Part shown: positions 1 to 48,262 of the stretch, one piece after another
How positions within the stretch are numbered: the stretch's first letter is position 1
Layout of the letters: each line of letters starts with the position of its first letter
Sequence record: MF158042
Length of the DNA: 48,262 bases
Reading direction: 5' to 3' (one strand)
Source: Shigella phage Sd1
The notes under the pieces: generated by a model
Databases searched by the model: none
Seen by the model: the letters and a program-made list of their open reading frames with translations, nothing else
Told to the model about the DNA's origin: nothing
Translations under genes and position numbers: made by a program

Positions 1-316
1 TAAAGCCTTATCTACTGCCGCCTTATGGATTGCAAGGTGCTTCATGAGAAGTGCGTCGCACTCGCGCTTTGTGTATACCTTCCCTGGAATAACGTCTGAA
101 CCAGTGATGCCTGCGCAAATAGTCCACACCCCAGCAACATCCCTGTAAGGCCTGTACTCAACACCCTCATGCTCATTCAGGAATGGAACCGCCAACGCCA
201 TTGCGCCAGCTACAGCCGAACCAATGACCTTATTCTTGATGCTCATCATTTACTCCTGATTCTCATTGCCTCGCGAATGTCGCCATCCTCAAGTGCTTTA
301 TGGAGCGCTTTACTGT
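1..316. repeat. Terminal duplication; identical to 47947-48262 (window overlaps itself by 316 bp)
   Basis: Direct comparison of the first and last lines of the window shows identical sequence; consistent with a circular or circularly permuted genome of about 47,946 bp. Confidence 0.9.
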
Positions 317-461
317 CACGCCAGCGCAGCCATGCGCCAAAAATACCAAAGCACACGGCAATAACTAAGCCAATAATGCCGATGATTGTGTTGTCAGATA
401 AACCGCCGCCCATAGCTACTCCGCTACCGGACAAGGCGGCTGCGTCATAGAAATGCTTCAT
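246..461 (-). CDS. Holin (pinholin-like, 71 aa); 3' end duplicated at window end
   Basis: Small protein with Gly/Ala-rich weak hydrophobic segment and a strong TM segment (TIIGIIGLVIAVCFGIFGAWL) plus charged C-terminus; stop overlaps endolysin start (ATGA) across the wrap point. Confidence 0.5.
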   Translation of the reverse strand: MKHFYDAAALSGSGVAMGGGLSDNTIIGIIGLVIAVCFGIFGAWLRWRDSKALHKALEDGDIREAMRIRSK

Positions 462-520
462 GTTGCGGCCTCTTTAAGTTGATTTGGTTAAATAATACCA
501 GACATTGCACTTTGACATAA

Positions 521-550
521 ACGAAAAAAGGCAGCCATAAAGGCCGCCTG
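521..550 (-). terminator. Putative rho-independent terminator (minus strand)
   Basis: GC stem ggcagcc/ggccgcc with one mismatch, followed on the minus strand by a T-run. Confidence 0.4.
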
Positions 551-575
551 TTTGCAAGTTGATGTTTATTATAAG

Positions 576-749
576 TTAGTCTGCGATAATAAATTCCACC
601 AATTCTCCATCAATCGGGGCGAAGATCCAAGTCATGTCATCTCCATAAATCTTGTAGTTACCATCACCCTGGTACTCACCACTGTAAGGATTGTTTACAG
701 TAAATGGAAGTGATTTGGATTTGTTGCTAAAGCAGAATAATTTAGTCAT
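576..749 (-). CDS. Hypothetical small protein (57 aa), not in ORF track
   Basis: ATG with upstream gagag SD-like sequence, open frame to TAA. Confidence 0.3.
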   Translation of the reverse strand: MTKLFCFSNKSKSLPFTVNNPYSGEYQGDGNYKIYGDDMTWIFAPIDGELVEFIIAD

Positions 750-761
750 TTTGATAATCTC

Positions 762-950
762 TCAACGGTTTACGCAAATAAGCGTGTTTACATTAATCGG
801 GAAGCAGTTGCCACCCATTGTATTAATCATTACGAAAGTACAGTTAGGGTAATACTCAAGGCTCCTGGCTTTAACTACTTGCGATGGGCAATTTGAGAAC
901 AAAACTTCATCGCCCACCTTAACCATGTCAACTTTAATTGTTTGCAGCAT
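762..950 (-). CDS. Hypothetical protein
   Basis: ORF in co-directional early gene block. Confidence 0.4.
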   Translation of the reverse strand: MLQTIKVDMVKVGDEVLFSNCPSQVVKARSLEYYPNCTFVMINTMGGNCFPINVNTLICVNR

Positions 951-1135
951 TAACGCTCTCCAAGTGCCGCAAGTATTGCATAAGCGATTTCACGTGCATT
1001 CTTAGAGGTAAGGTTAATGGTGTCAACTTTCATATCTTCTTCGCTAGAGCCATACGCCTGCGCAATCTTAAAGGTCTTACCAAAACCAACATCTTTAACT
1101 TCGATTTGTGCATCTGATTGTGTGAACTTAGCCAT
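950..1135 (-). CDS. Hypothetical protein (61 aa, start at MAKFTQ)
   Basis: Internal ATG preceded by gagagg SD and by the conserved promoter/leader element. Confidence 0.45.
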   Translation of the reverse strand: MAKFTQSDAQIEVKDVGFGKTFKIAQAYGSSEEDMKVDTINLTSKNAREIAYAILAALGER

Positions 1136-1168
1136 TTTTGTATCCTCTCGTTTTGTTTCGATGGAGTA

Positions 1169-1211
1169 AATATACCCCATCGTTTGATTTTCGTTTTAGC
1201 TATTCGTGCTG
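1169..1211 (-). promoter_or_regulatory. Palindrome-type promoter P1 (tagctattcgtgctg, 22-bp spacer, TATATT)
   Basis: Member of repeated architecture: TAGCA-N5-TGCTA site, 22 bp, -10-like hexamer, leader ctccatcgaaacaaaac. Confidence 0.55.
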
Positions 1212-1215
1212 TTTA

Positions 1216-2343
1216 TTACATTCCTGGGCGGTAAATGAATCGACCAATCTCACCAAACTTCTTGTGGTAAACAATTACTGCAGCCTGTCGATAGCTCCTC
1301 CAACCACCACGAGCAGCGTAAGCATCCTTACTCGCTAGCGCCGGGTGAACCTCGTCAATACCAAGAGTGCATTCTGTTACTGTTGCATGATGGAAGTGGC
1401 CTGAGTGGCAATAAACAAACTCACATTCACCAAAGTCCTTGCGATAATCAGTGGCCATTGCAGAAAGTCTTCCCTCAGCTTTCTTCATGGTGTGACCATG
1501 AGTATAACCAAGCAATGTAGACCCGTAGCGAGTCTTGTGCATGATTGCAGGACTAACATCAACATAGACTCGTGGCTCATTGTCATAGAATGCAGCCATT
1601 GCAGCGCGCAGCCAAATCATTGATGCCTGATCGTGGTTGCCTTCAATAACCTGAATCTCAACCTCTTTATGCTTCATTAGCATCTTAGTTACAGTTGCAC
1701 GCAGAGATCGAATAGCAACATATACCAACTTGGCAAATCGACTATCCTGATCAAGTACGTGCTTACTTGCTGGTGTAACCGCATCAAGACCATCAGAGTG
1801 AAGGAAATCACCTCCAATCAGAAGCACTGCCTTCTCTGAATTTGGAGCTTTGCTAATTGAATAGTCAAAGTATGAATTCATCAACTTTTCAGCTGTTGAC
1901 GTGTCGTAGTTCTCACCAGCCTCGTGGGCGTGAGCCATCATGCCAATGTGAATGTCAAAAACCGGGTAAAGCGTTAACGTCTCATCGAAATCAACTTTAT
2001 CACTCTCAACAACTTCAGCCTTCGGGAGTTCTGAGCAAAATGCCTCTTTTGCTTGAGTCATAATCTCTTCAAGTCGCTCATTATCAATACTAGTCTTCAC
2101 CCATCGAATCTTCTCGTTACCTTCAGCATCAATCATGGTTGAAGTTCCTTTAACCATGTAGCCATCTGGAACTAGCTTCTTGATACCTTCATTTCCGTGA
2201 CCATCACCAGCTTTGGCCAGCTTGCTACGACGCAATTCAACGTTGCGAATGTTCATTCCGTACTTCTCTGCGATCGCCTTATTGGTCATTCCATTTTCAA
2301 GTTCTTCGCGTAGTTGTTCGTTGCTAATCTTTGCAGTTGCCAT
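1216..2343 (-). CDS. Calcineurin-like metallophosphoesterase with N-terminal HTH region
   Basis: Motifs DIHIG, GGDFLHSD, GNHD, HGHT, HSGHFHH in translation; N-terminal segment NKAIAEKYGMNIRNVELRR looks like a helix-turn-helix. Confidence 0.6.
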   Translation of the reverse strand: MATAKISNEQLREELENGMTNKAIAEKYGMNIRNVELRRSKLAKAGDGHGNEGIKKLVPDGYMVKGTSTMIDAEGNEKIRWVKTSIDNERLEEIMTQAKEAFCSELPKAEVVESDKVDFDETLTLYPVFDIHIGMMAHAHEAGENYDTSTAEKLMNSYFDYSISKAPNSEKAVLLIGGDFLHSDGLDAVTPASKHVLDQDSRFAKLVYVAIRSLRATVTKMLMKHKEVEIQVIEGNHDQASMIWLRAAMAAFYDNEPRVYVDVSPAIMHKTRYGSTLLGYTHGHTMKKAEGRLSAMATDYRKDFGECEFVYCHSGHFHHATVTECTLGIDEVHPALASKDAYAARGGWRSYRQAAVIVYHKKFGEIGRFIYRPGM

Positions 2344-2426
2344 TATATAAGTTCCTTAATTCATTACGATAAAGTATAGGATAGTAAAGCTAAACAGTGG
2401 TGCTAATGCTACTAGTATAAGGCTCT

Positions 2427-2678
2427 TCATTCAACTTCTTTCAACCAGTAGTCGATAACTTCCTCACTAATTGCTAATTTCTTGTCAAGGTCAGTCATGC
2501 ACAGATTTCCGCATGCCGGAGAGTAGTAAATCTGCACCCACTTCCCGTCTTTAGTTTTTGCATTCACATCTACATAATCAGGAGGCAACCAGTCAGCAAT
2601 AGGTATCACTCTAAACTTCGCTCCACTTTGCCCATACACTAAATCGTAATGCTCTGGCTGAAAATCAAAACCCAACAT
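2427..2678 (-). CDS. Hypothetical protein
   Basis: ORF in early block. Confidence 0.4.
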   Translation of the reverse strand: MLGFDFQPEHYDLVYGQSGAKFRVIPIADWLPPDYVDVNAKTKDGKWVQIYYSPACGNLCMTDLDKKLAISEEVIDYWLKEVE

Positions 2679-2680
2679 AC

Positions 2681-2929
2681 TTAATCCTTAGGCTTCGTTA
2701 TCTTAAACTTGAATCCCTCAGATTTAAGGAATTCATTAACATCAATTCTCACACCTGGCTTAACTCTTACGTATTTTCTTGGGCGTTCATCCATGTAAGA
2801 GAATTTCCCATTAAACACAACACTGATATCTTTTATGTCAAAGAATCGGGATATCTGCTTAATGTCACATTGCAAGCCAGCCTCTCCACAATGCGCCCAT
2901 ACAGCGGCGCGTCCGGTTTCAACTATCAT
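2681..2929 (-). CDS. Hypothetical protein
   Basis: ORF in early block; start overlaps upstream small ORF stop (ATGA). Confidence 0.4.
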   Translation of the reverse strand: MIVETGRAAVWAHCGEAGLQCDIKQISRFFDIKDISVVFNGKFSYMDERPRKYVRVKPGVRIDVNEFLKSEGFKFKITKPKD

Positions 2930-3051
2930 AATCCGTAAGCCATTTTCAGGTATTCTTTAGCGCACATCCAAAGATAGTCGCAACTTTGATTTACCGCCGC
3001 CTTTGAATATATCTGAGCAAGGTCGAACATCTCTTTGTCTACAATTTTCAT
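2926..3051 (-). CDS. Hypothetical small protein (41 aa), not in ORF track
   Basis: ATG 30 nt downstream of a palindrome-type promoter; ATGA overlap with next gene. Confidence 0.3.
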   Translation of the reverse strand: MKIVDKEMFDLAQIYSKAAVNQSCDYLWMCAKEYLKMAYGL

Positions 3052-3081
3052 CTCTCAATCCTCTGCGCTGTTGATGTGTTT

Positions 3082-3124
3082 AATATAATCCATCCGTGGA
3101 TTTTAGTTTTAACAAAAAGTGCTA
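3082..3124 (-). promoter_or_regulatory. Palindrome-type promoter P12 (variant site taacaaaaagtgcta, 22-bp spacer, TATATT)
   Basis: Same architecture; site overlaps stop codon of upstream gene. Confidence 0.5.
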
Positions 3125-3313
3125 TTCGACTAAGAAACTAACTTCCTTTCCGTTCGAATCTCTGCACCCGTAATATCCATCACCTTGATAACTAACGAAC
3201 CATTGGCAACCATCGTCGCTTTCTACTGTTATTTCACCATCTGAATGAAAGTTAATTTCGTAATCATCGAGCAGTGTAAAGTGTCCATTTGTTTTTACAC
3301 AGATGCCAGTCAT
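3122..3313 (-). CDS. Hypothetical protein (start at MTGICV)
   Basis: ATG with ggag SD 8 nt upstream; ORF track start is a TTG further upstream. Confidence 0.4.
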   Translation of the reverse strand: MTGICVKTNGHFTLLDDYEINFHSDGEITVESDDGCQWFVSYQGDGYYGCRDSNGKEVSFLVE

Positions 3314-3531
3314 AAGAAATACTCCGGGCAATCTTTCTTCATTTCTTCAATGTCAGCAACCATACGGTCGCGCCATGTTTCGATATCTGTTTTCAGGTAA
3401 TCTTCTTCGAAACTATAATCAAGGCACCACGCTAAATCCCAAACGTCATGTTTATATCCAGACTTGGTCAACTCCTGAGCCACCATCGCCTGAAAGAGTT
3501 CCCATTGCTTATCAAAAGTTAATTTTTTCAT
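3310..3531 (-). CDS. Hypothetical protein
   Basis: ORF, start/stop overlaps with neighbours. Confidence 0.45.
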   Translation of the reverse strand: MKKLTFDKQWELFQAMVAQELTKSGYKHDVWDLAWCLDYSFEEDYLKTDIETWRDRMVADIEEMKKDCPEYFL

Positions 3532-3689
3532 TATTCTGACACTCCAAATCCATCAATTAGCCTAATAGGAACAACAACCTCACATCCACCATCAATTACG
3601 AAAACAAACTTGTCAATGTATTGTGAGAATGTGTTGAATAAGAATTTTGAATCCTCTCCGGTTTTCCAGTTTACGATTGCCTCTCTCAT
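3531..3689 (-). CDS. Hypothetical small protein (52 aa), not in ORF track
   Basis: ATG overlapping stop of upstream gene (ATGA), open to TAA. Confidence 0.3.
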   Translation of the reverse strand: MREAIVNWKTGEDSKFLFNTFSQYIDKFVFVIDGGCEVVVPIRLIDGFGVSE

Positions 3690-3886
3690 TCTGATACCTC
3701 ATCAAACTTTTCACCAAATGCGTTTTTAACAGTTTCCAGGTCATCTTTGTATGTTGGGCTAACCTCGAATGCGTAACCATCGTTATCATCAAGTGAATAT
3801 CCGGAATCTGAAATAACAAGCTCATATTGATAACCAGTCTTGCGTGATTCGTAGATTTTTCCAGTAAATATAGTGATAGCAGCCAT
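3686..3886 (-). CDS. Hypothetical protein (start at MAAITIF)
   Basis: ATG preceded by conserved leader cttcatcgaaacgaaacgcagagagagaaacaaa and promoter P2. Confidence 0.45.
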   Translation of the reverse strand: MAAITIFTGKIYESRKTGYQYELVISDSGYSLDDNDGYAFEVSPTYKDDLETVKNAFGEKFDEVSE

Positions 3887-3922
3887 TTTGTTTCTCTCTC
3901 TGCGTTTCGTTTCGATGAAGTG

Positions 3923-3965
3923 ATAATACACCACCTCACCGATTCGTCTTTAGCAATTCGTGCTA
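3923..3965 (-). promoter_or_regulatory. Palindrome-type promoter P2 (tagcaattcgtgcta, 22-bp spacer, TATTAT)
   Basis: Same architecture; site overlaps VRR-NUC stop codon. Confidence 0.55.
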
Positions 3966-4382
3966 TTTTGAAATCATTTCTTTGAATGCCGCAAGAAAAC
4001 CTTCACGCCCATAAGCCACAGCTGCGAAACCCCCTGCTTCCCTTACGCTTTTTAAGAAAGCCTTTTGGTCTTCACTGACTGGACTAGCCTGAGTTTTTCC
4101 CGCCCTCTTTAGCTCTATAGCTCCAAATGGATATCTTCCTCGCAATGATTCAGGTATCAGAAAAAAGCAATCTGATACGCCCTTAAGGAGGCCTTTTGCC
4201 GCATCCTTTCTGGCTGCGCACATTGATTTCTTTCCCTCATTAACGGTATGCCAATAGAGAATCTGAGGGTGGTTATACTTAACCCAATCAGAGCAAAAGA
4301 TTTGTTCGTCATCCTCCTTTGGGCATGACTTAACCGGGCCCTGGTAAAACTCAATGTAATCCTCTTTATCTGTAATTTTCAT
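3963..4382 (-). CDS. VRR-NUC domain nuclease
   Basis: Translation contains GVSDCFFLIPE...GAIELKRAG...SEDQKAFL pattern typical of VRR-NUC; start at MKITDK with ggagg SD. Confidence 0.6.
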   Translation of the reverse strand: MKITDKEDYIEFYQGPVKSCPKEDDEQIFCSDWVKYNHPQILYWHTVNEGKKSMCAARKDAAKGLLKGVSDCFFLIPESLRGRYPFGAIELKRAGKTQASPVSEDQKAFLKSVREAGGFAAVAYGREGFLAAFKEMISK

Positions 4383-4383
4383 C

Positions 4384-6378
4384 TCAATCCTCCATAGTAA
4401 AAGATTTGTTTGCAATGATATCCTGACCTTTCTGATTTTTTCTGTGAGTCACCCGCAATGGCTCACGAAATTGACTTGCGTTAGTCATAATCATTCTTGC
4501 ATTACGCAGTCTCCCGATTCTAAATGCCTCCGCTTTGTTCTGTATGTGAGTCTGACAAAATGCTTTCCACTTAACAGAGCAAACACGATGGTCACTTTCT
4601 GGAAAAAATGTTTCATATGCAATGAACTTTTGACCATTGTGCGCCATGATTTCATAACGAGCAACTATGCCAGTTTGGTTTTTAGTTAGGCCAATGCTAA
4701 ATCCGTAAACTCTCAACCAATCCCCTTGGCGATACATCTTTCCCGAAAGTTTGGCGTTAGGGTCAATAAGCATTTCACCACAGCATCTACAGTTTTTGGC
4801 AACTATGTCGTTTTTCTCACCGCAGCCTTTCTTTAATATAACCTTTGTCTGCGGGTCTTCAATGTCATCGCAAGTACGAAACTGAAAAAAATGCTCACAC
4901 CTTTTACCGTCGATAACATTATTACAACGACGAGCAGAAGGAGAGTTCTCATAGCTGCAAGCTGGACATATTCTTGGCTCTTCACCACCCTTACGAGAAG
5001 ACTTGAATTTCTGGTCCTGAACCTCCTCTATGATTGGGTCAAAGTATAATTCTGCCATGTCATCAAGAGTGCCTGCGAAGTCCAATACCACATGATCTTC
5101 TTTAACCATACCCATTTCTTTATGCTTCTTCTTGAGTATACGCATACCACGACCAAGAAGCTGAATAAGCAATGTGATGCTGCCAACCTTGCGAAGAATT
5201 ATTGACGTATCCCACGGTGGGACATTTACGCCGGTTGTGAGGCATCCAATCTGGAAAATGAATTTATACTTACCCTCAGATGCGTCGGATAGAATCTCAC
5301 GGCGTTTTTTCTCCCCCGTGGAGTCGGTTACTATGGCCCAGGTTACACCCTTAGGGAGTGCAGCAGCAGCCTCTTCGCAATGACGCTTACCAGAGCAGGT
5401 AACAAGCGCCGCGTTCCTTGTCTCCATGAACTTTGCTGCAAACTGCATAATCTTTTGTGTCATAGACTGACTCTGGTGAATCTTCTCCTCCATTGCGTTC
5501 AGGTCTTTCTTGCTGAAGTCTTTAATTCCATCATCACCATCTGGCGTAAATTCTGTAAGGTCATAACCCAAATCACCAACCTCGCCGTAAACGGTTGGGA
5601 CAACGAAACCCAAGTCAACCAGGTAATTGGTTGGAACCTGCATAACCGTCTTACGCCAAAAACCTCGAATATTAGGATTACTGACCACTATGTGATTATT
5701 ATCACGGTATGGGCTACCAGTAAGGCCAAAGATACGTAGTTCGCGCTTGTATTTCTCACGGCAACGGCGTTTCATCTCACTTATGATTAATGTGTACTGA
5801 GATCGACCTGTACCAGTTAAGCCCGTATACTCACCATCCTTAAAAACCATCTCACCTTTTGCCGTGCTCATTTGCTCAAACGTTTCTTCGTTCTCTTCTG
5901 CCTCGACAATATCCATGTGATCCACCATATGACACTCATCTATGGCTATTACAGCAGGAACGTAGTCACCAAGCCCCTTAAACAATCCGTTGGCTGCTGT
6001 ACCCTCACTAGCAACTATGGTTTGGTAATAAACTGATTTAACGTTAAGTCCGGCGCAATAGACGCTGTTACGGATACCGAAATTACGAAGCTCTTCTGAG
6101 TTCTGGCTAATTATCTCTGACTGGCGAGAAAGAACCATGTAAGGCAAGCCCAATTGCTCCATGCGCTTACCAATCATAGCAAGAATGATTGTCTTACCGG
6201 CAGACACAGAAAGGTCGGCGATAAATGGTGCCTCGTACTTGCCAATAGCCTTACCAATCGCATCAAATGTTACGCACTGAAAATGATAAGGAGTTACCTC
6301 ACCGAATGAGTAGTCCTTCTGAATCTCTTCAATGCGTTTTTTGTCAAAATTAGCAACCAGTTTCTCGATAGGCAACAT
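4384..6378 (-). CDS. ATP-dependent helicase (SF2, DEAD/DEAH-like) with C-terminal Cys-rich zinc-finger region
   Basis: Walker A SAGKT, DECH box (IDECHMV), C-terminal CPACS...C..C clusters. Confidence 0.7.
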   Translation of the reverse strand: MLPIEKLVANFDKKRIEEIQKDYSFGEVTPYHFQCVTFDAIGKAIGKYEAPFIADLSVSAGKTIILAMIGKRMEQLGLPYMVLSRQSEIISQNSEELRNFGIRNSVYCAGLNVKSVYYQTIVASEGTAANGLFKGLGDYVPAVIAIDECHMVDHMDIVEAEENEETFEQMSTAKGEMVFKDGEYTGLTGTGRSQYTLIISEMKRRCREKYKRELRIFGLTGSPYRDNNHIVVSNPNIRGFWRKTVMQVPTNYLVDLGFVVPTVYGEVGDLGYDLTEFTPDGDDGIKDFSKKDLNAMEEKIHQSQSMTQKIMQFAAKFMETRNAALVTCSGKRHCEEAAAALPKGVTWAIVTDSTGEKKRREILSDASEGKYKFIFQIGCLTTGVNVPPWDTSIILRKVGSITLLIQLLGRGMRILKKKHKEMGMVKEDHVVLDFAGTLDDMAELYFDPIIEEVQDQKFKSSRKGGEEPRICPACSYENSPSARRCNNVIDGKRCEHFFQFRTCDDIEDPQTKVILKKGCGEKNDIVAKNCRCCGEMLIDPNAKLSGKMYRQGDWLRVYGFSIGLTKNQTGIVARYEIMAHNGQKFIAYETFFPESDHRVCSVKWKAFCQTHIQNKAEAFRIGRLRNARMIMTNASQFREPLRVTHRKNQKGQDIIANKSFTMED

Positions 6379-6423
6379 ATCTAAATTCCTATAAAAATTG
6401 TCTTGTAGCGTTTAATTGAGTAC

Positions 6424-6466
6424 AATACTACCATCAAATCGGAATGACTTTTAACAAAAAATGCTA
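6424..6466 (-). promoter_or_regulatory. Palindrome-type promoter P13 upstream of helicase (variant site taacaaaaaatgcta)
   Basis: Palindrome, about 21 bp, TAGTAT-like -10 on the minus strand; lies in divergent region with the plus-strand gene at 6480. Confidence 0.4.
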
Positions 6467-6479
6467 TTGAGGTGGTGAA

Positions 6480-6965
6480 ATGAATGCAGTTGACAAGCGA
6501 ACCATTAATGGTAACAACGGAACAGTCCGCACTGAGGACAAAAGGCAACGCAAGCGACCTTCAGGTTACTACGTTTTAAAAGATGAAGTAAGGGCCGGAC
6601 TGCGCGCACGGCTAGAGATGGTTCTTGATTTCTTCGGCACAAAGGCAAACATAGCAAAGCAGTTAAAGGTAACCCCACAGGCTGTAGAGGAATGGTTTAA
6701 GCGTGGTATGATTTCTGCGCGTGGGGCTCAACTTTCGCACAACTACTACAAGCGAAATGGAGAAGGTTTTCGAGCCACATTCTGCCGACCGGACCTGCAA
6801 TTCGACGGCAACGGCAAGCCATTAACGCTTCGCTGCAAAAAGCGTCACATGCTGCGCGTCGTAACCGAGGCTGAACTAGCCACCAAGCCAGAGTGTCGAT
6901 CATGGCGCAAGATTAAGGAAGAGAATCGTAAAAAGCGAGAGGCAGAGAAAAACAGCACGATTTGA
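6480..6965 (+). CDS. Putative HTH DNA-binding protein
   Basis: Segment IAKQLKVTPQAVEEWFKRGMIS resembles Cro/YdaS-like HTH; gaggtggtg SD. Confidence 0.45.
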   Translation: MNAVDKRTINGNNGTVRTEDKRQRKRPSGYYVLKDEVRAGLRARLEMVLDFFGTKANIAKQLKVTPQAVEEWFKRGMISARGAQLSHNYYKRNGEGFRATFCRPDLQFDGNGKPLTLRCKKRHMLRVVTEAELATKPECRSWRKIKEENRKKREAEKNSTI

Positions 6966-7020
6966 TAAACAATGGCACTGTGCTTTATGTATAGTGCCTT
7001 TATTGTTTATGGAGGTATAC

Positions 7021-7947
7021 ATGAATCATCACGACAAGAATGAAGTAATATCTAAAATGAAAGGGATGTGGGGTGATTTTTACTCGTCACAACTAGGTTG
7101 GACAAGAGAGAATCTAAGTAAGAAACACGGCCCTTGCCCTAGCTGCGGTGGGCGTGATAGGTTTCGCTTCACTGATGAGTTGGGCCAAGAAAAGGGGAAT
7201 GGCTCAGCAATATGTAACCAATGCGGTAATGATAGTGGTGTAGGCTGGGTAATGAAGTGCTCTGGAATGAGTTATAGTGAAACAATAGATACACTTGGTG
7301 ATTGGCTGAATCTCGTTCCAATAGAGGTTATATCAAAAGCAAACAAAAGAGCATCAAGAACTTCACCGTATAAGATGGGGTCGCAAATGGACCATGAAAA
7401 ATGCTGGGAGATAATGCTTAGAACTGAAGTTGTAGAATCAACTCCACTCAGTACATACGAGGGTATCTATAGCGAGTTTGGTTTTGATGTTGGCCGGACA
7501 AAGTCAGGAGAAATAATTCACGCAATACCGTGCTTTATGGCATATGATGATGGCATATCAGAAGAGATGTGCAATGTGATGTTTATTAACGAGGAAGGAG
7601 ATGTTAGCTATGCTGCAAAAGATTATTCACGTCAGTCTGTGGCTGTTATTGGTTCCCTTAAGGATGATGAGTTCGCTTATTTGGTCGATAATTGGATTGA
7701 TGGTGTTCGCGTTCATCTTGCTACTGGGAACCGCTGTGTGCTTGTTTGCCACTCAAGCTACAACATGGAAATGATTGCTTACGCGCTTAGAAACTACAAG
7801 TTACGCATCGCTTGTACTCGCCACGATTTTGATTTACTCGCTGTTGCTGACGACCGCAATCTTGATATTGTAATACCAAATGATGATAACCACTTCAAAT
7901 CAGGAATAAGAAAGCGAATATACAAAGCAAGTGAATTGCTAGACTAA
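7021..7947 (+). CDS. Putative DNA primase (zinc-ribbon type)
   Basis: N-terminal CPSCGG...CNQCGN zinc-binding motif; ATG with perfect ggagg SD; sits beside the helicase. Confidence 0.55.
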   Translation: MNHHDKNEVISKMKGMWGDFYSSQLGWTRENLSKKHGPCPSCGGRDRFRFTDELGQEKGNGSAICNQCGNDSGVGWVMKCSGMSYSETIDTLGDWLNLVPIEVISKANKRASRTSPYKMGSQMDHEKCWEIMLRTEVVESTPLSTYEGIYSEFGFDVGRTKSGEIIHAIPCFMAYDDGISEEMCNVMFINEEGDVSYAAKDYSRQSVAVIGSLKDDEFAYLVDNWIDGVRVHLATGNRCVLVCHSSYNMEMIAYALRNYKLRIACTRHDFDLLAVADDRNLDIVIPNDDNHFKSGIRKRIYKASELLD

Positions 7948-7969
7948 CCTCCTTCGGGAGGTTTTTTTA
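7946..7969 (+). terminator. Rho-independent terminator after primase
   Basis: aacctcc-ttcg-ggaggtt stem-loop followed by TTTTTT. Confidence 0.75.
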
Positions 7970-7995
7970 TACCTGAAAGATGCTACAATCCAACT

Positions 7996-8010
7996 TAGCA
8001 ATTCGTGCTA
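7996..8010. promoter_or_regulatory. Palindrome site S3 (tagcaattcgtgcta) 25 bp upstream of tailspike start
   Basis: Perfect copy of the palindrome but no -10 at the usual plus-strand spacing; possible operator or antisense promoter. Confidence 0.35.
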
Positions 8011-8034
8011 TTTTACAAATGGAGACTTTACACA

Positions 8035-10293
8035 ATGGCGATTTATGACTTAGGAACAGCGTCGCTGGCCGCAAATGGCGAGATAACTGGCGTCGGGACA
8101 ACATGGAAAGCACCTCTTACATTGATCAGAGTTGGTGCAACCATTGTATTTAAAACTGAGCCAGTACAAATTTACACCATATCTGAGATCATCAGCGACA
8201 CACAGATTAATGTTTATAACCCCAATTCTGAAACTGCCCCTGCCGGAACTGGTTACGCGATTCTTGCTCACGATGGGATTACCGTTCAGGGTTTGGCTCA
8301 GGATGTTGCTGAAACTCTGCGTTACTATCAGTCAAAAGAAACTTCAATTGAGTCCTTAATTGAAATAATTGAAAACTCAGATATTGATGTTATTGATGGT
8401 AAAATTCAGGAAATGCAGCAAATTCTAAGTAGCACAATGGCAGCAGAAGCGTCAGCAAAATCAAGTAGTGATAGCGCTCTTGAATACAGTAATGAATCGA
8501 TAAACAGTTCTAATGAGTCAAAGTCTGCAAGGGATGAGGCGGTAGCTGCTAAGAATTCGACAATTGAAGCTATTAATAACGCAGGAGATGCTGGAACACT
8601 GGTTACACTCTCCAATTCTAGCGGCGCTTCTCTTATCGGCACGGCTGATGGCGTCACTGTTCAGGAGGCAATTACAAATATAAACTCCGAACTAAGCTCT
8701 GTGAGTGGTTTGAGGGGAGATTTAGCCAGTGTAGATGGTTCAAGTTTGGTCTATCTCCCGAGCTACGATGACCTGCGTTCGTATTCTGGCACAGCAACAT
8801 ATCTATATGTCAGAGGGCGAAGTGCTGGAACCACATTGGCCTGTGGGTGGTTTGGCATTTCCCTTGAGGATACTACAACGCCAGACGATGACGGGACAAT
8901 TTTAGTCGACGCCCTCAATCGGAGATGGGTTCGTATATTTAATGGGGTCTTACTTCCAGAATGGTTTGGGGCCGATCCATCAGGAACTTCAGATTGCACG
9001 AGCGCTTTTAATAAATGCTTCGCATCTGCAAAAGGAAAAGAGGTAAAACTAGGCGGTAAGTATAAATTCCTTAACCCTATTGTAGTTGACTACGGGGATC
9101 AGTATAGCCTCAAGGTTAGTGGCACCGGGAGCTCAAACCATAAGAGTGGCGCGAAGACAGATAACTACTGTTATCTTGATTTTGATGATATCCCAGAAGG
9201 CTCGAGAGCTTTAACATTCAAAGGTGTAAGAGGTCTTAACCTAAATGATTTCCATATATCACACCGTAAAGCTAGCTCGTCGGTATCGATTGCTTTATGG
9301 ATTACTCAGCTTGATAACTTTAAAATTGATGGTTTAAGTATAGATTCAAATTCTGGCCCATCTGGTCAGGGTATTCGTTTCGGAGAGTCTAGTGGTGAAG
9401 ACTGTGCTTTCATGGGGTCGGTGTCAAATTGCAAAGTATGGATGCACGGGGGCGGGCCAGCATTTGCAGTGCAACCTTTATGCACATCAATAACACTAAA
9501 GAACTGCTATCAAATAGGGGGGTATTATTATTTTCAAGGCTGCATTTACATGTCCATGCTATCTTGTGCCTCAGAAGGAAGTCAGGTAAACGGTTATGGT
9601 TATGTTCTGTATTCCGTGAAAGGGCTCACGGCCATAAACTGTGCAGGTGAGGGAAATAAAAATGGAGTTTTTTACATTTCTAATGGATCAAGTAACGTAG
9701 AAATAATTTCTCCTTTTGGCTCTGGCAACAACTCGGGTAATACAGCTATACCTGGCGCCCTTGTTTATGTGGATGGAAGTAGTGGGTTTAATGCTAATAT
9801 TCATATAGATAACCCCGTGAGCGAGAATCAAGGCTCAAACACAGTTAATGATATTGGTTTTAGTTCTTCCAATAAAAACATTAGTGTATCAAACGTGTAT
9901 TCGCAGAATCTATCAAAAGGAATCGGTGGCTCTGATTCGTGGGCGGCTTTAGATCTTAGTGTTAGTGGGGATTTATCACAAAGGCGATTTACCTTCACCA
10001 CTAGTGGTTTCACGGTGTCATCACCGGTGATGAGTGGGAGGTACGTTAGAAATGGTAAGAGGGTTGATTTCCACCTATCATTTAGCGGAAGCTCTGTAAT
10101 AAACACAACACTTGGCTCGAGCCTTTTACAGCTTCCATTTGGTTCGTTGGTTGCTGAATCAGTATGCTCTGTTACTAGTAATACTGGCACCAGTTTTGGA
10201 AATGCAATCATAAATTCCAGTGGAAATATCTATTTACCAACAACTAGCGGAGCCACTGGTTTTGTAATTTCTGGCTCAATCATCACGGAATAA
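8035..10293 (+). CDS. Tailspike/tail fiber with conserved N-terminal anchor domain and beta-helix (pectate-lyase-like, putative depolymerase) body
   Basis: N-terminus MAIYDLGTASLAANGEITGVGTTWK... of the phage fiber N-terminal type; Ser/Asn/Gly-rich repetitive beta-strand composition with many NxxG/SxxN motifs; ATG with ggag SD. Confidence 0.6.
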   Translation: MAIYDLGTASLAANGEITGVGTTWKAPLTLIRVGATIVFKTEPVQIYTISEIISDTQINVYNPNSETAPAGTGYAILAHDGITVQGLAQDVAETLRYYQSKETSIESLIEIIENSDIDVIDGKIQEMQQILSSTMAAEASAKSSSDSALEYSNESINSSNESKSARDEAVAAKNSTIEAINNAGDAGTLVTLSNSSGASLIGTADGVTVQEAITNINSELSSVSGLRGDLASVDGSSLVYLPSYDDLRSYSGTATYLYVRGRSAGTTLACGWFGISLEDTTTPDDDGTILVDALNRRWVRIFNGVLLPEWFGADPSGTSDCTSAFNKCFASAKGKEVKLGGKYKFLNPIVVDYGDQYSLKVSGTGSSNHKSGAKTDNYCYLDFDDIPEGSRALTFKGVRGLNLNDFHISHRKASSSVSIALWITQLDNFKIDGLSIDSNSGPSGQGIRFGESSGEDCAFMGSVSNCKVWMHGGGPAFAVQPLCTSITLKNCYQIGGYYYFQGCIYMSMLSCASEGSQVNGYGYVLYSVKGLTAINCAGEGNKNGVFYISNGSSNVEIISPFGSGNNSGNTAIPGALVYVDGSSGFNANIHIDNPVSENQGSNTVNDIGFSSSNKNISVSNVYSQNLSKGIGGSDSWAALDLSVSGDLSQRRFTFTTSGFTVSSPVMSGRYVRNGKRVDFHLSFSGSSVINTTLGSSLLQLPFGSLVAESVCSVTSNTGTSFGNAIINSSGNIYLPTTSGATGFVISGSIITE

Positions 10294-10310
10294 AAATTGA
10301 GAGGTTTATG

Positions 10311-10344
10311 TAAATAAAAAGGCCCCGAAAGGGGCCTTATCTTT
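10311..10344. terminator. Bidirectional rho-independent terminator (ggcccc-gaaa-ggggcc)
   Basis: Perfect 6-bp GC stem with A-run upstream and T-rich downstream, between convergent tailspike and SSB genes. Confidence 0.7.
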
Positions 10345-10348
10345 GATA

Positions 10349-10771
10349 TCAGAAAGGGATGTCGTCTTCGAAGTTCTGCTTCTGCTGAGGTTGTTGCCGC
10401 TGCTGTTGCTGTTGTTGGGGCTGTTGTGGTTTTTTCTGTTGTTGCCCACCTTCAACACGCTGACTAAACTCAAGTCTAGGGTTGTTCATGTTAACCGTTA
10501 CGTATGTCTTTCCATCTTTATCGCGAACATCAACCGATAAACTCTCTGCGCTAACGCTAATAACCTTACCTTCTTGAAAGGCCTCATTGTACCAATCTAG
10601 CATTGATTCTTTAGCGAAAAACACAGCGCGGTAGTTGGTGTACTGTGATTGACCATCCTTATCTTTATATCGCTCACTAAAGTCAACTGCAAACATTTTC
10701 CAGTTACCATTGGCGTTTTGACCTTCTTTAGTGAATGGAGCGCGGCGAATCTGACCAGTAATTACGTGCAT
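10349..10771 (-). CDS. ssb: Single-stranded DNA-binding protein
   Basis: OB-fold-length protein with Gln/Pro-rich linker and acidic C-terminal tail ending DDIPF. Confidence 0.75.
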   Translation of the reverse strand: MHVITGQIRRAPFTKEGQNANGNWKMFAVDFSERYKDKDGQSQYTNYRAVFFAKESMLDWYNEAFQEGKVISVSAESLSVDVRDKDGKTYVTVNMNNPRLEFSQRVEGGQQQKKPQQPQQQQQQRQQPQQKQNFEDDIPF

Positions 10772-10818
10772 GTTATATTCTCTTCTCGTTTGATTATGGG
10801 GCAGAAGCCCCGTTTAAT

Positions 10819-11469
10819 TTAGAACTGCTCGATTGATTGTGATTCTACCGCTTCATTCGTTGCGTTTGCAACAACTTTAGTTACTTCTTTAGGTTTTGCT
10901 GGGTTGAAGCCGCTTGCAGAAGCCATCTTAATCTCTGCTTGCTTTTCGATGATAGCTTTCTCAACAATACCCCAAGTTGCGGCATCTGCTTGTGATTTGC
11001 AAGCCTTGTAAACCTCTACAAGTTCATCGCGAGTCTCTGCTTTCTCTACTTCGCGCTTCCAGTCCTTGACGCTCTTAACCGCAAGATTGCCGTCATCATC
11101 AGCCTGACTAAGACCGAGAGCTGCCGTAATAGCATATCGTCGACCGTACGTTAATGATGAGCCGGTCCCTTGGCAATCATTTTTAGCTAGCGGAACGATA
11201 GTAAGAAAAGAAACCCATTCAGCAGACTTAGCGTGATAAATCTTAGTCTCAACCTTAATCTGATTTGAAACTTCTGACTCAAGCATGCTCTGGAACATTA
11301 CTAGCCCGCTATCTTCTAAACCTGGCTCTACAGCCGCAAGAACATCATCCAGAGTAGCGTATTTGTTCTTTAGATGTAAGTTCTGCTTTGACTTTTCTGC
11401 CTTCGTAAACTTACTCTTAGCTTCAAATAGAGCCTGTAAAACTGATTTGTTGCTTTCTGAAGTTTTCAT
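10819..11469 (-). CDS. Putative single-strand annealing protein (ERF-like)
   Basis: About 216 aa, sits between exonuclease and SSB genes; GSSLTYGRRY segment; family assignment is tentative. Confidence 0.45.
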   Translation of the reverse strand: MKTSESNKSVLQALFEAKSKFTKAEKSKQNLHLKNKYATLDDVLAAVEPGLEDSGLVMFQSMLESEVSNQIKVETKIYHAKSAEWVSFLTIVPLAKNDCQGTGSSLTYGRRYAITAALGLSQADDDGNLAVKSVKDWKREVEKAETRDELVEVYKACKSQADAATWGIVEKAIIEKQAEIKMASASGFNPAKPKEVTKVVANATNEAVESQSIEQF

Positions 11470-11703
11470 TTATTCACCAATCCATTTTGCATTGTGATAT
11501 GAATCTAAAGTCATAAGACCAAAAGAAATTAAGTCATTTAAAAGAGCGTAATATATAATCTCTCTTTTGAAATAAATCCTTTCTTTACTTTTGATATCAG
11601 CGAATGCCCACACAACACCCTCACTTTCGCTGCTAAACTTACTCAAGATCTTACTTTTGCTTTCTTCTAGCTGATCTTTAAGTAACTTAATTTCATCTTT
11701 CAT
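11470..11703 (-). CDS. Hypothetical protein
   Basis: ORF preceded by conserved leader and promoter P4. Confidence 0.4.
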   Translation of the reverse strand: MKDEIKLLKDQLEESKSKILSKFSSESEGVVWAFADIKSKERIYFKREIIYYALLNDLISFGLMTLDSYHNAKWIGE

Positions 11704-11732
11704 GTTTTGATCCTCTCGTTGTCAATGAGGTA

Positions 11733-11775
11733 ACTATACCTCACCTATTAAATGTTGTTTTAGCAATTAGTGCTG
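11733..11775 (-). promoter_or_regulatory. Palindrome-type promoter P4 (tagcaattagtgctg, 22-bp spacer, TATAGT)
   Basis: Same architecture; site overlaps exonuclease stop codon. Confidence 0.55.
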
Positions 11776-12728
11776 TTTTCGTATTTCTTCATCTCATATT
11801 CTGGTATCTGTAAATCCATTTCCGTTTCGCCAAATCCGTAACCAGGCCATATATCAAGTTTCTTGCATTGTTTGTATGTTGATAAGGCGCTCATGTACTG
11901 TAATCTACCAACTTTCAAATGCTCCTTTGTTATTGTGTAGCACATTGGTAGGTACGGACTCTCTTTTTCCTGCGCCAATAGCTGAACAACAACTCGCCTC
12001 TTTTCATTAAAGGCTCGCACAAACAGGTCATGCTGAAGTGCCATTTTTAACAAATAACCATGCTTAAAGGCAAGGCGACCGAAACCTGACGGAGAGGCGT
12101 CGCTAGTTGTTTTGTAATCTCGGATATAAACAACATCACCAACAACATCAACATGATCCAGCCTTACCTTAACTCCGCACTCGTTAATCTCGCCGAAGAT
12201 TGATAACTCTCGCTGAGCGGTTTCACTGTTAACTATGGCGTTGTAAGCGGGAATGCCACACAACACTTCTCTCATCGCCTGTACAGTGTCAAAGTCCTTA
12301 GCCAATACAATCTCGCGGCCTTCGGCTTTAATCTCGCTAGAGCGCTGGATATCCCACCATACGTTTAGTGATTCGCCAGTCAGCGCCAGCATCTCCATCA
12401 ATTCGGGATAATCCTTCCCGGAAGTACCAGCAATACCCATAGACTTCAATCGAGTTGCTAAGGCTGCTTTACTGGTAATAAGGTCTTCAAACTCTTCCTG
12501 TGCTGGCTGTCGGTAATAAGTAGAATCGAATACTGAGTTTTCAAGAATAACCGTATGGGCTAGAGTGCCAAACTTAAGCGCCTTACTCTCGTCATCATGC
12601 TCAGCGTATTTATATGCAGCAGGGCAAGTTGAGAATATGTGAGCCAGACCAGAGCCAGACACATGGTCAGACTCCTGATGGTAGGCTTCGTTGGTTAACT
12701 CATCGTTAGTGTAAACCTTGAAGCTCAT
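11760..12728 (-). CDS. PD-(D/E)XK family exonuclease (recombination partner of annealase)
   Basis: Motif block VRLDHVDVVGDVVYIRDYKTT (D...D/E-x-K) in translation; position next to annealase and SSB. Confidence 0.55.
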   Translation of the reverse strand: MSFKVYTNDELTNEAYHQESDHVSGSGLAHIFSTCPAAYKYAEHDDESKALKFGTLAHTVILENSVFDSTYYRQPAQEEFEDLITSKAALATRLKSMGIAGTSGKDYPELMEMLALTGESLNVWWDIQRSSEIKAEGREIVLAKDFDTVQAMREVLCGIPAYNAIVNSETAQRELSIFGEINECGVKVRLDHVDVVGDVVYIRDYKTTSDASPSGFGRLAFKHGYLLKMALQHDLFVRAFNEKRRVVVQLLAQEKESPYLPMCYTITKEHLKVGRLQYMSALSTYKQCKKLDIWPGYGFGETEMDLQIPEYEMKKYENSTNC

Positions 12729-12731
12729 GAT

Positions 12732-12926
12732 TTACTCCTTAACCTTAATCACCTTAACAACCCCACCCAACTCTTCATCGTTAATACTACCCCATTCCAT
12801 AGCCTCAGCTTTCGTAGCGAATCGCTTAGCATCAGCTTTATGGTCGCAGTAACCTGAACCATCTTCGCAGTAGTAGACCGTGCCGAAAATCGGATTGTTT
12901 CGCTCTTGAATAATGAAGTATGCCAT
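12732..12926 (-). CDS. Hypothetical protein
   Basis: ORF. Confidence 0.4.
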   Translation of the reverse strand: MAYFIIQERNNPIFGTVYYCEDGSGYCDHKADAKRFATKAEAMEWGSINDEELGGVVKVIKVKE

Positions 12927-13054
12927 TTCTCTATCTCTCTTTGTTTGTGTGATTTAACTATGCCATCCGTAGCTAGGTTTATCCAATTGGTTTTGCCTAT
13001 TGTTTAACTGGAAACATTTTTGCCTCCTGTACTGGAAACGTTTTTGTTTACTGA

Positions 13055-13687
13055 TTACTTTTTATCCAACTTAAGCAAGCCGCCATTATCTAAAAGATTA
13101 GAAACCAGCTCATCCTTATCGATTACCTTCTGGCAAAGAATCTCACACTGAGATTGATATGAGTAGACCATCTCAAGAGCATCAAAGAGCCTGCTGGATT
13201 CAGACTTAACTTTATATAGCTCCTCGTGAACCTCCTCACCATTTGGAGCTTTATCAATGTACTTGTAGATAATCTTCTCTAGCTTGTAAACCTCATCCTC
13301 GGCGCGATTACGTGCTGCTAGCTCCTTGTTCGTTTGAAGCTTCTCTTTCAATACCATATCGTAAGATACCATCTTAGCCATGTGCTCTTTGAGTAACTTA
13401 TTCTCCCGCTCAAGGTGAAGCCAGCGATCAATGATTCTAGCAGCAATTTCTTGGCTATAACCAGCCATCAAAATCATCGTTTCCCTGAATTTTAGGTTAT
13501 ACATTGGTAAATCCTTGTTCTGGCTTGATTTGTAGGAGGATACAAATTTGTATTCTCCTCCATCACCAAACTGCCTATTAAGCATATCCCTAACATCCCT
13601 TAGTACTATAAAGTGTTCCTTGCCAGTTAATTCAGCAATCTCAAGGCTACTCATGGTTACGTTTTCATCAATATTCATCAGATTCAT
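13055..13687 (-). CDS. Rha-family phage regulatory protein (start uncertain; 13732 and 13798 are alternatives)
   Basis: N-terminus MNLMNIDENVTMSSLEIAELTGKEHFIVLRDVRDML matches the Rha-type N-terminal pattern. Confidence 0.5.
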   Translation of the reverse strand: MNLMNIDENVTMSSLEIAELTGKEHFIVLRDVRDMLNRQFGDGGEYKFVSSYKSSQNKDLPMYNLKFRETMILMAGYSQEIAARIIDRWLHLERENKLLKEHMAKMVSYDMVLKEKLQTNKELAARNRAEDEVYKLEKIIYKYIDKAPNGEEVHEELYKVKSESSRLFDALEMVYSYQSQCEILCQKVIDKDELVSNLLDNGGLLKLDKK

Positions 13688-13787
13688 ATCTATTCTCTCG
13701 TTACCGCTCCTGAGTTTGAGGAGCGCTTTCATTTGTATCTGCCATTTTTTGGTAGATAGACGCAGCACCATTGCTGCCGATGAGTGC

Positions 13788-13830
13788 ACTATACCCATTC
13801 ATGAAGCATCCGTTTTGATTATTCGTGCTG
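13788..13830 (-). promoter_or_regulatory. Palindrome-type promoter P5 (degenerate site tgattattcgtgctg, 22-bp spacer, TATAGT)
   Basis: Same spacing and -10 as the other copies; left arm degenerate. Confidence 0.45.
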
Positions 13831-14189
13831 TTTTGTATATCGCTGTAAAACGCACCAAAATACGTTTTGCGACTCAGTACGCCGCATGAATGCTGAATGT
13901 AACTCTTGTAACCAATGTATCCACCAATTTTGCACCCTATCTATATCTATATGCATTTCCTCCTTAACAGGAAATCAAACATAGTCTTTTATAAAAACAT
14001 ACCAACATAGCTATAGAGAGTAGTTACAAGATATACATAGTAATATATATAATAATAATAATACTCTAAAACCTTATTATATAAGGATTCTATAGTGTAA
14101 CTAATGCGTATCTGTGCGTAAAAAGCGTATACAATTTTCTGCGGATGAGATTGTATACATCGAGTTACATCGGTTACGCGTATATAAAA

Positions 14190-14233
14190 TAGCACGATTT
14201 GCTAAAGACTACCGCATCAGCCTTTGCTATAGT
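14190..14233 (+). promoter_or_regulatory. Palindrome-type promoter P6 (tagcacgatttgcta, 23-bp spacer, TATAGT)
   Basis: Followed by leader tactccatcgaaacgaaac and ATG at 14274. Confidence 0.55.
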
Positions 14234-14273
14234 TACTCCATCGAAACGAAACATACTTACTAAGGAATACAAA

Positions 14274-14378
14274 ATGACTAACTTAACCACTAACGTAATC
14301 TCTGCAATCTTTGGCGTGGCAGTTACTGGTTTCTTCGTATGGGTTCTGCTGCTGGCTTCAAACTTTAACGGTTTCTAA
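14274..14378 (+). CDS. Small membrane protein (34 aa), not in ORF track
   Basis: MTNLTTNVISAIFGVAVTGFFVWVLLLASNFNGF; single TM helix; directly downstream of promoter P6. Confidence 0.35.
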   Translation: MTNLTTNVISAIFGVAVTGFFVWVLLLASNFNGF

Positions 14379-14388
14379 GGTGAATAAG

Positions 14389-14610
14389 ATGAAAAAACTA
14401 ATCGTTATCGCAGCAATGATGTTAGGTGGGTGCTCTACGATGCCAGAACGCACTTGTACGGCGGTTTATGAGTCAGGTGGAATGAGTTACTCGGTTTATG
14501 TTTTTGGCACGCAGAAGCGCGGTGAGGAGCTTTTACTTAGGGCTGGATATCCATTCTCGTTTCAGTACGTCTCTGAGCGGAATTTTAAAGACCACGATTG
14601 TAGTGGTTGA
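14389..14610 (+). CDS. Lipoprotein (73 aa); possible Cor-like superinfection-exclusion protein
   Basis: Signal peptide with lipobox MMLGGC; aaggtgaataag SD; lies at the end of the tail module; the exclusion role is positional inference only. Confidence 0.5.
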   Translation: MKKLIVIAAMMLGGCSTMPERTCTAVYESGGMSYSVYVFGTQKRGEELLLRAGYPFSFQYVSERNFKDHDCSG

Positions 14611-14613
14611 TAA

Positions 14614-14644
14614 AGAAAAAGCCCCGAAAGGGGCTTATTTAATT
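14614..14644. terminator. Bidirectional rho-independent terminator (gcccc-gaaa-ggggc)
   Basis: GC stem flanked by A-run and T-run between convergent genes. Confidence 0.7.
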
Positions 14645-15203
14645 AAATGTTTTCAAATGGCAACATCACATTGCTGCCATCTATTGATTCTAATTTGCAT
14701 TTAAAATCAGGACCATCCACAATAGCCGTAACATCATCGTGCTCCCAATTCCTTGTACCATCCCAATCATAGTATAACATAGAATGCCAAGGCTCTATTC
14801 TCTTGCGGATATATTCAATGTCAACCCTCGGGAATGGGAATATTTCTCCACCTGGATCGGCGTCAAAGTAACCGTCAATGCAGAAAAATTTTATATTAAA
14901 TTCAGGCTTTAAATCCAAAAACTCAACTAATTCTGCGCCAGTTTTAATTGTTGACTGGTACCTATCTCCATACTTATGACCATCTGGATAAGATTTTGTA
15001 TCGATCACATTTGAAGAAAAGATGTAGTCCTTTATCTCTCTTGCTATTAAGTGATTTCCGAATGGAAGCATTTGCTCATTAGGTAAAACTGTAAAAGCTC
15101 CATCATACCACTCAATGTCAATCATAAATGGACCTTGATATATATGCGTATTATTAGTTACCCAGAACACAAATCTAACTGAGTTTTCCTTTAATTCATT
15201 CAT
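14643..15203 (-). CDS. Hypothetical protein (186 aa) at distal end of tail operon
   Basis: ORF; no recognisable motifs. Confidence 0.45.
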   Translation of the reverse strand: MNELKENSVRFVFWVTNNTHIYQGPFMIDIEWYDGAFTVLPNEQMLPFGNHLIAREIKDYIFSSNVIDTKSYPDGHKYGDRYQSTIKTGAELVEFLDLKPEFNIKFFCIDGYFDADPGGEIFPFPRVDIEYIRKRIEPWHSMLYYDWDGTRNWEHDDVTAIVDGPDFKCKLESIDGSNVMLPFENI

Positions 15204-15213
15204 TTATTTCTCC

Positions 15214-15897
15214 TTAATCGTAGTTTGATGTATTAATTGCCACCGCAGTAACCCCAGTGTTTATTGAACCAGTTTGAGAGCCAGGTACAGTATTGTATCC
15301 AGCCGCCCTTATCCTGGTTCTAGAGCCGTTGTAGTTAGCTGTTGTGTAGAGGTCAATTGTATACCTCTGAGGTATACCTCCAACAATTTGCTCAGATATT
15401 ATTGCCCCTAACCTCCTCGGCGATACCGCCCATGATCCCGACAGTGATGATTCTGTATCTATGTTTATACCGCCTCCAGCTTGCCCTGGAGTTCCAATAG
15501 TTCTTAAATCTGAAAGCACCTTCGTTTCGTTAGTTAGTATTAACTTACCAGCAGCATCCCATATTGCCATACCCCAATCAGGTAATGTTTGCGTGAATAT
15601 CCCGAAAATATATACTGTGGCAGTAAAATTTTCTCCGCTTGAGTTTTGCGCTGTGAAGTAAACATTTCCGGAGTTTGGCCCACTTGTGAATCTGTAAGCA
15701 GCAATTCCCGTACCTGTGTTTGTCTCTGTCGTCTTTGCGAAAACCATGCAAGGTATATCATTTGGAACTGGTATGTAAACTGAACCTGTCATACCACCAC
15801 TACCAGAATGGGTTGTTTTTTTGTATAAAGCAAAAGGTGTTGAGTTTGGGGTTATGAATGGATTTCCATTAACATCAATCATTGCACCATAAGACAT
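15214..15897 (-). CDS. Hypothetical tail-associated protein (start at MSYGAMIDVNGN)
   Basis: Beta-rich Gly/Thr/Ser/Asn composition; N-terminus resembles that of the upstream 101-aa protein; TAATG overlap with it. Confidence 0.4.
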   Translation of the reverse strand: MSYGAMIDVNGNPFITPNSTPFALYKKTTHSGSGGMTGSVYIPVPNDIPCMVFAKTTETNTGTGIAAYRFTSGPNSGNVYFTAQNSSGENFTATVYIFGIFTQTLPDWGMAIWDAAGKLILTNETKVLSDLRTIGTPGQAGGGINIDTESSLSGSWAVSPRRLGAIISEQIVGGIPQRYTIDLYTTANYNGSRTRIRAAGYNTVPGSQTGSINTGVTAVAINTSNYD

Positions 15898-16202
15898 TAT
15901 TGATTCTCCAGATAAATTACAAGGTAGCACTCTTCTGCTGGATAAACTCCATCTCCAGGCGTTGTTGTTGCTGATATCGTTATAGCGTTTCCACTTGCGG
16001 TTATCTTTCTGGCTGCCTCATTTCCACCAACACTCAAGCTGACTGTGTAACCTAACTTTGTTCCAGACGGTATTGTGTATGAGTAACTCCCTGAAGTTTG
16101 ACCAGTCTCAAGCTTAACAACCGCAACAACCGTGACTGGCTTAATCCCATAGTTATTGTAATTACCATTCGCATCATATGTAGCAATTCCATACTCAGCC
16201 AT
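15897..16202 (-). CDS. Hypothetical tail-associated protein (101 aa)
   Basis: N-terminus MAEYGIATYDANGN similar to downstream paralog; directly downstream of J-like gene. Confidence 0.4.
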   Translation of the reverse strand: MAEYGIATYDANGNYNNYGIKPVTVVAVVKLETGQTSGSYSYTIPSGTKLGYTVSLSVGGNEAARKITASGNAITISATTTPGDGVYPAEECYLVIYLENQ

Positions 16203-16250
16203 AAAATTCCTCCTGTTGATAAGGGCAATTCCATTTGCCCATTCTATCAG

Positions 16251-19200
16251 TTAGTAAACTCCAGTCAAACGACCAATCTGAACGCGAAGTCTTCCGTTAG
16301 CATCGGCAACCGAGATGGTCTGGTTCGTTTGCTTCATTTTACCCTCTCCGGCCGTTGAGCCGTTATTCTCGAAAGTGCCAGCCTTATCAAGCCTCCAACC
16401 AGTGTTATTTGCAACAAAGTTATTTGACTGAATAGCACCACCAATCTTCGCGTTAGTGATTGAACCGTCCTGAATCACCGCGCTCTGAATGAACACCTGG
16501 TTATTATCTACAACGAAAGGCAGCGACCACTGACCGGAACCAGAGCTAATGCCGTTGCTTATTGCGAACCTGTTAGCATCGAAAATGAACTGACTACGAA
16601 CATTTCCACCACTACCAGTTAACTCCATGCTCATACCAGCGCCGTACTCAACTCCATTGTACTTCAGACCAAGCTTAACGCCGTACTGAACACCAACGCC
16701 TTCGACCGTGGCATAAGAGTCAAGCTTCTGATTCAAGGCCGCCTCGTTATCTCCAAGCCTTGCGCTTAATTGAGTATCAGCTGTAGCCCTGGCTTCGGTC
16801 TCCGTAGCAAGCGCGGTTTCAATTGTCGTAATCTGACCAACAATCTCATCATCAATCTGCGCTTTAAGCTCTGTGAGAGCATCTACACGCGCCTGAGTTT
16901 CATCAGCAATCAAACTTACAGCCTGACGATATTCAGCCTTCCTTGCCCCATTCTCGCGCTTCATAACGCGAACATCAGTGTCGTTTGCCAGAGCATTCTC
17001 TATGATTGCCTCAGCCTGATTCTGGATGTCAGTATTTGCATCAATGGCGTTCTGGAGGAGATACTTGTAACCATCAGAGTTTTCGATATCAACCTTTATT
17101 TCACCAATGATTGCACTCACGTCATCGGATGCCATACCCCTGACAAAGTCAGTCCATGGAGATACGTTACCTATCCTGTCAATAATCCTTGCCCTGTACC
17201 ATCTTACGTTTCCTGCCGGCAAAGTTGTGTGCCAGTATTCGTACTGAGGATACGGAACCAGCGTAAGCAGTGACGCGTTCTCTGGGTTGTATGTACCATC
17301 ACCATTATCAGGAACCTGCTGAAGCTCAGTGTACGCAGTATCAGCTGAATCATTAGGAAACCCCCATTTAACCCTAATCCCGAAAACCTCATCATCAGAT
17401 GCGGTAATTACAGGCGGCGCAGAAGGCTCCCCAATCTTGCCAGTCAGGCTAACTGTCGTGATATCAGACCAAGCAGATACCGATTTCTGGTCAGTTACAG
17501 CACGAACCCTTACGTCGTAAATGCCGGCGTAAATGCCTTCAATATCAACCTCTGTGTTAGCCGTCTCTGGCACGTTAATCCAGTTGCCGTTATTCTTACG
17601 CCATTGTACGTTGTATGTTTTTGCATACTGCACCTTGTCGTAGCCAATAACCATCGTCTCAACGCTCAAACCCTGAACTACCTTACTGTAGCTAGTAACG
17701 GTGATATTTTCAGGTGGTAAAATCCTGTCGGGGTCAACGATGCTTGTTGGCCTGTCATCGATGTTTACACCATAGTCAATCTCATCGTACTTGTTAGGAT
17801 CATACTGAACAGCCGTGATGCTGTACTGGAATGAGTCCTCTCCGTCCGTGTTAGCTTTTTGAATACCGGTCACCACGTACTGCTGCAACGCCAGATTCTG
17901 CTTGTCGATTGCGAATACCGTATCCGGCTGAGGTGTGAAGCTAAATGCTGTATTCAGTTCAAGCGTCAACTTATCGGCAGATACCGAAGCGATAGTTCTG
18001 TACTCTGGGCTGCCATCTGGCTTGTTGATTAGAATCCTGTCGCCAGGGTCAGCATCAATAGCGAACGGAACAAAAACCTGCAATCCTGTAGCTTTAACAA
18101 TTCGCCCCGAAAGGTTCAATGTGTAGTTGCTAGACCACGCCTGGTCATTGACAGCAATCACATCACCAATCATAGGAATCATGCCTTCTAGGCCAGTTGT
18201 AAACGTTACCGTTTCACTGCGCAGGTTTGTTTTCAGCAACCAACGACCTCGTCGGTTAGCTTCACTGCGCCTTACGCATCCAATTGCAGTCAGGTCTACA
18301 GGGTTATAACCAAATCGGCGAGTTGCCTCAAGGTCGAATACCGGCTCCACATCTTGCTGGTAGTTGTTCTGCTCGTCATCAAACTGAACGTTGGCTGTCG
18401 TGTAAAGGCTCTTGTCGCTGGAAAACGTGCGGTTGAACAATCCATTAACTACGTTGTCATTAGTGAATACGTAGCTGGGTTGACGCGGCCTGTCCACTAC
18501 AATACCGATTTGCTCACCATCATAGAAAGTTAATCCACGGAAGATTGAGCAGATATCACGAATCAGCTGGTACGCTTCAACTTTCTGTTGCATGACAACG
18601 TTGCAAGTGTAACGCGGCTCCAATCCACCCTTTCCATCAGGAACCATCTGGTCGCAGAATTGCGCAGCTTCATACAGACCCCATTTATCAATCTCAACGC
18701 CAAGTTCACGCTGATCTAAGCCATAACGCTGACTAACCACCAGATCATATAAAACCCAGGCCGGGTTGTCAGACCATGCCATTTTAAATGTTCCATTCCA
18801 TGTGCCGCTATAAGTCCTTGTCTCTGGATTGTAGTTTGTCGGTACGCGGATAAGTTTCCACTTCTTCTTAATGGCTATCGTTGGGATCCCGTTAGGGAAC
18901 AGGTCGGAACTAAACTCCACGTAAACAAGTGCTGTTAGCGGGTAACGGAACTTAGCGTCGATTACTTCCTGATAGGTTGTAATCTGCATTCCGTTAACCA
19001 TGGTGCTGCTTGTTGAGTCTGGCGTTAACTTCCTAATACGAACAAGAGCGCTGCTAAACTCGGCTGGTAGGTTAACCCTGATGCTACGGTCGTAACCTGT
19101 TGTAGTTTTACCGTTAGCCACGCCTCTGGTATATTCAGTGTACGCTGAGCCATTAACTGATAAATCGATTGCATATTCGCATGTTGTGCCATTTAAATCT

Positions 19201-19646
19201 CCATTCTCTTCTTGCTTAACGAGCCTAGGCCAGAACAGCTTAACGCGGATTGCTGAAAGCTGACTGTTGTTAACTGCGATGATGTAAGGTGTATCATTGT
19301 TAATCTCACGACTAACCTGAATCTCGGATGCTGCACCATCTAGTCCTGATATGTAATCTTGAGATTGAGTGCCCGGGCGAAACTCAGCGGTTACACCTTC
19401 ATAGTTGAATGAGTTGTCCTGGTTCTGCACTGGAACATCAGCAAGGTAAACATCCTTTAGTGAGAAGCTAGAATCAACCTCACCATCAGCAACCGCAAGC
19501 AGAACCTTAATCTTGTTTAGTGAAATCAGGTTATCTTCTTGCTCTACAGGCGTGTGCGGCTTCTTGCTACCACCCTTGCTTCCATAAATCTTTGGCAAAT
19601 CGGCCATATCATATAACCTCGTTATTTGTTTAACCATTTGTGCCAT
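16251..19646 (-). CDS. Tail tip / host-specificity protein (lambda J-like, 1131 aa)
   Basis: Very large protein directly downstream of I/K/L/M-like genes; size and position typical of central tail fiber. Confidence 0.7.
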   Translation of the reverse strand: MAQMVKQITRLYDMADLPKIYGSKGGSKKPHTPVEQEDNLISLNKIKVLLAVADGEVDSSFSLKDVYLADVPVQNQDNSFNYEGVTAEFRPGTQSQDYISGLDGAASEIQVSREINNDTPYIIAVNNSQLSAIRVKLFWPRLVKQEENGDLNGTTCEYAIDLSVNGSAYTEYTRGVANGKTTTGYDRSIRVNLPAEFSSALVRIRKLTPDSTSSTMVNGMQITTYQEVIDAKFRYPLTALVYVEFSSDLFPNGIPTIAIKKKWKLIRVPTNYNPETRTYSGTWNGTFKMAWSDNPAWVLYDLVVSQRYGLDQRELGVEIDKWGLYEAAQFCDQMVPDGKGGLEPRYTCNVVMQQKVEAYQLIRDICSIFRGLTFYDGEQIGIVVDRPRQPSYVFTNDNVVNGLFNRTFSSDKSLYTTANVQFDDEQNNYQQDVEPVFDLEATRRFGYNPVDLTAIGCVRRSEANRRGRWLLKTNLRSETVTFTTGLEGMIPMIGDVIAVNDQAWSSNYTLNLSGRIVKATGLQVFVPFAIDADPGDRILINKPDGSPEYRTIASVSADKLTLELNTAFSFTPQPDTVFAIDKQNLALQQYVVTGIQKANTDGEDSFQYSITAVQYDPNKYDEIDYGVNIDDRPTSIVDPDRILPPENITVTSYSKVVQGLSVETMVIGYDKVQYAKTYNVQWRKNNGNWINVPETANTEVDIEGIYAGIYDVRVRAVTDQKSVSAWSDITTVSLTGKIGEPSAPPVITASDDEVFGIRVKWGFPNDSADTAYTELQQVPDNGDGTYNPENASLLTLVPYPQYEYWHTTLPAGNVRWYRARIIDRIGNVSPWTDFVRGMASDDVSAIIGEIKVDIENSDGYKYLLQNAIDANTDIQNQAEAIIENALANDTDVRVMKRENGARKAEYRQAVSLIADETQARVDALTELKAQIDDEIVGQITTIETALATETEARATADTQLSARLGDNEAALNQKLDSYATVEGVGVQYGVKLGLKYNGVEYGAGMSMELTGSGGNVRSQFIFDANRFAISNGISSGSGQWSLPFVVDNNQVFIQSAVIQDGSITNAKIGGAIQSNNFVANNTGWRLDKAGTFENNGSTAGEGKMKQTNQTISVADANGRLRVQIGRLTGVY

Positions 19647-19651
19647 TCTAC

Positions 19652-19682
19652 ACTAAATAAAAAACCCGCACTAGGCGGGTTG
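19652..19682 (-). terminator. Rho-independent terminator after HNH gene, immediately upstream of J start
   Basis: acccgc/gcgggt stem followed by TTTTTATTT on the minus strand. Confidence 0.6.
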
Positions 19683-19687
19683 TGATT

Positions 19688-20176
19688 TTACTTGCCGTGC
19701 CTCTCAGTGTATTCACCGTTAAGGTTCTCCGCGCTCTTCCTGGCGCACACAGCCTCAAACCAATCATCAAATAGACCTAAATGTTTTCTCTTTTTGTTTA
19801 TTGATATAGTAACCCACCACATTCCAGTTAGCTTGTGAAAACCCACTCCTGCAACGCCACTCTTGTTGTCAGACCTTTTTGACCTGTTTTTTGAGTTTAT
19901 AGATGAGGATACGACTCTTAAGTTTTCAGCTGAGTTATCTAATCTATCTCCGTTTATGTGGTCAATCTCCATGCCATCTGGAGGCATCTTGAACCCATTC
20001 CTAAGATACCAAAGTATCCTATGCGATGCAGTTTGCTTATCATTTAGCTTCACATACCTGTATCCAGAATGATGGATGAATCCAGCCTCAACTCCTATGT
20101 TTGCTGCGTTATTTCTTGCTGACTTCCAATAAAGTTTTCCGTCAATCTCGTAGAGGTAATCCTCGAATCTCTGCAT
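19688..20176 (-). CDS. HNH endonuclease with AP2-like DNA-binding domain (homing-endonuclease-like)
   Basis: MEIDHINGDRLDNSAENLRVV (HNH motif) followed by GVAGVGFHKLTGMWWVTISINKKRKHLGLF (AP2-like). Confidence 0.7.
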   Translation of the reverse strand: MQRFEDYLYEIDGKLYWKSARNNAANIGVEAGFIHHSGYRYVKLNDKQTASHRILWYLRNGFKMPPDGMEIDHINGDRLDNSAENLRVVSSSINSKNRSKRSDNKSGVAGVGFHKLTGMWWVTISINKKRKHLGLFDDWFEAVCARKSAENLNGEYTERHGK

Positions 20177-20233
20177 TTTAAGTCACCTAAAGAATAAATC
20201 CTGAGGTGACTGTAATGCAGAATGATTCAATTA

Positions 20234-20815
20234 TCAAGAAATATCTTCACTATAACTTCCTGCCGAAAACACAGCACCACCAACCGTCCGATATCCATAA
20301 GGTAAGCAAACCGGGTTTCCTGCTGCAATGGTGTTAACCGCCGATCCGAATGCGTATGAAGCTCGGTTACTCGTTTGTGATGCCTGGTCATTCAATCCCG
20401 TAGCCTGTGGGGCAAGCAACTGCGATACACCACCAGCTGCAAGTCCAATACCAGCAGTAAGAAGAACTGTAGCCGCACCACCAGTAAAGATAAAAGAAGC
20501 ACCAATCAATGCAGCGCCAAGTAGTGTTTGAAACAAACCGCCAGACTTGCGACCTTGAGGGATTGGCATAATCCTAATCTCTCTAACCGCTGAGAAATCA
20601 GATAGCCTGTGCTCATTAAGATTCTTGCCATCAGCGAATACTGCAAACCTTGTGTTCTGGCCCACATGACTACCCATGAATTCTTTAAAAGCTGGGTAGT
20701 TAATGCATAATGCTCGCAGAGCTTCAGGTACGGACTTAACGCAGAGTTTGTGCACTCGCCCAAACCTGCGCCCCAAACCTAATCCCAACTTAACATCAAT
20801 CACGTTCTGGGTCAT
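20234..20815 (-). CDS. Tail assembly protein (lambda I-like)
   Basis: Position after K-like gene; C-terminal Gly/Ala-rich hydrophobic segment; ATG with ggagg SD. Confidence 0.5.
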   Translation of the reverse strand: MTQNVIDVKLGLGLGRRFGRVHKLCVKSVPEALRALCINYPAFKEFMGSHVGQNTRFAVFADGKNLNEHRLSDFSAVREIRIMPIPQGRKSGGLFQTLLGAALIGASFIFTGGAATVLLTAGIGLAAGGVSQLLAPQATGLNDQASQTSNRASYAFGSAVNTIAAGNPVCLPYGYRTVGGAVFSAGSYSEDIS

Positions 20816-21542
20816 AACCCGCATCCTCCGGTAAATCTTTATGTCTTACGATTCGTACAGTCCTCTCACGATAGTAATCGCCGTACAAATCAACCTTGCT
20901 CATCTTACCATATAAATGGTGCAGAATTTTATTGTCACCAATGTAGATTGCGGCGTGGTTTGTCTTCTCGCTTTGAATCTGCATCATAATCATTGATCCA
21001 ATGGGAATGTCATTACCCATAACTAATTCGAAACCCTCTAACTCCCAGTTGTCATCGTAGATATTGTCAGTGTATTCATTTGTCCACCATTGGTAATCAA
21101 CTCGATAATCATTCAGCTTAACTCCATAATTGCCGTGGTAAGCCATAATAAGACCCCAGCAATCGAAGCTACCCAAACCCCAAGGTCTGCCAGCCAGAGG
21201 CATTTTTTCAGGCTGAAGAACTCGCAAATCACCCTCAGGGATACTAACAATAATATAAGGCAGCTCACACTCGTTACAGCTACAGATATCGGCTGCGCTT
21301 GGTATAGTCGTAGCGCCGTCGCCAGTATGAGAGTGAACAACATAAACCACATTACTTTCATCTGAAATCTCCATGAATTCTGCTGGGTCAAGAATGAATG
21401 ATTGCTCGGGTGTTTTGGATACGTTTGTAATCCTGTGATACTTCTGCGCCATTCCCTTTTGAGTTACAACCCCGCAAGATTCCTGCGGGTAAACCTCGTT
21501 TGCGTGTCGAAATATTTCGAGTTTGCATTTTGGTGTTAACAT
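20796..21542 (-). CDS. Tail assembly protein (lambda K-like; JAB/MPN plus NlpC/P60-like)
   Basis: HSHTGDG metal-binding-like motif and Cys/His residues in C-terminal half; position between L-like and I-like genes. Confidence 0.6.
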   Translation of the reverse strand: MLTPKCKLEIFRHANEVYPQESCGVVTQKGMAQKYHRITNVSKTPEQSFILDPAEFMEISDESNVVYVVHSHTGDGATTIPSAADICSCNECELPYIIVSIPEGDLRVLQPEKMPLAGRPWGLGSFDCWGLIMAYHGNYGVKLNDYRVDYQWWTNEYTDNIYDDNWELEGFELVMGNDIPIGSMIMMQIQSEKTNHAAIYIGDNKILHHLYGKMSKVDLYGDYYRERTVRIVRHKDLPEDAGYDPERD

Positions 21543-21553
21543 TATTACCCCCC

Positions 21554-22318
21554 TTAGTTTTGGTTTGCTTTCGCTTGCAGGCTTGCAGCAGCACAGCCGC
21601 CAAAATCTAATTGATTGTTAGCACCGAACCTTAACTTACAGGCGGTCACGGTTCCAGCGCAGAAGTCTTGAGATGGGTCAGTCACAGGCGCGTTGTCCTT
21701 ATCGAAATATCGAGTGCCCATGTAGTTACATCCATTCCCTGAGCGGTAAAGTCCTCGCTGAGCCCAATAACAAACAGACTGAACCAGTCGCGCAGGAATG
21801 TAAATGCCATCCATATCCATTGGGCTAGTTAGTTCAAATGACGCCGTGTTATAGTCAACCTGCTTCGGTCGCTCAATGAAGTAAACCAACTTACGGTAAT
21901 CCCCATCAGCAATGGTGCCATCTTCGTTAATGTTCTCTCGAAGTGTGATCCAGATAGTAACCTTGGCCTGAACAAGCCCGTTGTAAGTGCGGATAAGCGC
22001 CGAGATGTTTTGGTCAACGTTTGATACAACCAGCGTTACCTTGTTTGCCTTTCCGTCAGAAGTCATGTTAATTCCCTGAATACCGAAAGGCCTAGCACCG
22101 TACTCCTCACCTCTGAAAGTTATTGTCTTTGCTGGTAGCGGCTGACCAGTTGACTGAGCCATCATAATCTCTTCAGGTGTATAGCTGATGTTCTCCCCAT
22201 GAAAGCGATAAATGCGCCCTCCAAACTTGCTGCCGTCCACTTCAATTAGTGTAACAACCTCACCAGGGAACAAGCTTTGTAATTGATTCTCAAACTTAGT
22301 GCTTAATGGCGTTGCCAT
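21554..22318 (-). CDS. Minor tail protein (lambda L-like)
   Basis: Position and size; start at MATPLS with ggag SD. Confidence 0.55.
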   Translation of the reverse strand: MATPLSTKFENQLQSLFPGEVVTLIEVDGSKFGGRIYRFHGENISYTPEEIMMAQSTGQPLPAKTITFRGEEYGARPFGIQGINMTSDGKANKVTLVVSNVDQNISALIRTYNGLVQAKVTIWITLRENINEDGTIADGDYRKLVYFIERPKQVDYNTASFELTSPMDMDGIYIPARLVQSVCYWAQRGLYRSGNGCNYMGTRYFDKDNAPVTDPSQDFCAGTVTACKLRFGANNQLDFGGCAAASLQAKANQN

Positions 22319-22330
22319 AATATTTCTCCA

Positions 22331-22353
22331 ATAAAAAGGGCCCTGTAGGGCCC
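22331..22353 (-). terminator. Intra-operon hairpin terminator (gggccc-tgta-gggccc)
   Basis: Perfect 6-bp GC stem followed by TTTTTATT on the minus strand. Confidence 0.55.
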
Positions 22354-22364
22354 ATATTAACACT

Positions 22365-22715
22365 TTATGTCATGCTAGTAAAAACTTCGGTAAACTTCAT
22401 TGATACAGTCTGCACCTCCCTGGTATTTGGTGTAACACTGATGCTGTCCTGTGCCACAACAAACAGCTTAAGATCACCCTGTGGAGTTGTCCATGCAAAA
22501 GGGGTGATGATATGCGCAAAGCAGAAGTCCAACACTTCCTTCCAGTTGGTGTTGGTGTAGGTCATGTTGTAGGTTCTGACGTTTGTGTTATATCCTCCAC
22601 TTCCAATCTGCCTGTAACCATTACCGAATGAAACACTCCTTACATTGCTTGCGTTGGTAAATGATCCGCCGCCATTTTGAACCTGTGTACAAAAAGTAAA
22701 AGTATCTAATGCCAT
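22365..22715 (-). CDS. Minor tail protein (lambda M-like)
   Basis: Size and position directly downstream of tape measure gene. Confidence 0.5.
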   Translation of the reverse strand: MALDTFTFCTQVQNGGGSFTNASNVRSVSFGNGYRQIGSGGYNTNVRTYNMTYTNTNWKEVLDFCFAHIITPFAWTTPQGDLKLFVVAQDSISVTPNTREVQTVSMKFTEVFTSMT

Positions 22716-22746
22716 TTAAAATCCTTAGAGGCCGAAGCCCCATTTA

Positions 22747-25713
22747 TTAACTATAACCACGCAAGAACTGGTAAGCAGTCCCGCCTTGCTGGAAGGATTG
22801 AGTAATCTCTTCCGCGATGATAACCCTGATACCAGATTCTAACTGTTTAGCGTCATTACCGGCACCACCACCAAGACCTGTCTGAACGGTAACATTCACG
22901 CCACCGACATTAACATTGCTTCCGCTAACAAGTCCACCAGTCGCATATCCAGGACCAGAACCGACAATACCTCCGTTTGCGTACCCGCGCATCAGCTTGT
23001 ACAGGTTATCCACACCAATCCTTGATGTTGCCTCTTTTGTGAATACAAACTCTCCACGATGAACTGTGCCTGCTGGCTCATATTTTCCACCATTACCAGT
23101 GTAGCCGCCAGAGGCAAAGCCAATAGAGCTAGCAATAGAGCCAATCGCGCCGCCACTACCACCAAAACTTGAGATGGTTGACTCAATTGCCTTAATCAAA
23201 AGAAGCTGAGTTGCAATGCGTGCAATCTGCTTCAAAATTGACGCGGTAAACTCACGGAAGTTGGCCTCTCCAGTAGTTACCAGGTTTGTGATCTGGTCAG
23301 TCAATCCATTGAATGCGCTCATTGCTAGCTCAGAACCAATCTGATTGAAGTTTGCTAATTCATCAGCAGTCTCAGCGAACGCAGACTTAACACCAGCTAG
23401 CCAGTTGCCACGTAACGCGTCCTCCTGGTTGTAGAAATTCTGACGAGCCTGAAGTAAAGCCTGGAAGTCAGTGTCATCTACGGAGCCTCCTTTAGAAACC
23501 TGCTGTGCTTCTAGCGCTGCCAACTCACGCCGCCTTTCAGCTTCACGTTGAGATAATCCAGCGCCAGTACTAATTGATGCCGCTTCAGCGTTAATCTGTC
23601 GAGTTTTCTTGATATTGTCATCAAGCAACTTATTGGCGCGCTCCTGCAATACAATCTGATCACCAAGCTCAGCCTTCTCTCTAGCAAGGCCAAGAATCTT
23701 ATCCTGCTGAAGTAGTAACCTTCGCTGCTCCTTTGTAATGGTGCCATCAGCAAGCCTTTCATTGAGGATAGCAAACTTAGCCTCTTCTGCGAATAGCTGC
23801 TTTCGCTCGTTACTGATTACATCACTAATCTGGCGGTGCTCCTGAAGAACCTTAAGCTGCGCCTGAAGAGCTAAAACGCCTGACTCGTAGCTGATTGTAA
23901 GGTCCCTCTGGTCCTTAACTCCTTGCTTTCTCTTCTTGTTTGCCTCCTCAATATCCTTAAGCTCCTGCTCCCTGGCCTTTCTGCGCTTCTCGAACTCAGC
24001 ATCGGATTCACCAGTTCTCTGCTGCTCTTCCTGGGTTGGGGTAACGTAACCAAGTTCACCCTTGCGAATCCTTGCATCACGTTCCGCTACGGACTTAACT
24101 AACTCTTCATTGGCTTTCTTAATTCCCTCATTCTGCTTTTCGAACTGCTGAACTAGCTCACTACCAACTCCATCAGCGCCAGGGATATTCTGGAATGCTT
24201 TAATTGTTGAGATCAGGAAGTTGTTGATCAGAACATCACCCTGGCCAATCAGCAACTGAATCTGCTCAATAGTACCAGCAACAACGTCTACTATAAGGTT
24301 TAGTGCGCCAAGCGTCCTGTTCCCGATATCCGTCCAAACCCGAGAAACGAAGTTTTTGAAGCTATCCCAAGCCTTCTCAAGCGGCGTTAGAGACTCCGCG
24401 ACTTTTGTTAAGCGATTCTCCATTACATCAGCAAATAGCTTAGTAGCCGCCGTTACAGCCTGCGTCTGACCCTCTGTAACCCTAATTTGCTCGATGTACT
24501 TAAGCTGGCCAGCGGTTAAGAAGTTAAACTGCTTATCAAGTTCAGCCAGGCCTTTGACCGGGTCATTTGCGATTTTATCGAAGTTCTTAACGATATCATC
24601 AGCGGAATCACCAGTGACTGTGGCCCAGCGCGCAGTCGCCTCAGTAATAATTGAAATCTGAGCTACCGTGCGGTTCCCACTTGCGACCAATCCATTAGCA
24701 ATCTCGTGGCCAAGACCTTGAGTTGCGCCTGCAGCCTCAGCCGCATTCCTTGCCAGTTTCTGAACTGCGCCAGCTGATAAGTTCGCTGATTGCCCGGTCA
24801 GGGTAAGCGTCTGGTTTAGCTGTGAAGTGTTCTGATAAGCCTGATAAGCAGACAATCCCAGAGCACCAAGAGCAACACCGAGAGCTCCAGCTGCGACAAC
24901 GAACGGGTTTAATGCAGCAAGTGCAAACCTGAATGTATTCGCTACGCCTCCAAAGCTATCCTTAATCTGACCGCCTTGCTGAATTGCGATTAGCCAGATT
25001 GGAATGCCGCCAGCTAATGAAGTTCCAATATCTGTAATCTGCGCTGGCAGCGTACGGATTGCGTTCTTATACTGCCCCACTGATAATCCAGAGCGCTGCA
25101 ATGCCTGAGATTGCCTTGTTAATGCTGCTGCGGATTGGTCAGCTGCCGCTCCGATTTGTGCAATAATTGGCGCCGCCTGGCTTGAAACTCCTAACTCTGC
25201 CGCCCTTAACTTTAACAACTCCTCGCGAGTTAATGTTGCCGCCTGGGCCTCAGCTTGTAGTGACTTAAGGAATCTTTCCGCTTGGGTTGCAGCTTGAGCC
25301 TTGGCTTTTGAAGCCTCGATTGCAGCCCTGCCTTCCTCAGTCAATGCGCGCTGTGAATTACGAAGCCTGTTAGTCTGAGTCTCCAGAGCCTCGCTTAAAC
25401 GGTAGAATTCAGCTTCAGGAATAACGCCAGCGGAGAAGGATTTATCCAGTGCGTCAGCTGCTTCCTGCAGTTTGCGAAGCTTTCCTGCGGTTGGATCAAT
25501 TGCGGTTTGCAACTGACGGAATGCTGTTCGCTGCTCAGAAAGATATCTGGCAGTATCGCGAGCCTGATTCTTCGCAACCAGCTCGGCGTTGACGAACTCA
25601 CTAACACCAGCTGCCGCCTGCTCATTGGCACGTTTAAATTCTTGCAGGGACTTTGTGCCCTGGTCAACCTGGCGAACGTCAACGCCAAGTGTGATACCTG
25701 CAAATTCTGCCAT
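22747..25713 (-). CDS. Tail tape measure protein
   Basis: About 990 aa, Ala/Gln/Leu-rich coiled-coil composition, follows G/GT chaperone; start at MAEFAGI with ggagg SD. Confidence 0.75.
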   Translation of the reverse strand: MAEFAGITLGVDVRQVDQGTKSLQEFKRANEQAAAGVSEFVNAELVAKNQARDTARYLSEQRTAFRQLQTAIDPTAGKLRKLQEAADALDKSFSAGVIPEAEFYRLSEALETQTNRLRNSQRALTEEGRAAIEASKAKAQAATQAERFLKSLQAEAQAATLTREELLKLRAAELGVSSQAAPIIAQIGAAADQSAAALTRQSQALQRSGLSVGQYKNAIRTLPAQITDIGTSLAGGIPIWLIAIQQGGQIKDSFGGVANTFRFALAALNPFVVAAGALGVALGALGLSAYQAYQNTSQLNQTLTLTGQSANLSAGAVQKLARNAAEAAGATQGLGHEIANGLVASGNRTVAQISIITEATARWATVTGDSADDIVKNFDKIANDPVKGLAELDKQFNFLTAGQLKYIEQIRVTEGQTQAVTAATKLFADVMENRLTKVAESLTPLEKAWDSFKNFVSRVWTDIGNRTLGALNLIVDVVAGTIEQIQLLIGQGDVLINNFLISTIKAFQNIPGADGVGSELVQQFEKQNEGIKKANEELVKSVAERDARIRKGELGYVTPTQEEQQRTGESDAEFEKRRKAREQELKDIEEANKKRKQGVKDQRDLTISYESGVLALQAQLKVLQEHRQISDVISNERKQLFAEEAKFAILNERLADGTITKEQRRLLLQQDKILGLAREKAELGDQIVLQERANKLLDDNIKKTRQINAEAASISTGAGLSQREAERRRELAALEAQQVSKGGSVDDTDFQALLQARQNFYNQEDALRGNWLAGVKSAFAETADELANFNQIGSELAMSAFNGLTDQITNLVTTGEANFREFTASILKQIARIATQLLLIKAIESTISSFGGSGGAIGSIASSIGFASGGYTGNGGKYEPAGTVHRGEFVFTKEATSRIGVDNLYKLMRGYANGGIVGSGPGYATGGLVSGSNVNVGGVNVTVQTGLGGGAGNDAKQLESGIRVIIAEEITQSFQQGGTAYQFLRGYS

Positions 25714-25722
25714 GTAACCTCC

Positions 25723-25756
25723 ATAAAAAAACCTCCACAAAGGGAGGTTATTTTTG
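25723..25756. terminator. Hairpin (acctcc-N6-ggaggt) between GT and tape measure genes
   Basis: GC stem with A-run and T-run on either side; overlaps stop codon of the GT frame. Confidence 0.5.
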
Positions 25757-26409
25757 CCTTACTTGCATCATCTCAAGTGCTTTGCACTCCAGTATTCGCA
25801 AGTCATTTAAAGTCATCTCTTTGTCCTTGACATTATACACATCAAAGAGGAAAGGGAGTACTGAATAATCTATTCCGGTAGCGCCGCTCATACCTACACG
25901 CCATTGAGTTGAAGCTGCCTGATAAACATTCCATGCAAGCATCATGTCATCATCGAAGTATAACTCTTCCGGCTCCTCATCTTCATAATCGGAACGCCGC
26001 ATGCCAATAGCTTCAAGTTCGGCGTCCGTTGGCTCTCTTTGGTATTGTAGATATACAGCGCGTTTTAGTTTTTTGCTCGCTGACCCGCCAAAGCCTGCAT
26101 ATAAGCGTTAGTCAGTGCCAGGACGGATGCCGGGAACAGGGATACCAGCTCTTCGATGTTCTCGTCGTTGAATTCTTCTTCAAGGTTCCAACCGCTGCAA
26201 ATCTCTTTAACAAAGTCAAAGTCCTTAAGGCCTTCGGTCTGGAATACTTCCTGAATCTCTTTAGCCTTGCGATGCTTTGCTGTAAAGATAACCTCAGCTT
26301 CTTCTCCGTTAATCATCTGGAATTTTACAGGTAACTTGAAGTCAGGCAATGCGCCAAGTTTGAGTTTGAATTTTGCCATTTTTATTACTCCTCTCGTAAG
26401 TTGAAGCAT
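25748..26409 (-). CDS. Tail assembly chaperone G-T fusion made by programmed -1 frameshift
   Basis: Slippery heptamer A_AAA_AAC (minus strand, about 26068-26074) immediately before the G stop codon; the -1 frame is open from there to 25748. Confidence 0.55.
26065..26379 (-). CDS. Tail assembly chaperone (G-like)
   Basis: Small acidic protein between major tail and tape measure genes; start at MAKFKL with gaggag SD. Confidence 0.6.
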   Translation of the reverse strand: MAKFKLKLGALPDFKLPVKFQMINGEEAEVIFTAKHRKAKEIQEVFQTEGLKDFDFVKEICSGWNLEEEFNDENIEELVSLFPASVLALTNAYMQALAGQRAKN

Positions 26410-26413
26410 GATT

Positions 26414-26444
26414 ATAAAATAAAAAAGCCCTCATTGCGAGGGCC
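26414..26444 (-). terminator. Rho-independent terminator after major tail protein gene
   Basis: gccctc/gagggc stem followed by TTTTTTATTTT on the minus strand. Confidence 0.65.
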
Positions 26445-26451
26445 TTGTAAC

Positions 26452-27102
26452 TTATGCTGCCAGGAAGCTGTAGCGTCCACGTACCGTAATTGCTACGGAT
26501 ACAGTTTCGATTTCGTTAACGCTTACATTTGGAGTTTCGTTGAAAGCAACGGTACCAGTCCACAGGCGAACTTCGCTAGCTTTTGGTACATATGCACGAA
26601 TCGCAGTAACCTTGCCACTTTCATCCAGTTCACGAAGAATTGGGTAGATTGGGTTATTGTATTCATGAGCAAAGGTATAAGTCGTGTTTACTGCAGACTT
26701 GTAGGTAGGAATCTGCTGTTCACGGTCATCGCTCAAGCACTGATAGGTAACGAACTGCTGCTCACCACCGTCAGTAGAAACATCCTGAATACAAGGCATT
26801 TCAAACCAGGTGAGAACCTTGGCGATAGTTGCCGTGCCACCAGCCGGGAATTTCAGGGTTGAAGTGGTGTCGATACCTTCAACAGTGATAGTCGTAGAAG
26901 TGGTAGACACTACGCGAAGCTGCTTATCAGCCAGGTTAGACCAGGTTGCAGATTCAACAACAATGAAATCGCCAGTTGCGAAAGTTGAAGCATCAGCAAC
27001 CGTCATTACCGGCTGAACTGCGTTGGTGATTGCTGTAACATTTACCGCGTCAGAGCGCGAACCCTCAATAAAAATTTGACTGCCATTTGCAAGGTGAGCC
27101 AT
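26452..27102 (-). CDS. Major tail protein
   Basis: Position upstream of G/GT and tape measure; Thr/Val/Ser-rich beta composition. Confidence 0.6.
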   Translation of the reverse strand: MAHLANGSQIFIEGSRSDAVNVTAITNAVQPVMTVADASTFATGDFIVVESATWSNLADKQLRVVSTTSTTITVEGIDTTSTLKFPAGGTATIAKVLTWFEMPCIQDVSTDGGEQQFVTYQCLSDDREQQIPTYKSAVNTTYTFAHEYNNPIYPILRELDESGKVTAIRAYVPKASEVRLWTGTVAFNETPNVSVNEIETVSVAITVRGRYSFLAA

Positions 27103-27116
27103 TTAAATCTCCTTAA

Positions 27117-27515
27117 TTAATCCATACGTACGTAGAATCGGACAGGAATGAACCAGCCGGATTGTGATTTTACTGGAGGAAACACAGAACCGCCTTCATA
27201 AATGTATCCGCTGTCAAGCATTGTACCATCGGCGAAAGCTTCTGACAATCGCCCAGCCAATTGGCGAGGCCTATCAGTGCCCTCACCTGGTGAAAAGAAT
27301 ATAGAGACCTGAACCATGCCTACGTAATAACGGCATGTTCGCTGCAATCCCCATGTCACGCTATCAACCTCCGTGTAGTCAAACTTCAACCACATAGAGC
27401 CATTACTAGGTGGCGTGAATCCGCAGTTCTCATAAGCCACTGGAAGCCCACCTGCAATATCAACCGCTGCATCACTAACCAGCTTTCTTGCCGCTACCAT
27501 CATTTCATAGTGCAT
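27117..27515 (-). CDS. Putative tail terminator/completion protein
   Basis: Position immediately upstream of major tail gene. Confidence 0.4.
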   Translation of the reverse strand: MHYEMMVAARKLVSDAAVDIAGGLPVAYENCGFTPPSNGSMWLKFDYTEVDSVTWGLQRTCRYYVGMVQVSIFFSPGEGTDRPRQLAGRLSEAFADGTMLDSGYIYEGGSVFPPVKSQSGWFIPVRFYVRMD

Positions 27516-27933
27516 TTGACTTTTTCCTTATAGCGTCATTAAAGTAAAAACCAAGCCTCTTAGTGACGATACCAAGGACTCCGTTTGGCGCCTGACCAGA
27601 ATAACCAAACTCCAATGGAACTGCATATGTTAGCGCGTTTGTGATATATATTGTATGAGTAGCTTTATCCCTAGCCAGGGCGTGAATCTGCCTTCTTAGT
27701 GACCTAATTGTGTCTGCCCCATCCTTGTCATAGTTGTTCAAGCTGATAAGTGATGGATTGTTTCCAGTAGCCTGCCAGTTACCCTTAAACCTTCCTGTAT
27801 CAACCGGAGATAGCTTGACGATATCCCTTGCAGCGTCATCAAGGGCGTCATCGATAATCTCCGGAATTGCTTCCATTACTGAATCGGCCCAATCATTAAT
27901 CTTTAGCTTAAACAGAAGATTATCATTAGCCAT
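27505..27933 (-). CDS. Tail completion protein (HK97 gp10-like)
   Basis: Segment SPVDTGRFKGNWQ resembles HK97 gp10 family signature. Confidence 0.5.
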   Translation of the reverse strand: MANDNLLFKLKINDWADSVMEAIPEIIDDALDDAARDIVKLSPVDTGRFKGNWQATGNNPSLISLNNYDKDGADTIRSLRRQIHALARDKATHTIYITNALTYAVPLEFGYSGQAPNGVLGIVTKRLGFYFNDAIRKKSNAL

Positions 27934-28303
27934 AAGTTGCAGCCCTCCGTAGTACTGGCCTGTAGGCGATTACAGTTCCAGTTGGCTTCACTGGTCGAGG
28001 GTCAATTACTGTGTAGGCTTCCTGGTCGATGTAGATGCGGTCACCTTCCGATACAACTGAATCAGCAGTAAAAATTCCGCGACGGTCACCGAATTTGATG
28101 ATGTCACCGTCAATGTCTCGCGCTTTGAATTCACGGATAACACCCCGCACAGTATATGAAGTCCCAGGTGCGCGCACTTCGTAGCCATTCACGATGGAGA
28201 TGGTTGGTTGGGTTGTGGCTTCGAAAACTCCATCACCATCTGACAGGAGATTAATGCCAGCTTTAATTTGCTGTTGCAAAAGTGCGTGATTCATCGGCAG
28301 CAC
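27926..28303 (-). CDS. Putative head-tail joining protein
   Basis: Position between connector-like and tail completion genes. Confidence 0.4.
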   Translation of the reverse strand: MLPMNHALLQQQIKAGINLLSDGDGVFEATTQPTISIVNGYEVRAPGTSYTVRGVIREFKARDIDGDIIKFGDRRGIFTADSVVSEGDRIYIDQEAYTVIDPRPVKPTGTVIAYRPVLRRAATYG

Positions 28304-28692
28304 CTCGACCCACCAGAAGTAATCAAACCCCAGCGGCCAACTTTGCGACGCATTAAATCAATGTAAAGCTTACCCCATGAGGACGCCTCAAGGTTAGATG
28401 AGCTCGCGGCGGCGGTGCTTGTGTCGTAGCTAATCGTGTACTCTCCGGAAAGGGAGTAGGACTTAACCCGGTCAGAGGATGTCTGGCTTGAATCATTCTC
28501 AGTCTTAAGTGCAATGTCCTGGCTAAGCAAGTGGAGCGTGTAGAACGCCAATGCTGGAACCTGCTTGTCGCCAAACTTATCTAGACAGATAAAAAGCTTT
28601 GCCACCTCAATCCATGCGTTAAGAACATCATCAGGCTGGTTGTTCAGCGGCGGGTACAGCTGTCTCATATACGCAATTACTTCTTCATTCAT
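28291..28692 (-). CDS. Putative head-tail connector protein
   Basis: Position after capsid gene set. Confidence 0.4.
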   Translation of the reverse strand: MNEEVIAYMRQLYPPLNNQPDDVLNAWIEVAKLFICLDKFGDKQVPALAFYTLHLLSQDIALKTENDSSQTSSDRVKSYSLSGEYTISYDTSTAAASSSNLEASSWGKLYIDLMRRKVGRWGLITSGGSRCCR

Positions 28693-28705
28693 GTGATATC
28701 TCCAT

Positions 28706-28735
28706 ACAATAAAGGACGCCGAAGCGCCCTTTTGG
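28706..28735 (-). terminator. Weak hairpin terminator (minus strand)
   Basis: 7-bp stem with one G-U pair and ttcg loop followed by T-rich tract. Confidence 0.3.
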
Positions 28736-28736
28736 T

Positions 28737-29033
28737 TTATTTGTAGTCGCCGCCATTCTCAGCTTCATCAATAGTCTTTGGTTGCTTCTTAGGCTTAGCC
28801 TTGTCTTTAACTTCCTGCTCGATTTCTTTAGTTGCCTTGTGGTCATCCTCAACCTCAAGCTTGCCTTCAGCTACCAAAATCTTTAAGCCAACGGATAACT
28901 CCTCAACCTCGATAGTATCGCCTGGAAGATAATCTTTTGCGCCAAGACGGATAACACAAGCACCTTTATGTAACAGTTTCATTCTTTCCTCCTTTGTTTC
29001 GATTTTCAAATGATAACACACAAACTTAATCAA
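28737..29033 (-). CDS. Hypothetical protein
   Basis: ORF with Lys/Glu-rich C-terminus. Confidence 0.35.
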   Translation of the reverse strand: MIKFVCYHLKIETKEERMKLLHKGACVIRLGAKDYLPGDTIEVEELSVGLKILVAEGKLEVEDDHKATKEIEQEVKDKAKPKKQPKTIDEAENGGDYK

Positions 29034-29616
29034 CTAAAGAGTCTCTGTTGTGATCATCAATCCTCGCGTACTCCCCGTTCAGCTCAATGCTTTTCATCAT
29101 GTATGCGCTCGCAGCCTCTTCTGGAGTAAGGAAGCAGCCTATGTGAATCTCCTGGTAATTATGCGTAATCCTTGCCGTCCATTTACCTATCTTTTTATTG
29201 TACCTCACACCTTTTATGCCGCTAGTGTTTGTTGAGTACTTACCCTTGTTTGCTGAGTTAGCTTTCGTGCTAGAGTCCCTAAGGTTTTCTATCTTGTCGT
29301 TTAGGCTATTGCCATCAACATGATCTATCTCACCGCAAGGCCATCTTTTATTGTGTATAGCCCACTTCACCCTTGATGCTATGAATGTTCTATCTTTCCC
29401 GTCAACCCTCATTGAGAAAACAAATCTCAGAGAGCCATCGGATGTACTAACCGACTCACACCCAACATATTTACCAGCATATTTTGCATTGAATATTGAG
29501 TCACCCCTGCATGTTACAACCCTACTGCGCCAAGTCATTCTGGATTCGTTTGGGTTGGATTCAATCCGGCTAATTAAAAGCTCCAGCAAATCATCTGTTT
29601 CTAACTTTCCCGCCAT
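29026..29616 (-). CDS. HNH endonuclease with AP2-like domain (second paralog)
   Basis: GEIDHVDGNSLNDKIENLR (HNH) followed by GIKGVRYNKKIGKWTARITHNYQEIHIGCF (AP2-like); ggaggg SD. Confidence 0.7.
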   Translation of the reverse strand: MAGKLETDDLLELLISRIESNPNESRMTWRSRVVTCRGDSIFNAKYAGKYVGCESVSTSDGSLRFVFSMRVDGKDRTFIASRVKWAIHNKRWPCGEIDHVDGNSLNDKIENLRDSSTKANSANKGKYSTNTSGIKGVRYNKKIGKWTARITHNYQEIHIGCFLTPEEAASAYMMKSIELNGEYARIDDHNRDSLVD

Positions 29617-29640
29617 TTTAAACCCTCCGATTTTCTATAG

Positions 29641-29668
29641 ACAAAAAAATAGCACCCCGAAGGGTGCT
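29641..29668 (-). terminator. Rho-independent terminator after major capsid gene
   Basis: gcaccc-cgaa-gggtgc stem followed by TATTTTTTT on the minus strand. Confidence 0.6.
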
Positions 29669-29689
29669 TGTCATTGTCAAAAAGTGCTA
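29645..29689 (-). promoter_or_regulatory. Palindrome-type promoter P14 for HNH gene (variant site tagcactttttgaca, hairpin in spacer, TATTTT)
   Basis: Palindrome site right after capsid stop, GC hairpin in spacer, -10-like T-rich hexamer. Confidence 0.4.
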
Positions 29690-30637
29690 TTAAGCAAAAG
29701 TAATGCCCTTCATGACAGCCATCGTTAAAGGCCTAAACACGATCAGACCAGTTGCTTTAGAAGTCACTGGAACGCGGAAGTGCAGGTCTCGCGGCTGAGC
29801 AGGCAGAGCGTTTGTCGGCTCGGTGATCTCGATCGCCATGTTGTTAGCGTCTTTCTCATAAGCGATAGCTGCAGAGGTACCAGTTCCATTGTAATCATTC
29901 AGGTACTGAACAAACTCAACGGTTACGCCGCTATTGTTCTGGCGGAAGAATTCACCATAGCTAACAGACGTGCCAGGAACCAGGTTCTGCATAATACGAC
30001 GAGCGGTAGTAGGAAGAAGCAGGTGCGTAGCGCGGTGCTGACCGTTAGTTGAAGTCTCGATAATATCCAGCAGGCTTGTAATATCGCTTACCGCTGTAGT
30101 AGGTTGAGACCATGAGCCACCGCTAACAACGTTGTTGATATTTGGATAGTCGAACACGCTAGGGATTCCGTGAACGGTAGAGCCTGACCATACCAGTTTA
30201 TCAAGAAGCTTGTCGTGCGCTTCGAAAGCCAGAGACTGCTTGCGAGCAGACAGTGACTGACCAGTAGCCTGACCAACTTTAATTTCATCGATAGAAATCA
30301 GGAAAGCGTTACCGAAACGGAAAACTTTACCCTGGCGTTCAGTTGCCAAAGCATCAACCAGCGGCAGGTCATCAGTGTAGTCAGCTACGATCTGAGCAAT
30401 TCCAACACCATCAAATACCGGATACTCAAAGTACTTAGCGTAGCCAGGGATTTCATTGCTAACAGGGAACAGGTTTACTACGGAGTTCTGATCGTACTCA
30501 GTTTCGTAAGCTTTATTCAGGCTTGCAGTGAGCTGCTTCACGGTCCAGATACCAGCCGCGTCGGCTTTATCAACACCCATTGCGCGCAGGTGGTTAGTAA
30601 TCTTTTCTTGCTCGAAAGCGTCAAGTTTGATAGTCAT
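29690..30637 (-). CDS. Putative major capsid protein (start uncertain, 30637 or 30649)
   Basis: About 315 aa; sits in head module downstream of protease/scaffold and small Gly-rich protein; followed by strong terminator. Confidence 0.5.
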   Translation of the reverse strand: MTIKLDAFEQEKITNHLRAMGVDKADAAGIWTVKQLTASLNKAYETEYDQNSVVNLFPVSNEIPGYAKYFEYPVFDGVGIAQIVADYTDDLPLVDALATERQGKVFRFGNAFLISIDEIKVGQATGQSLSARKQSLAFEAHDKLLDKLVWSGSTVHGIPSVFDYPNINNVVSGGSWSQPTTAVSDITSLLDIIETSTNGQHRATHLLLPTTARRIMQNLVPGTSVSYGEFFRQNNSGVTVEFVQYLNDYNGTGTSAAIAYEKDANNMAIEITEPTNALPAQPRDLHFRVPVTSKATGLIVFRPLTMAVMKGITFA

Positions 30638-30736
30638 ATTAAGATGCATCCTTTTGTTTATGAGTTTACGTGTCAATTATACACGAGATTTTGATTGGAA
30701 CAATAGGCGATTCCTTTCGCCTTTAACTTTAATCCA

Positions 30737-32212
30737 CTATGCGAGAGGTTTGCTTAGGTTTTCCACCTTATAAGCGTAAACGCCTGCCAAAGTATCAGAT
30801 GAGTTCCTTATTCCAACTATTGTAAGCTTGAAGCATTTAGAGTCAGCCGTAGCTCCTGGTGATGTGGTTATGTAATGCTCAGATGTGACTCCAAAAACGC
30901 CTGGCTTGAATACGCTATTCCAAAGAGCGGCCCCAGGAGGCATGCTTGTTACTATCGCTGTGTAGTTTTTCAACTTATCAGCTGCAACTGTAGTGAGTGA
31001 GTCAATCTGGTATGCAGTGTGCCTTATTGAAGCGATATTTGCTGTACCAGTATTACTAACACCAACCCATAAACCCTTGGCTGGAACTGTGGCGTTCTTC
31101 TCTCCGGTAAGGGCGAACCTTATTGTTGTCTCTCCGGGTATATCTATAAAGTCAGTATCCGTCTGATTGATCAACCCCGACCTTACGCCTGAAGCTACGT
31201 TATAAGAGGCTGGACCAGCCACCCCCTGTAAGCCCTGAGGTCCCGTAGGGCCCTGCAATCCACGCTCACCCTGCGGGCCTGCCGGGCCTTGTGGTCCAAC
31301 TGCACCAGCTACACCTTGTAAGCCTTGCGGGCCGGCTGGGCCTTGCTCACCTTGCAGGCCCCTCTCGCCTTGTGGGCCTTGAATACCTTCCGGACCTGTC
31401 GGGCCAGTTGGGCCTGCTGGACCAGCGGAACCCTGTGGGCCTGGGGCACCCTGTGCGGCCAGTAACTCCCAGGAATCGCTAACATCTGGATTTTCTCCGG
31501 TCACGGCGGCGGTAGCAAACCAGCTAGAGTTGTTAAATGTAACGACATCATCTTTAACGTAAGCTGTCGCAGCGTCGTACATCCCGCGGAATGTTAAGCC
31601 TGCCGGACCAACTGGACCCGCATCACCTTTATCACCTTTAGGGCCGGCCGGACCTGCTGCGCCGGTTGCACCGATAGGGCCTTGCGGACCAGACTCGCCA
31701 GTTTCACCTTGAGGACCTTGCGGGCCTACGGGGCCAGCTGGACCAGTGTCGCCTTTGGCACCTGCCGAGCCTGCCGGGCCGGTAGCACCTGTTGGGCCTT
31801 GAGGACCCTGTGGACCAATAGCTCCTGCCGGGCCCGCTGGACCCTGTGGACCAACCGGACCTTGCGGGCCTGCTTCACCTGAGCCTCCTTCTTCATCACT
31901 TACAAAATCACCTTTCGCCAGCGCTGAAAGATAAGCACCATCTTCGAAGTGGGCATTGCCAAACCTGCGCCAGCCCTGGGCTAGATATCTGTTAACCCTG
32001 TTAACTAATCCCTGAATTGTGGTATCGGATGTCACCATGAAGTCTTCAACGTTGTTTGCTGTTCCTTTCGCCATCTTCATGCCAAAGAGGGTGCCGCTCA
32101 GCATCTGCACGTCGCCATATGGCTGGAATCCTGATGAAATCATGATTTTTACGTTTCTGGCTAAGATTTCAGGTGAATTCCCTACTGCCATAGCAATTTC
32201 TGTGTAAGCCAT
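30737..32212 (-). CDS. Collagen-like repeat protein (two Gly-X-Y tracts)
   Basis: Two long uninterrupted G-X-Y runs ([16 protein letters not shown]... and [22 protein letters not shown]...) flanked by globular N- and C-terminal domains; aggag SD. Confidence 0.8.
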
Positions 32213-32263
32213 CTCTATCTCCTGATTGGTTAATAATCATTGACAGTCTAACAGAAAATTGGC

Positions 32264-32287
32264 AATAAAAAACCTCCCGAAGGAGGC
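32264..32287 (-). terminator. Rho-independent terminator after SGNH gene
   Basis: cctcc-cgaa-ggagg stem followed by T-run on the minus strand; 20 bp identical to terminator at 33638-33657. Confidence 0.65.
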
Positions 32288-32293
32288 TTAATA

Positions 32294-33586
32294 TTACGCT
32301 CGAGACACTGAAAGGATTTCAACTCGCTCACCGGTCTGCAGGTATAGCTGTCCGGCAACGTCATTCTCATCAATGGCATTTACTACACCAGAGAAGATTC
32401 TTACGCCAAATCCCTTAGTCAGCCTTGCAACTACGTTAAATCCGCGAGGCTTAACTGGAACCATTAATGACTTCTGACCTGTGGCTGCCAGAAGAACTTC
32501 GCGAGCCATTGCCATACCCCTGAACTCATGACCCATAGCGCCAGGGTGAACCCTATCAGTTCCGGTGTATATTTCAGAGTTTGCTGCCGTTACATAATTG
32601 CTAATGTTGATTACTGGTATCCCGTTATCAGCACAGAAGCCATCAACCAACTCAACAACCCTCTGAGTTGTGGCATTCAATCCAATTGGTGTTGCGCAGC
32701 TAATCTGGATGATTGGTACATCACTGTAAGTCTTCCTGGTCTCCTCCAGGCACTCCGACATAGACCTAAGCAGCCACTCAGCCTTGCCAGGGTCATTTAT
32801 TGAAACTGAGTCATTATAACCAAGCGCCCACGAGATAACGTCAGGTTTTCTATTTAACGCTGCGAGCCTTGTCTTTACCCTGTTAATCGGGAACCTGCCC
32901 TCCTCTTTTGAAGTCCAGGCCGATCCACCAATCCCTTCGCAGATACCATCGAATCCAAGCGATCGACTAAAAGTATAGAAGTCGTTTACTGCAGGGGATG
33001 AGCCATAAGCCTGAGTCCTAAATCCCGCACCAGTACCAGCGGTGTAGCTATCACCCATCTGGTAAATGAATGGCCTTTTAATAGTAATATCCCTGCTAAT
33101 CGTGTCTAACGGACCGAATGCGAAAGAGCCAAATGCAGTGTTAACGCCATAAATCTCAATATGCCTTAACTTTCCGCTAACGACTCCATCATTGGCCTTC
33201 ACTTGAATCCAGCTAACACCCTCAGTGGTTGGTGTCGTGATAGCATCTAGGGTTACCAATTTACCGTCAACGAATATTGAGTAAGATGAAAGAGAGCCAA
33301 TGGTCTTAATTTCAAAAAGCCTTGAATCAGTCATAAACTCAAGTTTCATCTGAAGGCCATTCGAAGGCTTCTGACCAGTGTAAGACCCGCCTGAAACGTT
33401 ATCAAATCCGTAGGTTGTCCACATGAGATTGGTCTCATTAAGTCTATTGATAACTTGAGGGGTGGTAATTGATGTTGCGGCCCTGATTTCCTTGATTGCG
33501 GAAAACTCAGTCGATAGCTGAACTGGCTGCATAGTAGCCAAGCCGTTTTCAATATTTCTTTTTACCAAATCAATAAAGCTTGCCAT
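32294..33586 (-). CDS. SGNH/GDSL-family hydrolase (esterase) with N-terminal extension
   Basis: Block I GDSYT, block III GYND, block V DRVHPG in C-terminal half of translation. Confidence 0.7.
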   Translation of the reverse strand: MASFIDLVKRNIENGLATMQPVQLSTEFSAIKEIRAATSITTPQVINRLNETNLMWTTYGFDNVSGGSYTGQKPSNGLQMKLEFMTDSRLFEIKTIGSLSSYSIFVDGKLVTLDAITTPTTEGVSWIQVKANDGVVSGKLRHIEIYGVNTAFGSFAFGPLDTISRDITIKRPFIYQMGDSYTAGTGAGFRTQAYGSSPAVNDFYTFSRSLGFDGICEGIGGSAWTSKEEGRFPINRVKTRLAALNRKPDVISWALGYNDSVSINDPGKAEWLLRSMSECLEETRKTYSDVPIIQISCATPIGLNATTQRVVELVDGFCADNGIPVINISNYVTAANSEIYTGTDRVHPGAMGHEFRGMAMAREVLLAATGQKSLMVPVKPRGFNVVARLTKGFGVRIFSGVVNAIDENDVAGQLYLQTGERVEILSVSRA

Positions 33587-33634
33587 TTTCTTTCCTCCAA
33601 TTTTAAGTGAAACTAATTGTACCAGTTTACAGGC

Positions 33635-33659
33635 GTAAAAAAACCTCCCGAAGGAGGTT
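33635..33659 (-). terminator. Rho-independent terminator upstream of SGNH gene
   Basis: acctcc-cgaa-ggaggt stem followed by TTTTTTT on the minus strand. Confidence 0.65.
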
Positions 33660-33676
33660 TAGTTTAGCTTTGCTAA

Positions 33677-34147
33677 TTATTTCTGAATAACCTGAACTTC
33701 AACGAGAGCAGGCTCACCAGATACTGCGTCAGCGGCTTGGAAGCCACCCGCAAAGGTCCAGTTAGTGGTAACTGCTCCGCCGCTTGTTGCGGAACCATCA
33801 GTACCAATGGTAACAGCACTACCAAATGCAGGAGCAGAAGAAAGGCCGGTAACCATCCAGATTCGACCGTGAGTCATTACGTTAGCAACCTGGAAGTTAT
33901 CAATGTTACCAACAACACCACCGTAAGAACCGCGCGGGCTTTCGTAATGTGACTTCACCAGAACACCGTATACGTTATCGGCAACAGCGGAAACCAGAAC
34001 TTTGTGACCATCAGCATCAACAGAATCGACACCAACAGCATAACCAACACCCTGAACTACTCCGGTAGACATTACACATGCACCATCAATATTGTACAGA
34101 GAGGTATCTGCAACCATACCAGCAGTAGCTTGACGACGAATTGCCAT
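33677..34147 (-). CDS. Small Gly/Ala/Val-rich head protein (putative decoration/cement protein)
   Basis: 156 aa, beta-rich; position directly after protease/scaffold gene. Confidence 0.4.
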   Translation of the reverse strand: MAIRRQATAGMVADTSLYNIDGACVMSTGVVQGVGYAVGVDSVDADGHKVLVSAVADNVYGVLVKSHYESPRGSYGGVVGNIDNFQVANVMTHGRIWMVTGLSSAPAFGSAVTIGTDGSATSGGAVTTNWTFAGGFQAADAVSGEPALVEVQVIQK

Positions 34148-34158
34148 ATTAAGACTCC

Positions 34159-35262
34159 TTATTTTTTCAATTTAGCGAGGCGAGCGCGCGGGTTAAGAGT
34201 CTTAACTTCCGGTGCTGCATCAGATTTTTCCGCGCCAGCAACTGCTACACGGGCTTCAGCCATTTTATCAGAAGATTTGGCGATATCAAAGGCCGCATCG
34301 ATGTACGCATCAGATTTCTCAGCAACTTCAATACCAGACACTTCTTTAACATAAGCAACTTTGATTGCTTTAGCGTCCAGGCCATCACATTTAACGCCAA
34401 CTTCCGCAGCGGTAGCAACCAGAGCGGCAAGCTCATCAGCATCAGCTTTAGCTTTAGCTACGGCAGCTTCGATTTCGGCTGGGATGCCATCAACTTTAGC
34501 TTTCAGTGCGTTGCGCTCAGCTTCCAGGGTGTCAGCTTTGGCTTTTGCCTGCTCTGCATCAGCTTTAACAGCTTCGATGTGCTTAGCAACTTCCGTGGCG
34601 ATTTCGAACTCCTGCTCGCCATCCAGTTTAATCTTAATCATCAATTTATCCTCTTTATTTGATTGAACGGTATCAGTATACGGGTTTTCCTGCTCCCCGT
34701 CCAGATTGAGTTTTGCAATACCAGCCCTTCCGCGATAAACCATTGCAAGGTGATTAACCCTGATGTCTCGCTGAATACCATCAAACTCTTCGTACCCATC
34801 AGGAGCAATCTGCATTACATCTGTCTTAAGCACATACTCGCCAGTTAGTGGGTCGCCCCACCCTGGAGTCATGTCTACGAAAGCCTGATAGCCAACGGAT
34901 AACTCTTTCGCCTCGCCAGCCATAGCCTTTTCAATTGCGCTCTTGTCGTAAACAACGATTGGAGCAACAACTGCATTACCCATCTTCTCAGCCTTGCCAG
35001 AAATAGAGCCAACAACAACTTCTTTAGCGTTATCTGAGTTAACTTCTACATGGTCAAGCGTAACCGGCTTACCCTGAAAGCTGGAAAGAGAGGTGTCATT
35101 GAATACCTCCTCAGATGGCCTGAACTCCCTTACCGCATTGCCGTCAATGTCGTAATAAACCTGAACCCCAATTCGTGCCACCACAGGCGTATCGACGAGA
35201 AAACCGTTCTCATCAATTGCAGCCTTGAATATGGAGTTATCATAGCGCATCTTACTCTTCAT
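34159..35262 (-). CDS. Putative prohead protease/scaffold fusion
   Basis: Globular N-terminal domain followed by Ala/Lys/Glu-rich coiled-coil C-terminus (AEQAKAKADTLEAERNALKAKVD); position after portal. Confidence 0.45.
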   Translation of the reverse strand: MKSKMRYDNSIFKAAIDENGFLVDTPVVARIGVQVYYDIDGNAVREFRPSEEVFNDTSLSSFQGKPVTLDHVEVNSDNAKEVVVGSISGKAEKMGNAVVAPIVVYDKSAIEKAMAGEAKELSVGYQAFVDMTPGWGDPLTGEYVLKTDVMQIAPDGYEEFDGIQRDIRVNHLAMVYRGRAGIAKLNLDGEQENPYTDTVQSNKEDKLMIKIKLDGEQEFEIATEVAKHIEAVKADAEQAKAKADTLEAERNALKAKVDGIPAEIEAAVAKAKADADELAALVATAAEVGVKCDGLDAKAIKVAYVKEVSGIEVAEKSDAYIDAAFDIAKSSDKMAEARVAVAGAEKSDAAPEVKTLNPRARLAKLKK

Positions 35263-36529
35263 TAATCACTACCTCCTCGGCTAATTCTTCCTGAGCGGGT
35301 TGCTCCGGCAAGTTAACATCGCCATCCTGAAGCTTAACCTCTGTAGCGATGGTACGTAGTGTATCACGAGCTTCTTCGGTATTCATCACGCCAGCCGCAA
35401 TCAATGCGGCAACCGAGTTCACATTCTTCTCAAGAATCTCAGACTTATCCTTGTCACTAACCTGGGATAGTGGGTTAAATTCTACTGACCACTCTTGCTC
35501 AGTTACGATGAACGATAGCAGGAACTCAAGGAGAGGCAGTAATTCAGCCTTGCGCTTACGGTCAACATAACCATAGAAGGTCTCCAAAGCAGTGTTCTGG
35601 CTTGCTGATACGCCACCAACGTTTTTGCCCTTCAAGATAATCTCGTGAATACCGCTCAGAGCAACAATTCGGTCAAACTTCTGGCTCAGAAAAGTATCAA
35701 TCCCACCAATGTCTGAGTTGAGAACGTTGTATTCCTCGCTCTCCGCGTCAATGCCGATAGCCTGACCAACACCACTGTTGTTATCTACCTGCGCCAGTCG
35801 CAATCGAGCCGCGCCAAAACCATCTGAATCGTCACATAAGTCAGCAAGACCTTTTGCTTTCCAAACCGCCTGCTGTTTACGACGCAGTAACTGAGTAGCC
35901 AGTCGCTCACAGTTCTGATAGTCGTCAATAGCGTCGATTAAGTCACCAGTTAGTACGCTTGCTCCCCATCCGTCGTTGTTACGACGTAAATTGTTAGGTA
36001 CTCGCTCGCCATCAATGATATGACAACGTGTGTAGTGCACATCGTAGAACGTTGCCGCACCATTTGGCGTAATGCGGTAGGTTACTGGCTTACCAAAACG
36101 TGCGTTACGTGGATTCTCCTCGCGAGTCTGAACCCTCACTTGCTGGCGGTCGTATACGCGAACTGTTTCTAGTTCTGCACCATCACTAACTGGGCTGGTT
36201 AGCGCCCTGCTATCCTTAACAATTGCCACTACAGCAGCGCCACCGTATAACCTGGCCCATGCCAGAGCGTCGATTACACTATCCGAAAGGTCTAGGTCAT
36301 CCCAACGAGACCAGAACTTGCCTTCATCGTCGATACCTTCGATGTTAAAGCCAGCGCCAAGTGCGACCTCTGGCACGATATCAATAATTCGGCGAACTAG
36401 TGCGCTACTGACGTAAAGCTGCTCAAGCTGAGCTGGAGCTGTTAGGCCAAGGCCGCCAAACTTTCCGTAAATCTCGCTACCATCACTCCCGTTAAGAAAG
36501 ATGTTTGCGTAGCTGTCTGCTTTTACCAT
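35252..36529 (-). CDS. Putative portal protein
   Basis: 425 aa directly downstream of terminase large subunit region. Confidence 0.5.
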   Translation of the reverse strand: MVKADSYANIFLNGSDGSEIYGKFGGLGLTAPAQLEQLYVSSALVRRIIDIVPEVALGAGFNIEGIDDEGKFWSRWDDLDLSDSVIDALAWARLYGGAAVVAIVKDSRALTSPVSDGAELETVRVYDRQQVRVQTREENPRNARFGKPVTYRITPNGAATFYDVHYTRCHIIDGERVPNNLRRNNDGWGASVLTGDLIDAIDDYQNCERLATQLLRRKQQAVWKAKGLADLCDDSDGFGAARLRLAQVDNNSGVGQAIGIDAESEEYNVLNSDIGGIDTFLSQKFDRIVALSGIHEIILKGKNVGGVSASQNTALETFYGYVDRKRKAELLPLLEFLLSFIVTEQEWSVEFNPLSQVSDKDKSEILEKNVNSVAALIAAGVMNTEEARDTLRTIATEVKLQDGDVNLPEQPAQEELAEEVVINEE

Positions 36530-36540
36530 GTAATTTCTCC

Positions 36541-36567
36541 AATAAAAAAAGCCCCTGAGTAGGGGCT
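36541..36567 (-). terminator. Rho-independent terminator upstream of portal gene
   Basis: agcccct/aggggct stem followed by TTTTTTTATT on the minus strand. Confidence 0.6.
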
Positions 36568-36587
36568 AGTGTATCACAGAGTTTTGA

Positions 36588-36914
36588 TTACTCGAACTTG
36601 ATTTCAAATTTGACTGAAGACACTTTGGCGCCAAGTCTATCAGCCTCATTTAGCTCGCCAATTAACTCGTAGAAGTAGCTTTTTTGCACCAAGTTGCCAT
36701 TGATATAATACTTTAGGCTTGCTGGCTCCTCAAATAAATCATCATCTTCTACTATTTCGAAATCATAGACACTGCTATTGTCAATTGAGACGCGGCAACC
36801 ATTATCATCAATTACAAATTTGCACTTATACCCATCATTAATCTGATATTTCATACCTTTAGTGAAGTTGAAAAAGCTATCATCCATTTTGTAACCTTTA
36901 AAAATTGCCTTCAT
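36588..36914 (-). CDS. Hypothetical protein (108 aa) between terminase and portal
   Basis: ORF with gagaggag SD, own promoter P7 and downstream terminator. Confidence 0.45.
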   Translation of the reverse strand: MKAIFKGYKMDDSFFNFTKGMKYQINDGYKCKFVIDDNGCRVSIDNSSVYDFEIVEDDDLFEEPASLKYYINGNLVQKSYFYELIGELNEADRLGAKVSSVKFEIKFE

Positions 36915-36943
36915 TTCATATCTCCTCTCGTTTTGATGAGTTG

Positions 36944-36986
36944 ATTATACGCCATCCCTGGCGATTGTATTTAGCAATTCGTGCTA
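36944..36986 (-). promoter_or_regulatory. Palindrome-type promoter P7 (tagcaattcgtgcta, 22-bp spacer, TATAAT)
   Basis: Perfect palindrome overlapping TerL stop codon, consensus -10, leader caactcatcaaaacgagagg. Confidence 0.6.
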
Positions 36987-38564
36987 CTTCACTCCAGCTA
37001 GTCGCATCAACCTGGCCCTTGGGTCATCACTTAAGTTCAACTCACAGTTGATTGCCATTGTTGTAGTATCGACAATGTCATCATGCGGATGTGAATCGTC
37101 AGCAGTAAACGCAGAGAACTCAGTTAATAGCGAAGTAAGCCATGGCGCAGAGTCTGGAAGAACTACGTTACCAGCCTTAATCTGTGGCAATGCGCTCATC
37201 ACCCTGGTTAACTTATCTGTATCAGGAACGAAAGGATCGATAGGAGTTCGCATTGTTCGGCCTGCTGACTGGATAAGGCCGATACCAGACGCCTTCTTCT
37301 CTATAATAACCTTGCGCAAGATTCCATCTGTTTTACTGGTGGCTCTGTGCTTGCTCTCAAAGTCAAGAAGAGCCTGCTCAAGCTCTGGAGCCTCCCATTT
37401 GCCTCTTACCATATCCAGAAGGTAAAGCTTGTTACCCTTACGTCCCCACAACTGAAATACAGAGTAGTCGCTATAACTCTTCGTCGTCATGGCGGTATCA
37501 GCCGTAATGAAGCGGTAGTCATACTTGACTGGCGGCCTGTTATTCTCATCAAGACGAACAAACCAATCGACGTTTATCAGGTTTCCACCTAGAGCTACTG
37601 GAGATTGTTGGTACTGGCTTAGGAATGTGTACGGGTCTGAATCCCACATCGCCACTAAGTCATGCACAGATTCCTTTTGCGGGAAATAGCTATAGTACTT
37701 GACCCCATCGCGCTCAACTGATTCAGATGACAGGACGTCCCTTTCGAATTGCTCACGAATCCAGTCAGGAAGGTCATTCACGTAATCTTCAGTAACCAGC
37801 GCCGGTATTTTAACCACATCAAAGTCGATACCCATGCCTCCAGAAGTCATGAACCACGTTGAATCCTGCGTATGAAGCCTTTGCTGAATTGACAGAATCG
37901 GCGTAGCTTTACCTTTAACACTGCTAGCCCTACGAGAACGGATGGTGTTCTTGAGTAAAACGTGTACAGCTTCACGCCTAACCTTGCTGAGCATATCGTC
38001 TGGCTTGTCTGGGTCATCAAGCATCAAGCAGCCACTATAAGTTTCAGTAATATAACCGCCACGCGCACCAGTAATCTGACCGCCAATTGCTTTCGATATA
38101 GCTTCGAATCTAACCTTGCCACTCCCATCAAGAACCTGAATCTCGTCATCTTTGCACGTACCGAACTTACAGGGCCATAGCTCCTGAAACTCAGCTGACT
38201 TGATAAGGTCGCGAACTCGCTTTGAGTTACGCTTCACGAGGCTATCGGAGAATGAAAGGCTCAGGTTTCTCACTTTCTTTAGCTTAAGCATTGAGTACAC
38301 CGGAAAGTGGATTGAAGTAATCTCAGTTTTACCGGCCCCGGGAGCTACGTTAATGATAGTATCCCTACGCTCCCCGCTGATAACCTCGTCAATGATTCGG
38401 CAAAGGTACTTATGATGCCAGTTAGGGATGTATCGCTCGCCTTGAGTTAACTGAAACCACACCCGAAGGAATGCTTCAAAGCTATGAGTGGATAACGCCT
38501 TAATTGCCAGCTTTTCGGCTGGCGTCATATCTTCCCAAGCTAGTGTATTCATAGTACAAGCCAA
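36984..38564 (-). CDS. Terminase large subunit
   Basis: Walker A NVAPGAGKT, Walker B-like LMLDDPD, C-terminal nuclease-like acidic residues. Confidence 0.7.
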   Translation of the reverse strand: MACTMNTLAWEDMTPAEKLAIKALSTHSFEAFLRVWFQLTQGERYIPNWHHKYLCRIIDEVISGERRDTIINVAPGAGKTEITSIHFPVYSMLKLKKVRNLSLSFSDSLVKRNSKRVRDLIKSAEFQELWPCKFGTCKDDEIQVLDGSGKVRFEAISKAIGGQITGARGGYITETYSGCLMLDDPDKPDDMLSKVRREAVHVLLKNTIRSRRASSVKGKATPILSIQQRLHTQDSTWFMTSGGMGIDFDVVKIPALVTEDYVNDLPDWIREQFERDVLSSESVERDGVKYYSYFPQKESVHDLVAMWDSDPYTFLSQYQQSPVALGGNLINVDWFVRLDENNRPPVKYDYRFITADTAMTTKSYSDYSVFQLWGRKGNKLYLLDMVRGKWEAPELEQALLDFESKHRATSKTDGILRKVIIEKKASGIGLIQSAGRTMRTPIDPFVPDTDKLTRVMSALPQIKAGNVVLPDSAPWLTSLLTEFSAFTADDSHPHDDIVDTTTMAINCELNLSDDPRARLMRLAGVK

Positions 38565-38658
38565 AGCATGATTGGTGAGGTGATAATTATTGAAACCAGA
38601 GCCAGAACCTTAAAGTCCTCAGCATATGATTTGCAAATAAACTTTTTGCTCTTAATAA

Positions 38659-39174
38659 TCATAGCTTCTCCATAATAGATTCAAGTGCGGCCTTCATAGC
38701 TTCCTCGTCGTTAACTACCGCATTAGAAGCGTTGTTGATGTTAACCTCTTGCGGCTTGTCGATACCAAGGTCTTTGCCAATCAGTCCAGGGTTGACGATG
38801 TTGTTAACACCCAGCTGATACTTCTGCTCAAAGATGACCGAATCCACAAACTCCATCACCTCATCGAATCCAGGCGAAGATCGCCATTTACTAATGGCAT
38901 TATGACCTACACCGCAGAAAAGCTGGAAGCCAGTTATCGTAAATACTCTCGGCTTGTGAATAAGGTTTTCTGTTACGACGCCCTGAAAGCTAGCCGTTTC
39001 AATGGCCTTAATCGCTTGCTCTTCAGCCCAGCTGAAATACCTGACGGCCATGTCGAATACCTGTTCAGGGGTGTACCTGTGGTTAATCTTCAGATTGGCA
39101 ATATCGCCATACTTCTTGTTATACAGCTCCTTGAAGTTTCCTATCTTCTGGTGAATCTTTTTCTCTTCTGGCAT
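38659..39174 (-). CDS. Putative terminase small subunit
   Basis: Position immediately upstream of TerL; 171 aa. Confidence 0.4.
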   Translation of the reverse strand: MPEEKKIHQKIGNFKELYNKKYGDIANLKINHRYTPEQVFDMAVRYFSWAEEQAIKAIETASFQGVVTENLIHKPRVFTITGFQLFCGVGHNAISKWRSSPGFDEVMEFVDSVIFEQKYQLGVNNIVNPGLIGKDLGIDKPQEVNINNASNAVVNDEEAMKAALESIMEKL

Positions 39175-39219
39175 GTGATATTCCTCCTGTTTTAAAAGTC
39201 ATTGTACCATGAGTACGGA

Positions 39220-39246
39220 CGAAAAAAAGCCCTCACTAGGAGGGCG
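39220..39246 (-). terminator. Rho-independent terminator upstream of terminase genes
   Basis: gccctc...gagggc stem followed by TTTTTTTC on the minus strand. Confidence 0.6.
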
Positions 39247-39273
39247 AAGAACTACATTGCGAGATTACCAATC

Positions 39274-39459
39274 TCAAACGAGGGATACTTTATCAACGCT
39301 GACTTTGTGGACTTTCAGGTCGATCTTAAATGCTGCCTTTGCAGCTGAAACTGCTTCTTCAGGGCTGTTAGCAAGAAACCTACCTTCGTAGGATTGCTGG
39401 CAAGATTTGCATTGCCTTCCCATTAGGCGGGAAGTTAAACGGACTTCGTAGTTATTCAC
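39274..39459 (-). CDS. Hypothetical protein (GTG start)
   Basis: ORF with ggag SD 8 nt upstream of GTG. Confidence 0.3.
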   Translation of the reverse strand: MNNYEVRLTSRLMGRQCKSCQQSYEGRFLANSPEEAVSAAKAAFKIDLKVHKVSVDKVSLV

Positions 39460-39475
39460 TAGGATGCTCCATGAT

Positions 39476-39551
39476 TGGCGTTCCGCGCTGGACTCGAACC
39501 AGCAACTGAGACTTAGGAGGTCTCTGCGTTATCCTGTTACACCAGCAGAAC
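39476..39551 (-). tRNA. tRNA-Arg (anticodon CCU)
   Basis: Manual fold: acceptor GTTCTGC/GCGGAAC, D-arm GTGT/ACGC, anticodon stem GAGAC/GTCTC with loop CTCCTAA, T-arm GCTGG-TTCGAGT-CCAGC, discriminator G and encoded CCA. Confidence 0.6.
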
Positions 39552-39556
39552 TTAAT

Positions 39557-39630
39557 TGGCACGGGATGTTGGAATCGAACCAACCTCTTTGGTTTTGGAG
39601 GCCACTATTCTACCAATGAACTAACCCCAT
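39557..39630 (-). tRNA. tRNA-like gene, possible tRNA-Trp (anticodon CCA); anticodon stem non-canonical
   Basis: Acceptor ATGGGGT/ATCCCGT with two G-U pairs, D-arm GTTC/GAAT, T-arm GTTGG-TTCGATT-CCAAC, encoded CCA; anticodon stem has only 3 Watson-Crick pairs. Confidence 0.4.
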
Positions 39631-39911
39631 TTTGTTAGATGCCGGTTACGGAATCCGGCGAGCTTTCACAATGCTCCGACTATATCGAGTTACCACATCG
39701 ATTGGTTCGCTTCGCGAAGTTCTCAATGCATAACTGCGGTTTATTTGCCTCGTATCTTTACCCAGCCCGGCTATCGGCTTGCATCTCCGCGATGCGCGTT
39801 ACGGTCATTGCCGTCTACGTGGTTAATACTAACCACTTTTAACATTTACGTCAAGCCATGACGACGAAATAAATCCAAGTCAACATGCCAGCCAGTAGCC
39901 AGATTGATAGC

Positions 39912-40151
39912 TCAGTCATAAATGTTACTCCCATCTTCACGCTTACCGCAGCGTCCTGCCAGATAACCGGAAACCCAAACGAAGCGCATCTTCTCGATGA
40001 TTGTACTGACTGGGCTATGGAACTCACAGATAACCGCCTTCATGATGTCGTTATCTTGCTTCTGCTTGCTGGTTAGCTTATCCACTGCCTCGTTTAGCTT
40101 CTTAGCCTGGGCGCGCACTGCGTTGAATTGTGGTTGAGTAAGTCCGAACAT
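39912..40151 (-). CDS. Hypothetical protein
   Basis: ORF. Confidence 0.4.
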   Translation of the reverse strand: MFGLTQPQFNAVRAQAKKLNEAVDKLTSKQKQDNDIMKAVICEFHSPVSTIIEKMRFVWVSGYLAGRCGKREDGSNIYD

Positions 40152-40235
40152 TTAATATTCCTTTTTAGCTGCCACATAGTCAAGAATAATCCAAAGAACA
40201 ACTGGAATAGCTAAACAAATGATTATCTCAAACAT
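40152..40235 (-). CDS. Small hydrophobic peptide (27 aa), not in ORF track
   Basis: MFEIIICLAIPVVLWIILDYVAAKKEY; gaagg SD; stop directly abuts next ATG. Confidence 0.3.
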   Translation of the reverse strand: MFEIIICLAIPVVLWIILDYVAAKKEY

Positions 40236-40711
40236 GATTAAGCCTTCTTGTAAGATTGAATGTCGCCGCCGAGTACTGTATGTTGTGCTTTTGCTGCTTC
40301 ATAACTATCGTGAACAATCTTATGCATCACGCTGTTAAACTTGCCAGTGTAGTATGTATGGACCCAAATCATTCTTCAGTCTCCCATCCATCAATAAGAG
40401 CTAAAGGCACTCTAACATCGCCGTTAAATGTTTCAAGATACCAAAACTTATCGCACTCCTTAATGCTGAATACATCAATCTCAGTTGTCTTGCCAGTCTT
40501 CCAGAAGATTCTTACAGTTTTCATTTTTTATCCTCGCGCTCACGCCACATATTCATCAATTCAAAGTAGGCCATTGCCTCATCGCCATCCTTTGCCTCAT
40601 CCATCATCTTTTTGCACCACTCATAAGGTGATTGTTCTTTAAGCCAGTGTAGCTTTACCACTTTATCAGCCATTACTCAACCCTCTCATACTCAAATTCA
40701 CTGATACTAAC

Positions 40712-40882
40712 CTAATTTCCAACACTAACAAACTCAGTTTCACGAATTGCGTGGATTGATAGATCTCCATTATTGTACTTACCTGACACCTCTACAACAT
40801 CGCCAACTTCGAACCCGCATTCGCGAAGTGTGATGGACTCGTCATCAGTAACATAATCAACATCGATAATTTTAATTTTCAT
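40712..40882 (-). CDS. Hypothetical small protein (56 aa), not in ORF track
   Basis: ATG preceded by leader aatcgaaacgaacgaggaag and promoter P8. Confidence 0.35.
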   Translation of the reverse strand: MKIKIIDVDYVTDDESITLRECGFEVGDVVEVSGKYNNGDLSIHAIRETEFVSVGN

Positions 40883-40912
40883 TTCTGCTTCCTCGTTCGT
40901 TTCGATTTAGTA

Positions 40913-40955
40913 ATAGTATCGCATCCTTGCGATTGATGTTTAGCAATTAGTGCTA
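40913..40955 (-). promoter_or_regulatory. Palindrome-type promoter P8 (tagcaattagtgcta, 22-bp spacer, TACTAT)
   Basis: Same architecture. Confidence 0.5.
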
Positions 40956-40956
40956 T

Positions 40957-41292
40957 TTACCAAGGAAGGCCGTCTTCCCATTCGTAAGTATCAGACCTTT
41001 TTTCTATGAATGAATTATTTACTTTCATCATATCCCCGCTAACCACAAATCTTTTATTTTTCTTATTAATATCCTTATGAGCGTATAGCTCCTTAGCTTT
41101 CTGCAGTGACTCAATTGAGTCATCAATGTCAGTGAGGTAGTCTTTATGTCCGCGTAGACCTGTACATAGCATCTTCTTGATTGCGTGCTGAGTTGCTGGG
41201 TCTGTTACCTGGAATGCATCCAGAACGCGATATACATCAATAGTAGTTACCGTGCCATCCAGACCAATAATCTCTCGGTTGTACTTACTCAT
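40957..41292 (-). CDS. Hypothetical protein
   Basis: ORF. Confidence 0.45.
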   Translation of the reverse strand: MSKYNREIIGLDGTVTTIDVYRVLDAFQVTDPATQHAIKKMLCTGLRGHKDYLTDIDDSIESLQKAKELYAHKDINKKNKRFVVSGDMMKVNNSFIEKRSDTYEWEDGLPW

Positions 41293-41548
41293 ATATCAAT
41301 CCTCACGCTCTTCAGGAAAGCTGATACCAAGCTCATCTCCATCGCACCTAGTTGGCTCGCCATATCCTTCATATAGTTCGATGCATTCATCAATGTAAAA
41401 ATTACTGTATTCGCCATTATGAATCTTCATATCTCAATCCTCGTTATTGTGCCGCCATGCGTCTTCTGCATCAACATGGCGTATCTATCGTCTACATAGT
41501 GCAGGAGCATATCAATACCCCTGCTACTGAACTTGTGTTCGTAGATTA

Positions 41549-41788
41549 TCACTTGTATTGACTAGCCAGCTGGCAACCTGATAGTGCGGTGCAAATCTGC
41601 TCGTATCGGCTCCATGCTGTATCCGTATCCCACGGGAGCTCATCGTTATCATCGAACTCTTGGTTGCGAATCTGATTTAGAACCTCATTGATAACGCCTG
41701 AATCCTGGAACATCCCTTTTGAGTCAAAGTACTGAAGTGAGACTTTGAGCGCAAATGCGTGCTCTTCTGATAGATTGATGGTAATCAT
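41549..41788 (-). CDS. Hypothetical protein
   Basis: ORF downstream of promoter P9. Confidence 0.4.
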   Translation of the reverse strand: MITINLSEEHAFALKVSLQYFDSKGMFQDSGVINEVLNQIRNQEFDDNDELPWDTDTAWSRYEQICTALSGCQLASQYK

Positions 41789-41830
41789 GTTAGCTTCCTC
41801 TCGTTTAATTGCCTTTGCTTCAATAAGGCC

Positions 41831-41873
41831 ACTATATCAAATGGCCTTGCGGAAGGTTTACCAATTCGTGCTA
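41831..41873 (-). promoter_or_regulatory. Palindrome-type promoter P9 (taccaattcgtgcta, 22-bp spacer, TATAGT)
   Basis: Same architecture; site overlaps stop codon of upstream gene. Confidence 0.5.
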
Positions 41874-42074
41874 TTGCGGTTTATTATTTTTGTTATACCA
41901 CTCAGCACAGGATATCCACGCAAAGAATGCCGTATTTGTTTGTAAATCAATATACTGCTGGTCTTCGTGCTTAGTCATTGGGTATTGGGTTCTCTGCAAG
42001 TCAAATCCAGTTTTCTTGGTGGCCCAATGCTCGAAGTCTTCTCTGACATTTTTGCATTCGTCTAAATCAAACAT
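41871..42074 (-). CDS. Hypothetical protein
   Basis: ORF. Confidence 0.4.
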   Translation of the reverse strand: MFDLDECKNVREDFEHWATKKTGFDLQRTQYPMTKHEDQQYIDLQTNTAFFAWISCAEWYNKNNKPQ

Positions 42075-42622
42075 TATTTAGTCTCCTTAATCATTTCCTG
42101 GTAAGCGTTAATCATTGCCACCGCGCCCTTAAGTTCTTCACCTTCAAGTCCAGCAACGCTTGGTGACAGCTTGAGCAATCGAGATTTAAACCTTTCAATG
42201 GTTGCTGCCTCCCTCTCCGATTCCTGCTTTTTCTTCTCGCGACTTCCAGTCCAGTGCGCGCCGTTCTCAATGTATATTACCAGGTATTTATCTGCGCCAT
42301 CACCATCGAAGCTACCAGGGTTTACCTGCTCGCCATCCTCATCAATCCAGATGAACTTATAGCGCGCTCGCTTGTTTGCATCTCGAAGCTCGGTCATTCT
42401 CGAAACCGTATTATAAATGTATGAGTTCTTTAGTTCCGGCATCGCCCTATCTGCAAGGTTTAGGATCTCACTGGTCTCCTCATCATACTGCATCTCAGGG
42501 TATTCTTTCCCGCGAACCAGCTTGAATATCTGGCTAACCGGAACTTTGAACTCACCACCCTCAGACGCCATCGCGTTACGAACCATCTCGCGGATAACTT
42601 CACCTAGTGTTACTTTCTGCAT
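42074..42622 (-). CDS. Hypothetical protein (182 aa), first gene of leftward early block
   Basis: ORF immediately downstream of AT-rich hub. Confidence 0.45.
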   Translation of the reverse strand: MQKVTLGEVIREMVRNAMASEGGEFKVPVSQIFKLVRGKEYPEMQYDEETSEILNLADRAMPELKNSYIYNTVSRMTELRDANKRARYKFIWIDEDGEQVNPGSFDGDGADKYLVIYIENGAHWTGSREKKKQESEREAATIERFKSRLLKLSPSVAGLEGEELKGAVAMINAYQEMIKETK

Positions 42623-43252
42623 GTTAATACCTCGTTTGGTTTACTTCGTTTCAGTGATTGCTATATTGCCACCTATTTACGTGTCGGTCAATGTATATTT
42701 TAGTATATTTTATCATGGATACGCATTTTTCCTCTCTAGCCCGCACCAGCACGGATTGTAAACCTGCCGTATCCCCTGTATACAGTTTTTTGAGGTTATT
42801 TCCTATATATGCGCCTTTTTATTCCTACAATATCATCCCTTTCTGACAGGTGTCAGAATATATGCGCGGAACATATCAACCATTCCATCCATGACCGGTA
42901 TACACGGTATACATATATATAATAATAATAATAATAATAGAGTAAAAGGTTGATATATATAGATATTATATTGTATATCGAGTGTATATTGGCGTAAAAA
43001 ACGTAGGTTAGTGTTCACTAACTTTTGTGACGACACTGAGTATACGTAGGATACGCGTATATCATTAAATGGCTCAGCAAGAATCAAAATCAACTTGTAT
43101 GGTAGTCCATCCATCTTTCATTCACTCACTCATCAATTCATTGCTCAATTCGCAACAATCAAAAACATCATTGCATCTGAAGCAACATTGCTATATGTGC
43201 AATAATCATGTGAATCATTGCAATAGCTGCAACAAACCATAAATCGAACGAA

Positions 43253-43296
43253 TAGCACTTTTTGCTAATGACCATTCAGCCCTGATTGGTTATATT
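43253..43296 (+). promoter_or_regulatory. Palindrome-type promoter P10 (tagcactttttgcta, 23-bp spacer, TATATT)
   Basis: Perfect-arm palindrome, -10, leader cattacatcaacaacgaggag. Confidence 0.55.
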
Positions 43297-43324
43297 CATT
43301 ACATCAACAACGAGGAGATAAAAC

Positions 43325-43549
43325 ATGAATGCGATTATCATTAACAACGAAATCAAGTATGACAAAGATGCATTAAGCCTGGCTGATATGGGTTATGAAA
43401 TTGGTGAGAAGGTTCACCTATCAGTTTGCCAGTTAAGTGGTGAGATGTACTTAACTGTTAAGCAAGACTTAGTAATCGATGGAATCGTTGCTGTCTATGC
43501 TGGAGAAGAGATTTGCGTTAGTGACGATGAAGTGGAGATGATGGCATGA
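43325..43549 (+). CDS. Hypothetical protein
   Basis: ORF. Confidence 0.4.
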   Translation: MNAIIINNEIKYDKDALSLADMGYEIGEKVHLSVCQLSGEMYLTVKQDLVIDGIVAVYAGEEICVSDDEVEMMA

Positions 43550-43785
43550 AGGTTCGCTGCACTAACGTCATCCAGAGCACAGATAAGAAAGTATTAACGC
43601 CGTTCGTAAAAGGCTCTGTATACGACGCTGATCCGCTAATCATTAACGGCAAGACAATCCCGAACGAATGGGTAATTAATGGTGCTGAGAGACCGCACAA
43701 GCACGATACGGGGTGGATTGCTATTGCTGGTTGGAAGGTTGGTATGTTTATCCCTGGCATCGCAACTTTTGACGAGGTGAAATAA
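43546..43785 (+). CDS. Hypothetical protein
   Basis: ORF, ATGA overlap with upstream gene. Confidence 0.4.
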   Translation: MKVRCTNVIQSTDKKVLTPFVKGSVYDADPLIINGKTIPNEWVINGAERPHKHDTGWIAIAGWKVGMFIPGIATFDEVK

Positions 43786-43937
43786 TGCTTAAGCCATCTG
43801 ATTTGAACTATTATGATCTAGAAACTATAGCTAAATACAGCGGCAAAGGTTGGCCTGTTGGTGACTACTTCAAGGAAGATTTAATTGAAAGCTTTGAAAT
43901 AACACAGAAAGCAATTGAGAAGGCAAAGAAGAAATGA
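43785..43937 (+). CDS. Hypothetical small protein (50 aa), not in ORF track
   Basis: TAATG and ATGA overlaps with neighbours indicate translational coupling. Confidence 0.3.
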   Translation: MLKPSDLNYYDLETIAKYSGKGWPVGDYFKEDLIESFEITQKAIEKAKKK

Positions 43938-44617
43938 AAAAGGTAATTTACTGCCTGTTTGATGGTTCAGGTATCGCTGGCCTGCCATGGGCTGAGAATG
44001 GTCACACAGTCTACTGCTTCAACGCGGACTCAGGTAATCATGGCGAATATCACATTAAGATGCAGCATGAGAATATCCACTATATCAACATGTGGATTGA
44101 TAAGGATTTCATCACTAAGTGCGAATTGCTCGGGCTTCCTCCGGCGCAGATGGTTATCGGCTTCCCTGATTGCACGCTGTTCTCTCAGTCAGGATCACAG
44201 CATGAGCGGGGTGAAGATGAACTGGCGTACGCCCTGGCTAATGCTAAGCTTGTCGAAGAGGTTGGCAATCACTTTAATGCTCCATGGATGGTTGAGAATC
44301 CGGTAGGTAAGCTGTCAACTCTATGGCGTAAGCCTGATTTCTATTTCAACCCGTATGAGTACGGAGGGCTAATGAATGCTCATGATCTGCCGTACCACGA
44401 AAAAATGCCAAAATACGACGGATACACCAAGAAAACTTGCATCTGGCATGGCAACGGATTCGTTGAGCCAGTGAAGAATCCCGGGCCGATTAACATCGGT
44501 TTCTTTTGGGGATGGAAGTACCTCGGCGGGAAGTCTGCTAAGACTAAGCAGTTGCGCTCACTGACTCCACGTGGATTTGCGCGCGCCGTATACCTGGCGA
44601 ATCATTTAACCAAATAG
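43934..44617 (+). CDS. Compact DNA methyltransferase-like protein (C5-cytosine MTase-like motifs)
   Basis: Motif I-like LFDGSGIAG near N-terminus, motif IV-like GFPDCTLFSQSG, motif VI-like ENPVG; no DPPY/NPPY seen. Confidence 0.45.
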   Translation: MKKVIYCLFDGSGIAGLPWAENGHTVYCFNADSGNHGEYHIKMQHENIHYINMWIDKDFITKCELLGLPPAQMVIGFPDCTLFSQSGSQHERGEDELAYALANAKLVEEVGNHFNAPWMVENPVGKLSTLWRKPDFYFNPYEYGGLMNAHDLPYHEKMPKYDGYTKKTCIWHGNGFVEPVKNPGPINIGFFWGWKYLGGKSAKTKQLRSLTPRGFARAVYLANHLTK

Positions 44618-44657
44618 CACGAATTGCTAAAGCCCTTCGGGGCTTATGCTGTATATT
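44615..44657 (+). promoter_or_regulatory. Palindrome-type promoter P11 (tagcacgaattgcta, hairpin in 22-bp spacer, TATATT)
   Basis: Site overlaps MTase stop codon; spacer contains agccc-ttcg-gggct hairpin; leader catatcatcgaaacgaaac. Confidence 0.55.
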
Positions 44658-44695
44658 CATATCATCGAAACGAAACACACTAAAGGAAAGTAATC

Positions 44696-45049
44696 ATGGC
44701 TACCACTCTGACTAAGAATTTTGTTTCTAGCGAAAACAAGTTATATAAAGCTCGAGTAAAAGATGGTGTAGAGCAAATTAAACTCGATGGAAAATGGGTT
44801 AACCTAGGAATGATGGGTCATTACATTAAAACAAAGACACTGCTTTGCACCAAGGTTGACCATAGCAATCCGCTAAAGAAATCTTTCACTGAAGGCAAGC
44901 GTTATCAGATTGATATGCACGCAGGGTTGGGTCGCAATGCTGGCTATATCTATGATAATGACGGTGACGGATGGCAGCTCACTCTCGATGATGAAGTTGG
45001 TTATGATGTTGGTTTTGGAATGTATAAATTTGAGGCCGCTTACAAATGA
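44696..45049 (+). CDS. Hypothetical protein
   Basis: ORF. Confidence 0.4.
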   Translation: MATTLTKNFVSSENKLYKARVKDGVEQIKLDGKWVNLGMMGHYIKTKTLLCTKVDHSNPLKKSFTEGKRYQIDMHAGLGRNAGYIYDNDGDGWQLTLDDEVGYDVGFGMYKFEAAYK

Positions 45050-45231
45050 AGAGGATTAGAGTTTTATGCTCGGCCACCAGAGATATAGTGGTAGGTGGCG
45101 AAGTAATAATAAAGGCTGGACATACATTTAAGTGCTATATGGTTGGTGTTGGTCATTATTATGTCAATAGAAAAGGGATGAGATTTAACTTGATTGATGG
45201 TGAGTTTAAAGTAAATAGCATTTTTTGTTAA
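45046..45231 (+). CDS. Hypothetical protein
   Basis: ORF, ATGA overlap. Confidence 0.35.
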   Translation: MKRIRVLCSATRDIVVGGEVIIKAGHTFKCYMVGVGHYYVNRKGMRFNLIDGEFKVNSIFC

Positions 45232-45259
45232 TGACACTACCCGCTTCGGCGGGTATATT
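45216..45259 (+). promoter_or_regulatory. Palindrome-type promoter P15 (variant site tagcattttttgtta, hairpin in 23-bp spacer, TATATT)
   Basis: Site overlaps stop codon; spacer contains cccgc-ttcg-gcggg hairpin; leader caatcgataacaacgagagag. Confidence 0.5.
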
Positions 45260-45291
45260 TATATCAATCGATAACAACGAGAGAGAATAAG

Positions 45292-46875
45292 ATGTTTGAT
45301 TTTAACGAAGACAAGTTATCAGTAGAACAAGTGATGTCTGTCGCTGCGGCTGAAAATCTACCACCATTGCGAGTCGCAATTAATGCAAATGGCTATCGTC
45401 AGAGTGCATCATTCTGGAAAGCTCCGGTCGAGATTGATTCAACTGGTGATAAATATCCGGTTATCTCACTTGGTAATGATTGTGACGTTGTTGGTAAGCT
45501 ATCAGCCAACATTGCGCGCTCAGTTCAGTTCCCTGAGTCATCCGCTTATATGCATTTTCTTGGCTGCATATCAGCGGCAATGCTTGGTCGATTCACTGTT
45601 GAATACCATGGAACTCAGCAGCCGACATCCCTATACGTCGTAACCAGTCAGCCTCCATCAACTGGTAAGTCAGCCATTAACTCACTCGCACTAGCGCCAA
45701 TGATTGCTGAGACTGAGCGACTTAATGAATTACGCAAGCGTGAGCGTAAGAAGATTATGGCTAAGCTGTCATCTCTGGCAAAAGAGATGAAGCAAGAGAA
45801 GTCACCATCAGAAATGGCTGGATTATTCGAAGAGAAAGAGGAGCTGGAGGAGAAGCTCGAGAAGCTATGCGATATCGTTTTCCCCGTGTCCGATACCACA
45901 CCTGAGGGCCTTGCCAGAATAAACAACCGCCAGGGTAACTTTGCGGTTATCTCGGATGAAGCAACTAGCGTCAACTCACTGCTTGGCATGACCTATGGTG
46001 ATGGCTCAAAGAAAACTAACAGCGAACTGGTACTCAAGGCGTGGGATGCTGGTAACGTATCTATCGCGCGTGCGAATGCTGAGAATAACATGAGTTTCGT
46101 AGCAATGGGGTGTATCTCTGTTATTGCGCAGGATGAGACAATAAACGCCATCATGAATGCCGGCGCGCGCGGTATCGGTGTGTCAGAGCGTTTTCTACTT
46201 GTGCGTGAAAAGTCATTCCTTGGCGAGCGTGTATTCGTCGATGAGAATGGTAACTCAACTTACGAGCCAATTGATGGTGAGCTTAAGGCTAACTACTTCC
46301 GCCTGGTTCACGAAATCATGAATGAGCAAGAAGTAAAGTTGACGGTTAGCAACTCAGCAATGAAGTACCTCAACCGAGCACGCCAGGAGATGGAACCTCA
46401 CCTTGCTGACGGCGGTAAGTATTCACACACAATGCTTAGAGGTGCGCTTGGTAAAATGGATAAACAGGTAATTCGCCTTGCTGCAGTTCTTCACACTATC
46501 AGCAACTGGTTCAGCCATAATGGCGGGAGTCCGCAGAAGTCCAGAGAGATTGAACTGGAAACGATGCAAGAGGCTTTATTGATGTTTGATGAGCTGAGTA
46601 AAACTTATCTATCTTCCGCTAACGCCGCTGGTCATGCAGGTGACAATGCGGAGATGAATAAGCTAATTGATATCCTGATTAAGCAAGGCAGGAATAGTAA
46701 AGGAGTTGTAGGCTTGCGCTCACTCTATGAAGCAGCACGCAAGGTTAAGCCTTTTGAGGCTCAGTCTGGCGTAATGGCTAAGATTAAAGACCACTTACTT
46801 CCGATGCTTGATGAGAAAAACTACACCTGCCTGATTGGTGATAAGGTTTACATTAATCCGCGACTGCTGGGGTGA
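45292..46875 (+). CDS. Walker-A ATPase, possible replication-associated protein
   Basis: P-loop VVTSQPPSTGKS followed by acidic coiled region; largest plus-strand early protein; a DUF3987-type fold is a guess. Confidence 0.4.
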   Translation: MFDFNEDKLSVEQVMSVAAAENLPPLRVAINANGYRQSASFWKAPVEIDSTGDKYPVISLGNDCDVVGKLSANIARSVQFPESSAYMHFLGCISAAMLGRFTVEYHGTQQPTSLYVVTSQPPSTGKSAINSLALAPMIAETERLNELRKRERKKIMAKLSSLAKEMKQEKSPSEMAGLFEEKEELEEKLEKLCDIVFPVSDTTPEGLARINNRQGNFAVISDEATSVNSLLGMTYGDGSKKTNSELVLKAWDAGNVSIARANAENNMSFVAMGCISVIAQDETINAIMNAGARGIGVSERFLLVREKSFLGERVFVDENGNSTYEPIDGELKANYFRLVHEIMNEQEVKLTVSNSAMKYLNRARQEMEPHLADGGKYSHTMLRGALGKMDKQVIRLAAVLHTISNWFSHNGGSPQKSREIELETMQEALLMFDELSKTYLSSANAAGHAGDNAEMNKLIDILIKQGRNSKGVVGLRSLYEAARKVKPFEAQSGVMAKIKDHLLPMLDEKNYTCLIGDKVYINPRLLG

Positions 46876-46974
46876 CTTATGAGAAAGATTGAAAGTTTTG
46901 TCATGTATTCACTAATACCGATTCACTTGATTAGCATTTTGTTTTGCATACTATCATTAATTTATGGGTGATTT

Positions 46975-47310
46975 ATGTTTTTACTAGATGTGTTCAAGTT
47001 CTGCGAGAGCTATGAAAGGTTTAACAGGCAGCACCTGGCGGTATTCATTTACCGCCACAAAGACTGCGAGCGGATGGCGAAGGCCGCTGGAGTTACTACT
47101 CGTTACTTTGCATCATCTGCGTCAAAGGAGTTTCTAGCAAGATGCATGACTGCAGGTTACATCGATGGGGTTAATGGTAACTACTGGAGTAAGGGTAGTA
47201 CAAAGCGACCGTTCGGATTCAGCTTCAGATGCCTTAATGGTGAGATTGATAAGTACACCAATGATATGATGACGATAAAAGAAATGACAGACGACCAATT
47301 GTTCGCATAA
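46975..47310 (+). CDS. Hypothetical protein
   Basis: ORF preceded by sigma70-like TTGATT-16-TACTAT. Confidence 0.4.
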   Translation: MFLLDVFKFCESYERFNRQHLAVFIYRHKDCERMAKAAGVTTRYFASSASKEFLARCMTAGYIDGVNGNYWSKGSTKRPFGFSFRCLNGEIDKYTNDMMTIKEMTDDQLFA

Positions 47311-47312
47311 AA

Positions 47313-47340
47313 GAAAGGAGCCTTTAGGCTCCTTTTTTGT
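47313..47340. terminator. Bidirectional rho-independent terminator (ggagcc-ttta-ggctcc)
   Basis: Perfect 6-bp stem, TTTTTT downstream on plus strand; spanin stop codon lies in the loop. Confidence 0.7.
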
Positions 47341-47728
47341 TTCCTGCAAATCTTAAAGCGAAGTAAGTTAACAAACCAGAAACCAACCCAGCCAGAACTC
47401 CCCATACTAATGAGTCAACCCCAGAGTTTTCGGTGCTATGAATTTCAATCTTTTCAGCGGTTATTGTGTTAGCTGATAGACCTGTAGCAGCAGTCTTTTT
47501 CTGGCTTGATGAGTCTACATCTCTGTTAGTTGAGTTGCGCATATCGCTATCTACTGCGCTGGATTTATCTGTTTGGCTGGATACTCCAAGCCCAGTCTTC
47601 TGATTAGACTCACCAACCTGCGCGGTTGCTTCAATGCCATCCTTTGCTGGTAATAAATCAGAAATATCCGACAGGCCAGAGCAACCAGTCAGTAATGCAG
47701 TTGCAATAATTATAGCTCCGACACGCAT
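47324..47728 (-). CDS. Unimolecular spanin (u-spanin)
   Basis: N-terminal signal peptide with lipobox LLTGC and C-terminal TM segment SLVWGVLAGLVSGLLTYFALRF. Confidence 0.6.
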   Translation of the reverse strand: MRVGAIIIATALLTGCSGLSDISDLLPAKDGIEATAQVGESNQKTGLGVSSQTDKSSAVDSDMRNSTNRDVDSSSQKKTAATGLSANTITAEKIEIHSTENSGVDSLVWGVLAGLVSGLLTYFALRFAGNKKGA

Positions 47729-48195
47729 AACTTAATCTCCGCGTTACGCCTGTTAACCAGGCCTTTGCTAACAACCTTCTTCCCACCAACGGTGATTTTA
47801 TTCCACATGGAGAATGCATCGCATCCGCCTAGGATATCACCACGATTCATCCGCCTGATAACCGTTGAGTTACGCATTGCGTTAGTGCCAATATTGTATG
47901 ACAAGCTGTAGAGTGCCGCCCTGGTGCTTACCGGAACATCCACTTTTAAAGCCTTATCTACTGCCGCCTTATGGATTGCAAGGTGCTTCATGAGAAGTGC
48001 GTCGCACTCGCGCTTTGTGTATACCTTCCCTGGAATAACGTCTGAACCAGTGATGCCTGCGCAAATAGTCCACACCCCAGCAACATCCCTGTAAGGCCTG
48101 TACTCAACACCCTCATGCTCATTCAGGAATGGAACCGCCAACGCCATTGCGCCAGCTACAGCCGAACCAATGACCTTATTCTTGATGCTCATCAT
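47710..48195 (-). CDS. Endolysin (phage lysozyme with N-terminal SAR-like signal anchor); 5' part also present at 1-249
   Basis: N-terminal weakly hydrophobic Gly/Ala-rich segment KVIGSAVAGAMALAVPF followed by EGVEYRPYRDVAGVWTICAGIT lysozyme-type catalytic region. Confidence 0.7.
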   Translation of the reverse strand: MMSIKNKVIGSAVAGAMALAVPFLNEHEGVEYRPYRDVAGVWTICAGITGSDVIPGKVYTKRECDALLMKHLAIHKAAVDKALKVDVPVSTRAALYSLSYNIGTNAMRNSTVIRRMNRGDILGGCDAFSMWNKITVGGKKVVSKGLVNRRNAEIKLCVSEL

Positions 48196-48262
48196 TTACT
48201 CCTGATTCTCATTGCCTCGCGAATGTCGCCATCCTCAAGTGCTTTATGGAGCGCTTTACTGT
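47947..48262. repeat. Second copy of the terminal duplication (equals 1-316)
   Basis: Same as above. Confidence 0.9.

Follow-up and report, generated by a model that had tools for sequence, protein, structure and literature searches.

Our analysis of the 48,262-nucleotide stretch of Shigella phage Sd1 (MF158042; the whole stretch is hereafter the window), an Rtp/T1-like phage of the Drexlerviridae, indicated a recurrent family of about 15 compact intergenic modules that are probably sigma70 promoters of the class II mar/sox/rob type, with the host activators MarA, SoxS and Rob (or RamA) as their likely readers. This assignment is suggested by four observed properties, namely the sequence match of the box to the E. 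coli marbox, its orientation, its spacing from the -10 element, and the conservation of these features across the phage family. Phage gene expression would thereby probably be tied to the host stress and drug-resistance regulon.

The phage boxes share an oriented 20-mer, ATAGCAC-nnw-TTGYTAAAAc, that conforms to the E. coli marbox consensus AYnGCACnnWnnRYYAAAYn (published as AYnGCACnnWnnRYYAAAY), with about 21 of the 22 bits of consensus information matched. Taken unchanged, the E. coli consensus occurs in the window 9 times exactly and 16 times with at most one mismatch (1.94 expected); combined with TANNNT at a fixed distance, it gave 12 matches (0.91 expected). The MarA ChIP-seq consensus, gcactaattgctaaa, was matched at 15/15 positions by two window sites, at 14/15 by three, and with up to three mismatches by 15, against 2.48 expected. 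The E. coli genome contains about 10,000 matches to relaxed marbox definitions; only strict matches together with the fixed geometry carry weight here. The modules of the window are listed in the table.

Table. Promoter modules and the backward box in the window; genes served are predicted, and the original list is that of the original prediction.
Feature	Coordinates	Strand	Box	Gap; -10	Gene served	Remarks
Module 1	1169..1212	-	ACAGCACGAATAGCTAAAAC (1193-1212)	18 bp; TATATT (1169-1174)	61-aa ORF (start 1135) preceding lysis genes	Predicted transcription start near 1162; placement backed by synteny with JulesPiccard/Rtp
Module 2	3082..3125	-	ATAGCACTTTTTGTTAAAAC	18 bp; TATATT	41-aa ORF (start 3051)	Box TAG is stop codon of upstream ORF
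Module 3	3923..3966	-	ATAGCACGAATTGCTAAAGA	18 bp; TATTAT	66-aa ORF (start 3886)	14/15 to MarA consensus; box TAG is stop codon of VRR-NUC gene
Module 4	6424..6467	-	ATAGCATTTTTTGTTAAAAG	AGTATT/TATTGT	664-aa helicase (start 6378)	Back-to-back with promoter and Shine-Dalgarno sequence of divergent pir-like gene
Module 5	6952..6995	+	ACAGCACGATTTGATAAACA	18 bp; TATAGT	Primase gene (start 7021)	Overlaps 3' end of pir-like gene; absent from original list
Backward box	7992..8011	-	ATAGCACGAATTGCTAAGTT			Exact palindrome; absent from original list; opposed to flanking + strand genes; 6 nt 3' of TGcTACAAT (7978-7986); ~35 nt 5' of tail-fibre start codon
Module 6	11733..11776	-	ACAGCACTAATTGCTAAAAC	18 bp; TATAGT	77-aa ORF (start 11703), then Erf-like recombination gene	15/15 to gcactaattgctaaa
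Module 7	13788..13831	-	ACAGCACGAATAATCAAAAC	18 bp; TATAGT	Rha-domain gene	No dyad; 18-nt core of marbox consensus matched exactly
Module 8	14189..14233	+	ATAGCACGATTTGCTAAAGA	19 bp; TATAGT	Small ORF (start 14274) at Rtp45 position (cor region)	
Module 9 (atypical)	29646..29690	-	ATAGCACTTTTTGACAATGA	T-tract/-10 TATTTT	196-aa ORF (start 29616)	3' of capsid gene; terminator hairpin GCACCCTTCGGGGTGC within gap
Module 10	36944..36987	-	GTAGCACGAATTGCTAAATA	18 bp; TATAAT	108-aa ORF (start 36914)	14/15; box TAG is stop codon of large terminase gene
Module 11	40913..40956	-	ATAGCACTAATTGCTAAACA	18 bp; TACTAT	56-aa ORF (start 40882)	15/15 to ChIP consensus, 20/20 to AYnGCACnnWnnRYYAAAYn
Module 12	41831..41874	-	ATAGCACGAATTGGTAAACC	18 bp; extended -10 TGaTATAGT	79-aa ORF (start 41788)	
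Module 13	43252..43296	+	ATAGCACTTTTTGCTAATGA	TATATT	74-aa ORF (start 43325)	-35-like ATGACC 17 bp from -10
Module 14	44614..44657	+	ATAGCACGAATTGCTAAAGC	18 bp; TATATT	117-aa ORF (start 44696)	14/15; hairpin GCCCCTTCGGGGC in gap; box TAG is upstream stop codon
Module 15	45215..45259	+	ATAGCATTTTTTGTTAATGA	TATATT	527-aa helicase (start 45292)	-35-like ATGACA 17 bp from -10; terminator-like hairpin 45238-45255 in gap

The same layout was observed across the phage family. In 395 unique family sites, the -10 hexamer TAtaaT begins at +37, counted from the T that opens TAGCA; a good -10 was present in 338 of them, lying within 1 bp of +37 on either side in 292 (86%), and the gap between the 20-mer and the -10 was 18 bp in 240 and 17-19 bp in 292 of these 338. 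The family profile further comprises T+34 and G+35 (TGn), TATAaT from +37 to +42, and C+48 and A+49. Such promoters number 15-24 per roughly 48-kb genome, and T1, Rtp and JulesPiccard each contain 9-15 exact marbox hits, against 0 in the T7 control. Within the pir/helicase spacer of 10 genomes, in which Pir is 47-93% identical, the box is near-invariant and the -10 is retained, whereas the gap sequence is unrelated.

The repeat itself is not a new observation: it was published in 2024 by German, Misra, Kropinski and co-authors as a 21-nt direct repeat, aaATAGCACnnnTTGnTAAAA, present at 21 sites in TLS and noted also in T1, Rtp and Rogue1, oriented with transcription and located ~76 nt 5' of start codons, with a stoperator, an enhancer site or a UP element as suggested roles (PMC11447400). 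This is the same element as the window box, but it was tied there neither to a fixed-distance -10 nor to the marbox, both links being drawn here. The same paper described a family-wide scarcity of canonical sigma70 promoters (PMC11447400), and no enrichment of these was found in the window.

The original prediction described compact promoter modules that form one family throughout the genome, built on a palindrome and driven by a dimeric phage- or host-encoded protein, and much of this description stands. TAGCA-N5-TGCTA (TAGCANNNNNTGCTA) occurs exactly 7 times in the window against 0.05 expected, and 12 times with at most one mismatch against 2.07 expected. Each of the 14 sites in the list was found, yet those at 1197 (3/5 dyad positions) and 13816 (0/5) are not palindromes, and the list lacked 7996 (- strand, an exact palindrome) and 6952 (+ strand, 5' of the primase gene). 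The proposed 22-bp (21-24) spacing holds, except that at 29675 the -10 is TATTTT, one base further out, with a hairpin in the spacer; the TGn extension and the inverted repeat around the -10 had been overlooked. We also observed the conserved leader, (t)ACyCCATCGAAACGAAAC plus a GAGG Shine-Dalgarno sequence, and the overlap with upstream stop codons, in which the box TAG doubles as the stop at 3110, 3951, 36972, 41859 and 44615 of the window and, when four genomes are taken together, at 26 of 85 sites. As proposed, TTGCTA is too distant from the -10 to serve as a -35 hexamer, and the centre of the element near -41/-42 corresponds to the class II activator position.

The claim that a dyad read by a dimer defines these sites was not supported, since the element is directional and its sequence is that of a marbox, a site for monomeric two-HTH AraC-family readers. 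Judged from its conservation, the box is a directional element, not a true dyad: G2 is conserved at 0.99 in the family profile, whereas its dyad mate C12 reaches 0.60; A(-1), C5, Y12 and A15-A16 are conserved without dyad mates, and all are predicted by the marbox consensus. Moreover, 15 of the 16 window boxes face the downstream gene, and the sites at 1197 and 13816 have lost the dyad while keeping the asymmetric marbox. Conservation at T0 and A1 goes further than the marbox consensus demands, a feature that speaks against the marbox reading and for a dimeric reader.

The most plausible dimeric reader, and the leading phage candidate of the original prediction, would be the Cro-like T1 Pir homologue encoded at 6480-6965, which would bind the dyad at -42 as a class II activator; we consider this unlikely. 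The exact palindromes and the Cro-type HTH of Pir are consistent with such a role, as is the occurrence of Pir in 823 phage records, apparently all from Drexlerviridae, a distribution that matches that of the element; Pir is also a proven regulator that in T1 activates Pdam, a box module, and represses its own promoter, a box sitting between that promoter and the pir start codon. The activation of Pdam is itself a point against the marbox reading. However, the Pir recognition helix varies in its predicted base-contacting residues among genomes with an identical box, and a dimer does not account for the asymmetric conservation with flanks (A-1, A15-A16) on the same strand, for boxes oriented with transcription or for the layout kept at dyad-less sites. 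In T1, Porf65, likewise a box module, is independent of Pir, whereas Phol and PrecE are Pir-regulated without a box. The activity of both Pdam and Porf65 could be measured with GFP reporters in E. coli cells free of phage, and Pdam was also assayed in a host-only cell-free lysate; together with the Pir independence of Porf65 and the scarcity of canonical sigma70 promoters, this lends the marbox reading indirect support.

A different reader, either host Lrp or a phage-encoded protein of marbox-like specificity that has escaped recognition, appears slightly less probable than Pir. The SELEX consensus of Lrp in the literature, YAGHAWATTWTDCTR, has the same outer arms and 15-bp span, the TAGCA...TGCTA arms fit YAGHA...TDCTR, and variants with a TTT centre match at 13 of 15 positions. 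This amounts to about 15 bits of a palindromic motif that fails at C5/G6 and predicts neither the asymmetric flanks nor the fixed 18-bp gap, whereas the marbox accounts for about 21 of 22 consensus bits in addition to orientation and spacing. Among phage proteins, T1 Orf65 activates its own box promoter and represses pir, but no Orf65 homologue was found in the window, Rtp or JulesPiccard, and sequence searches of the window revealed no MarA homologue or other AraC-type protein.

The closest likeness to the phage modules is found in the E. coli class II mar/sox/rob promoters (micF, inaA, nfo and sodA; lpxC P2, lpxL P1 and rfaY P1), in which class II denotes a forward marbox overlapping the -35, with its centre between -36 and -55. 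These promoters have the same forward, asymmetric 20-bp marbox over the -35 position, with its centre near -41 (the RamA/micF site lies at about -41), and likewise sigma70 -10 elements. The gap read directly from MG1655 for micF, inaA, nfo and sodA is the identical 18 bp, so that micF reads ACAGCACTGAATGTCAAAAC-18-TAGAAT and the phage site ATAGCACGAATTGCTAAAAC-18-TATAAT. The phage sites differ in belonging to a lytic phage at the density given above, in lying much nearer the consensus than most chromosomal marboxes (0-1 versus 1-3 mismatches in the 20-mer), in their fixed T0 and A1 and frequent use of TAG as a stop codon, and in carrying a hairpin or terminator inside the gap or around the -10; their binding by MarA, SoxS or Rob is predicted. 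Among phage systems, lambda cI at OR2/PRM and Mu Mor and C also combine an activator site near -42 and a proposed contact with sigma region 4 with the lack of a good -35, but their sites are true dyads read by phage-encoded dimers, whereas the window site is asymmetric and a suitable phage protein was not found. In T4 middle promoters, an activator box containing TGCT (the MotA box, tTGCTTtA) similarly replaces the -35 while the sigma70 -10 is kept; these depend on phage MotA and on sigma appropriation by AsiA, and their MotA box has its centre at -30 and a spacer of about 12 bp, the window box lying 10 bp further upstream.

From these features we infer the binder, the transcription starts and activation by binding. 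The 20-bp marbox would extend in forward orientation from about -50 to -31 (centre near -41), overlapping the -35 hexamer position, and would be followed by the 18-bp gap, an extended -10 (tGnTATAaT), a predicted start at the CA ~7 nt past the -10, and an A-rich leader with a GAGG ribosome site. The box would be bound by a monomeric two-HTH activator from the MarA/SoxS/Rob family (in Klebsiella, RamA), one helix reading GCAC and the other AAA 7 nt downstream, in line with the reported reading of CAC(G/T)-7N-AAA by MarA; as at micF, this activator would then touch sigma70 region 4 and the alpha-CTD and bring in RNA polymerase. The extended -10 may supply some activator-independent basal activity, as has been reported for the lpx and rfaY promoters. 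The apparent palindrome is built into the optimal marbox (GCActaatTGCta) and is reinforced because the box TAG often also ends the reading frame of the upstream gene. Against this reading, unstressed cells contain little MarA and SoxS and keep most Rob sequestered; a lytic phage dependent on them would run a risk. Moreover, marA, soxS and rob are not known to have surfaced as T1 host factors; three-way redundancy and basal extended -10 activity could mask their role.

It is improbable, more so than a reading by Lrp or another protein, that these are plain, activator-free extended -10 sigma70 promoters whose box is kept as a stop-codon/terminator cassette, a stoperator-like roadblock or a module-shuffling junction. 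TGn is frequent, the box often provides the upstream stop codon, hairpins or terminators occur within the gap, and a stoperator was raised by the TLS authors (PMC11447400). Nevertheless, 20 near-invariant positions are maintained at a fixed 18-bp distance in a family whose proteins have diverged to <50% identity, and they coincide with a known activator site in active geometry, so stop-codon or junction needs cannot explain the box.

Least probable, and very much so, is an element acting at the RNA level, with transcription starting just past TTGCTAAAA (TGcTAAAAc serving as the extended -10) and the hairpin and TATAnT lying in a structured 5' UTR, or with the palindrome forming a hairpin in read-through RNA. 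Folding of the region from +17 to +61 is stronger than that of shuffled sequence (mean z -1.9), with a slight advantage in stability for the sense over the antisense strand. Yet the essential T at -7 is missing from TAAAAC, the box stem would have 5 bp only, and a strong hairpin occurs at only about half of the sites, compared with a -10 at a fixed distance in 86%; TATAnT, TGn and a CA seven bases on form a textbook -10/start arrangement.

Apart from the promoter modules, backward boxes lie just 5' of late genes at 7996 in the window and at 34903, 18835 and 15071 in T1, an arrangement that misfits class II and counts against the marbox reading.

Our data make it fairly likely that the palindrome-bearing intergenic sites of the window belong to one family of sigma70 promoters of the class II mar/sox/rob type, for which host MarA, SoxS or Rob would probably be the activator. 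The 48,262-bp window appears to be a complete genome, and megablast groups it with Rtp/T1-like siphophages of the Drexlerviridae (~80% identity to JulesPiccard, Rtp and kin). Most genes lie on the minus strand, with plus-strand blocks at 6480-10293 and 43325-47310. Genes for tRNA-Arg(CCT) and tRNA-Trp(CCA) stand side by side at 39476-39630 (minus strand); a single tRNA-Arg has been reported in related phages.

A pattern search of the window recovered all 14 sites of the original prediction and confirmed that TAGCA-N5-TGCTA is commoner than chance, with 7 exact copies against 0.05 expected and 12 at no more than one mismatch against 2.07 expected. One further forward module (box, gap, -10 hexamer and leader ahead of a gene) and one further exact palindrome were added (see table). 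Read towards the gene, the common layout is aaaTAGCAC-nnn-TTGyTA-aa, about 20 variable bases, gTATAnT, the leader (t)ACyCCATCGAAACGAAAC, GAGG and ATG, in agreement with the conserved leader described earlier behind the TATANT hexamer. Many intergenic gaps of 55-100 nt are occupied by these modules, and the overlap with upstream stop codons noted earlier was seen at five window sites, where the TAG of the box is itself the stop. Among the 85 boxes of four genomes, TAG is the upstream stop in 26, and the TAA at the 3′ end of the box serves as the stop in 7 more.

The repeat has already been published and is not new. A 2024 re-annotation of phage TLS described a 21-nt direct repeat, aaATAGCACnnnTTGnTAAAA, at 21 places, oriented with transcription and ~76 nt upstream of start codons; its authors also placed the repeat in T1, Rtp and Rogue1, offered a stoperator, an enhancer-binding site or an UP element as possible functions without choosing among them, and listed only three sigma70-like promoters in TLS. 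New in the original prediction was the constant spacing between repeat and -10 box.

The published consensus of MarA/SoxS/Rob sites, AYnGCACnnWnnRYYAAAY, is degenerate and asymmetric, and the phage profile agrees with every specified position of this marbox except the last Y, variable position 12 (Y) included. With the unmodified E. coli consensus, the 18-nt core gave 9 exact matches in the window and 16 at no more than one mismatch (1.94 expected), and the consensus joined to TANNNT at a fixed distance occurred 12 times (0.91 expected). The 16 window boxes (oriented 20-mers around the palindrome) differ from AYnGCACnnWnnRYYAAAYn at 0-3 positions, 11 of them at 0-1. The consensus marbox of the MarA ChIP-seq study of Sharma et al., gcactaattgctaaa, of which at least 13 of 15 positions were required there, is matched at 15/15 by window sites 11759-11773 and 40939-40953, at 14/15 by three more sites and at 13/15 by four more boxes; at no more than three mismatches, the window holds 15 matches against 2.48 expected. 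The palindrome is largely built into an optimal marbox, because gcactaattgctaaa already has GCA...TGC, TT at positions 9-10 and a terminal TA. The mar operon's own marbox in MG1655, ATGCCACGTTTTGCTAAATC, is identical to the phage sequence ATAGCACTTTTTGCTAAAAC at 16 of 20 positions. Since relaxed marbox definitions match ~10,000 sites in E. coli, only strict matches and geometry were taken as evidence. Exact consensus matches number 9-15 each in T1, Rtp and JulesPiccard and 0 in T7. The exact consensus with TANNNT at the set distance was found in 108 stretches of IMG/VR; the matches listed lie almost all on Drexlerviridae-sized contigs (mostly 43-53 kb; a few shorter, probably incomplete), and IMGVR_UViG_2974508417_000001 carries the same two exact consensus-marbox modules as the window. 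T0 and A1 of the phage box are fixed beyond the marbox consensus, for which the use of TAG as a stop codon may be the reason.

The original prediction had the dyad read by a dimer. A profile with the T of TAGCA as position 0 was built from 395 unique sites, which came from IMG/VR contigs as well as from the window, T1, Rtp and JulesPiccard. G2 is conserved at 0.99 and its dyad mate C12 at only 0.60, being merely a pyrimidine, and these core frequencies are inflated because the sites were chosen with the core pattern, which leaves the flanks and the downstream profile unaffected. Both ends carry A on the same strand, A-1 standing opposite A15 rather than T, and C5 and T9 face each other, both conserved and non-complementary. 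Two equivalent, symmetrically conserved half-sites were therefore not found. Functional-looking sites also exist with 0-3 of the five dyad positions: site 1197 (ACAGCACGAATAGCTAAAAC) has three and site 13816 (ACAGCACGAATAATCAAAAC) none, and both keep the exact 18-nt marbox core, the 18-bp gap and the TATAnT box. In 15 of the 16 window boxes GCAC is distal and AAA proximal to the -10 box, so that they point at the next gene; the exception, 7996, is backward. A monomeric protein with two HTH motifs predicts both the dyad-less functional-looking sites and the gene-ward orientation, whereas a dimer on the dyad predicts neither, and the dimer reading is accordingly not supported.

Box profile (395 sites; core frequencies inflated by selection with the core pattern) and coordinates of the features described
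Feature	Genome or set	Position	Detail
Profile, upstream flank	395 sites	-1	A 0.91
Profile, first arm and C5	395 sites	0-5	T, A, G, C, A, C (C5 0.93)
Profile, inner centre	395 sites	6-8	variable; 7-8 = A or T
Profile, T9 and second arm	395 sites	9, 10, 11	T 0.97, T 0.98, G 0.99
Profile, second arm	395 sites	12	C 0.60 / T 0.32
Profile, second arm and flank	395 sites	13, 14, 15, 16	T 0.97, A 1.00, A 0.96, A 0.88
Profile, downstream	395 sites	+34 to +49	T+34, G+35 (0.69); TATAaT +37 to +42; C+48, A+49
Added forward module	window	6952-6995 (+)	upstream of primase gene
Added exact palindrome	window	7996-8010	opposed to neighbouring genes
Box TAG = upstream stop codon	window	3110, 3951, 36972, 41859, 44615	
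TAA at box 3′ end = upstream stop codon	window	11761, 45216	
Leader examples	window	1150-1168, 3904-3922, 44658-44676	
TAATGAC sub-class	window	43268-43296, 45231-45259	
Sites like TAATGAC sub-class	JulesPiccard	39519, 37901	
Pir recognition helix variants	ten genomes		TPQAVEEW, THQTIQQW, SIQVVQQW, TTKVVTGW, TLKVVWGW, SNQTVQGW
Gap-hairpin examples	window	29675, 44615, 45216	
Inverted-repeat examples	window	1150-1195, 3905-3950, 6969-7000, 41810-41858	
Backward box	window	7992-8011	
Backward boxes	T1	34903, 18835, 15071	
Backward box	Rtp	33763	
Backward box	JulesPiccard	27297	
Promoter of pir-like gene	window	6398-6426	TTGTCT-17-TACAAT
-10 of box-driven helicase promoter	window	6424-6429	
AT-rich non-coding regions	window	13830-14200, 42840-43330	
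Counterpart of AT-rich regions	T1	29900-30300	upstream of Pir-repressed recE

The geometry of the modules is that of a class II activator site. Helix 3 of MarA recognises CAC(G/T) and helix 6 an AAA seven bases away; the phage box offers CACG-AATTGCT-AAA or CACT-TTTTGCT-AAA. The 15 forward boxes are followed by a start codon 49-69 nt from the box end, or by the Rha gene. Across the phage family, 240 of 338 sites have a gap of 18 bp between the 20-mer and the -10 hexamer, and 292 have one of 17-19 bp; of the 15 forward modules in the window, 11 show 18 bp and the other four 19 bp. The family -10 is TATAaT, often preceded by TGn, and CA is conserved at the expected start, so the downstream profile can be read as a putative extended -10 followed 7 nt later by a CA start. 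If transcription begins 7 nt past the hexamer, the box occupies -50 to -31 with its midpoint at -40.5, close to the class II position of about -42 proposed earlier for the dyad; it thus overlaps the -35 position, lies within the range of -36 to -55 and keeps a fixed distance from the -10, as defines class II sites. At micF (MG1655), ACAGCACTGAATGTCAAAAC is followed by 18 bp and TAGAAT, and MicF is annotated to begin 7 nt downstream of this hexamer. The promoters of inaA, nfo and sodA have a -10-like hexamer exactly 18 bp past their best forward marbox (MG1655); fumC has no unambiguous -10 at 18 bp. These three and micF are reportedly class II promoters (Martin et al. 1999) and are listed as MarA targets. 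The RamA site at micF lies at ~-41, and micF rather than CRP is the apt comparison for the phage geometry. The extended -10 would fit reports that host class II marbox promoters keep a basal activity without their activator. Collectively, the class II geometry of the original prediction was upheld, whereas its reading of a palindrome bound by a dimer was not supported.

The predicted initial transcribed sequence, the conserved leader at ~+43 to +60 from each box, is A-rich and U-poor, and its predicted start is the A of CATCG. In a sub-class of two window sites, the box ends in TAATGAC instead of TAAAAC, giving a -35-like ATGACC/ATGACA 17 bp from the -10; sites of this kind also occur in JulesPiccard.

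Several other known elements were compared with the box. A standard sigma70 promoter with TTGCTA as its -35 needs a spacer of 16-18 bp, and the 22 bp (21-24) found here is, as originally noted, too long. A sigma54 promoter (TGGCAC-N5-TTGCW) has GG and GC exactly 10 bp apart; the phage sequence is AG-N8-GC (TAGCACGAATTGC), lacking GG and 2 bp short in spacing. The Lrp site YAGHAWATTWTDCTR, a 15-bp dyad with a WATTW centre, fits the arms only, since C5 and G6 break the centre in most sites, and it leaves the directionality and the fixed gap unexplained. An UP element, bound by alpha-CTD, would be A/T-rich from -40 to -60 with no invariant G or C, and G2, C3, C5 and G11 are invariant in the box. 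The T4 MotA box is out of position by ~10 bp.

As for the reader of the box, the original prediction named among its candidates the product of window gene 6480-6965, which we found to be a homologue of the T1 regulator Orf23/Pir and of Rtp52. A total of 823 phage records contain Pir, and all of them seem to be Drexlerviridae; its sole match in a PDB sequence search was P22 Cro, a weak one, and Pfam on ten candidate window proteins gave only a weak Cro HTH (in the Pir homologue) and the Rha domain. In T1 experiments, Phol and Pdam were activated by Pir, Ppir and PrecE were repressed, and the orf65 promoter was Pir-independent. In the T1 sequence, Pdam (box 38954) and Porf65 (box 4345) are box modules, while Phol and PrecE are without a box; the set of Pir-responsive promoters therefore differs from the set with a box. 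Ten genomes with Pir proteins of 47-93% identity share a near-invariant box in the pir/helicase spacer, where the 18-bp gap lacks sequence conservation and a -10 is kept, a classic footprint pattern. The predicted Pir recognition helix changes among these genomes at positions that normally contact bases, so its DNA-reading residues are not conserved alongside the site. This variation beside an invariant box, together with a Pir response not tied to the box, argues against the homologue as reader. T1 Orf65 activates its own box promoter, and it was dropped as a universal reader because the window, Rtp and JulesPiccard contain no homologue. A search with E. coli MarA against all six frames of the window (tblastn and phmmer) found no MarA homologue.

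A site invariant across diverged phages would most simply be read by an invariant host protein, and to our knowledge all known hosts are Enterobacterales carrying MarA, SoxS and Rob (and RamA). Pdam, Ppir and PrecE drove GFP in a host-only cell-free lysate, and T1 Pdam and Porf65 have been assayed as reporters in uninfected cells. Unstressed cells contain little MarA and SoxS, and most of their Rob is sequestered; dependence of the phage on these activators would be conditional or partial.

Evenly balanced, in our judgement, is the broader proposal that Drexlerviridae, including therapeutic Klebsiella weberviruses, rely on near-consensus class II marboxes for most of their early, middle and lysis transcription, with expression driven or tuned by MarA, SoxS, Rob and RamA. 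If so, phages would be produced more efficiently in hosts whose mar, ram or sox regulons are de-repressed, or that encounter bile, salicylate or oxidants, and the dozens to thousands of phage boxes might titrate activators off host defence genes. A lytic phage family would then lean mainly on one host activator regulon, and phage productivity would be tied to clinical multidrug-resistance regulators (marR, ramR and soxR mutants), which would matter for combining phages with antibiotics and for choosing the hosts of Drexlerviridae/Webervirus therapy phages. We know of no RNA polymerase or sigma factor encoded by T1-type phages, and reading the TLS repeat as a class II marbox would explain their apparent lack of promoters. 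Such a link is directly testable and was not found in the searchable literature, though the 2004 T1 genome paper may mention it; transcription start-site mapping in Drexlerviridae was likewise not found in the literature searched. Holding a stop codon, an activator site, an optional terminator hairpin, a -10 and a leader within ~70 bp, the modules would be attractive synthetic-biology parts.

The core promoter is also embedded in an inverted repeat. The stretch from +17 to +61 of the box folds much better than shuffled sequence, with an average z of -1.9 and 45% of the sites under -2, against +0.35 and 4% in a downstream control region. Its sense strand is ~1 kcal/mol more stable than the antisense, a difference whose P value is inflated by the non-independence of the sites. 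In one form, a short GC-rich hairpin lies within the gap, sometimes followed by a T-rich -10; the T1 record annotates such gap hairpins as terminators, and the module would then be a combined terminator and promoter. In the other, the -10 is enclosed by the two arms of a stem, with TGnTATAAT in the loop and the discriminator forming the 3′ arm. Column pairing is strongest at +30:+43, +28:+45, +25:+48 and +29:+44, and the arms vary between sites and between orthologous modules yet remain complementary. A hairpin in fixed register was set aside, as anti-diagonal enrichment in the column-pair statistics was only modest.

Backward consensus boxes lie directly upstream of late-gene Shine-Dalgarno sequences (tail fibre and others). 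The window copy (region 7978-8046) stands 6 nt past TGcTACAAT and ~35 nt before the tail-fibre ATG, an arrangement conserved in T1, Rtp and JulesPiccard at 6-7 nt after an extended -10 (TGaTAAAAT in T1), and T1 has two further backward boxes. These could be marboxes in a repressor position, roadblocks or 5′ RNA hairpins at the mRNA start.

The pir-like gene (6398-6467 region) has a sigma70-like promoter whose -10 overlaps, on the opposite strand, that of the box-driven helicase promoter, and the box of the helicase module falls between the promoter of the pir-like gene and its Shine-Dalgarno sequence. The two promoters probably compete and could form a switch. Two AT-rich non-coding regions of the window, with a T1 counterpart, contain GTATAC, GTTACA/TGTAAC and TATATA repeats and inverted repeats, and are candidate Pir operators or a candidate origin region.

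Follow-up and report, generated by a model that had tools for sequence, protein, structure and literature searches.

The open reading frame at 8035..10293 of Shigella phage Sd1 very probably encodes a lateral tailspike of the Drexlerviridae that carries an exchanged beta-helix module. The window analysed here is the 48,262-nucleotide stretch of sequence record MF158042 in which this gene lies. The 752-aa product is 100% identical to YP_009791915.1 / ATE86083.1 of Shigella phage Sd1, for which the database names, "tail fiber protein" and "putative structural protein", are annotation only, and the tail-fibre gene of this published phage was already annotated before the present analysis. By megablast, the first 24 kb match the T1-like Drexlerviridae e4/1c, Sf12, Rogue1, AHP24 and phiEB49 at ~87% identity over about half of the query.

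The gene opens with ATG at 8035 and closes with TAA at 10291-10293. We take this ATG as the start because the homologues, all of which have the N-terminus MAIYD, begin there and a Shine-Dalgarno sequence precedes it (Table 1). A GTG start at 8005, which would give a 762-aa product, was ruled out on the same grounds, and minus-strand open reading frames within the gene (e.g., 9828..10211) are unsupported. Rfam gave no match in or near the gene, the sole matches in the window being two tRNAs elsewhere. A search for repeats and inverted repeats in 7800-10450 returned just weak, chance-like two-copy matches.

Table 1. Features of the lateral tailspike gene and its flanks (positions in the window; aa, amino acids of the product)
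Feature	Position	Strand	Remarks
Intrinsic terminator, hairpin 7946-7963 + T7	7946..7969	+	-12.1 kcal/mol, z -3.6
Predicted extended -10, TGcTACAAT	7981..7989	+	Cassette and cross-phage conservation
15-bp palindrome TAGCAATTCGTGCTA	7996..8010	+	Predicted +1..+15; 24 nt before ATG
Shine-Dalgarno GGAGA	8022..8026	+	Direct sequence reading; core GGAG 8022-8025
Lateral tail fibre/tailspike CDS, including stop	8035..10293	+	752 aa; 100% = YP_009791915.1
Virion-anchor domain, aa 1-105	8035..8349	+	Kept across Drexlerviridae, at the DNA level too
Ser/Ala-rich alpha-helical stalk, aa 106-235	8350..8739	+	Helices 84-230 in model, pLDDT <50
Connector subdomain, aa 245-330, start of exchanged module	8767..9024	+	Common to many tailspikes
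Right-handed parallel beta-helix, aa 331-635	9025..9939	+	Predicted glycan-binding, probably glycan-cleaving domain
C-terminal beta-sandwich domain, aa 641-752	9955..10290	+	Strands 641-751, pLDDT 82-91; in all full-length homologues
Bidirectional terminator hairpin	10319..10338	.	-16.8 (+) / -15.7 (-) kcal/mol

Conserved anchor and ancestral locus

The first ~317 nt of the gene share 84-91% nucleotide identity with genes named tail fiber, lateral tail fiber or tail spike in 30 Drexlerviridae records. At the protein level, aa 1-~195 are ~65% identical to the Drexlerviridae fibre homologues, and PHROG tail-fibre families were matched with a best E of 2e-94. A search of PDB sequences aligned aa 1-206 to the N-termini of the depolymerases Depo32 (7VZ3/7VYV) and DpK2 (7LZJ), E 6e-37. 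The preliminary description of this DNA, made from the letters alone, had proposed a conserved fibre-type N-terminal anchor, and these matches bear it out. The homology reaches into the stalk, to ~aa 195-206; the stalk is presumed, from its modelled helices, to form a coiled coil.

Rogue1, JeanPiccard, SU57 and e4/1c share one gene order, helicase(-)/regulator(+)/primase(+)/fibre(+)/ssb(-)/erf(-)/exoVIII(-), and the Sd1 gene likewise occupies the slot between primase and ssb/erf/exoVIII. Orthologues with the same N-terminus are found in the primase-ssb slot of both Rogunavirinae and Braunvirinae. According to Maffei et al. (2021), the flanks of the lateral tail fibre (LTF) locus, on the recombination side and on the primase/helicase side, are conserved and syntenic in the Drexlerviridae, and the LTF gene itself is shared at its 5' end only (PMC8594841). 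In Drexlerviridae that infect Klebsiella, tailspike-type products, including DpK2, Depo32 and depoKP36, are well established at this locus (PMC11652154). The comparisons show that the position of the fibre locus is ancestral to the Drexlerviridae.

As had been noted earlier, the gene lies on the + strand and the tail module, including its J-like gene (16251..19646), on the - strand. Its separation from the J-like gene had also been read as a sign of acquisition. Because the slot is syntenic across the Drexlerviridae, with the same gene order in the four phages above and in the published description (PMC8594841), displacement from the J-like gene is no such sign. A recent horizontal insertion of the whole gene into the early region would explain its distance from the tail module and would fit the opposed strands and the terminators on both sides, but this reading is refuted by the orthologues that share its N-terminus and slot, by a locus described as fully syntenic (PMC8594841), by DNA identity to relatives that runs unbroken from the primase gene into the first ~317 nt of the fibre gene, and by an unremarkable GC content. 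The location and general nature of the gene add nothing new to what is known of T1-like phages.

Predicted fold of the distal part

For the C-terminal part of the protein, structure prediction gives, at high confidence, a right-handed parallel beta-helix of the pectate-lyase/tailspike fold. The AlphaFold2 model is that of a monomer and was built on a 13-sequence alignment in which two rows only carry aa 1-238; for this stretch pLDDT is below 50 and the model is unreliable. Over aa ~310-752 pLDDT is 83-95, and in this confident part short strands recur at regular intervals from ~335 to ~620, followed by a beta-sandwich (641-751). When the model was compared with the PDB by Foldseek, the top matches were all tailspikes or depolymerases. 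The first was K2-2 TSP (8IQ5, 4.5e-15), followed by CBA120 TSP2, Kp7 gp52, Dettilon, AM24, Fri1, Depo32 and DpK2, with P22 lower. A beta-helix tailspike had been proposed in the preliminary description, with structure prediction as a check; the model contains the beta-helix, and the Foldseek matches agree with it. The long region rich in Ser, Asn, Gly and Thr on which the proposal was based is also there, these residues together making up 40% of aa 331-630 and 48% of aa 631-752.

The connector that precedes the beta-helix is more widespread. In the PDB sequence search aa 238-335 match 5W5P, the Acinetobacter AM24 tailspike, in its N-terminal part (E 3e-11), as well as 7XYC, and hundreds of tailspikes match the connector stretch alone. 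PF27114 (Phage_tail_beta) is precomputed for P0001, the representative of the protein's 90%-identity cluster, and for most homologues; our local Pfam copy, seemingly without the PF27114 model, gave no above-threshold match for the Sd1 protein. The local scan did not match PF09008, the P22 head-binding domain, in the Sd1 protein, the N-terminus being the Drexlerviridae anchor. A sub-threshold match to Sigma70_r1_1 was dismissed as noise from the acidic helical stalk.

Horizontal exchange of the C-terminal module

The alignment of homologues has similarity from ~aa 245 to the C-terminus, and the N-termini are wholly unlike. An exhaustive HMMER search (1.84 billion sequences) recovered 33 cluster representatives at E<=1e-30 for aa 245-752, and several hundred further matches that cover the ~100-aa connector only. 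A search of 5.8 billion proteins with aa 221-752 found 14 relatives in all.

Some of these relatives join the module to the P22 head-binding domain (PF09008), in prophage tailspikes of E. coli and E. albertii (cluster of P0006, e.g., WP_244599908.1). The P22-type carriers are 53% identical across 98% of the module, and the carrier gene comes after arc/mnt/ant in a P22-like order. Two contigs have other anchors: one of 72 kb, with portal and adaptor genes of SU10 type, joins the module (80% identity) to an anchor beginning "MNELFSQGGKGS...", and one of 44.8 kb, which has PolA and SNF2 genes, joins it (79% identity) to an anchor beginning "MSSGCGDVLS...". These carriers show aa ~245-752, a predicted receptor-binding module, to be horizontally exchanged and to sit on unrelated anchors elsewhere. 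The earlier suggestion of horizontal acquisition thus survives for the C-terminal module, given its P22, SU10-like and PolA-encoding contexts, and fails for the gene as a whole, given its syntenic slot. The case is a clean example of one receptor-binding module on four anchors, in siphovirus, P22-like, SU10-like and other phages.

Among the other deposited phages searched the beta-helix module is absent, with just ~100-aa connector matches. There was no full-length phage match because the collection was searched without the Sd1 record.

The Sd1 gene resembles the Drexlerviridae LTF locus of the BASEL study (PMC8594841) in its slot, in its conserved 5' end and anchor, and in its hypervariable distal part, and the primary O-antigen recognition presumed for that locus would also be the role of the Sd1 protein. 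It differs in that the Sd1 allele is a single-gene tailspike, without a separate distal subunit or chaperone, and in that its beta-helix module occurs in no other deposited Drexlerviridae genome searched. Depo32 of GH-K3, DpK2 of RAD2 and depoKP36 belong to the same genomic family. They are homologous over ~200 N-terminal residues and follow the same plan of anchor, helical neck, connector, beta-helix and C-terminal domain. However, these Klebsiella depolymerases are 883-907 aa long, against 752 aa in Sd1, and identity in the beta-helix is 12-14%. The P22-type prophage tailspikes have homologous connector, beta-helix and C-terminal domains, and members carry the PF27114 annotation. Unlike the Sd1 protein, they have a PF09008 N-terminus and a podovirus prophage context, and are not siphovirus side fibres.

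Putative function and glycan target

We suspect that the protein is a trimer attached laterally at the tail tip, where it would bind, and probably cleave, a host surface polysaccharide, most likely the O-antigen. Through this contact the phage would adsorb reversibly in a primary step and gain passage across the glycan layer, after which the J-like tip and its receptor-binding protein would engage an outer-membrane protein. The O-antigen is favoured because Shigella and the hosts of the P22-type prophages display it. According to the BASEL authors, the O-antigen recognition role of the Drexlerviridae LTF has never been shown directly (PMC8594841). Because no copy of the P22-type homologue is present in 5,426 complete E. 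coli genomes, it provides no serotype link for the glycan target.

By analogy with related spikes, we lean towards a tailspike that would cleave the glycan of its host surface. E539 is nearly invariant across the 33 diverse module members, and E514, D456 and D580 are invariant within the closer homologues only. CASE(G)S and CAGE motifs (CASEGS / CAGEGN) lie on successive rungs, and the rung of E514 adjoins that of E539. From this pattern we infer only that E539, possibly with E514, would be the best candidate for a catalytic acid. Identity to every solved tailspike beta-helix is just 11-17%, so substrate and chemistry cannot be transferred from these structures; this includes the specificity and the catalytic residues of K2-2 TSP (8IQ5), CBA120 TSP2 (5W6P/6W4Q) and Dettilon TSP (6F7K).

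It is also conceivable, although we think it unlikely, that the spike is not a depolymerase but an adhesin that binds the glycan without cleaving it, much as the lateral fibre of T5 binds polymannose. The near invariance of E539 and the motifs on successive rungs argue for an enzyme instead, as do the nearest structural relatives found by Foldseek, which are all active tailspike glycanases or depolymerases. P22-type tailspikes, too, are typically enzymatic as a class.

We regard it as distinctly improbable that the Sd1 spike is directed not at the O-antigen but at a capsule or some other exopolysaccharide, and that it acts as a capsule depolymerase like its counterparts in the Drexlerviridae of Klebsiella. 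Its anchor has homologues in Depo32 and DpK2, both K2-capsule depolymerases, and the best Foldseek match is a K2 capsule tailspike, but the beta-helix is just 12-15% identical to the Depo32, DpK2 and K2 tailspike enzymes. In addition, Sd1 takes its name from a Shigella host, and the other carriers of the module are found in E. coli and E. albertii as P22-like prophages. The tailspikes of P22-like prophages classically act on O-antigen. Since the host of Sd1 is Shigella or E. coli and not encapsulated Klebsiella, its substrate is expected to differ from those of the Klebsiella depolymerases.

The gene is the likely determinant of the O-antigen or surface glycan that Sd1 can penetrate; this is of modest practical use. 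No characterised protein is related to the beta-helix module. Its low identity to any solved structure (<=17%) and its rarity (~33 representatives in 1.84 billion) therefore make it a candidate for a new glycanase specificity, with candidate uses in Shigella and E. coli typing and in the engineering of phage host range.

Transcription of the tailspike gene

Strong terminators on both sides of the gene, as proposed in the preliminary description, were found as the hairpins at 7946-7963 and 10319-10338 (Table 1). They would insulate the fibre gene as a separate transcription unit. The upstream terminator ends the regulator/primase transcript and is also the upstream part of a promoter cassette; a hairpin identical to it stands before the open reading frame 32294..33586. 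The downstream hairpin is common to the fibre gene and the convergent ssb (10349..10771, -), with the better U-run on the minus strand.

The same cassette is found before TerS (38659..39174) and before the head-decoration-like gene (32294..33586). In all three copies the layout is a hairpin with T7, ~12 nt, TG(G/C)TACAAT, a leader and a Shine-Dalgarno sequence. The extended -10 of the fibre gene is kept as TG(C/A)TACAAT in Rtp, e4/1c, ESCO41, JeanPiccard, SU57 and Rogue1. Taken as a bare motif, TGNTACAAT shows no enrichment (5 sites in the window, 2.24 expected; 12 of 100 shuffles reach 5), so that it is the shared cassette and its conservation across phages, not statistics, that support a promoter here. 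The terminator with TGnTACAAT is predicted to be the promoter of the fibre gene, in a class separate from the palindrome promoters considered below. This cassette would drive the gene through a class common to the TerS and head genes, and a structural gene amid replication genes would in this way be wired to structural-gene timing. An alternative -10 within the palindrome (TGcTATTTT) was ruled out, as it is not kept in ESCO41.

A palindrome had been described just before the start codon and over the core promoter. It is indeed present upstream of the ATG, but it begins 7 nt after the extended -10, at about +1..+15, and thus lies downstream of the -35/-10 region. Compared with the TerS and head cassettes, the fibre copy has an insertion of 14-18 nt between the -10 and the Shine-Dalgarno sequence, and the insertion is the palindrome. 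Its position is kept in seven related phages. The arrangement of -10, 6 nt and palindrome is found in Rtp, e4/1c, ESCO41 (with diverged flanks), JeanPiccard and SU57; in Rogue1, TGATACAAT is present and the palindrome is missing. The palindrome strings were not found in the searchable literature.

The window has 12 TAGCA-N5-TGCTA sites with at most one mismatch, where 2.07 would be expected; none of 100 shuffles reaches 12. At 11 of these sites the motif is oriented as TAGCAC-N3-TTGCTA, followed at a fixed 22-23 nt by a TAtAnT hexamer, without a -35 hexamer. A CATCGAAACGAAAC-like leader is usual at these 11 promoters, and the pattern is also kept in e4/1c. The predicted promoters place the palindrome at about -49..-35, in the geometry of a class-II activator. 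The palindrome promoters of the preliminary description are thus real at the 11 sites, whereas the fibre gene belongs to a different class, that of TerS and the head genes. A sigma-54 reading of TAGCAC-N3-TTGC was rejected, given a spacing 2 nt too short and TATAAT-like hexamers at a fixed distance.

At the fibre gene, the palindrome at +1..+15 may be an operator, which we propose tentatively. Repression or altered timing of the gene through the palindrome, as had been suggested, is a reasonable hypothesis. The palindrome would add gene-specific modulation, most simply repression by a factor that binds the same palindrome elsewhere, although it is not evident why the apparent activator of other late promoters should repress a structural gene. 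The structural-gene cassette shared with TerS and head genes, with a conserved palindrome at +1, is the sole part of this analysis that could open a new question.

Two alternatives to an operator are weaker than the operator-like reading, and we consider it rather unlikely that either holds. The palindrome could be a stem-loop at the 5' terminus of the mRNA with an effect on the stability of the transcript. A transcript starting at ~7996 would make it an extreme 5' hairpin (-3.8 kcal/mol, z -3.3), but this hairpin is weak. Moreover, the motif is upstream of the -10 at the other 11 sites and is therefore recognised there as DNA. Alternatively, it could be an activator-binding site for an antisense promoter directed back into the primase gene. 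In the orientation of the 11 sites the fibre palindrome points to the minus strand, and TATAAA lies there at a distance of 24 nt. However, this spacing departs from the fixed 22-23 nt, and a conserved CATCGAAACGAAAC-type leader is absent. The sense TGnTACAAT is kept, but the antisense -10 decays: e4/1c has CATAAA there, and ESCO41 has AATAAA.

For an operator, the candidate binder is a 161-aa Cro-like HTH protein (6480..6965) that heads the same plus-strand gene block. It matches phrog_2856, "transcriptional regulator", and its match to PF14549 (27 bits) is below the cutoff. The promoter of the HTH gene itself has a palindrome ~20-34 nt downstream of its predicted start. It is imaginable, though unlikely, that one dimeric phage regulator activates the 11 promoters without a -35 from about -42 and represses or delays two others, that of its own operon (from a site at about +20..+34) and that of the lateral tailspike (from +1..+15). 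No description of such a Drexlerviridae-wide dual regulon was found in the searchable literature. If such a dual regulator exists, the tailspike would be the one structural gene with its dosage or timing uncoupled from the other virion genes.

Predicted regulatory sites across the genome

Eleven oriented copies of the palindrome TAGCAC-N3-TTGCTA occur in the window, and every one is followed, at a fixed 22-23 nt, by a -10 hexamer of the form TAtAnT; a -35 hexamer is found at none of the 11, and a majority carry a leader resembling CATCGAAACGAAAC. The constant spacing places the palindrome near -42, which is the geometry of a class-II activator. Genes on the 3' side of the sites are early (helicase, erf/ssb) as well as late (portal). 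The palindrome and -10 pattern is kept in the T1-like phage e4/1c, and the motif strings gave no match in the searchable literature.

The ORF at 6480..6965 encodes a Cro-like HTH 'transcriptional regulator' (phrog_2856), and a predicted sigma-70-like promoter drives its expression. In the region 6398-6480 (+ strand), the palindrome at 6452-6466 falls downstream of the promoter and ahead of the start codon, and it also occupies the -42-type position of the divergent helicase promoter. Such a layout is typical of an autoregulated activator.

A second promoter-like cassette has three intergenic copies in the window, each made up of a terminator hairpin with T7 and, some 12 nt further on, the element TG(G/C)TACAAT. 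The hairpin at 7946-7963, ahead of the lateral tailspike gene, has the same sequence as that before 33586. Directly upstream of the TerS cassette lie two adjoining tRNA genes (39479-39630).

Coordinates of predicted regulatory sites, tRNA genes and the second fibre-like ORF
Feature	Position	Strand	Remark
Palindromes 1-4	3110-3124, 3951-3965, 6452-6466, 11761-11775
Palindromes 5-8	14190-14204, 36972-36986, 40941-40955, 41859-41873
Palindromes 9-11	43253-43267, 44615-44629, 45216-45230
Predicted promoter TTGTCT-17-TACAAT	6398-6426	+	upstream of ORF 6480..6965
Cassette before lateral tailspike	7935-8037	+
Cassette before head-decoration-like gene	33584-33676	-
Cassette before TerS	39172-39262	-
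Two tRNA genes	39479-39551, 39560-39630	-	Rfam RF00005, 52 and 49 bits
Second fibre-like ORF	30737..32212	-	491 aa; phrog_5073, E 1e-157

Fibre-like and tailspike proteins

The second fibre-like ORF has its matches in 'tail fiber protein' as well as collagen-like families. Its neighbours are the major head protein gene on one side and the head-decoration-like gene on the other, an odd spot for a fibre, and its product could be a fibre or a decoration protein of the head. In e4/1c the same gene lies at 7065..8582.

A homologue of the tailspike module, 80% identical, is found on a 72-kb contig from an SU10-like podovirus (Logan SRR18468154). It is immediately preceded by a second beta-helix protein of 971 aa (region 3031-8037 of the contig), and this two-tailspike arrangement suggests a dual-specificity phage.

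Follow-up and report, generated by a model that had tools for sequence, protein, structure and literature searches.

What is the function of the AT-rich, non-coding gap that separates the leftward rha operon from the rightward membrane-protein/lipoprotein unit of Shigella phage Sd1, a T1-like phage of the Drexlerviridae (Rogunavirinae)? The original prediction, made from the letters of the whole 48,262-nucleotide stretch analyzed here (sequence record MF158042; "the window"), was that this gap, hub A, is either a replication origin or a dense regulatory region. These were the correct two candidates to consider, and the element proved to be real and under selection at the DNA level. As judged from its conservation, hub A is a genuine and strongly conserved DNA control region; it is a composite cis-acting DNA element, and neither a gene nor a structured RNA. 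Two outward-facing copies of a direct repeat (DR) bracket a repeat-flanked, AT-rich cassette, and the genome carries two such cassettes, the second of them in a region referred to as hub B (Table 1).

Table 1. Features of hub A, its flanking genes, and hub B (positions in the window)
Feature	Position	Strand	Remarks
GC-rich hairpin CGCTCCTCAAACTCAGGAGCG in rha leader	13705-13725	-	Just upstream of probable rha start at 13687
Degenerate DR-type promoter for rha (putative)	13835-13788	-	AAAACAGCACGAATAATCAA (13835->13815), 21 nt, TATAGT (13793->13788)
Left repeat array GGATACATTGGTTACAAGAGTTACATT	13896-13922	-	Two GTTACA units 9 bp apart; inverted counterpart of 14153-14178
TATCTA/CTATAT short tandem repeat	13938-13952		
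AT-rich core, ~80% A+T	14021-14103		Bounded by inverted octamers TAGTTACA (14021-14028) and TGTAACTA (14096-14103)
Candidate weak sigma70 promoter	14023-14053	+	GTTACA-N19-TATAAT (or TTACAA-N18-TATAAT); score 9.6-9.7
Candidate moderate sigma70 promoter	14042-14070	-	TTTAGA-N17-TATATT; score 10.3; overlaps rightward candidate
Three GCGTA(T/A) units	14106, 14116, 14125 (14106-14130)	+	10- and 9-bp spacing
GTATACAAT/ATTGTATAC inverted repeat around TTTCTGCGGATGAG	14127-14158		TCCGCGGA palindrome in most relatives
Right repeat array	14151-14183	+	Holds the 23-mer; 10/9-bp units ACATCGAGTT-ACATCGGTT-AC, then ACGCGTAT
DR-type promoter module (putative)	14186-14273	+	Would serve TM-peptide/cor unit
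Right-edge DR AAAATAGCACGATTTGCTAAAG	14186-14207	+	Matches consensus aaATAGCACnnnTTGnTAAAA; perfect member
TGn-extended -10 box TATAGT	14228-14233	+	Part of right-edge DR module
Conserved leader CATCGAAACGAAAC	14239-14252	+	Part of right-edge DR module
SD TAAGGA	14261-14266	+	Part of right-edge DR module
34-aa single-TM peptide gene	14274-14378	+	First gene of rightward unit; conserved in Rtp and others
Cor superinfection-exclusion lipoprotein gene	14389-14610	+	phrog_1119, E = 5e-28
Bidirectional intrinsic terminator	14619-14636		Closes rightward unit against convergent late operon
Hub B paralogue of core cassette	42899-43066	+	GTATACA x2, (ATA)7, IHF-like TATCAACCTTTTA, GGCGTAA, ACGCGTATATC

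The repeats by which the gap had first been described lie where they had been placed, while its extent and the recurrence of its motifs elsewhere held only in part. The microsatellite is an (ATA)5 run at 14049-14063, within a tandem array (TRF) at 14037-14063, the direct repeat is CTATATCTATAT at 13941-13952, and the two named motifs are a 23-mer, TTGTATACATCGAGTTACATCGG (14151-14173), and ACGCGTATATA (14176-14186). Composition was also as described, with 77 to 80% A+T across ~13960-14110, and the two AT-richest 100-bp intervals of the whole 48 kb are in hub A and hub B. The span of about 360 bp (13830-14190) was too small, and the non-coding DNA extends from ~13688 to 14273, because rha probably starts at 13687 or 13678, given that the Rha Pfam domain begins at residue 49 of the long open reading frame (ORF). 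That the gap has no convincing ORF was essentially right, since the sole candidate (45 aa, 13819-13956, minus strand) did not pass a test for coding.

Both named motifs had been said to recur in hub B and upstream of the tRNAs. As a full copy the 23-mer is unique in the window at up to 3 mismatches, and its other occurrences are limited to a gapped version in hub B (TTGTATATCGAGTGTATAT, 42971-42989) and an inverted one on hub A's own left side (13896-13922). For ACGCGTATATA, 1-mismatch copies were found at 43053 in hub B and at 15139 on the minus strand, making 3 matches versus 0.49 expected, a number equalled in 2 of 100 shuffles. Upstream of the tRNAs, the only shared sequence is the 10-mer ATCGAGTTAC (39684), which is at chance level, since about 30 such 10-mer matches are expected and dozens are seen.

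No DNA in the genome is richer in A+T than the core of hub A (~13896-14183), which has helically phased short repeats (GTTACA, GCGTA, and GTATAC) on its flanks. Its plan consists of phased direct repeats, then the AT-richest DNA with inverted TAGTTACA on both sides, then phased direct repeats in the opposite sense. GTTACA occurs 5 times within 273 bp, against 0.19 expected, and the GTTAC sites at 13899(-), 13908(-), 14023(+), 14097(-), 14164(+), and 14173(+) are arranged as two leftward and one rightward, the AT-rich DNA, and then one leftward and two rightward. The last two sites belong to the right repeat array, the most invariant block of the hub, and the left array is kept in all Rogunavirinae compared. 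Within the AT-rich core, the (ATA)5 run is accompanied by the palindrome CCTTATTATATAAGG at 14072-14086. Folding of the core as DNA was no better than that of shuffles (z = -0.83).

Much of this build is repeated at hub B, where 105 nt (42901-43005) are paralogous to hub A positions 14025-14129, with 71% identity and a within-window E value of about 6e-10; the gapped 23-mer lies within this stretch. The 9-mer ATAATAATA has 8 plus-strand copies (0.4 expected), all confined to hubs A and B. That hub B carries a true paralogue of the core, and that the 23-mer is a 9/10-bp tandem of GTTAC-containing units, had both been missed earlier.

The core has ~81 to 83% nucleotide identity to Rtp, XGG-1, and ECH1, whereas only 58% of the window aligns to Rtp, and the block at 14151-14183 hardly varies among Rogunavirinae, Braunvirinae, and Nouzillyvirus. 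Three GCGTAA copies are conserved in all aligned genera, and the word is also present in hub B and in the T1 and TLS hubs. The original prediction had staked itself on its motifs being shared by related phages, and they are. The AT-richest 100-bp intervals are those of hubs A and B in each of the four genomes scanned (window, T1, Rtp, and TLS), and an unbiased 7-mer test found lineage-specific words confined to the two hubs: TGTTACA in T1 (6 of 6 in hubs), TGTTCAC plus TGTTCCA in TLS (8 of 19), and TCCGCGGA in Rtp (3 of 3). The hub lies at a divergent junction in the window, Rtp, and T1 but not in TLS, where hub A has the same build but its neighboring genes run in one direction, the gap is free of ORFs, and a sigma70 promoter sits ~100 bp outside the array. 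No host or plasmid relative was matched in 5,426 E. coli genomes or PLSDB plasmids, and IMG/VR pattern scans added few genomes, with some of the matches due to chance in giant-virus metagenome-assembled genomes (MAGs) and one in an unrelated contig.

Another reading is that the gap encodes a product, either the 45-aa protein or a small RNA transcribed from the conserved core, and we consider this very improbable. The ORF has a strong SD, matches phrog_30596, and is annotated in some relatives, but an alignment of five relatives revealed no codon-position bias (12, 18, and 13 variable columns at codon positions 1, 2, and 3) and far more non-synonymous than synonymous codon changes. Premature stops interrupt it in three of the five (codon 15 in AHP24 and AHS24, codon 35 in phiKP26), and in T1 the ORF found in this place shows no relation to it. 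Coding selection does not act on the ORF, whose 5' two-thirds is a conserved DNA element; the remaining ORFs in the core were dismissed as junk, with a reading frame that is not kept in Rtp. RNA folding of 14060-14275 gave a z score of -2.2, but Rfam returned no match even at E <= 1 in 13600-14700 (two tRNAs only in the whole window), no terminator was found inside the core, and the apparent stem is formed from the word GTATAC, which is self-complementary, with left-arm changes between genera uncompensated on the right arm. The 75-nt hairpin behind this z score was therefore rejected.

The edges of hub A are two outward copies of the 21-nt DR of Drexlerviridae, ATAGCACnnnTTGnTAA. Such repeats of T1-like phages (aaATAGCACnnnTTGnTAAAA) were reported in the re-annotation of TLS and noted also for T1, Rtp, and Rogue1, with their function, whether stoperator, enhancer, or UP element, left open by the authors (PMC11447400). 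A search for the DR pattern found 16 matches in the window compared to 0.66 in shuffles, of which at least 14 lie between genes or at the start of one and point the same way as the gene that follows. Sequence statistics indicate that the distance from DR to a TAnnnT -10 box is fixed at 21 to 22 nt, with the box at exactly this distance past the repeat in 13 of 16 copies in the window and ~14 of 21 in T1. After the -10 box comes a conserved A/C-rich leader and then the SD. The DR itself spans roughly -54 to -33, and a -35 hexamer at normal spacing is absent; at the 17-bp position the modules have AAGACT or AAAACN, with TTGCTA 22 bp away and no TTGACA-like hexamer.

In consensus, orientation, and start-codon distance, the module agrees with the published element. 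At the right edge, which shares the consensus and direction of transcription of the known DR, ATAGCAC lies 85 nt from the ATG at 14274, where the family norm is roughly 76 nt before the start codon. The left edge is a degenerate member that keeps the A(C/T)AGCAC half and has 3 mismatches in the 3' half; relatives have ATAGCAC at this site, and the left copy obeys the same 21-nt spacing rule as the others. Farther along the rha leader, the site homologous to the hairpin in Table 1 is annotated as a terminator in the AKS96 record. The earlier reading had passed over the fact that both hub A edges are copies of a family-wide DR module, a putative promoter.

What the present analysis adds to the known DR element is the fixed 21- to 22-nt distance and the conserved leader, which together argue for a promoter whose -35 contact has been replaced. 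We infer that the DR modules are promoters of this kind, in which a DR-bound factor would substitute for the -35 contact. The best candidate for this factor would be the family-wide Cro/C2-like helix-turn-helix (HTH) protein encoded at 6480-6965, a link that we infer purely from the dyad shape of the DR and from a DR adjoining the regulator gene. Promoters that dispense with a -35 element by using an activator (class II activation, T4 MotA/AsiA, and lambda CII) are similar in having a good -10 box, often TGn-extended, and an upstream element at a fixed distance. They differ in geometry, since the DR is centered near -44 with a 22-nt gap, compared to a MotA box at about -30 with a gap of 11 to 13 nt, and CII straddles -35. 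A MotA-box reading of the DR was rejected because the gap to the -10 box is 21 to 22 nt rather than about 12, and a sigma54 reading was rejected because the TAGCACG-N2-TTGC spacing is wrong for that consensus.

For the cassette between the DR copies, an iteron/AT-rich (DUE-type) replication origin is tentatively favored over a purely transcriptional hub. According to this proposal, the cassette may be a binding and melting site for a phage-coded, sequence-specific protein. GTTAC-type repeats on both sides would be recognized by the DUF3987 (SF6/MCM-like) replicative helicase (45292-46875) through its C-terminal winged-helix domain, the 67-bp AT-rich core would be opened, and flanking transcription together with the regulator would modulate firing. 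Proteins of the DUF3987 type act as replicative helicases and have a winged helix-turn-helix (wHTH) domain at the C terminus (PMC4889955; PMC11724360). A primase is encoded at 6994-7947. Hub A has the easily melted AT-rich element expected of an origin, and repeat arrays that flank this element and are specific to it. In XGG-1, a mosaic and otherwise distant relative, most proteins are 43 to 68% identical to those of the window, and the core (81% nucleotide identity) is accompanied in high conservation by only two proteins, the DUF3987 helicase (90%) and the Cro/C2-like regulator (85%). The helicase shows no marked excess of variability in its C-terminal domain over its core, which does not discriminate between readings.

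No replication origin of a T1-like phage, and no replication, transcription-start, or transcriptome data for Drexlerviridae, were found in the searchable literature. Within hub A there is no DnaA box, GATC, IHF, or Fis consensus, and such host-type marks are not required for an origin fired by a phage initiator. The GC-skew analysis that had been proposed as a check gave the origin no support, as skew tracks gene orientation with no origin-type inflection at 14 kb. Two further points count against an origin: co-inheritance with the cassette is as good for the Cro/C2-like regulator as for the helicase, and the presence of two copies per genome, both heading operons, suits an operator pair of the OL/OR type no less naturally.

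These last points favor the view that hub A is a purely transcriptional control hub, analogous to lambda OL/OR and with no replication role, a possible but somewhat doubtful reading of the same sequence. The AT-rich core would then carry overlapping, divergent early sigma70 promoters with UP-like DNA, and GTTACA, GCGTA, and GTATAC would be operators. The protein bound there, the Cro/C2-like regulator or else Rha or another HTH protein, would shut early transcription off or switch it to the DR promoters. As in lambda, two paralogous non-coding regions with one motif vocabulary stand at the heads of divergent early operons, here the two main divergent junctions, and the phage encodes a Cro/C2-like HTH protein, which is co-inherited with the cassette at 93% identity in Rtp and 85% in XGG-1. 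An AT-rich stretch of 100 to 150 bp is what two back-to-back strong promoters require, and in TLS only three sigma70-like promoters have been reported, all at the three hubs.

Promoters within the core have been predicted independently by several GenBank annotators, and position weight matrix (PWM) matches are present. The rightward candidate is annotated as a promoter in the AHP24 record; an equivalent of the leftward one, whose -35 box is not conserved in Braunvirinae, was predicted by phiSITE in CEB_EC3a. Besides the TATAGT of each DR module, the TATAAT-like -10 hexamers are TATAAT at 14048-14053 and TATATT at 14047->14042. These overlapping candidates may contribute weak divergent early transcription, but the PWM scan found only mid-ranking matches in the core, the best about 40th genome-wide, with no TTGACA-like -35 box (3 to 4 of 6 positions matched), and a mediocre set of sigma70 matches is easier to reconcile with an origin. 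The same can be said of TLS, where the genes on either side of the build point the same way, no leftward gene is there for hub A to serve, and the promoter is ~100 bp beyond the arrays. Palindromic operators of 14 to 18 bp repeated in both control regions, as in lambda, were not found; the units are direct 6- to 8-mers in phased arrays with 9- to 10-bp spacing, and the dyads are limited to TCCGCGGA, GTATAC, and the DR. Further departures from OL/OR, with its 17-bp palindromes, are the long 80% A+T core and the position of the TLS copy away from divergent genes. The gene for the regulator lies 7 kb off, and none of the hub words occurs in the region of its promoter (6379-6479).

The favored reading has a partial parallel among known origins. 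Iteron/AT-rich origins read by initiator helicases include the SaPI ori, P4 ori and crr, and the SV40 and papillomavirus origins. Hub A shares with them an AT-rich core, oppositely oriented sets of short repeats, and ~10-bp phasing, and the phage has a wHTH-bearing, MCM-like helicase of its own; P4 (ori/crr) and SPP1 (oriL/oriR) are also alike in carrying a pair of related sites. The hub differs in having repeats of only 6 to 8 bp and of several kinds, and in that the cassette and the helicase gene are not neighbors.

Paired cassettes could also be kept for DNA packaging or another DNA transaction, with hub A as a pac-like terminase site, a recombination hot spot, or a module-junction "linker," and the cassette retained because hub B adjoins the physical genome end. 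In agreement with this view, the start of the Rtp record (window position 43192/43193) is ~130 to 190 bp away from the cassette of hub B, the T1 record opens inside hub B, and the SU57 paper located pac in the hub B untranslated region. Genes beside hub A differ between genera while the core stays. Repeat clusters surround a central IHF-like site in hub B and in the Rtp-type hub A, which recalls P1 pac, where repeat clusters flank a central IHF site. Hub A is internal, however, and a second pac would yield a second set of ends, of which restriction analyses of T1 and TLS make no report; the hub A of the window also lacks an IHF consensus. The JK06 and phiJLA23 records do break in hub A, and this was rejected as evidence of a physical end because phiJLA23 has the hub at both record ends, which makes an assembly break at a repeat the better explanation. 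Overall, a role of this kind for hub A is unlikely.

T1-like phages are both classic, T1 being one of the original T phages, and industrially troublesome. The present analysis converts a vague AT-rich gap into parts, namely, two predicted DR-type promoters and a duplicated, conserved repeat/AT-rich cassette, and co-inheritance across mosaic genomes narrows the candidate binding proteins to two. If the origin reading is false, hub A would be an ordinary, if unusually conserved, phage control region. If it is true, the hub would be a case in which a DUF3987/MCM-like phage helicase recognizes an origin. A fuller proposal, rather unlikely as a whole, is that hubs A and B are paired T1-like origins, each an AT-rich unwinding element between inverted arrays of lineage-specific 6- to 8-bp iterons read by the DUF3987 wHTH domain, and that the Cro/C2-like protein is an activator at DR sites across the genome, replacing the -35 contact at middle promoters. 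Were this paired-origin and activator proposal correct, it would provide the first mapped origin and the first promoter logic for phage T1.

Hub A, an AT-rich non-coding stretch, is a genuine cis-acting region, composite in build and conserved. The genome that carries it (48,262 bp) is that of a T1-like siphovirus with the same gene order as T1, Rtp, and TLS; positions 13000-15300 are ~93% identical to the Rogunavirinae phages AHP24, Rogue1, and Jk06, the nearest hub sequences are in the Opt-79/Phleasolo group, and 220 phage records match the hub A region. Between 14011 and 14289, identity to Rtp is 80.5%, equal to that of the best-conserved genes, while only 58% of the window can be aligned to Rtp. 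In base composition, one isolated kilobase (31001-32000, within a 491-aa ORF at 30737-32212) is GC rich, with 58% G+C versus ~45% elsewhere.

The original prediction named four sequence features here, an ATA microsatellite, a short direct repeat, a 23-mer, and an 11-mer, and all four lie where it had placed them (see the table). The two AT-richest 100-bp windows of the genome are in the hub A region and in hub B, a paralogous region, and ATA runs are confined to the same two places. Recurrence of the motifs had been claimed for hub B and for sequences upstream of the tRNAs, and the claim held only in part. The 23-mer is unique, with no second copy in the window at up to 3 mismatches; a gapped form of it lies in hub B within a 105-nt paralogy, and a one-mismatch copy of the 11-mer at 43053 is a marginal match, equalled in 2 of 100 shuffles. 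The likeness ahead of the tRNAs comes down to one 10-mer, at chance level. Conservation in related phages was borne out, with GTATACATCGAGTTACATCGGTTACGYGTA almost invariant in a multi-genus alignment. Microsatellite length is identical in nearly all phages compared, which argues for functional sequence rather than a slippage-prone tract.

The region had also been described as lacking a convincing ORF. Within hub A, a good Shine-Dalgarno sequence precedes a single ORF (45 aa, minus strand, 13819-13956), which has been annotated in some relatives and which agrees with that description: variable columns number 12, 18, and 13 at codon positions 1, 2, and 3, codon changes are 9 to 13 non-synonymous versus 0 to 5 synonymous, and premature stops interrupt the frame in AHP24 and AHS24 (codon 15) and in phiKP26 (codon 35). 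By these comparisons it is not under coding selection. Its first 66 nt are near-invariant at every codon position, suggesting a DNA-level element. That hub A hides a gene or small RNA is very improbable.

A within-window search showed that 14186-14257, at the right edge of hub A, resembles more than a dozen other sites, with an aligned layout running from AAAATAGCACGAaTTGCTAAAg through a variable stretch, often a hairpin, to TATAnT, tActcCATCGAAACGAAAC, a Shine-Dalgarno sequence, and ATG. These modules carry the 21-nt direct repeat (DR) known from TLS, T1, Rtp, and Rogue1, whose function is given as unknown, with stoperator, enhancer, and UP element as proposals (PMC11447400). The window contains 16 DR matches versus 0.66 in shuffles. 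TAnnnT lies exactly 21 to 22 nt past the terminal TAA in 13 of the 16 copies, as it does in ~14 of 21 copies in T1, placing TTGCTA 22 bp from the -10 box, too distant for a -35 element. No conservation is seen at the true -35 position, a TGn extension stands ahead of the -10 box in ~40% of copies, and the exact leader CATCGAAACGAAAC follows three of them. Together with a degenerate minus-strand copy ahead of rha, the right-edge module brackets hub A with two outward-facing candidate DR promoters. These are well supported by sequence statistics. The repeat itself was already in the literature; new here are the match count against shuffles, the fixed DR/-10 spacing, the lack of -35 conservation, the TGn extension, and the shared leader. 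We infer that the edge modules are promoters in which a factor at about -44 would replace the -35 contact.

The 21-nt spacer between DR and -10 box is usually a GC-rich hairpin of varying sequence (44632-44650, 45233-45255, and 41856-41830 on the minus strand; T1 1467-1500), either immediately 5' of the -10 box, like a terminator, or with the -10 box in its loop, and what is conserved seems to be the structure rather than the sequence; no spacer hairpin is present in the hub A copy. A near-perfect minus-strand DR (7993-8014) at the start of a 762-aa lateral tail-fibre-like ORF has no minus-strand gene to serve; it may act via its dyad for the plus-strand gene or be an antisense promoter, and the called GTG start at 8005 is doubtful. 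A complete module (DR, 21-nt spacer, TATAGT, CCATCGAAACGAAAC, Shine-Dalgarno) also occurs in Enterobacter phage PF-CE2 (MW629017, 1508-1600), ~81% identical to the hub A copy (window 14176-14259). T4-like Pseudotevenvirus genomes (~178 kb) have one such module each, upstream of a 110-aa gene without a homologue in the window, T1, or Rtp, which suggests either that the module was transferred horizontally or that both phage families share something that recognises it.

The rha start is probably 13687, since the long rha ORF reaches the Rha domain only at residue 49, and this start gives a non-coding span of ~586 bp. The longest rha ORF (247 aa, start 13798) is almost certainly over-extended, because of that domain start, the 209-aa annotation in AHP24, and the presence of a DR-type -10 box (13793 to 13788) and a leader hairpin (13705-13725) inside the supposed N terminus (13687-13798).

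Features of hub A, its flanks, and the loci used for comparison
Feature	Position	Strand	Detail
rha, exoVIII, erf, ssb	left of hub A	minus	
CTATATCTATAT	13941-13952		
(ATA)5	14049-14063		
23-mer	14151-14173		
ACGCGTATATA (11-mer)	14176-14186		
GTTAC(A) sites	13899, 13908, 14023, 14097, 14164, 14173	-, -, +, -, +, +	
Inverted octamers TAGTTACA and TGTAACTA			bracket 80% A+T segment
GCGTA units (three)	14106-14130		spacing 10 and 9 bp
GTATACAAT and ATTGTATAC	either side of TTTCTGCGGATGAG		
Degenerate DR copy	ahead of rha	minus	AAAACAGCACGAATAATCAA, 21 nt, TATAGT
Best sigma70 match in core		minus	TTTAGA-N17-TATATT
Best sigma70 match in core		plus	GTTACA-N19-TATAAT
34-aa TM peptide gene	14274-14378		right of hub A
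cor	14389-14610		right of hub A; phrog_1119
Bidirectional terminator	14619-14636		closes TM-peptide/cor unit
Loci compared for mosaicism	45292-46875, 6480-6965, 4384-6378, 10349-10771		

Dense short repeats fill hub A between its two DR modules. GTTACA occurs five times in 273 bp versus 0.19 expected, the 23-mer consists of ACATCG(A)GTT in a 10/9-bp tandem, and the arrays are direct repeats on each side, inverted from side to side. Several other identities for this core were rejected: it matches no known RNA family, alignment and folding tests do not support a hairpin, and it has no host-like DNA match. DnaA, GATC, and IHF marks are absent from the core. Its best sigma70 matches, marked as promoters by other annotators, are mid-ranking genome-wide and were rejected as strong promoters. 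GC skew had been proposed as a check for an origin, and the core marks no skew switch.

A paralogue of the core lies in hub B (42899-43066), and both copies are also present in Rtp. The hubs of T1 and TLS cannot be aligned to those of the window, yet are built identically, as AT-richest DNA flanked by phased repeats (CTGTTACAC in T1, TGTTC(C/A)AC in TLS), and in every genome an unbiased 7-mer test found words restricted to the two hubs. The right part of hub B (43067-43250) is 180 nt of non-coding DNA in which CATTGC and TCATTCACTCA repeats abound. The GenBank record of Rtp begins within it, at window 43192/43193, that of T1 begins in hub B as well, and this part probably represents the family's pac or genome-end side. 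Records DQ121662 (Jk06) and KC333879 (phiJLA23, with the hub at both ends) open inside hub A, probably because the assembly broke at the repeated cassette and not because the DNA ends there. In Rtp, the annotated rtp46 N terminus crosses hub repeats at 28260-28300 (two GATATACAC and GGTTACA) and only its C-terminal 64 aa match window ORF 12732-12926; its start is probably mis-called.

Our tentative reading of the core is an iteron/AT-rich origin-type site. The main rival, a purely transcriptional operator/promoter hub, is only a little less likely; two copies at operon heads do give the classic OL/OR picture. In TLS, the genes on either side of hub A (tail fibre J, then recE) run in one direction, and the 459-bp gap between them has no plausible ORF, so that the cassette is kept without divergent transcription. 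The reported TLS sigma70 promoter P51 is ~100 bp beyond the array on the right, and P01 is placed likewise at hub B of TLS. Direct-within-side, inverted-between-side arrays also have an initiator-site layout rather than that of compact palindromic operators. A packaging-related or other DNA function for the core is improbable, and some of the probability goes to no named reading. The searchable literature contains no mapped replication start or transcript end for any T1-like phage.

Hub core A of the Nouzillyvirus XGG-1 retains 81% nucleotide identity to the window despite its distance (TerL 52%, portal 55%, RadD-like helicase 50%, primase 46%, SSB 58%). High conservation in XGG-1 is limited to exactly two proteins, with the DUF3987 helicase at 90% and the Cro/C2-like regulator at 85%. 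For this pair, the identities are 93/93 in Rtp and 82/72 in ECH1, and 73/47 in TLS and 56/51 in T1, where the cassette is no longer alignable. Conservation against Rtp, XGG-1, and ECH1 is strongly mosaic: the helicase (82-93%) and regulator (72-93%) stand beside structural and recombination proteins at 43-77%, with RadD-like helicase, SSB, and VRR-NUC highly identical in only some of the three. The DUF3987 family comprises SF6/MCM-like replicative helicases that carry a winged-helix domain at the C terminus (PMC4889955, PMC11724360). The helicase C-terminal domain shows no special variability, and the regulator co-inherits with the cassette as well as the helicase does; both points count against an origin. 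The regulator's own promoter gap (6379-6479) has no hub words and does have a DR, as do the equivalent gaps of T1 and TLS. This suggests that the regulator may read the DR, through its partial dyad TAGCA-N5-TGCTA, in which case the hub repeats would be left to a different protein. The same gap is a third divergent one, between the RadD-like helicase and regulator genes, in which a decent plus-strand sigma70 match (TTGTCT-N17-TACAAT, 6398-6426) overlaps the minus-strand DR (6467 to 6451), an arrangement that also occurs in T1 and TLS and resembles an autoregulatory switch. Co-inheritance narrows the candidate partners of the cassette, whose readings as origin and as operator could both be true.

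What the first reader, a model, noticed from the sequence alone, without database searches (positions are those of the whole stretch)
14274..16202. Accessory genes at the distal end of the tail module: lipoprotein, small membrane protein and a paralogous protein pair
Downstream of the J-like gene are two proteins with similar N-termini (MAEYGIATYDANGN and MSYGAMIDVNGN) and a 186-aa protein of unknown function. Across a bidirectional terminator, and transcribed the other way from a palindrome promoter, are a 34-aa single-pass membrane protein and a 73-aa lipoprotein. This location is where siphoviruses commonly keep receptor-blocking superinfection-exclusion lipoproteins and fibre accessory proteins, so these are candidates for host-interaction or exclusion functions.
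Basis: inference. Interest (0 to 1): 0.45.

Follow-up and report, generated by a model that had tools for sequence, protein, structure and literature searches.

The report
Phage FhuA-recognition and Cor exclusion cassette
This stretch of a T1-like Shigella phage is the already-described cassette found after the tail-tip gene of phages that use the FhuA receptor: two probable receptor-binding tail-tip proteins and the Cor lipoprotein that closes the receptor after infection, plus a conserved 34-residue membrane peptide and a one-of-a-kind 186-residue gene whose roles are unknown.

Summary
All five ORFs and the shared terminator are real and sit at the stated coordinates. The window is Shigella phage Sd1 (Drexlerviridae, T1-like).

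- **Lipoprotein:** the 73-aa protein is Cor. It scores above NCBIfam's curated cut-off and is 73-74% identical to T1 Cor and 35% to phi80 Cor.
- **The pair:** the 101-aa and 227-aa proteins are the N15/phi80 gp22-like and gp23-like pair. Together with cor they form the published "Cor cassette" / FhuA-type receptor-binding locus downstream of gpJ.
- **Paralogy:** this holds only in part. The 101-aa family aligns weakly but above shuffled controls with the N-terminal domain of the 227-aa family. A short hairpin motif recurs three times.
- **Two extras:** the 34-aa membrane ORF is conserved and under purifying selection in seven phages. The 186-aa gene has no detectable relative anywhere, and the sister phage Sf12 carries an unrelated orphan gene in the same slot.

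The core is a new member of a known kind, so interest is modest.

The parts
14024..14053 (+). Candidate sigma-70 promoter TTACAA-18-TATAAT for the tm34-cor transcript, overlapped by an AT-rich palindrome (14038-14057).
   Evidence: The homologous position is annotated as a promoter in AHP24. The region 13900-14284 is 93-96% identical in about 40 Rogunavirinae genomes. The site was not listed by my own consensus scan, so it is inferred.
14274..14378 (+). tm34: a 34-aa single-pass membrane peptide gene immediately upstream of cor.
   Evidence: Maximum KD(19) is 2.44 at residues 8-26. The same 34-codon ORF with a conserved AAGGA/GAGG ribosome-binding site occurs in Sf12, MM01, Phagiculus, Phleasolo, JulesPiccard and RobRod40, and dN/dS against Sd1 is 0.14-0.38. 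It is absent upstream of T1 cor. Its leader and first 4 codons are shared with Rtp45-type lipoprotein genes.
14389..14610 (+). cor: the 73-aa outer-membrane lipoprotein Cor, which excludes FhuA-dependent phages from an infected cell.
   Evidence: NCBIfam NF047972 'phage exclusion lipoprotein Cor' (equivalog) scores 49.8 bits against a cut-off of 31. phrog_1119 matches at E 5.3e-28. It is 73-74% identical to T1 Cor and 35.5% to phi80 Cor. It has the lipobox LGGC, and the RAGYPFS motif and Cys23/Cys71 are shared with phi80 Cor.
14619..14636 (.). Shared intrinsic-terminator hairpin between the convergent tail operon and the tm34-cor unit.
   Evidence: Scored as terminator-like on both strands. 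Folding z-scores are -3.6 and -4.0. MM01 annotates a terminator at the same place.
14643..15203 (-). p186 (Sd1_gp25): an acidic 186-aa orphan gene at the 3' end of the tail operon.
   Evidence: No relative was found in any search. The annotated frame is coding-like, and the ORF is longer than any stop-free run in 2000 shuffles. Sf12 carries an unrelated orphan gene in exactly this slot; the swapped segment is 14637-15181.
15214..15897 (-). p227 (Sd1_gp26): the N15/phi80 gp23-like protein and probable FhuA-binding receptor-binding protein. It has an N-terminal hairpin plus beta-sandwich domain (residues 1 to about 102) and a C-terminal domain that begins with a second hairpin.
15897..16202 (-). 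p101 (Sd1_gp27): the N15/phi80 gp22-like small tail-tip protein and a distant paralogue of the p227 N-domain.
   Evidence: phrog_557 matches at E 1.7e-30. It is 55% identical to the T1 and phi80 gp22 homologues. BASEL annotates its JulesPiccard homologue as 'putative tail tip protein'. The global hhalign score against the p227 N-domain is 21.6, compared with a shuffled null of 2.6 +/- 2.4.
16223..16240 (-). Conserved hairpin between the J stop codon and the p101 start codon; a possible attenuator.
   Evidence: Conserved in eight phages, with a compensatory change in T1 (GGGCAT..ATGCCC) and a T-run after it in T1 and JulesPiccard. Its function is inferred.
16251..19646 (-). J-like central tail fibre / tail-tip protein (1131 aa), which the module is thought to attach to.
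   Evidence: Best solved relative is T1 gp33, 9l9p_S. The C-terminal third of T1 gp33 was not resolved by cryo-EM.

Best explanation
The region is the FhuA-type host-recognition and self-exclusion cassette of a T1-like phage, Shigella phage Sd1.

**Late genes.** p101 and p227 are transcribed and translationally coupled with the tail operon just after the J-like fibre gene. They are soluble all-beta proteins. p227 has an N-terminal hairpin plus beta-sandwich domain of the kind also found in LptD-type receptor-binding proteins, and a divergent C-terminal domain. p101 is a free-standing copy of that N-terminal domain. I infer that they dock on the C-terminal tip of the trimeric J fibre and that p227 binds the outer-membrane transporter FhuA to trigger DNA ejection.

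**Early genes.** Across the shared terminator, and reading the other way from its own promoter, the phage makes Cor. [quoted passage not shown] By homology with the phi80, N15 and T1 Cor proteins, it inactivates FhuA, so that the infected cell and its debris no longer adsorb this or other FhuA-dependent phages.

**Extras.** The 34-residue membrane peptide is co-translated just upstream of cor and is conserved, but its role is unknown. The 186-aa gene is a lineage-specific orphan inserted between the receptor-binding gene and the terminator.

**Shown here:** gene structure, family membership, synteny, fold similarity and sequence conservation. **Inferred:** virion location, FhuA binding, exclusion phenotype and timing of expression.
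For: - **Cor membership:** NF047972 scores 49.8 bits against a cut-off of 31, and phrog_1119 matches at 5e-28. It is 73-74% identical to T1 Cor and 35% to phi80 Cor over the full length. The lipobox and conserved Cys/RAGYPFS residues are present.
- **Synteny:** the order J, then gp22-like, then gp23-like, then cor is the same in T1, phi80, JulesPiccard, Phleasolo, RobRod40 and MM01.
- **Literature on the locus:** alleles of the locus downstream of gpJ match the terminal receptor (PMC8594841). One protein family in this locus is specific for FhuA (10.64898/2026.04.02.716166). Cor plus these two genes is present in all ten BASEL Drexlerviridae and Dhillonvirus phages that carry them, and all ten use FhuA; the same cassette is in T1, HK022, N15, ES18 and phi80 (PMC13164509).
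- **A close relative with genetic data:** the locus tags of RobRod40 read CPL00221. The preprint (10.64898/2026.04.02.716166) reports that CPL00221 depends on FhuA and NupG and carries a locus-encoded RBP specific for FhuA or LptD.
- **N-domain relationship:** the N-domains of the FhuA-type and LptD-type families align globally at 21.2, against a shuffled null of 3.4 +/- 2.2.
- **Solubility and coupling:** p101 and p227 have no transmembrane segment or signal peptide, their stop and start codons overlap, and each has a strong ribosome-binding site.
Against: - No experiment on Sd1 itself was available, so FhuA dependence, virion composition and the exclusion phenotype are all untested.
- Foldseek found no significant PDB match for p227. 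Full-length profile-profile comparison with LptD-type RBPs is not significant (probability 2%). The fold link therefore rests on one method plus an N-domain signal judged against a lenient column-shuffle null.
- The authors of PMC13164509 instead assume that the two proteins assist exclusion.
- The published T1 cryo-EM structure did not resolve the distal J tip, so attachment of these proteins has not been seen.
- Which of p101 and p227 contacts FhuA is not established.
Confidence: 0.75

Rival explanations
1. p101 and p227 are not virion proteins. [quoted passage not shown]
For: They co-occur strictly with cor (PMC13164509), and the PHROG labels point this way.
Against: - Neither protein has a signal peptide, lipobox or transmembrane segment; maximum KD(19) is below 1.
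- They are transcribed with the late tail operon, opposite in direction to cor, in T1-like phages.
- The best structural match for p227 is a validated RBP.
- BASEL and the 2026 receptor screen treat the locus as the RBP locus.
Confidence: 0.08
2. p101, and possibly also p227, is an assembly chaperone or adaptor for the J tip and is absent from the mature virion, in the manner of tail-fibre assembly proteins. On this view receptor binding resides in the J C-terminus.
For: The J C-terminal tip co-varies with receptor class (10.64898/2026.04.02.716166). In TolC- and LamB-type phages, J itself carries the specificity. p101 is small, acidic (pI 4.6) and translationally coupled to p227.
Against: The locus-encoded homologue in the LptD system binds the receptor directly, as shown by cryo-EM (9rpt). 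p227 shares its N-domain and its fold.
Confidence: 0.12
3. tm34 is not a functional protein. On this view it is a recombination scar, namely the signal-peptide stub of a replaced Rtp45-type lipoprotein gene, retained as an upstream ORF that couples ribosomes to cor.
For: The leader, ribosome-binding site and first four codons are identical to those of Rtp45-type lipoprotein genes in LptD-type relatives. The left junction of the module swap lies at window 14284. The tm34 stop codon lies 10 nt before the cor ATG. T1 cor has no such ORF.
Against: The ORF length and frame are kept in seven phages of two subfamilies. dN/dS is 0.14-0.38. The most conserved part is the C-terminal FFVWVLLLASNFxGF, which has no counterpart in a signal peptide.
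Confidence: 0.3
4. p186 is a moron-type accessory gene, for example an anti-defence or host-takeover protein, picked up at the terminator-proximal end of the tail operon. On this view it is unrelated to receptor recognition.
For: - It is absent from T1, JulesPiccard, Phleasolo, RobRod40 and MM01.
- Sf12 carries an unrelated orphan gene in the same slot, with clean junctions at 14637 and 15181.
- Both genes have low GC (0.357 and 0.352, against 0.445 for the genome) and both products are acidic (pI 4.6 and 4.05).
- It has no signal peptide.
Against: No homology or usable structure exists. It is expressed, by position, with late tail genes, which is unusual for anti-restriction functions. An RBP-accessory role cannot be excluded.
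Confidence: 0.5

Closest known systems
The cor cassette of T1, phi80, N15, HK022 and ES18 (N15 gp22 - gp23 - Cor), also described as the FhuA-type bona fide RBP locus of BASEL small siphoviruses.
   Same: The three protein families are the same: phrog_557, phrog_425 and Cor (NF047972). The order directly downstream of J is the same. Cor is 73-74% identical to T1 Cor and p227 is 52% identical to its T1 homologue, and cor is convergent as in T1.
   Different: Sd1 adds a 186-aa orphan gene between the gp23-like gene and the terminator, which only Sf12 also does, and with an unrelated gene. It carries the 34-aa membrane ORF upstream of cor, which T1 and phi80 lack. In phi80 and other lambdoid phages cor lies on the same strand as J.
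The LptD-type locus: the Rtp44 / Oekolampad RBP (PDB 9rpt) with the Rtp45 exclusion lipoprotein.
   Different: - It recognises a different receptor.
- The C-terminal domains show no sequence similarity, and full-length profiles are not significantly related.
- It has a single 310-327-aa RBP with no gp22-like partner.
- The RBP gene is transcribed together with the lipoprotein gene, not with J.
T5 pb5 / Llp.
   Same: The receptor (FhuA) and the strategy are the same: a monomeric RBP at the tip of the central fibre, and a small lipoprotein that inactivates FhuA from the periplasmic side. The predicted Cor fold is reported to resemble Llp, with TM-score 0.69 (PMC13164509).
   Different: pb5 is an unrelated, much larger protein encoded elsewhere in the genome. 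The Cor/Llp similarity was not tested here.

Membership tests
Cor superinfection-exclusion lipoprotein (NCBIfam NF047972, phrog_1119) | Profile score above the curated cut-off over the full length | tested here: met
   The score is 49.8 bits against a cut-off of 31, covering residues 1-72 of 73. phrog_1119 matches at E 5.3e-28.
Cor superinfection-exclusion lipoprotein (NCBIfam NF047972, phrog_1119) | Lipoprotein signal peptide with a lipobox cysteine, and no Asp at position +2 (outer-membrane sorting) | tested here: met
   The N-terminus reads MKKLIVIAAMMLGG-C15-S. Sorting to the outer membrane is inferred from the +2 rule.
Cor superinfection-exclusion lipoprotein (NCBIfam NF047972, phrog_1119) | Conserved core shared with the experimentally studied phi80 Cor | tested here: met
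   It is 35.5% identical over residues 1-71. The RAGYPFS-x-x-VS motif and two further Cys residues are conserved.
Cor superinfection-exclusion lipoprotein (NCBIfam NF047972, phrog_1119) | Excludes FhuA-dependent phages when expressed | not testable with these tools
   This needs plating assays.
FhuA-type RBP locus (N15 gp22-like phrog_557 plus gp23-like phrog_425) | Both protein families present, at full length | tested here: met
   phrog_557 matches at 1.7e-30 and phrog_425 at 1e-66. The proteins are 52-55% identical to the T1 and phi80 homologues.
FhuA-type RBP locus (N15 gp22-like phrog_557 plus gp23-like phrog_425) | Position directly downstream of the J-like gene, with cor adjacent | tested here: met
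FhuA-type RBP locus (N15 gp22-like phrog_557 plus gp23-like phrog_425) | The phage depends on FhuA as its terminal receptor | not testable with these tools
   This is known for relatives carrying the same cassette but not for Sd1.
FhuA-type RBP locus (N15 gp22-like phrog_557 plus gp23-like phrog_425) | The proteins are part of the virion tail tip and bind FhuA | not testable with these tools
   There is no solved homologue by sequence. The distal tip of T1 is unresolved.
LptD-type RBP family (Rtp44 / Oekolampad RBP, PDB 9rpt) | Significant full-length sequence or profile similarity | tested here: not met
   hhalign of A1 against A3 gives probability 2.3% and E 0.02. The C-domains are indistinguishable from shuffled controls.
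LptD-type RBP family (Rtp44 / Oekolampad RBP, PDB 9rpt) | Shared fold | tested here: inconclusive
Paralogous pair (p101 and p227 derived from one ancestor) | Similarity beyond the N-terminal motif | tested here: inconclusive
   - Full-length hhalign finds only a 13-column motif, at probability 18%.
- p101 against the p227 N-domain gives a global score of 21.6 over 93 columns, against a null of 2.6 +/- 2.4, with 0 of 100 shuffles reaching it.
- p101 against the p227 C-domain matches only in the 14-column hairpin.
- No structure of p101 was predicted.
Intrinsic (rho-independent) terminator | GC-rich hairpin followed by a T-run, placed after the last gene | tested here: met
   The T-run is strong for the minus-strand tail operon and weaker for the plus strand.

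The most novel reading that the evidence does not exclude
The FhuA-type module may be a two-protein receptor-binding complex built on three copies of one beta-hairpin docking motif, ([YW]G-h-A-[IT]-x-D-x-x-G). One copy is at the N-terminus of p101, one at the N-terminus of p227, and one at the start of the p227 C-domain.

Together the three hairpins would occupy the three equivalent sites of the trimeric J tip, so that a three-fold fibre ends in a single asymmetric FhuA-binding surface. The hairpin plus beta-sandwich N-domain would then be a universal J-tip adaptor shared with LptD-type RBPs. That would make the 'four unrelated' RBP families of small siphoviruses chimeras of one docking domain with exchangeable receptor heads.

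Separately, the orphan-gene slot after the RBP gene (p186 in Sd1, a different orphan in Sf12) could hold a new class of fast-turnover accessory genes.
Probability: 0.2. Interest if true: 0.55.

Novelty: new member of a known kind. Interest (0 to 1): 0.3.

Why it matters
**Known core.** The cassette allows receptor use (FhuA) and cross-exclusion behaviour of an uncharacterised Shigella phage to be predicted from sequence. This is useful for choosing non-redundant phages for cocktails and for anticipating resistance through fhuA loss.

**Modest new points:**
- There is a structural and N-domain link between the FhuA-type and LptD-type receptor-binding proteins. This would support modular engineering of receptor specificity by swapping C-terminal heads.
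- The 34-codon membrane ORF ahead of cor is conserved but unannotated or misannotated in several genomes.
- The end of the tail operon is an insertion slot that holds different orphan genes in sister phages.

Tried and rejected
**p186**
- It has no hit in any of these: Pfam, PHROGs, PADLOC, NCBIfam, PDB sequences at E up to 10, the word-indexed search of 5.8 billion proteins, full HMMER against 1.84 billion representatives, tblastn against 50,697 phage records at E up to 1, and pattern scans of IMG/VR and of 185,579 genomes.
- The AF2 single-sequence model has pLDDT 41.6 and is unusable, so it was not fold-searched.
- I tested whether p186 and the Sf12 gene in the same slot are diverged homologues and rejected this. 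The Smith-Waterman score is 36 against a shuffled mean of 35.3 +/- 6.0, and BLASTP is not significant.

**p227 and p101**
- I tested whether p227 is an internal duplication (N-half against C-half) and rejected this. The hhalign scores equal the null.
- Sequence searches of the PDB with both family profiles found nothing relevant.
- Foldseek against the PDB found nothing significant.
- Foldseek against BFVD found only uncharacterised proteins of about 220-250 aa from diverse phages, with TM-scores of about 0.5.

**Literature and other checks**
- The Sf11 tail structure paper has no bearing on this locus.
- The J Virol 2023 FhuA-attachment paper treats J itself as the RBP and does not address these genes.
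- My sigma-70 scan found fewer promoter-like sites than shuffles give (6 against 8.5), so it gives no independent support for any promoter here.
Full report
**Identity of the window and anatomy of the region**

The 186-aa ORF is 100% identical to 'hypothetical protein Sd1_gp25 [Shigella phage Sd1]', recorded on a contig of 48,262 bp, which is the length of the window. The closest genome in the phage collection is Shigella phage Sf12 (Drexlerviridae, Rogunavirinae). It is 95% identical over 77% of window 13900-16300.

Reading the minus strand, the layout is:
- The J-like central fibre gene (16251-19646, 1131 aa) is followed by a 48-nt spacer containing a hairpin and an AGGAGG ribosome-binding site.
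- p101 follows at 15897-16202.
- p227 follows at 15214-15897. Its ATG overlaps the p101 stop codon (TAATG).
- p186 follows at 14643-15203, with an AAGGAG ribosome-binding site.
- A GC-rich hairpin at 14619-14636 closes the operon.

Converging on the same hairpin from the plus strand are a 34-codon ORF (14274-14378) and, 10 nt later, a 73-codon ORF (14389-14610). The hairpin is terminator-like on both strands and folds far better than shuffled sequence.

**The lipoprotein is Cor**

- It passes NCBIfam's curated equivalog model 'phage exclusion lipoprotein Cor', scoring 49.8 bits against a cut-off of 31.
- It matches PHROG 1119 'Cor superinfection exclusion protein' at E 5e-28.
- By tblastn it is found at full length in 218 phage records. 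It is 73-74% identical to T1 Cor and 35.5% identical to the named cor gene of phi80.
- It has the lipobox LGGC. It also has the RAGYPFS motif and two further cysteines that are conserved as far as phi80.

According to the literature, Cor of phi80, N15, the mEp phages and T1 inactivates FhuA and so excludes FhuA-dependent phages. Its predicted fold and docking site on FhuA resemble those of T5 Llp (PMC13164509). The exclusion function in Sd1 is inferred by homology and has not been shown.

**The pair downstream of J is the gp22/gp23-like set of the FhuA cassette**

- p101 matches phrog_557 (1.7e-30) and p227 matches phrog_425 (1e-66).
- Homologues of p227 occur in 347 phage records, including T1 (52%), lambdoid phages such as HK106, HK446 and mEp235 (47%), Dhillonvirus phages, and Klebsiella Webervirus phages (33%).
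- The same order (J, then a protein of about 101 aa, then one of about 225 aa, then cor) is annotated in T1, phi80 (there labelled 'similar to N15 gp22', 'gp23' and 'N15 Cor'), JulesPiccard, Phleasolo, RobRod40 and MM01.

Three papers bear on what this locus does:
- Maffei et al. matched alleles of the locus downstream of gpJ to each terminal receptor of small siphoviruses (PMC8594841).
- A 2026 screen of 255 coliphages confirmed this and named one locus-encoded family as specific for FhuA (10.64898/2026.04.02.716166).
- The KanT1 paper found Cor together with these two genes in ten BASEL phages, all of which use FhuA. It also recalled that the cassette is shared by T1, HK022, N15, ES18 and phi80 (PMC13164509).

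The locus tags of RobRod40 read CPL00221. The preprint reports that CPL00221 depends on FhuA and NupG. The Sd1 region is therefore one more member of a described cassette.

**Receptor-binding proteins or exclusion helpers**

[quoted passage not shown] I found no support for a membrane location. Neither protein has a signal peptide, lipobox or hydrophobic span (maximum KD(19) 0.58 and 0.92). Both belong to the late tail operon and are translationally coupled.

This link has limits:
- Foldseek against the PDB found nothing significant, which agrees with the KanT1 authors' negative Foldseek result.
- A full-length profile comparison with seven LptD-type RBPs is not significant.

When the profiles are split into domains, the first 102 residues of the FhuA-type family align end to end with the first roughly 117 residues of the LptD-type family. 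The score is 21.2, against 3.4 +/- 2.2 for column-shuffled controls, and 0 of 60 shuffles reach it. The N-terminal 15 residues carry most of the local signal (MSYGAMIDVNGNPF against MPQGILIDLNDGRP). The C-terminal domains score no better than shuffled controls.

I read this as a shared docking domain joined to receptor-specific heads. This is why I prefer the receptor-binding explanation, at a confidence of about 0.75 for the cassette as a whole.

**The 'paralogous pair' claim**

- BLASTP and full-length hhalign align only 13-14 residues. Unexpectedly, they align the p101 N-terminus with residues 105-117 of p227 (LPDWGMAIWDAAG) rather than with the p227 N-terminus.
- The motif therefore occurs three times: at the p101 N-terminus, at the p227 N-terminus, and at the start of the p227 C-domain.
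- In the p227 model these two segments form small hairpins and are the only low-confidence parts (pLDDT 49-61). This fits elements that become ordered only on a partner.
- The p101 family aligns globally with the p227 N-domain over 93 columns. The score is 21.6, against a null of 2.6 +/- 2.4, and 0 of 100 shuffles reach it. It does not align with the C-domain beyond the hairpin.
- The two halves of p227 are not detectably related to each other.

Paralogy between p101 and the p227 N-domain is therefore suggested but not established.

**The 34-codon ORF**

- It is a genuine conserved small gene. The same 34-codon frame, with a conserved ribosome-binding site and ending just before cor, is present in Sf12, MM01, Phagiculus, Phleasolo, JulesPiccard and RobRod40. 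These phages belong to two subfamilies.
- Protein identity to Sd1 is 74-91%, and dN/dS against Sd1 is 0.14-0.38.
- It is unannotated in Sf12 and MM01, annotated with longer starts in Phleasolo (as 'putative lipoprotein') and JulesPiccard, and overlaid by opposite-strand calls in Phagiculus.
- T1 and phi80 lack it.
- Its leader, ribosome-binding site and first four codons are identical to those of the Rtp45-type exclusion-lipoprotein gene in LptD-type relatives (MTNF/L...). The megablast matches of about 40 Rogunavirinae genomes stop at window 14284.

The left recombination junction of the receptor module therefore lies inside these first codons. tm34 may have begun as a signal-peptide stub. 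Whether it now acts as a membrane protein or only couples translation into cor is open.

**The 186-aa gene**

- It is coding-like in its own frame, scoring 0.155 bits per codon while all five other frames are negative. The ORF is also longer than any stop-free run in 2000 shuffles of the region.
- It has no detectable relative in any library searched.
- T1, JulesPiccard, Phleasolo, RobRod40 and MM01 have no gene at this position.
- Sf12 has a 176-aa gene there that is also unique to Sf12 and is unrelated to p186.
- Homology between Sd1 and Sf12 breaks exactly at 14637, which is the end of the terminator, and resumes at 15181, just inside the start of the ORF.
- Both products are acidic (pI 4.6 and 4.05). 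Both genes have GC of about 0.35, against 0.445 for the genome.

I regard p186 as a lineage-specific accessory gene in an insertion slot. Its function could not be addressed.

**Verdict**

The core is an already-described FhuA recognition and Cor exclusion cassette, so Sd1 is a new member of a known kind. The points beyond the literature are modest and need experiments:
- the threefold hairpin motif;
- the conserved tm34 ORF and its junction with the Rtp45-type leader;
- the orphan-gene slot after the receptor-binding gene.

Noticed in passing
window 16223-16240 (minus strand), and 16241-16268: There is a conserved hairpin (GGGCAA..TTGCCC) between the J stop codon and the p101 start codon. T1 has a compensatory change (GGGCAT..ATGCCC), and T1 and JulesPiccard have a T-run after it, so it may be an attenuator that sets the J:RBP ratio. 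A 10-of-12 sigma-70-like match with an extended -10 (TTGACT-16-TAGAAT) overlaps the J stop codon just upstream.
   Followed up: partly
window 13900-14284: The AT-rich divergent intergenic region (GC 0.34) upstream of tm34-cor is 93-96% identical in about 40 Rogunavirinae genomes that carry a different, LptD-type receptor module. The homology ends within the first four codons of the first gene, which marks the left junction of receptor-module exchange.
   Followed up: partly
window 14643-16202 compared with 16251-19646: p101, p227 and p186 all have GC3 of 0.33, whereas J has 0.48. This is consistent with the module having been acquired horizontally.
   Followed up: no
L001 (Sf12) 1081-1629: Sf12 carries an HNH homing-endonuclease gene next to its exonuclease VIII gene. 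The window shows a 322-aa exonuclease-like ORF directly followed by a 64-aa ORF in the ORF list, so this may be a further difference between the sister phages.
   Followed up: no
window 8005-10293 (+): There is a 762-aa ORF on the opposite strand to the recombination genes. It lies at the position where relatives annotate the lateral tail fibre. Its middle part reads like a beta-helix depolymerase or tailspike. I did not examine it.
   Followed up: no
window 13055-13798 (-): A 247-aa ORF diverges from the tm34-cor promoter region. ORFs at the same position in relatives are annotated 'regulatory protein' or 'anti-repressor'. A possible link to the palindromes at 14121-14158 was not tested.
   Followed up: no
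L007 (Phagiculus) 1341-1821; L001 (Sf12) 3375-3476; L009 (MM01) 2586-2687: Public annotations miss tm34, and in Phagiculus they also miss cor, which is replaced there by small opposite-strand ORF calls. tblastn shows that intact tm34 and cor are present in these genomes.
   Followed up: yes
PDB entries 23gd (chain D, 'J-like tail tip protein gp24') and 9ze4 (chain N): Recent solved structures contain J-like proteins related to the window's J, at E 1.5e-196 and 3.9e-10. bas18_0024 is the J gene of Oekolampad, so 23gd may show how a locus-encoded RBP docks on J. Its other chains could not be inspected here.
   Followed up: no

Follow-up and report, generated by a model that had tools for sequence, protein, structure and literature searches.

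Shigella phage Sd1, a T1-like phage, very probably carries two homing-endonuclease genes that are free-standing and belong to the HNH(N)-AP2 class long known from phages, for which we infer cleavage, specificity, and mobility. The window was the whole genome (48,262 bp), and both genes lie on its minus strand: HNH-1 at 19688-20176 (162 aa) and HNH-2 at 29026-29616 (196 aa), the coordinates at which the original prediction had placed the two open reading frames (ORFs). HNH-1 separates the Lambda_tail_I gene (20234-20824) from the J-like gene, as had been predicted, and fills a slot bounded by the stop codon of gene I on one side and the pre-existing I-J terminator on the other. The slot of HNH-2 runs from the capsid terminator, which was already there, to the Shine-Dalgarno (SD) sequence of the next gene; its neighbors are the major capsid gene (29690-30676), as had been predicted, and a DUF7444 gene (28737-28982). 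Both inserts are intergenic, neither lies in an intron or intein, and the neighboring genes are intact, with unchanged reading frames. The proposed architecture of free-standing homing endonucleases between structural genes is well supported because the two are independent intergenic ORFs, both loci have empty sites in relatives, HNH-1 orthologs are faithful to their site, and at least four HNH lineages occur at the capsid site. A tblastn search of the Sd1 genome returned no other family members, a Pfam scan of ten selected Sd1 ORFs returned a single find (an unrelated VRR-NUC protein), and the literature on Sd1 itself and on HNH genes in Drexlerviridae yielded nothing specific.

Both proteins matched Pfam HNH_3 above its cutoff of 24.8 bits (HNH-1, 55.0 bits; HNH-2, 28.3 bits) and PHROG 99, "HNH endonuclease" (1e-55 and 3e-47, respectively). 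The catalytic and metal-binding residues of I-HmuI (D74, H75, N87, and N96) correspond to D72, H73, N85, and N94 in HNH-1 and to D98, H99, N111, and N120 in HNH-2, and the D-H...N...N positions were invariant across family alignments of 84 and 62 sequences. The folded models of both proteins were confident and displayed a predicted beta-beta-alpha-metal fold, as well as, at both C termini, the three-stranded sheet packed on a helix of the AP2 (GCC-box-binding-domain) fold. The AP2 region of HNH-2 also matched WRI1 and TEM1 by sequence and lay near the cutoff of Pfam AP2 (PF00847; whole protein, 33.2 bits versus a cutoff of 33.3; domain alone, 34.4 bits); HNH-1 had no Pfam AP2 match at E ≤ 10, and its AP2 domain, judging from the sequence, has drifted below Pfam detection. 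The claim that both genes combine an HNH motif with AP2 was thus upheld for HNH_3 in both proteins, and by Pfam only near the cutoff in HNH-2 for AP2. Sequences and models together indicate that HNH-1 and HNH-2 are predicted nucleases of the I-HmuI-like HNH(N) type with intact catalytic residues and a C-terminal AP2 fold. In GenBank, HNH-2 of Sd1 is labeled only "DNA-binding protein." Orthologs in Rao1, IME253, and ZL19 already carry the label "HNH homing endonuclease," and the region of one relative is labeled "putative transcription factor."

The EIDH...ENLR and LNGEY motifs that had drawn attention to the pair were seen in both proteins. Aligning the two, as had been suggested, supported their homology (42% identity over 113 aa, E = 2e-19), although identity was only 36% overall. 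Each protein is closer to, or no further from, same-site genes in other phages, so that the description of the genes as paralogous is accurate at the level of the family but not in the sense of mutual duplicates.

A synteny comparison with related phages had also been proposed, with a lack of empty-site variants named as the observation that would count against the homing reading. Precise empty sites were found in relatives at both loci, and both insertion points are now defined to the nucleotide. At the I/J site, the empty allele is present in the close relatives AHP24 and AHP42, as well as in JK06, Rogue1, and others; about 112 phage records contained a contiguous empty I-J junction versus 5 with an HNH-1 ortholog. 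The orthologs (65 to 88% amino acid identity) always sit at I/J, whether in divergent phages or in metagenomic contigs, and I/J is the site of one single, faithful HNH clade. The Sd1 flanks are 90 to 100% identical to those of empty-site AHP24 right up to the insert, and Rao1-like sequence takes the place of AHP24-like sequence only within about 20265-19688, a stretch made up of the insert plus about 25 nt of gene I. In alignments, the last codons of gene I beside the insert (20234-20262, minus strand) were synonymous variants of the AHP24 empty allele, and this 3' end is possibly a co-conversion tract. We considered the recoding of the last eight codons of gene I as a signature of target immunity; although striking when set against AHP24, it is not clean evidence of such immunity, because the empty-site phage Phagiculus has most of the variant codons too, except the last Ser and stop codons. 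Only these two (AGT TAA to TCT TGA, 20239-20234) track the presence of the HNH gene.

HNH-1 is under strong purifying selection (dN/dS of 0.036 to 0.09), and its synonymous sites are saturated relative to the orthologs (dS of about 2); it has therefore long been resident in its lineages. Such long residence also fits vertical descent with repeated precise loss, a formal alternative to homing.

At the capsid/DUF7444 junction, the empty allele occurs precisely in the close relative Sf12 and also in JK06 and phiJLA23. The only relatives of HNH-2 near 50% identity (47 to 49%) occupy this same junction, and other sites hold relatives with identities of 50% or less; Rogue1, C119, and Rao1 carry other HNH lineages at the capsid site. 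The junction is a hot spot of T1-like phages, at which endonuclease lineages, at least four of them and all deeply divergent, have displaced each other. HNH-2 itself is a rare lineage, with no other protein more than 51% identical among 5.8 billion and no nucleotide match among 50,697 phage records. When aligned with empty Sf12 and with C119, the HNH-2 leader (29617-29635, minus strand), including the SD sequence GGAGGG (29628-29623), proved to be part of the inserted segment and common to the C119 occupant. In the junction block directly 3' of HNH-2 (29001-29016, minus strand), five of the 16 positions differ (TATCATTTGAAAATCG versus TATAATCAAACAATCG); TATAATCAAACAATCG is the version seen where the site is empty or holds a different occupant, and the change to TATCATTTGAAAATCG, read from these alignments, may reflect divergence of the target site or loss of a -10-like element.

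Each gene had been thought to be followed by its own terminator. HNH-1 is indeed followed by a hairpin, placed by the terminator scan at 19651-19681 (minus strand; stem at 19681-19663, T tract to about 19653), but this I-J intrinsic terminator is ancestral intergenic sequence, since it and the J start region are identical in the empty-site phages AHP24 and AHP42. It is kept with a few substitutions in SU57, Rtp, Phagiculus, and Rao1, and it is annotated as a terminator in AHP24. No terminator was found downstream of HNH-2; the only one nearby (29668-29651, minus strand) is the ancestral intrinsic terminator of the capsid gene, which directly follows the stop codon of that gene, upstream of HNH-2, and which empty Sf12 shares with every occupied allele. 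Alignment to the empty alleles ruled out that the HNH genes brought terminators of their own. The arrangement of terminator and J is older than the HNH-1 insertion. Nor did the idea survive that J lacks an SD sequence and needs a restart, which rested on the ATG of the longest ORF (19646): an in-frame ATG at 19607-19605, the start used in five of seven annotated relatives, has a GAGG (19620-19617) 9 nt upstream that is kept in divergent phages (19605-19620, minus strand), and the true J start is probably 19607.

The leader of HNH-1 is predicted to fold into an RNA hairpin (20165-20228, minus strand) in which AGUCACCU (20211-20204) pairs with AGGUGACU (20188-20181) to form the core stem and UCUGCAUU pairs with AAUGCAGA to form the outer stem; together, these stems would bury the SD sequence (AGGUGA) and the AUG (20176-20174). 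The predicted structure is very stable (minimum free energy of -28.7 kcal/mol, z = -6.5, with 0 of 200 shuffles as stable), and an equivalent hairpin is predicted in the leaders of Rao1/IME253, L014, and L016 (z = -3.1 to -6.3). Divergent leaders were misaligned by MAFFT, and each was therefore folded individually. The predicted probability of being unpaired was 0.18 to 0.32 for the SD sequence and 0.02 to 0.13 for the AUG. A DNA operator was disfavored as the role of the palindrome because orthologs differ in the length of the loop between its arms (10 to 15 nt), yet pairing is kept. The best reading of what had been called a palindrome-type promoter is thus an RNA hairpin masking the SD sequence and AUG of HNH-1; a weak, conserved sigma70-like element lies directly against it. 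That element (TTGATA-N17-TACAGT, 20209-20237, minus strand) has a -35 that overlaps the gene I stop codon and a -10 that overlaps the start of the hairpin 5' arm. By itself it is not above chance, its 9/12 consensus matches being no commoner in the region than in shuffles; the pattern TTGAnn-N16/17-TAyAGT is kept, with a variable spacer, in four divergent leaders. If RNA started 7 nt after the -10, the predicted folding energy would change from -35.3 to -7.6 kcal/mol. We therefore regard the element as a candidate promoter whose transcript would be without the hairpin 5' arm. For HNH-2, a hairpin sequestering the SD sequence was considered and rejected: the one strong fold was that of the capsid terminator, and the SD sequence and AUG are not clearly occluded.

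As part of the homing reading, HNH-1 is probably kept low on read-through operon transcripts through burial of its SD sequence and AUG, and the weak promoter may yield an open transcript; HNH-2 expression would depend on read-through of the capsid terminator. We tentatively propose further, with somewhat more doubt than confidence, that the HNH-1 insert is a self-contained expression cassette with its own sigma70 promoter, the hairpin silencing translation from read-through late-operon RNA. If true, the HNH-1 cassette would represent the promoter-inside-hairpin switch of T4 endonuclease genes in a T1-like siphophage, a kind of phage that relies on host RNA polymerase. A weaker reading than the cassette is that both enzymes may use the GC-rich stems of adjacent intrinsic terminators within their AP2 recognition sites, which would explain why both inserts lie within about 10 to 35 nt of a terminator.

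Under the homing reading, in a mixed infection the enzyme would recognize and cut the allele of a related phage without the gene, probably by nicking one strand, as I-HmuI does. Recombinational repair from the HNH-bearing genome would then fill the empty site with a copy of the gene and of a short flank. Such intronless homing would explain why the genes are patchily distributed yet faithful to their sites and why their flanks are mosaic.

It is unlikely that the two proteins are instead domesticated DNA-binding regulators, whose AP2 domain would bind phage or host DNA and so control transcription, perhaps at the neighboring terminators, with a nuclease that is vestigial or serves binding only. 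The names "DNA-binding protein" and "putative transcription factor" given in the databases would suit such a role, the purifying selection fits any maintained function, and AP2 domains act as phage-encoded transcriptional silencers in CasPRs (bioRxiv 10.64898/2026.02.23.707548). However, the four catalytic and metal-binding positions of I-HmuI are all invariant in the family and in both proteins, and most close relatives are viable without the genes, as would be expected of a dispensable selfish element more than of a regulator on which essential late genes depend. CasPRs, moreover, consist of CapR and AP2 without HNH, and an anti-CRISPR reading of the CasPR type was rejected on this difference in architecture. 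Even less probable is that both genes have lost their function and are decaying leftovers from earlier invasions. The homing cycle does predict degeneration after fixation, degenerate HNN-AP2 genes exist in Xanthomonas phages (PMC2248197), and the HNH-1 AP2 domain is not recognized by Pfam; however, both frames are full length with catalytic residues intact, the folded models are confident, HNH-1 has a dN/dS of 0.04 to 0.09 with saturated dS, and its leader hairpin and SD sequence are conserved. Packaging-associated HNH proteins that aid terminase (HK97 gp74-like), or another essential morphogenetic cofactor, are highly improbable even though both genes lie inside the structural gene block and the genes for terminase subunits flank some distant members of the family, given that neither Sd1 gene adjoins the terminase genes (the small subunit gene is at 38659-39174, whereas the sites are I/J and capsid/DUF7444), that the proteins are HNH_3-AP2 rather than small PF01844-type, and that most close relatives are viable without these genes at these positions.

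The value of rereading an Sd1 "DNA-binding protein" as a homing-type HNH-AP2 endonuclease lies mainly in annotation and comparative genomics, and the known working of such elements is unchanged. The natural empty/occupied pairs (Sd1 versus Sf12, JK06, or AHP24) are ready substrates for studying the specificity of AP2-guided nickases and also suit the study of marker exclusion between therapeutic T1-like phages.

In T4-type control, hairpins that sequester the ribosome-binding site regulate I-TevI, segB, and mobE (I-TevI/II/III, segB, and Aeh1 mobE; PMC2988022). As in those cases, a very stable hairpin would sequester the HNH-1 SD sequence on long read-through transcripts, and a promoter-like element is placed so that the transcript would start inside the hairpin; the HNH-1 hairpin covers the AUG as well, and HNH-2 has no comparable hairpin. 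The T4 cases, which are experimentally verified, use T4 late promoters, whereas the putative HNH-1 element is a weak sigma70-type match in a T1-like siphophage. I-HmuI (PDB 1U3E), a nicking homing endonuclease of the HNH/HNN type from Bacillus phage SPO1, belongs to the same Pfam HNH_3 family as the Sd1 proteins, but it resides in a group I intron, has a C-terminal helix-turn-helix module in place of AP2, and shares only 20 to 23% sequence identity with them, nicking being assumed by analogy. In architecture, the Sd1 proteins match the HNN-AP2 phage class (Magnani et al. 2004), which comprises genes of Xanthomonas phages Xp10, OP1, and Xop411, the "IPA-HNH" of ICP1, and genes of T1, Rtp, and T5, phages listed as having free-standing HNN-AP2 genes (PMC2248197). 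Within this class, HNH-2 differs as a rare lineage and HNH-1 in having an AP2 domain below Pfam detection. As in Sd1, its members combine an N-terminal HNN nuclease with a C-terminal AP2 domain and occur patchily, in several copies per genome scattered between essential genes (PMC2248197, PMC10448857), and homing-endonuclease genes cluster beside capsid and tail genes (PMC10448857). Mobile genes of this kind are well known in such phages, and the Sd1 pair is real but ordinary.

DNA comparison groups Sd1, whose complete genome makes up the window, with the T1-like phages (Drexlerviridae/Rogunavirinae); its structural region is 87 to 91% identical to those of Sf12, the Opt-79/Phleasolo group, Rogue1, phiKP26, and C119; the phage collection searched held no near-identical record to its genome. 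Both predicted endonuclease ORFs were found on the minus strand with the expected neighbors: HNH-1 (19688-20176, 162 aa) lies between the Lambda_tail_I gene (20234-20824) and a J-like ORF of 1131 codons, and HNH-2 (29026-29616, 196 aa) lies between the major capsid ORF (29690-30676) and a DUF7444 gene (28737-28982, 81 aa). Their GC contents (0.417 and 0.430) are slightly below those of neighboring genes (about 0.47). HNH-2 and the NCBI entry "DNA-binding protein [Shigella phage Sd1]" are 100% identical. Elsewhere in the window, a 491-aa protein (30737-32212, minus strand) carries long collagen-like Gly-X-Y repeats in a locally GC-rich stretch (0.58 versus 0.445 genome-wide), and its homologs in Sf12, Rogue1, and C119 are inconsistently named "tail fiber protein" or "DNA polymerase." The sole other nuclease-type ORF among ten selected ORFs scanned encodes a VRR-NUC domain protein (3963-4415, minus strand, 150 aa) unrelated to the HNH family.

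Both proteins matched Pfam HNH_3 (55.0 bits for HNH-1 and 28.3 bits for HNH-2, cutoff 24.8) and, over their full length, the PHROGs family phrog_99, "HNH endonuclease" (1.5e-55 and 3.2e-47, respectively). Aligned with each other (113 residues, E = 2e-19), the two proteins were 42% identical, and the aligned stretch takes in both the nuclease motif EIDH...ENLR and, at the C terminus, LNGEY; a tblastn search of the window for a third member of the family found none. The AP2 domain claimed for both was borderline by Pfam in HNH-2 (33.2 bits for the whole protein against a cutoff of 33.3, 34.4 bits for the isolated domain) and had no match in HNH-1 even at E ≤ 10. We therefore predicted the structures of both proteins from homolog alignments (A4, 84 sequences; A5, 62 sequences), and the AP2 fold was present in both predictions. 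The HNH-2 region also matches the plant AP2 structures WRI1 and TEM1 by sequence, which backs the assignment. The catalytic and metal-binding residues D74, H75, N87, and N96 of I-HmuI, which like its relatives nicks one strand, align with D72, H73, N85, and N94 of HNH-1 and D98, H99, N111, and N120 of HNH-2, positions that are invariant across both family alignments. Together with the predicted structures, this invariance marks HNH-1 and HNH-2 as putative nucleases of the HNN-type His-Me-finger class that also carry an AP2 fold, as originally proposed.

Empty-site variants were sought at both junctions and found at both. The empty I-J junction (241 nt) is contiguous in 112 phage records, and at the DNA level HNH-1 has orthologs in only 5 (IME253 twice, ZL19, phiA2-1, and Rao1), each at I/J. 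For every metagenomic protein 73 to 88% identical to HNH-1, the gene likewise lies between a Lambda_tail_I gene and a J-like gene; relatives at ≤50% identity are placed elsewhere, between terminase subunit genes, beside a gene for a tail terminator, or adjacent to one for a helicase. Nothing in the phage collection matched HNH-2 at the nucleotide level, and its tblastn matches, in 2,554 phage records, were every one below 41% identity. Only two relatives at about 50% identity were found among 5.8 billion clustered proteins; both are encoded directly upstream of a DUF7444 gene, one with the capsid gene 3' end and a terminator immediately upstream. Among records alignable across the capsid/DUF7444 junction, about ten are empty and six carry other HNH genes. 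At each of these two junctions Rao1 also carries an HNH gene, and the existing annotation of both is "HNH homing endonuclease." In a pairwise matrix, the occupants of I/J form one clade (65 to 88% identity), and those of the capsid junction fall into at least four lineages (25 to 49% identity). HNH-1 and HNH-2 are 36% identical in this matrix, no nearer than random family members; they were acquired independently and did not arise by duplication of one another. The sampled genomes do not include the donor of the Sd1 HNH-1 copy, and repeated loss after vertical descent could in principle also have given the distribution of HNH-1. That HNH-1 is a decaying remnant is argued against by its dN/dS (0.036 versus Rao1 and 0.090 versus a metagenomic ortholog); synonymous sites were saturated in these comparisons, which shows that the HNH-1 clade is old.

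In an alignment of the I/J junction with those of two phages without the gene, AHP24 and AHP42, and of Rao1, which has an ortholog, the insert falls after gene I and before the I-J terminator. The terminator sequence in AHP24 and AHP42 is the same as in the window, and the match remains near exact through the J start and beyond; this region is also conserved in SU57, Rtp, Phagiculus, and Rao1. AHP24's authors annotated the terminator too, although their phage has no HNH gene at all. The terminator downstream of HNH-1 is thus ancestral, rather than the endonuclease gene's own as first supposed. In a sliding comparison, the window and AHP24 were 90 to 100% identical on either side of the insert, with 40/40 matches directly past the HNH-1 stop, and resemblance to the HNH-bearing Rao1 type was limited to about 20265-19688. 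The last eight codons of gene I are nearly all synonymous variants relative to AHP24. Recoding of this end as the target-site protection typical of homing elements is weakened by Phagiculus, whose site is empty and which has the same codons, bar the final Ser codon and stop. Only the change from AGT TAA to TCT TGA tracks the insert; the remainder of the variant end is probably better regarded as a short tract of mosaic or co-converted sequence. The apparent lack of a Shine-Dalgarno (SD) sequence at J came from using the long ORF's first ATG (19646), 6 nt past the T tract, which indeed has none. In five of seven annotated relatives, J starts at the in-frame ATG equivalent to 19607, with a GAGG 9 nt upstream that is conserved even in divergent Rtp-like phages. 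Transcription of J must still pass the I-J terminator; this arrangement is ancestral throughout these phages and has no relation to the HNH-1 insertion.

The inverted repeat upstream of HNH-1, previously read as a palindrome-type promoter, folds as RNA into an extended hairpin (-28.7 kcal/mol, z = -6.5) predicted to pair both the AGGUGA SD and the AUG. The three other available leader types (Rao1/IME253 and loci L014 and L016) gave the same fold (z of -3.1 to -6.3) despite differing loop lengths (10 to 15 nt) and outer-stem sequences. Ensemble probabilities of being unpaired were 0.18 to 0.32 for the SD region and 0.02 to 0.13 for the AUG. Variable spacing between the arms counts against the palindrome as a protein operator. 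A promoter-like element, TTGAnn-N16/17-TAyAGT, does lie beside the hairpin and is kept in all four leaders; its spacer varies, and its -10 abuts the 5' arm. The window element matches at 9/12 positions, and shuffled sequence gave such matches about as often as the region did (25 found in the region versus 22 expected); a promoter here is putative. An RNA begun 7 nt past the -10 would, in the predicted window fold, lose the hairpin (-35.3 to -7.6 kcal/mol). The HNH-2 leader showed no comparable occlusion, and HNH-2 is presumably expressed by read-through of the capsid terminator.

Alignment with the empty allele of Sf12, and with Rogue1 and C119, showed an insertion at the capsid junction of about 620 bp (about 29016-29635), bounded by the capsid-terminator T tract and the sequence ahead of the DUF7444 gene's AAGGAGG. 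The sole terminator near HNH-2 (29668-29651) is upstream of the gene and belongs to the empty allele as well. From the HNH-2 stop to the start codon that follows (28982), the sequence has no terminator-like feature; thus, HNH-2 is not followed by a terminator of its own either. In the 16 nt past the HNH-2 stop, five positions differ from the sequence common to empty and otherwise-occupied alleles. Just past the insertion point, comparison of the window with loci L004, L005, L006, L012, and L013 revealed an element, TATAATCA, that is kept in the empty allele and every other-HNH allele and is mutated to TATCATTT in the window (29008-29015, minus strand). This element might serve the head-completion genes as a -10-like restart signal or belong to an endonuclease target.

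Further HNH family members lie between the L-like and K-like tail genes of other T1-like phages (L003, AHP42, 3884-4372; L010, Rtp rtp40, 4875-5390), a junction without an HNH gene in the window; the tail operon thus has at least three recurrent endonuclease slots. Rtp-like relatives sharing the I/J gene also have an opposite-strand Rha-family gene between L and K (L002, 3492-3940; L009, 3337-3540; L011, 2038-2580; L016, 755-1252), and in the window L and K are adjacent without this insert. In unrelated metagenomic phage contigs, endonuclease genes bracket an essential gene: two HNH_3 genes flank the large terminase gene (L019, 3001-3489 and 5116-5451; L020, 1147-1635 and 3262-3753), one separating it from the small subunit gene and the other past the large subunit. 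Both Sd1 insertion points are about 10 to 35 nt from GC-rich intrinsic-terminator stems (19663-19681, ACCCGCC...; 29651-29668, CACCC...GGGGTG) in otherwise AT-rich spacers. Because AP2 domains are reported to favor GC-rich DNA, the stems might form part of AP2 recognition sites; the AHP42 L/K slot has no adjacent terminator, so proximity to terminators is not general.

The original prediction, that free-standing endonuclease genes interrupt the structural operons, was right in the main, with several details wrong or in need of restatement; among T1-like phages, such genes are ordinary. Modestly new are the identification of the Sd1 "DNA-binding protein" as a rare HNH-AP2 lineage, the insertion points at nucleotide level, the difference between the two sites, with one faithful clade at I/J but turnover of lineages at the capsid junction, and the conserved hairpin predicted to bury the SD and AUG in the I/J cassette. 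The definition of the HNN-AP2 architecture dates back two decades (Magnani et al. 2004, as cited in PMC2248197); such genes are multicopy, free-standing, and scattered in Xanthomonas phages and are also carried by T1, Rtp, and T5 (PMC2248197). In a survey of phages, homing-endonuclease genes were enriched beside capsid, tail, and terminase genes and were often neighboring or replaced occupants of one locus (PMC10448857). The hairpin and promoter-like element of the HNH-1 leader resemble the documented arrangement of hairpin and promoter at T4 I-TevI/II/III and segB and at Aeh1 mobE (PMC2988022).
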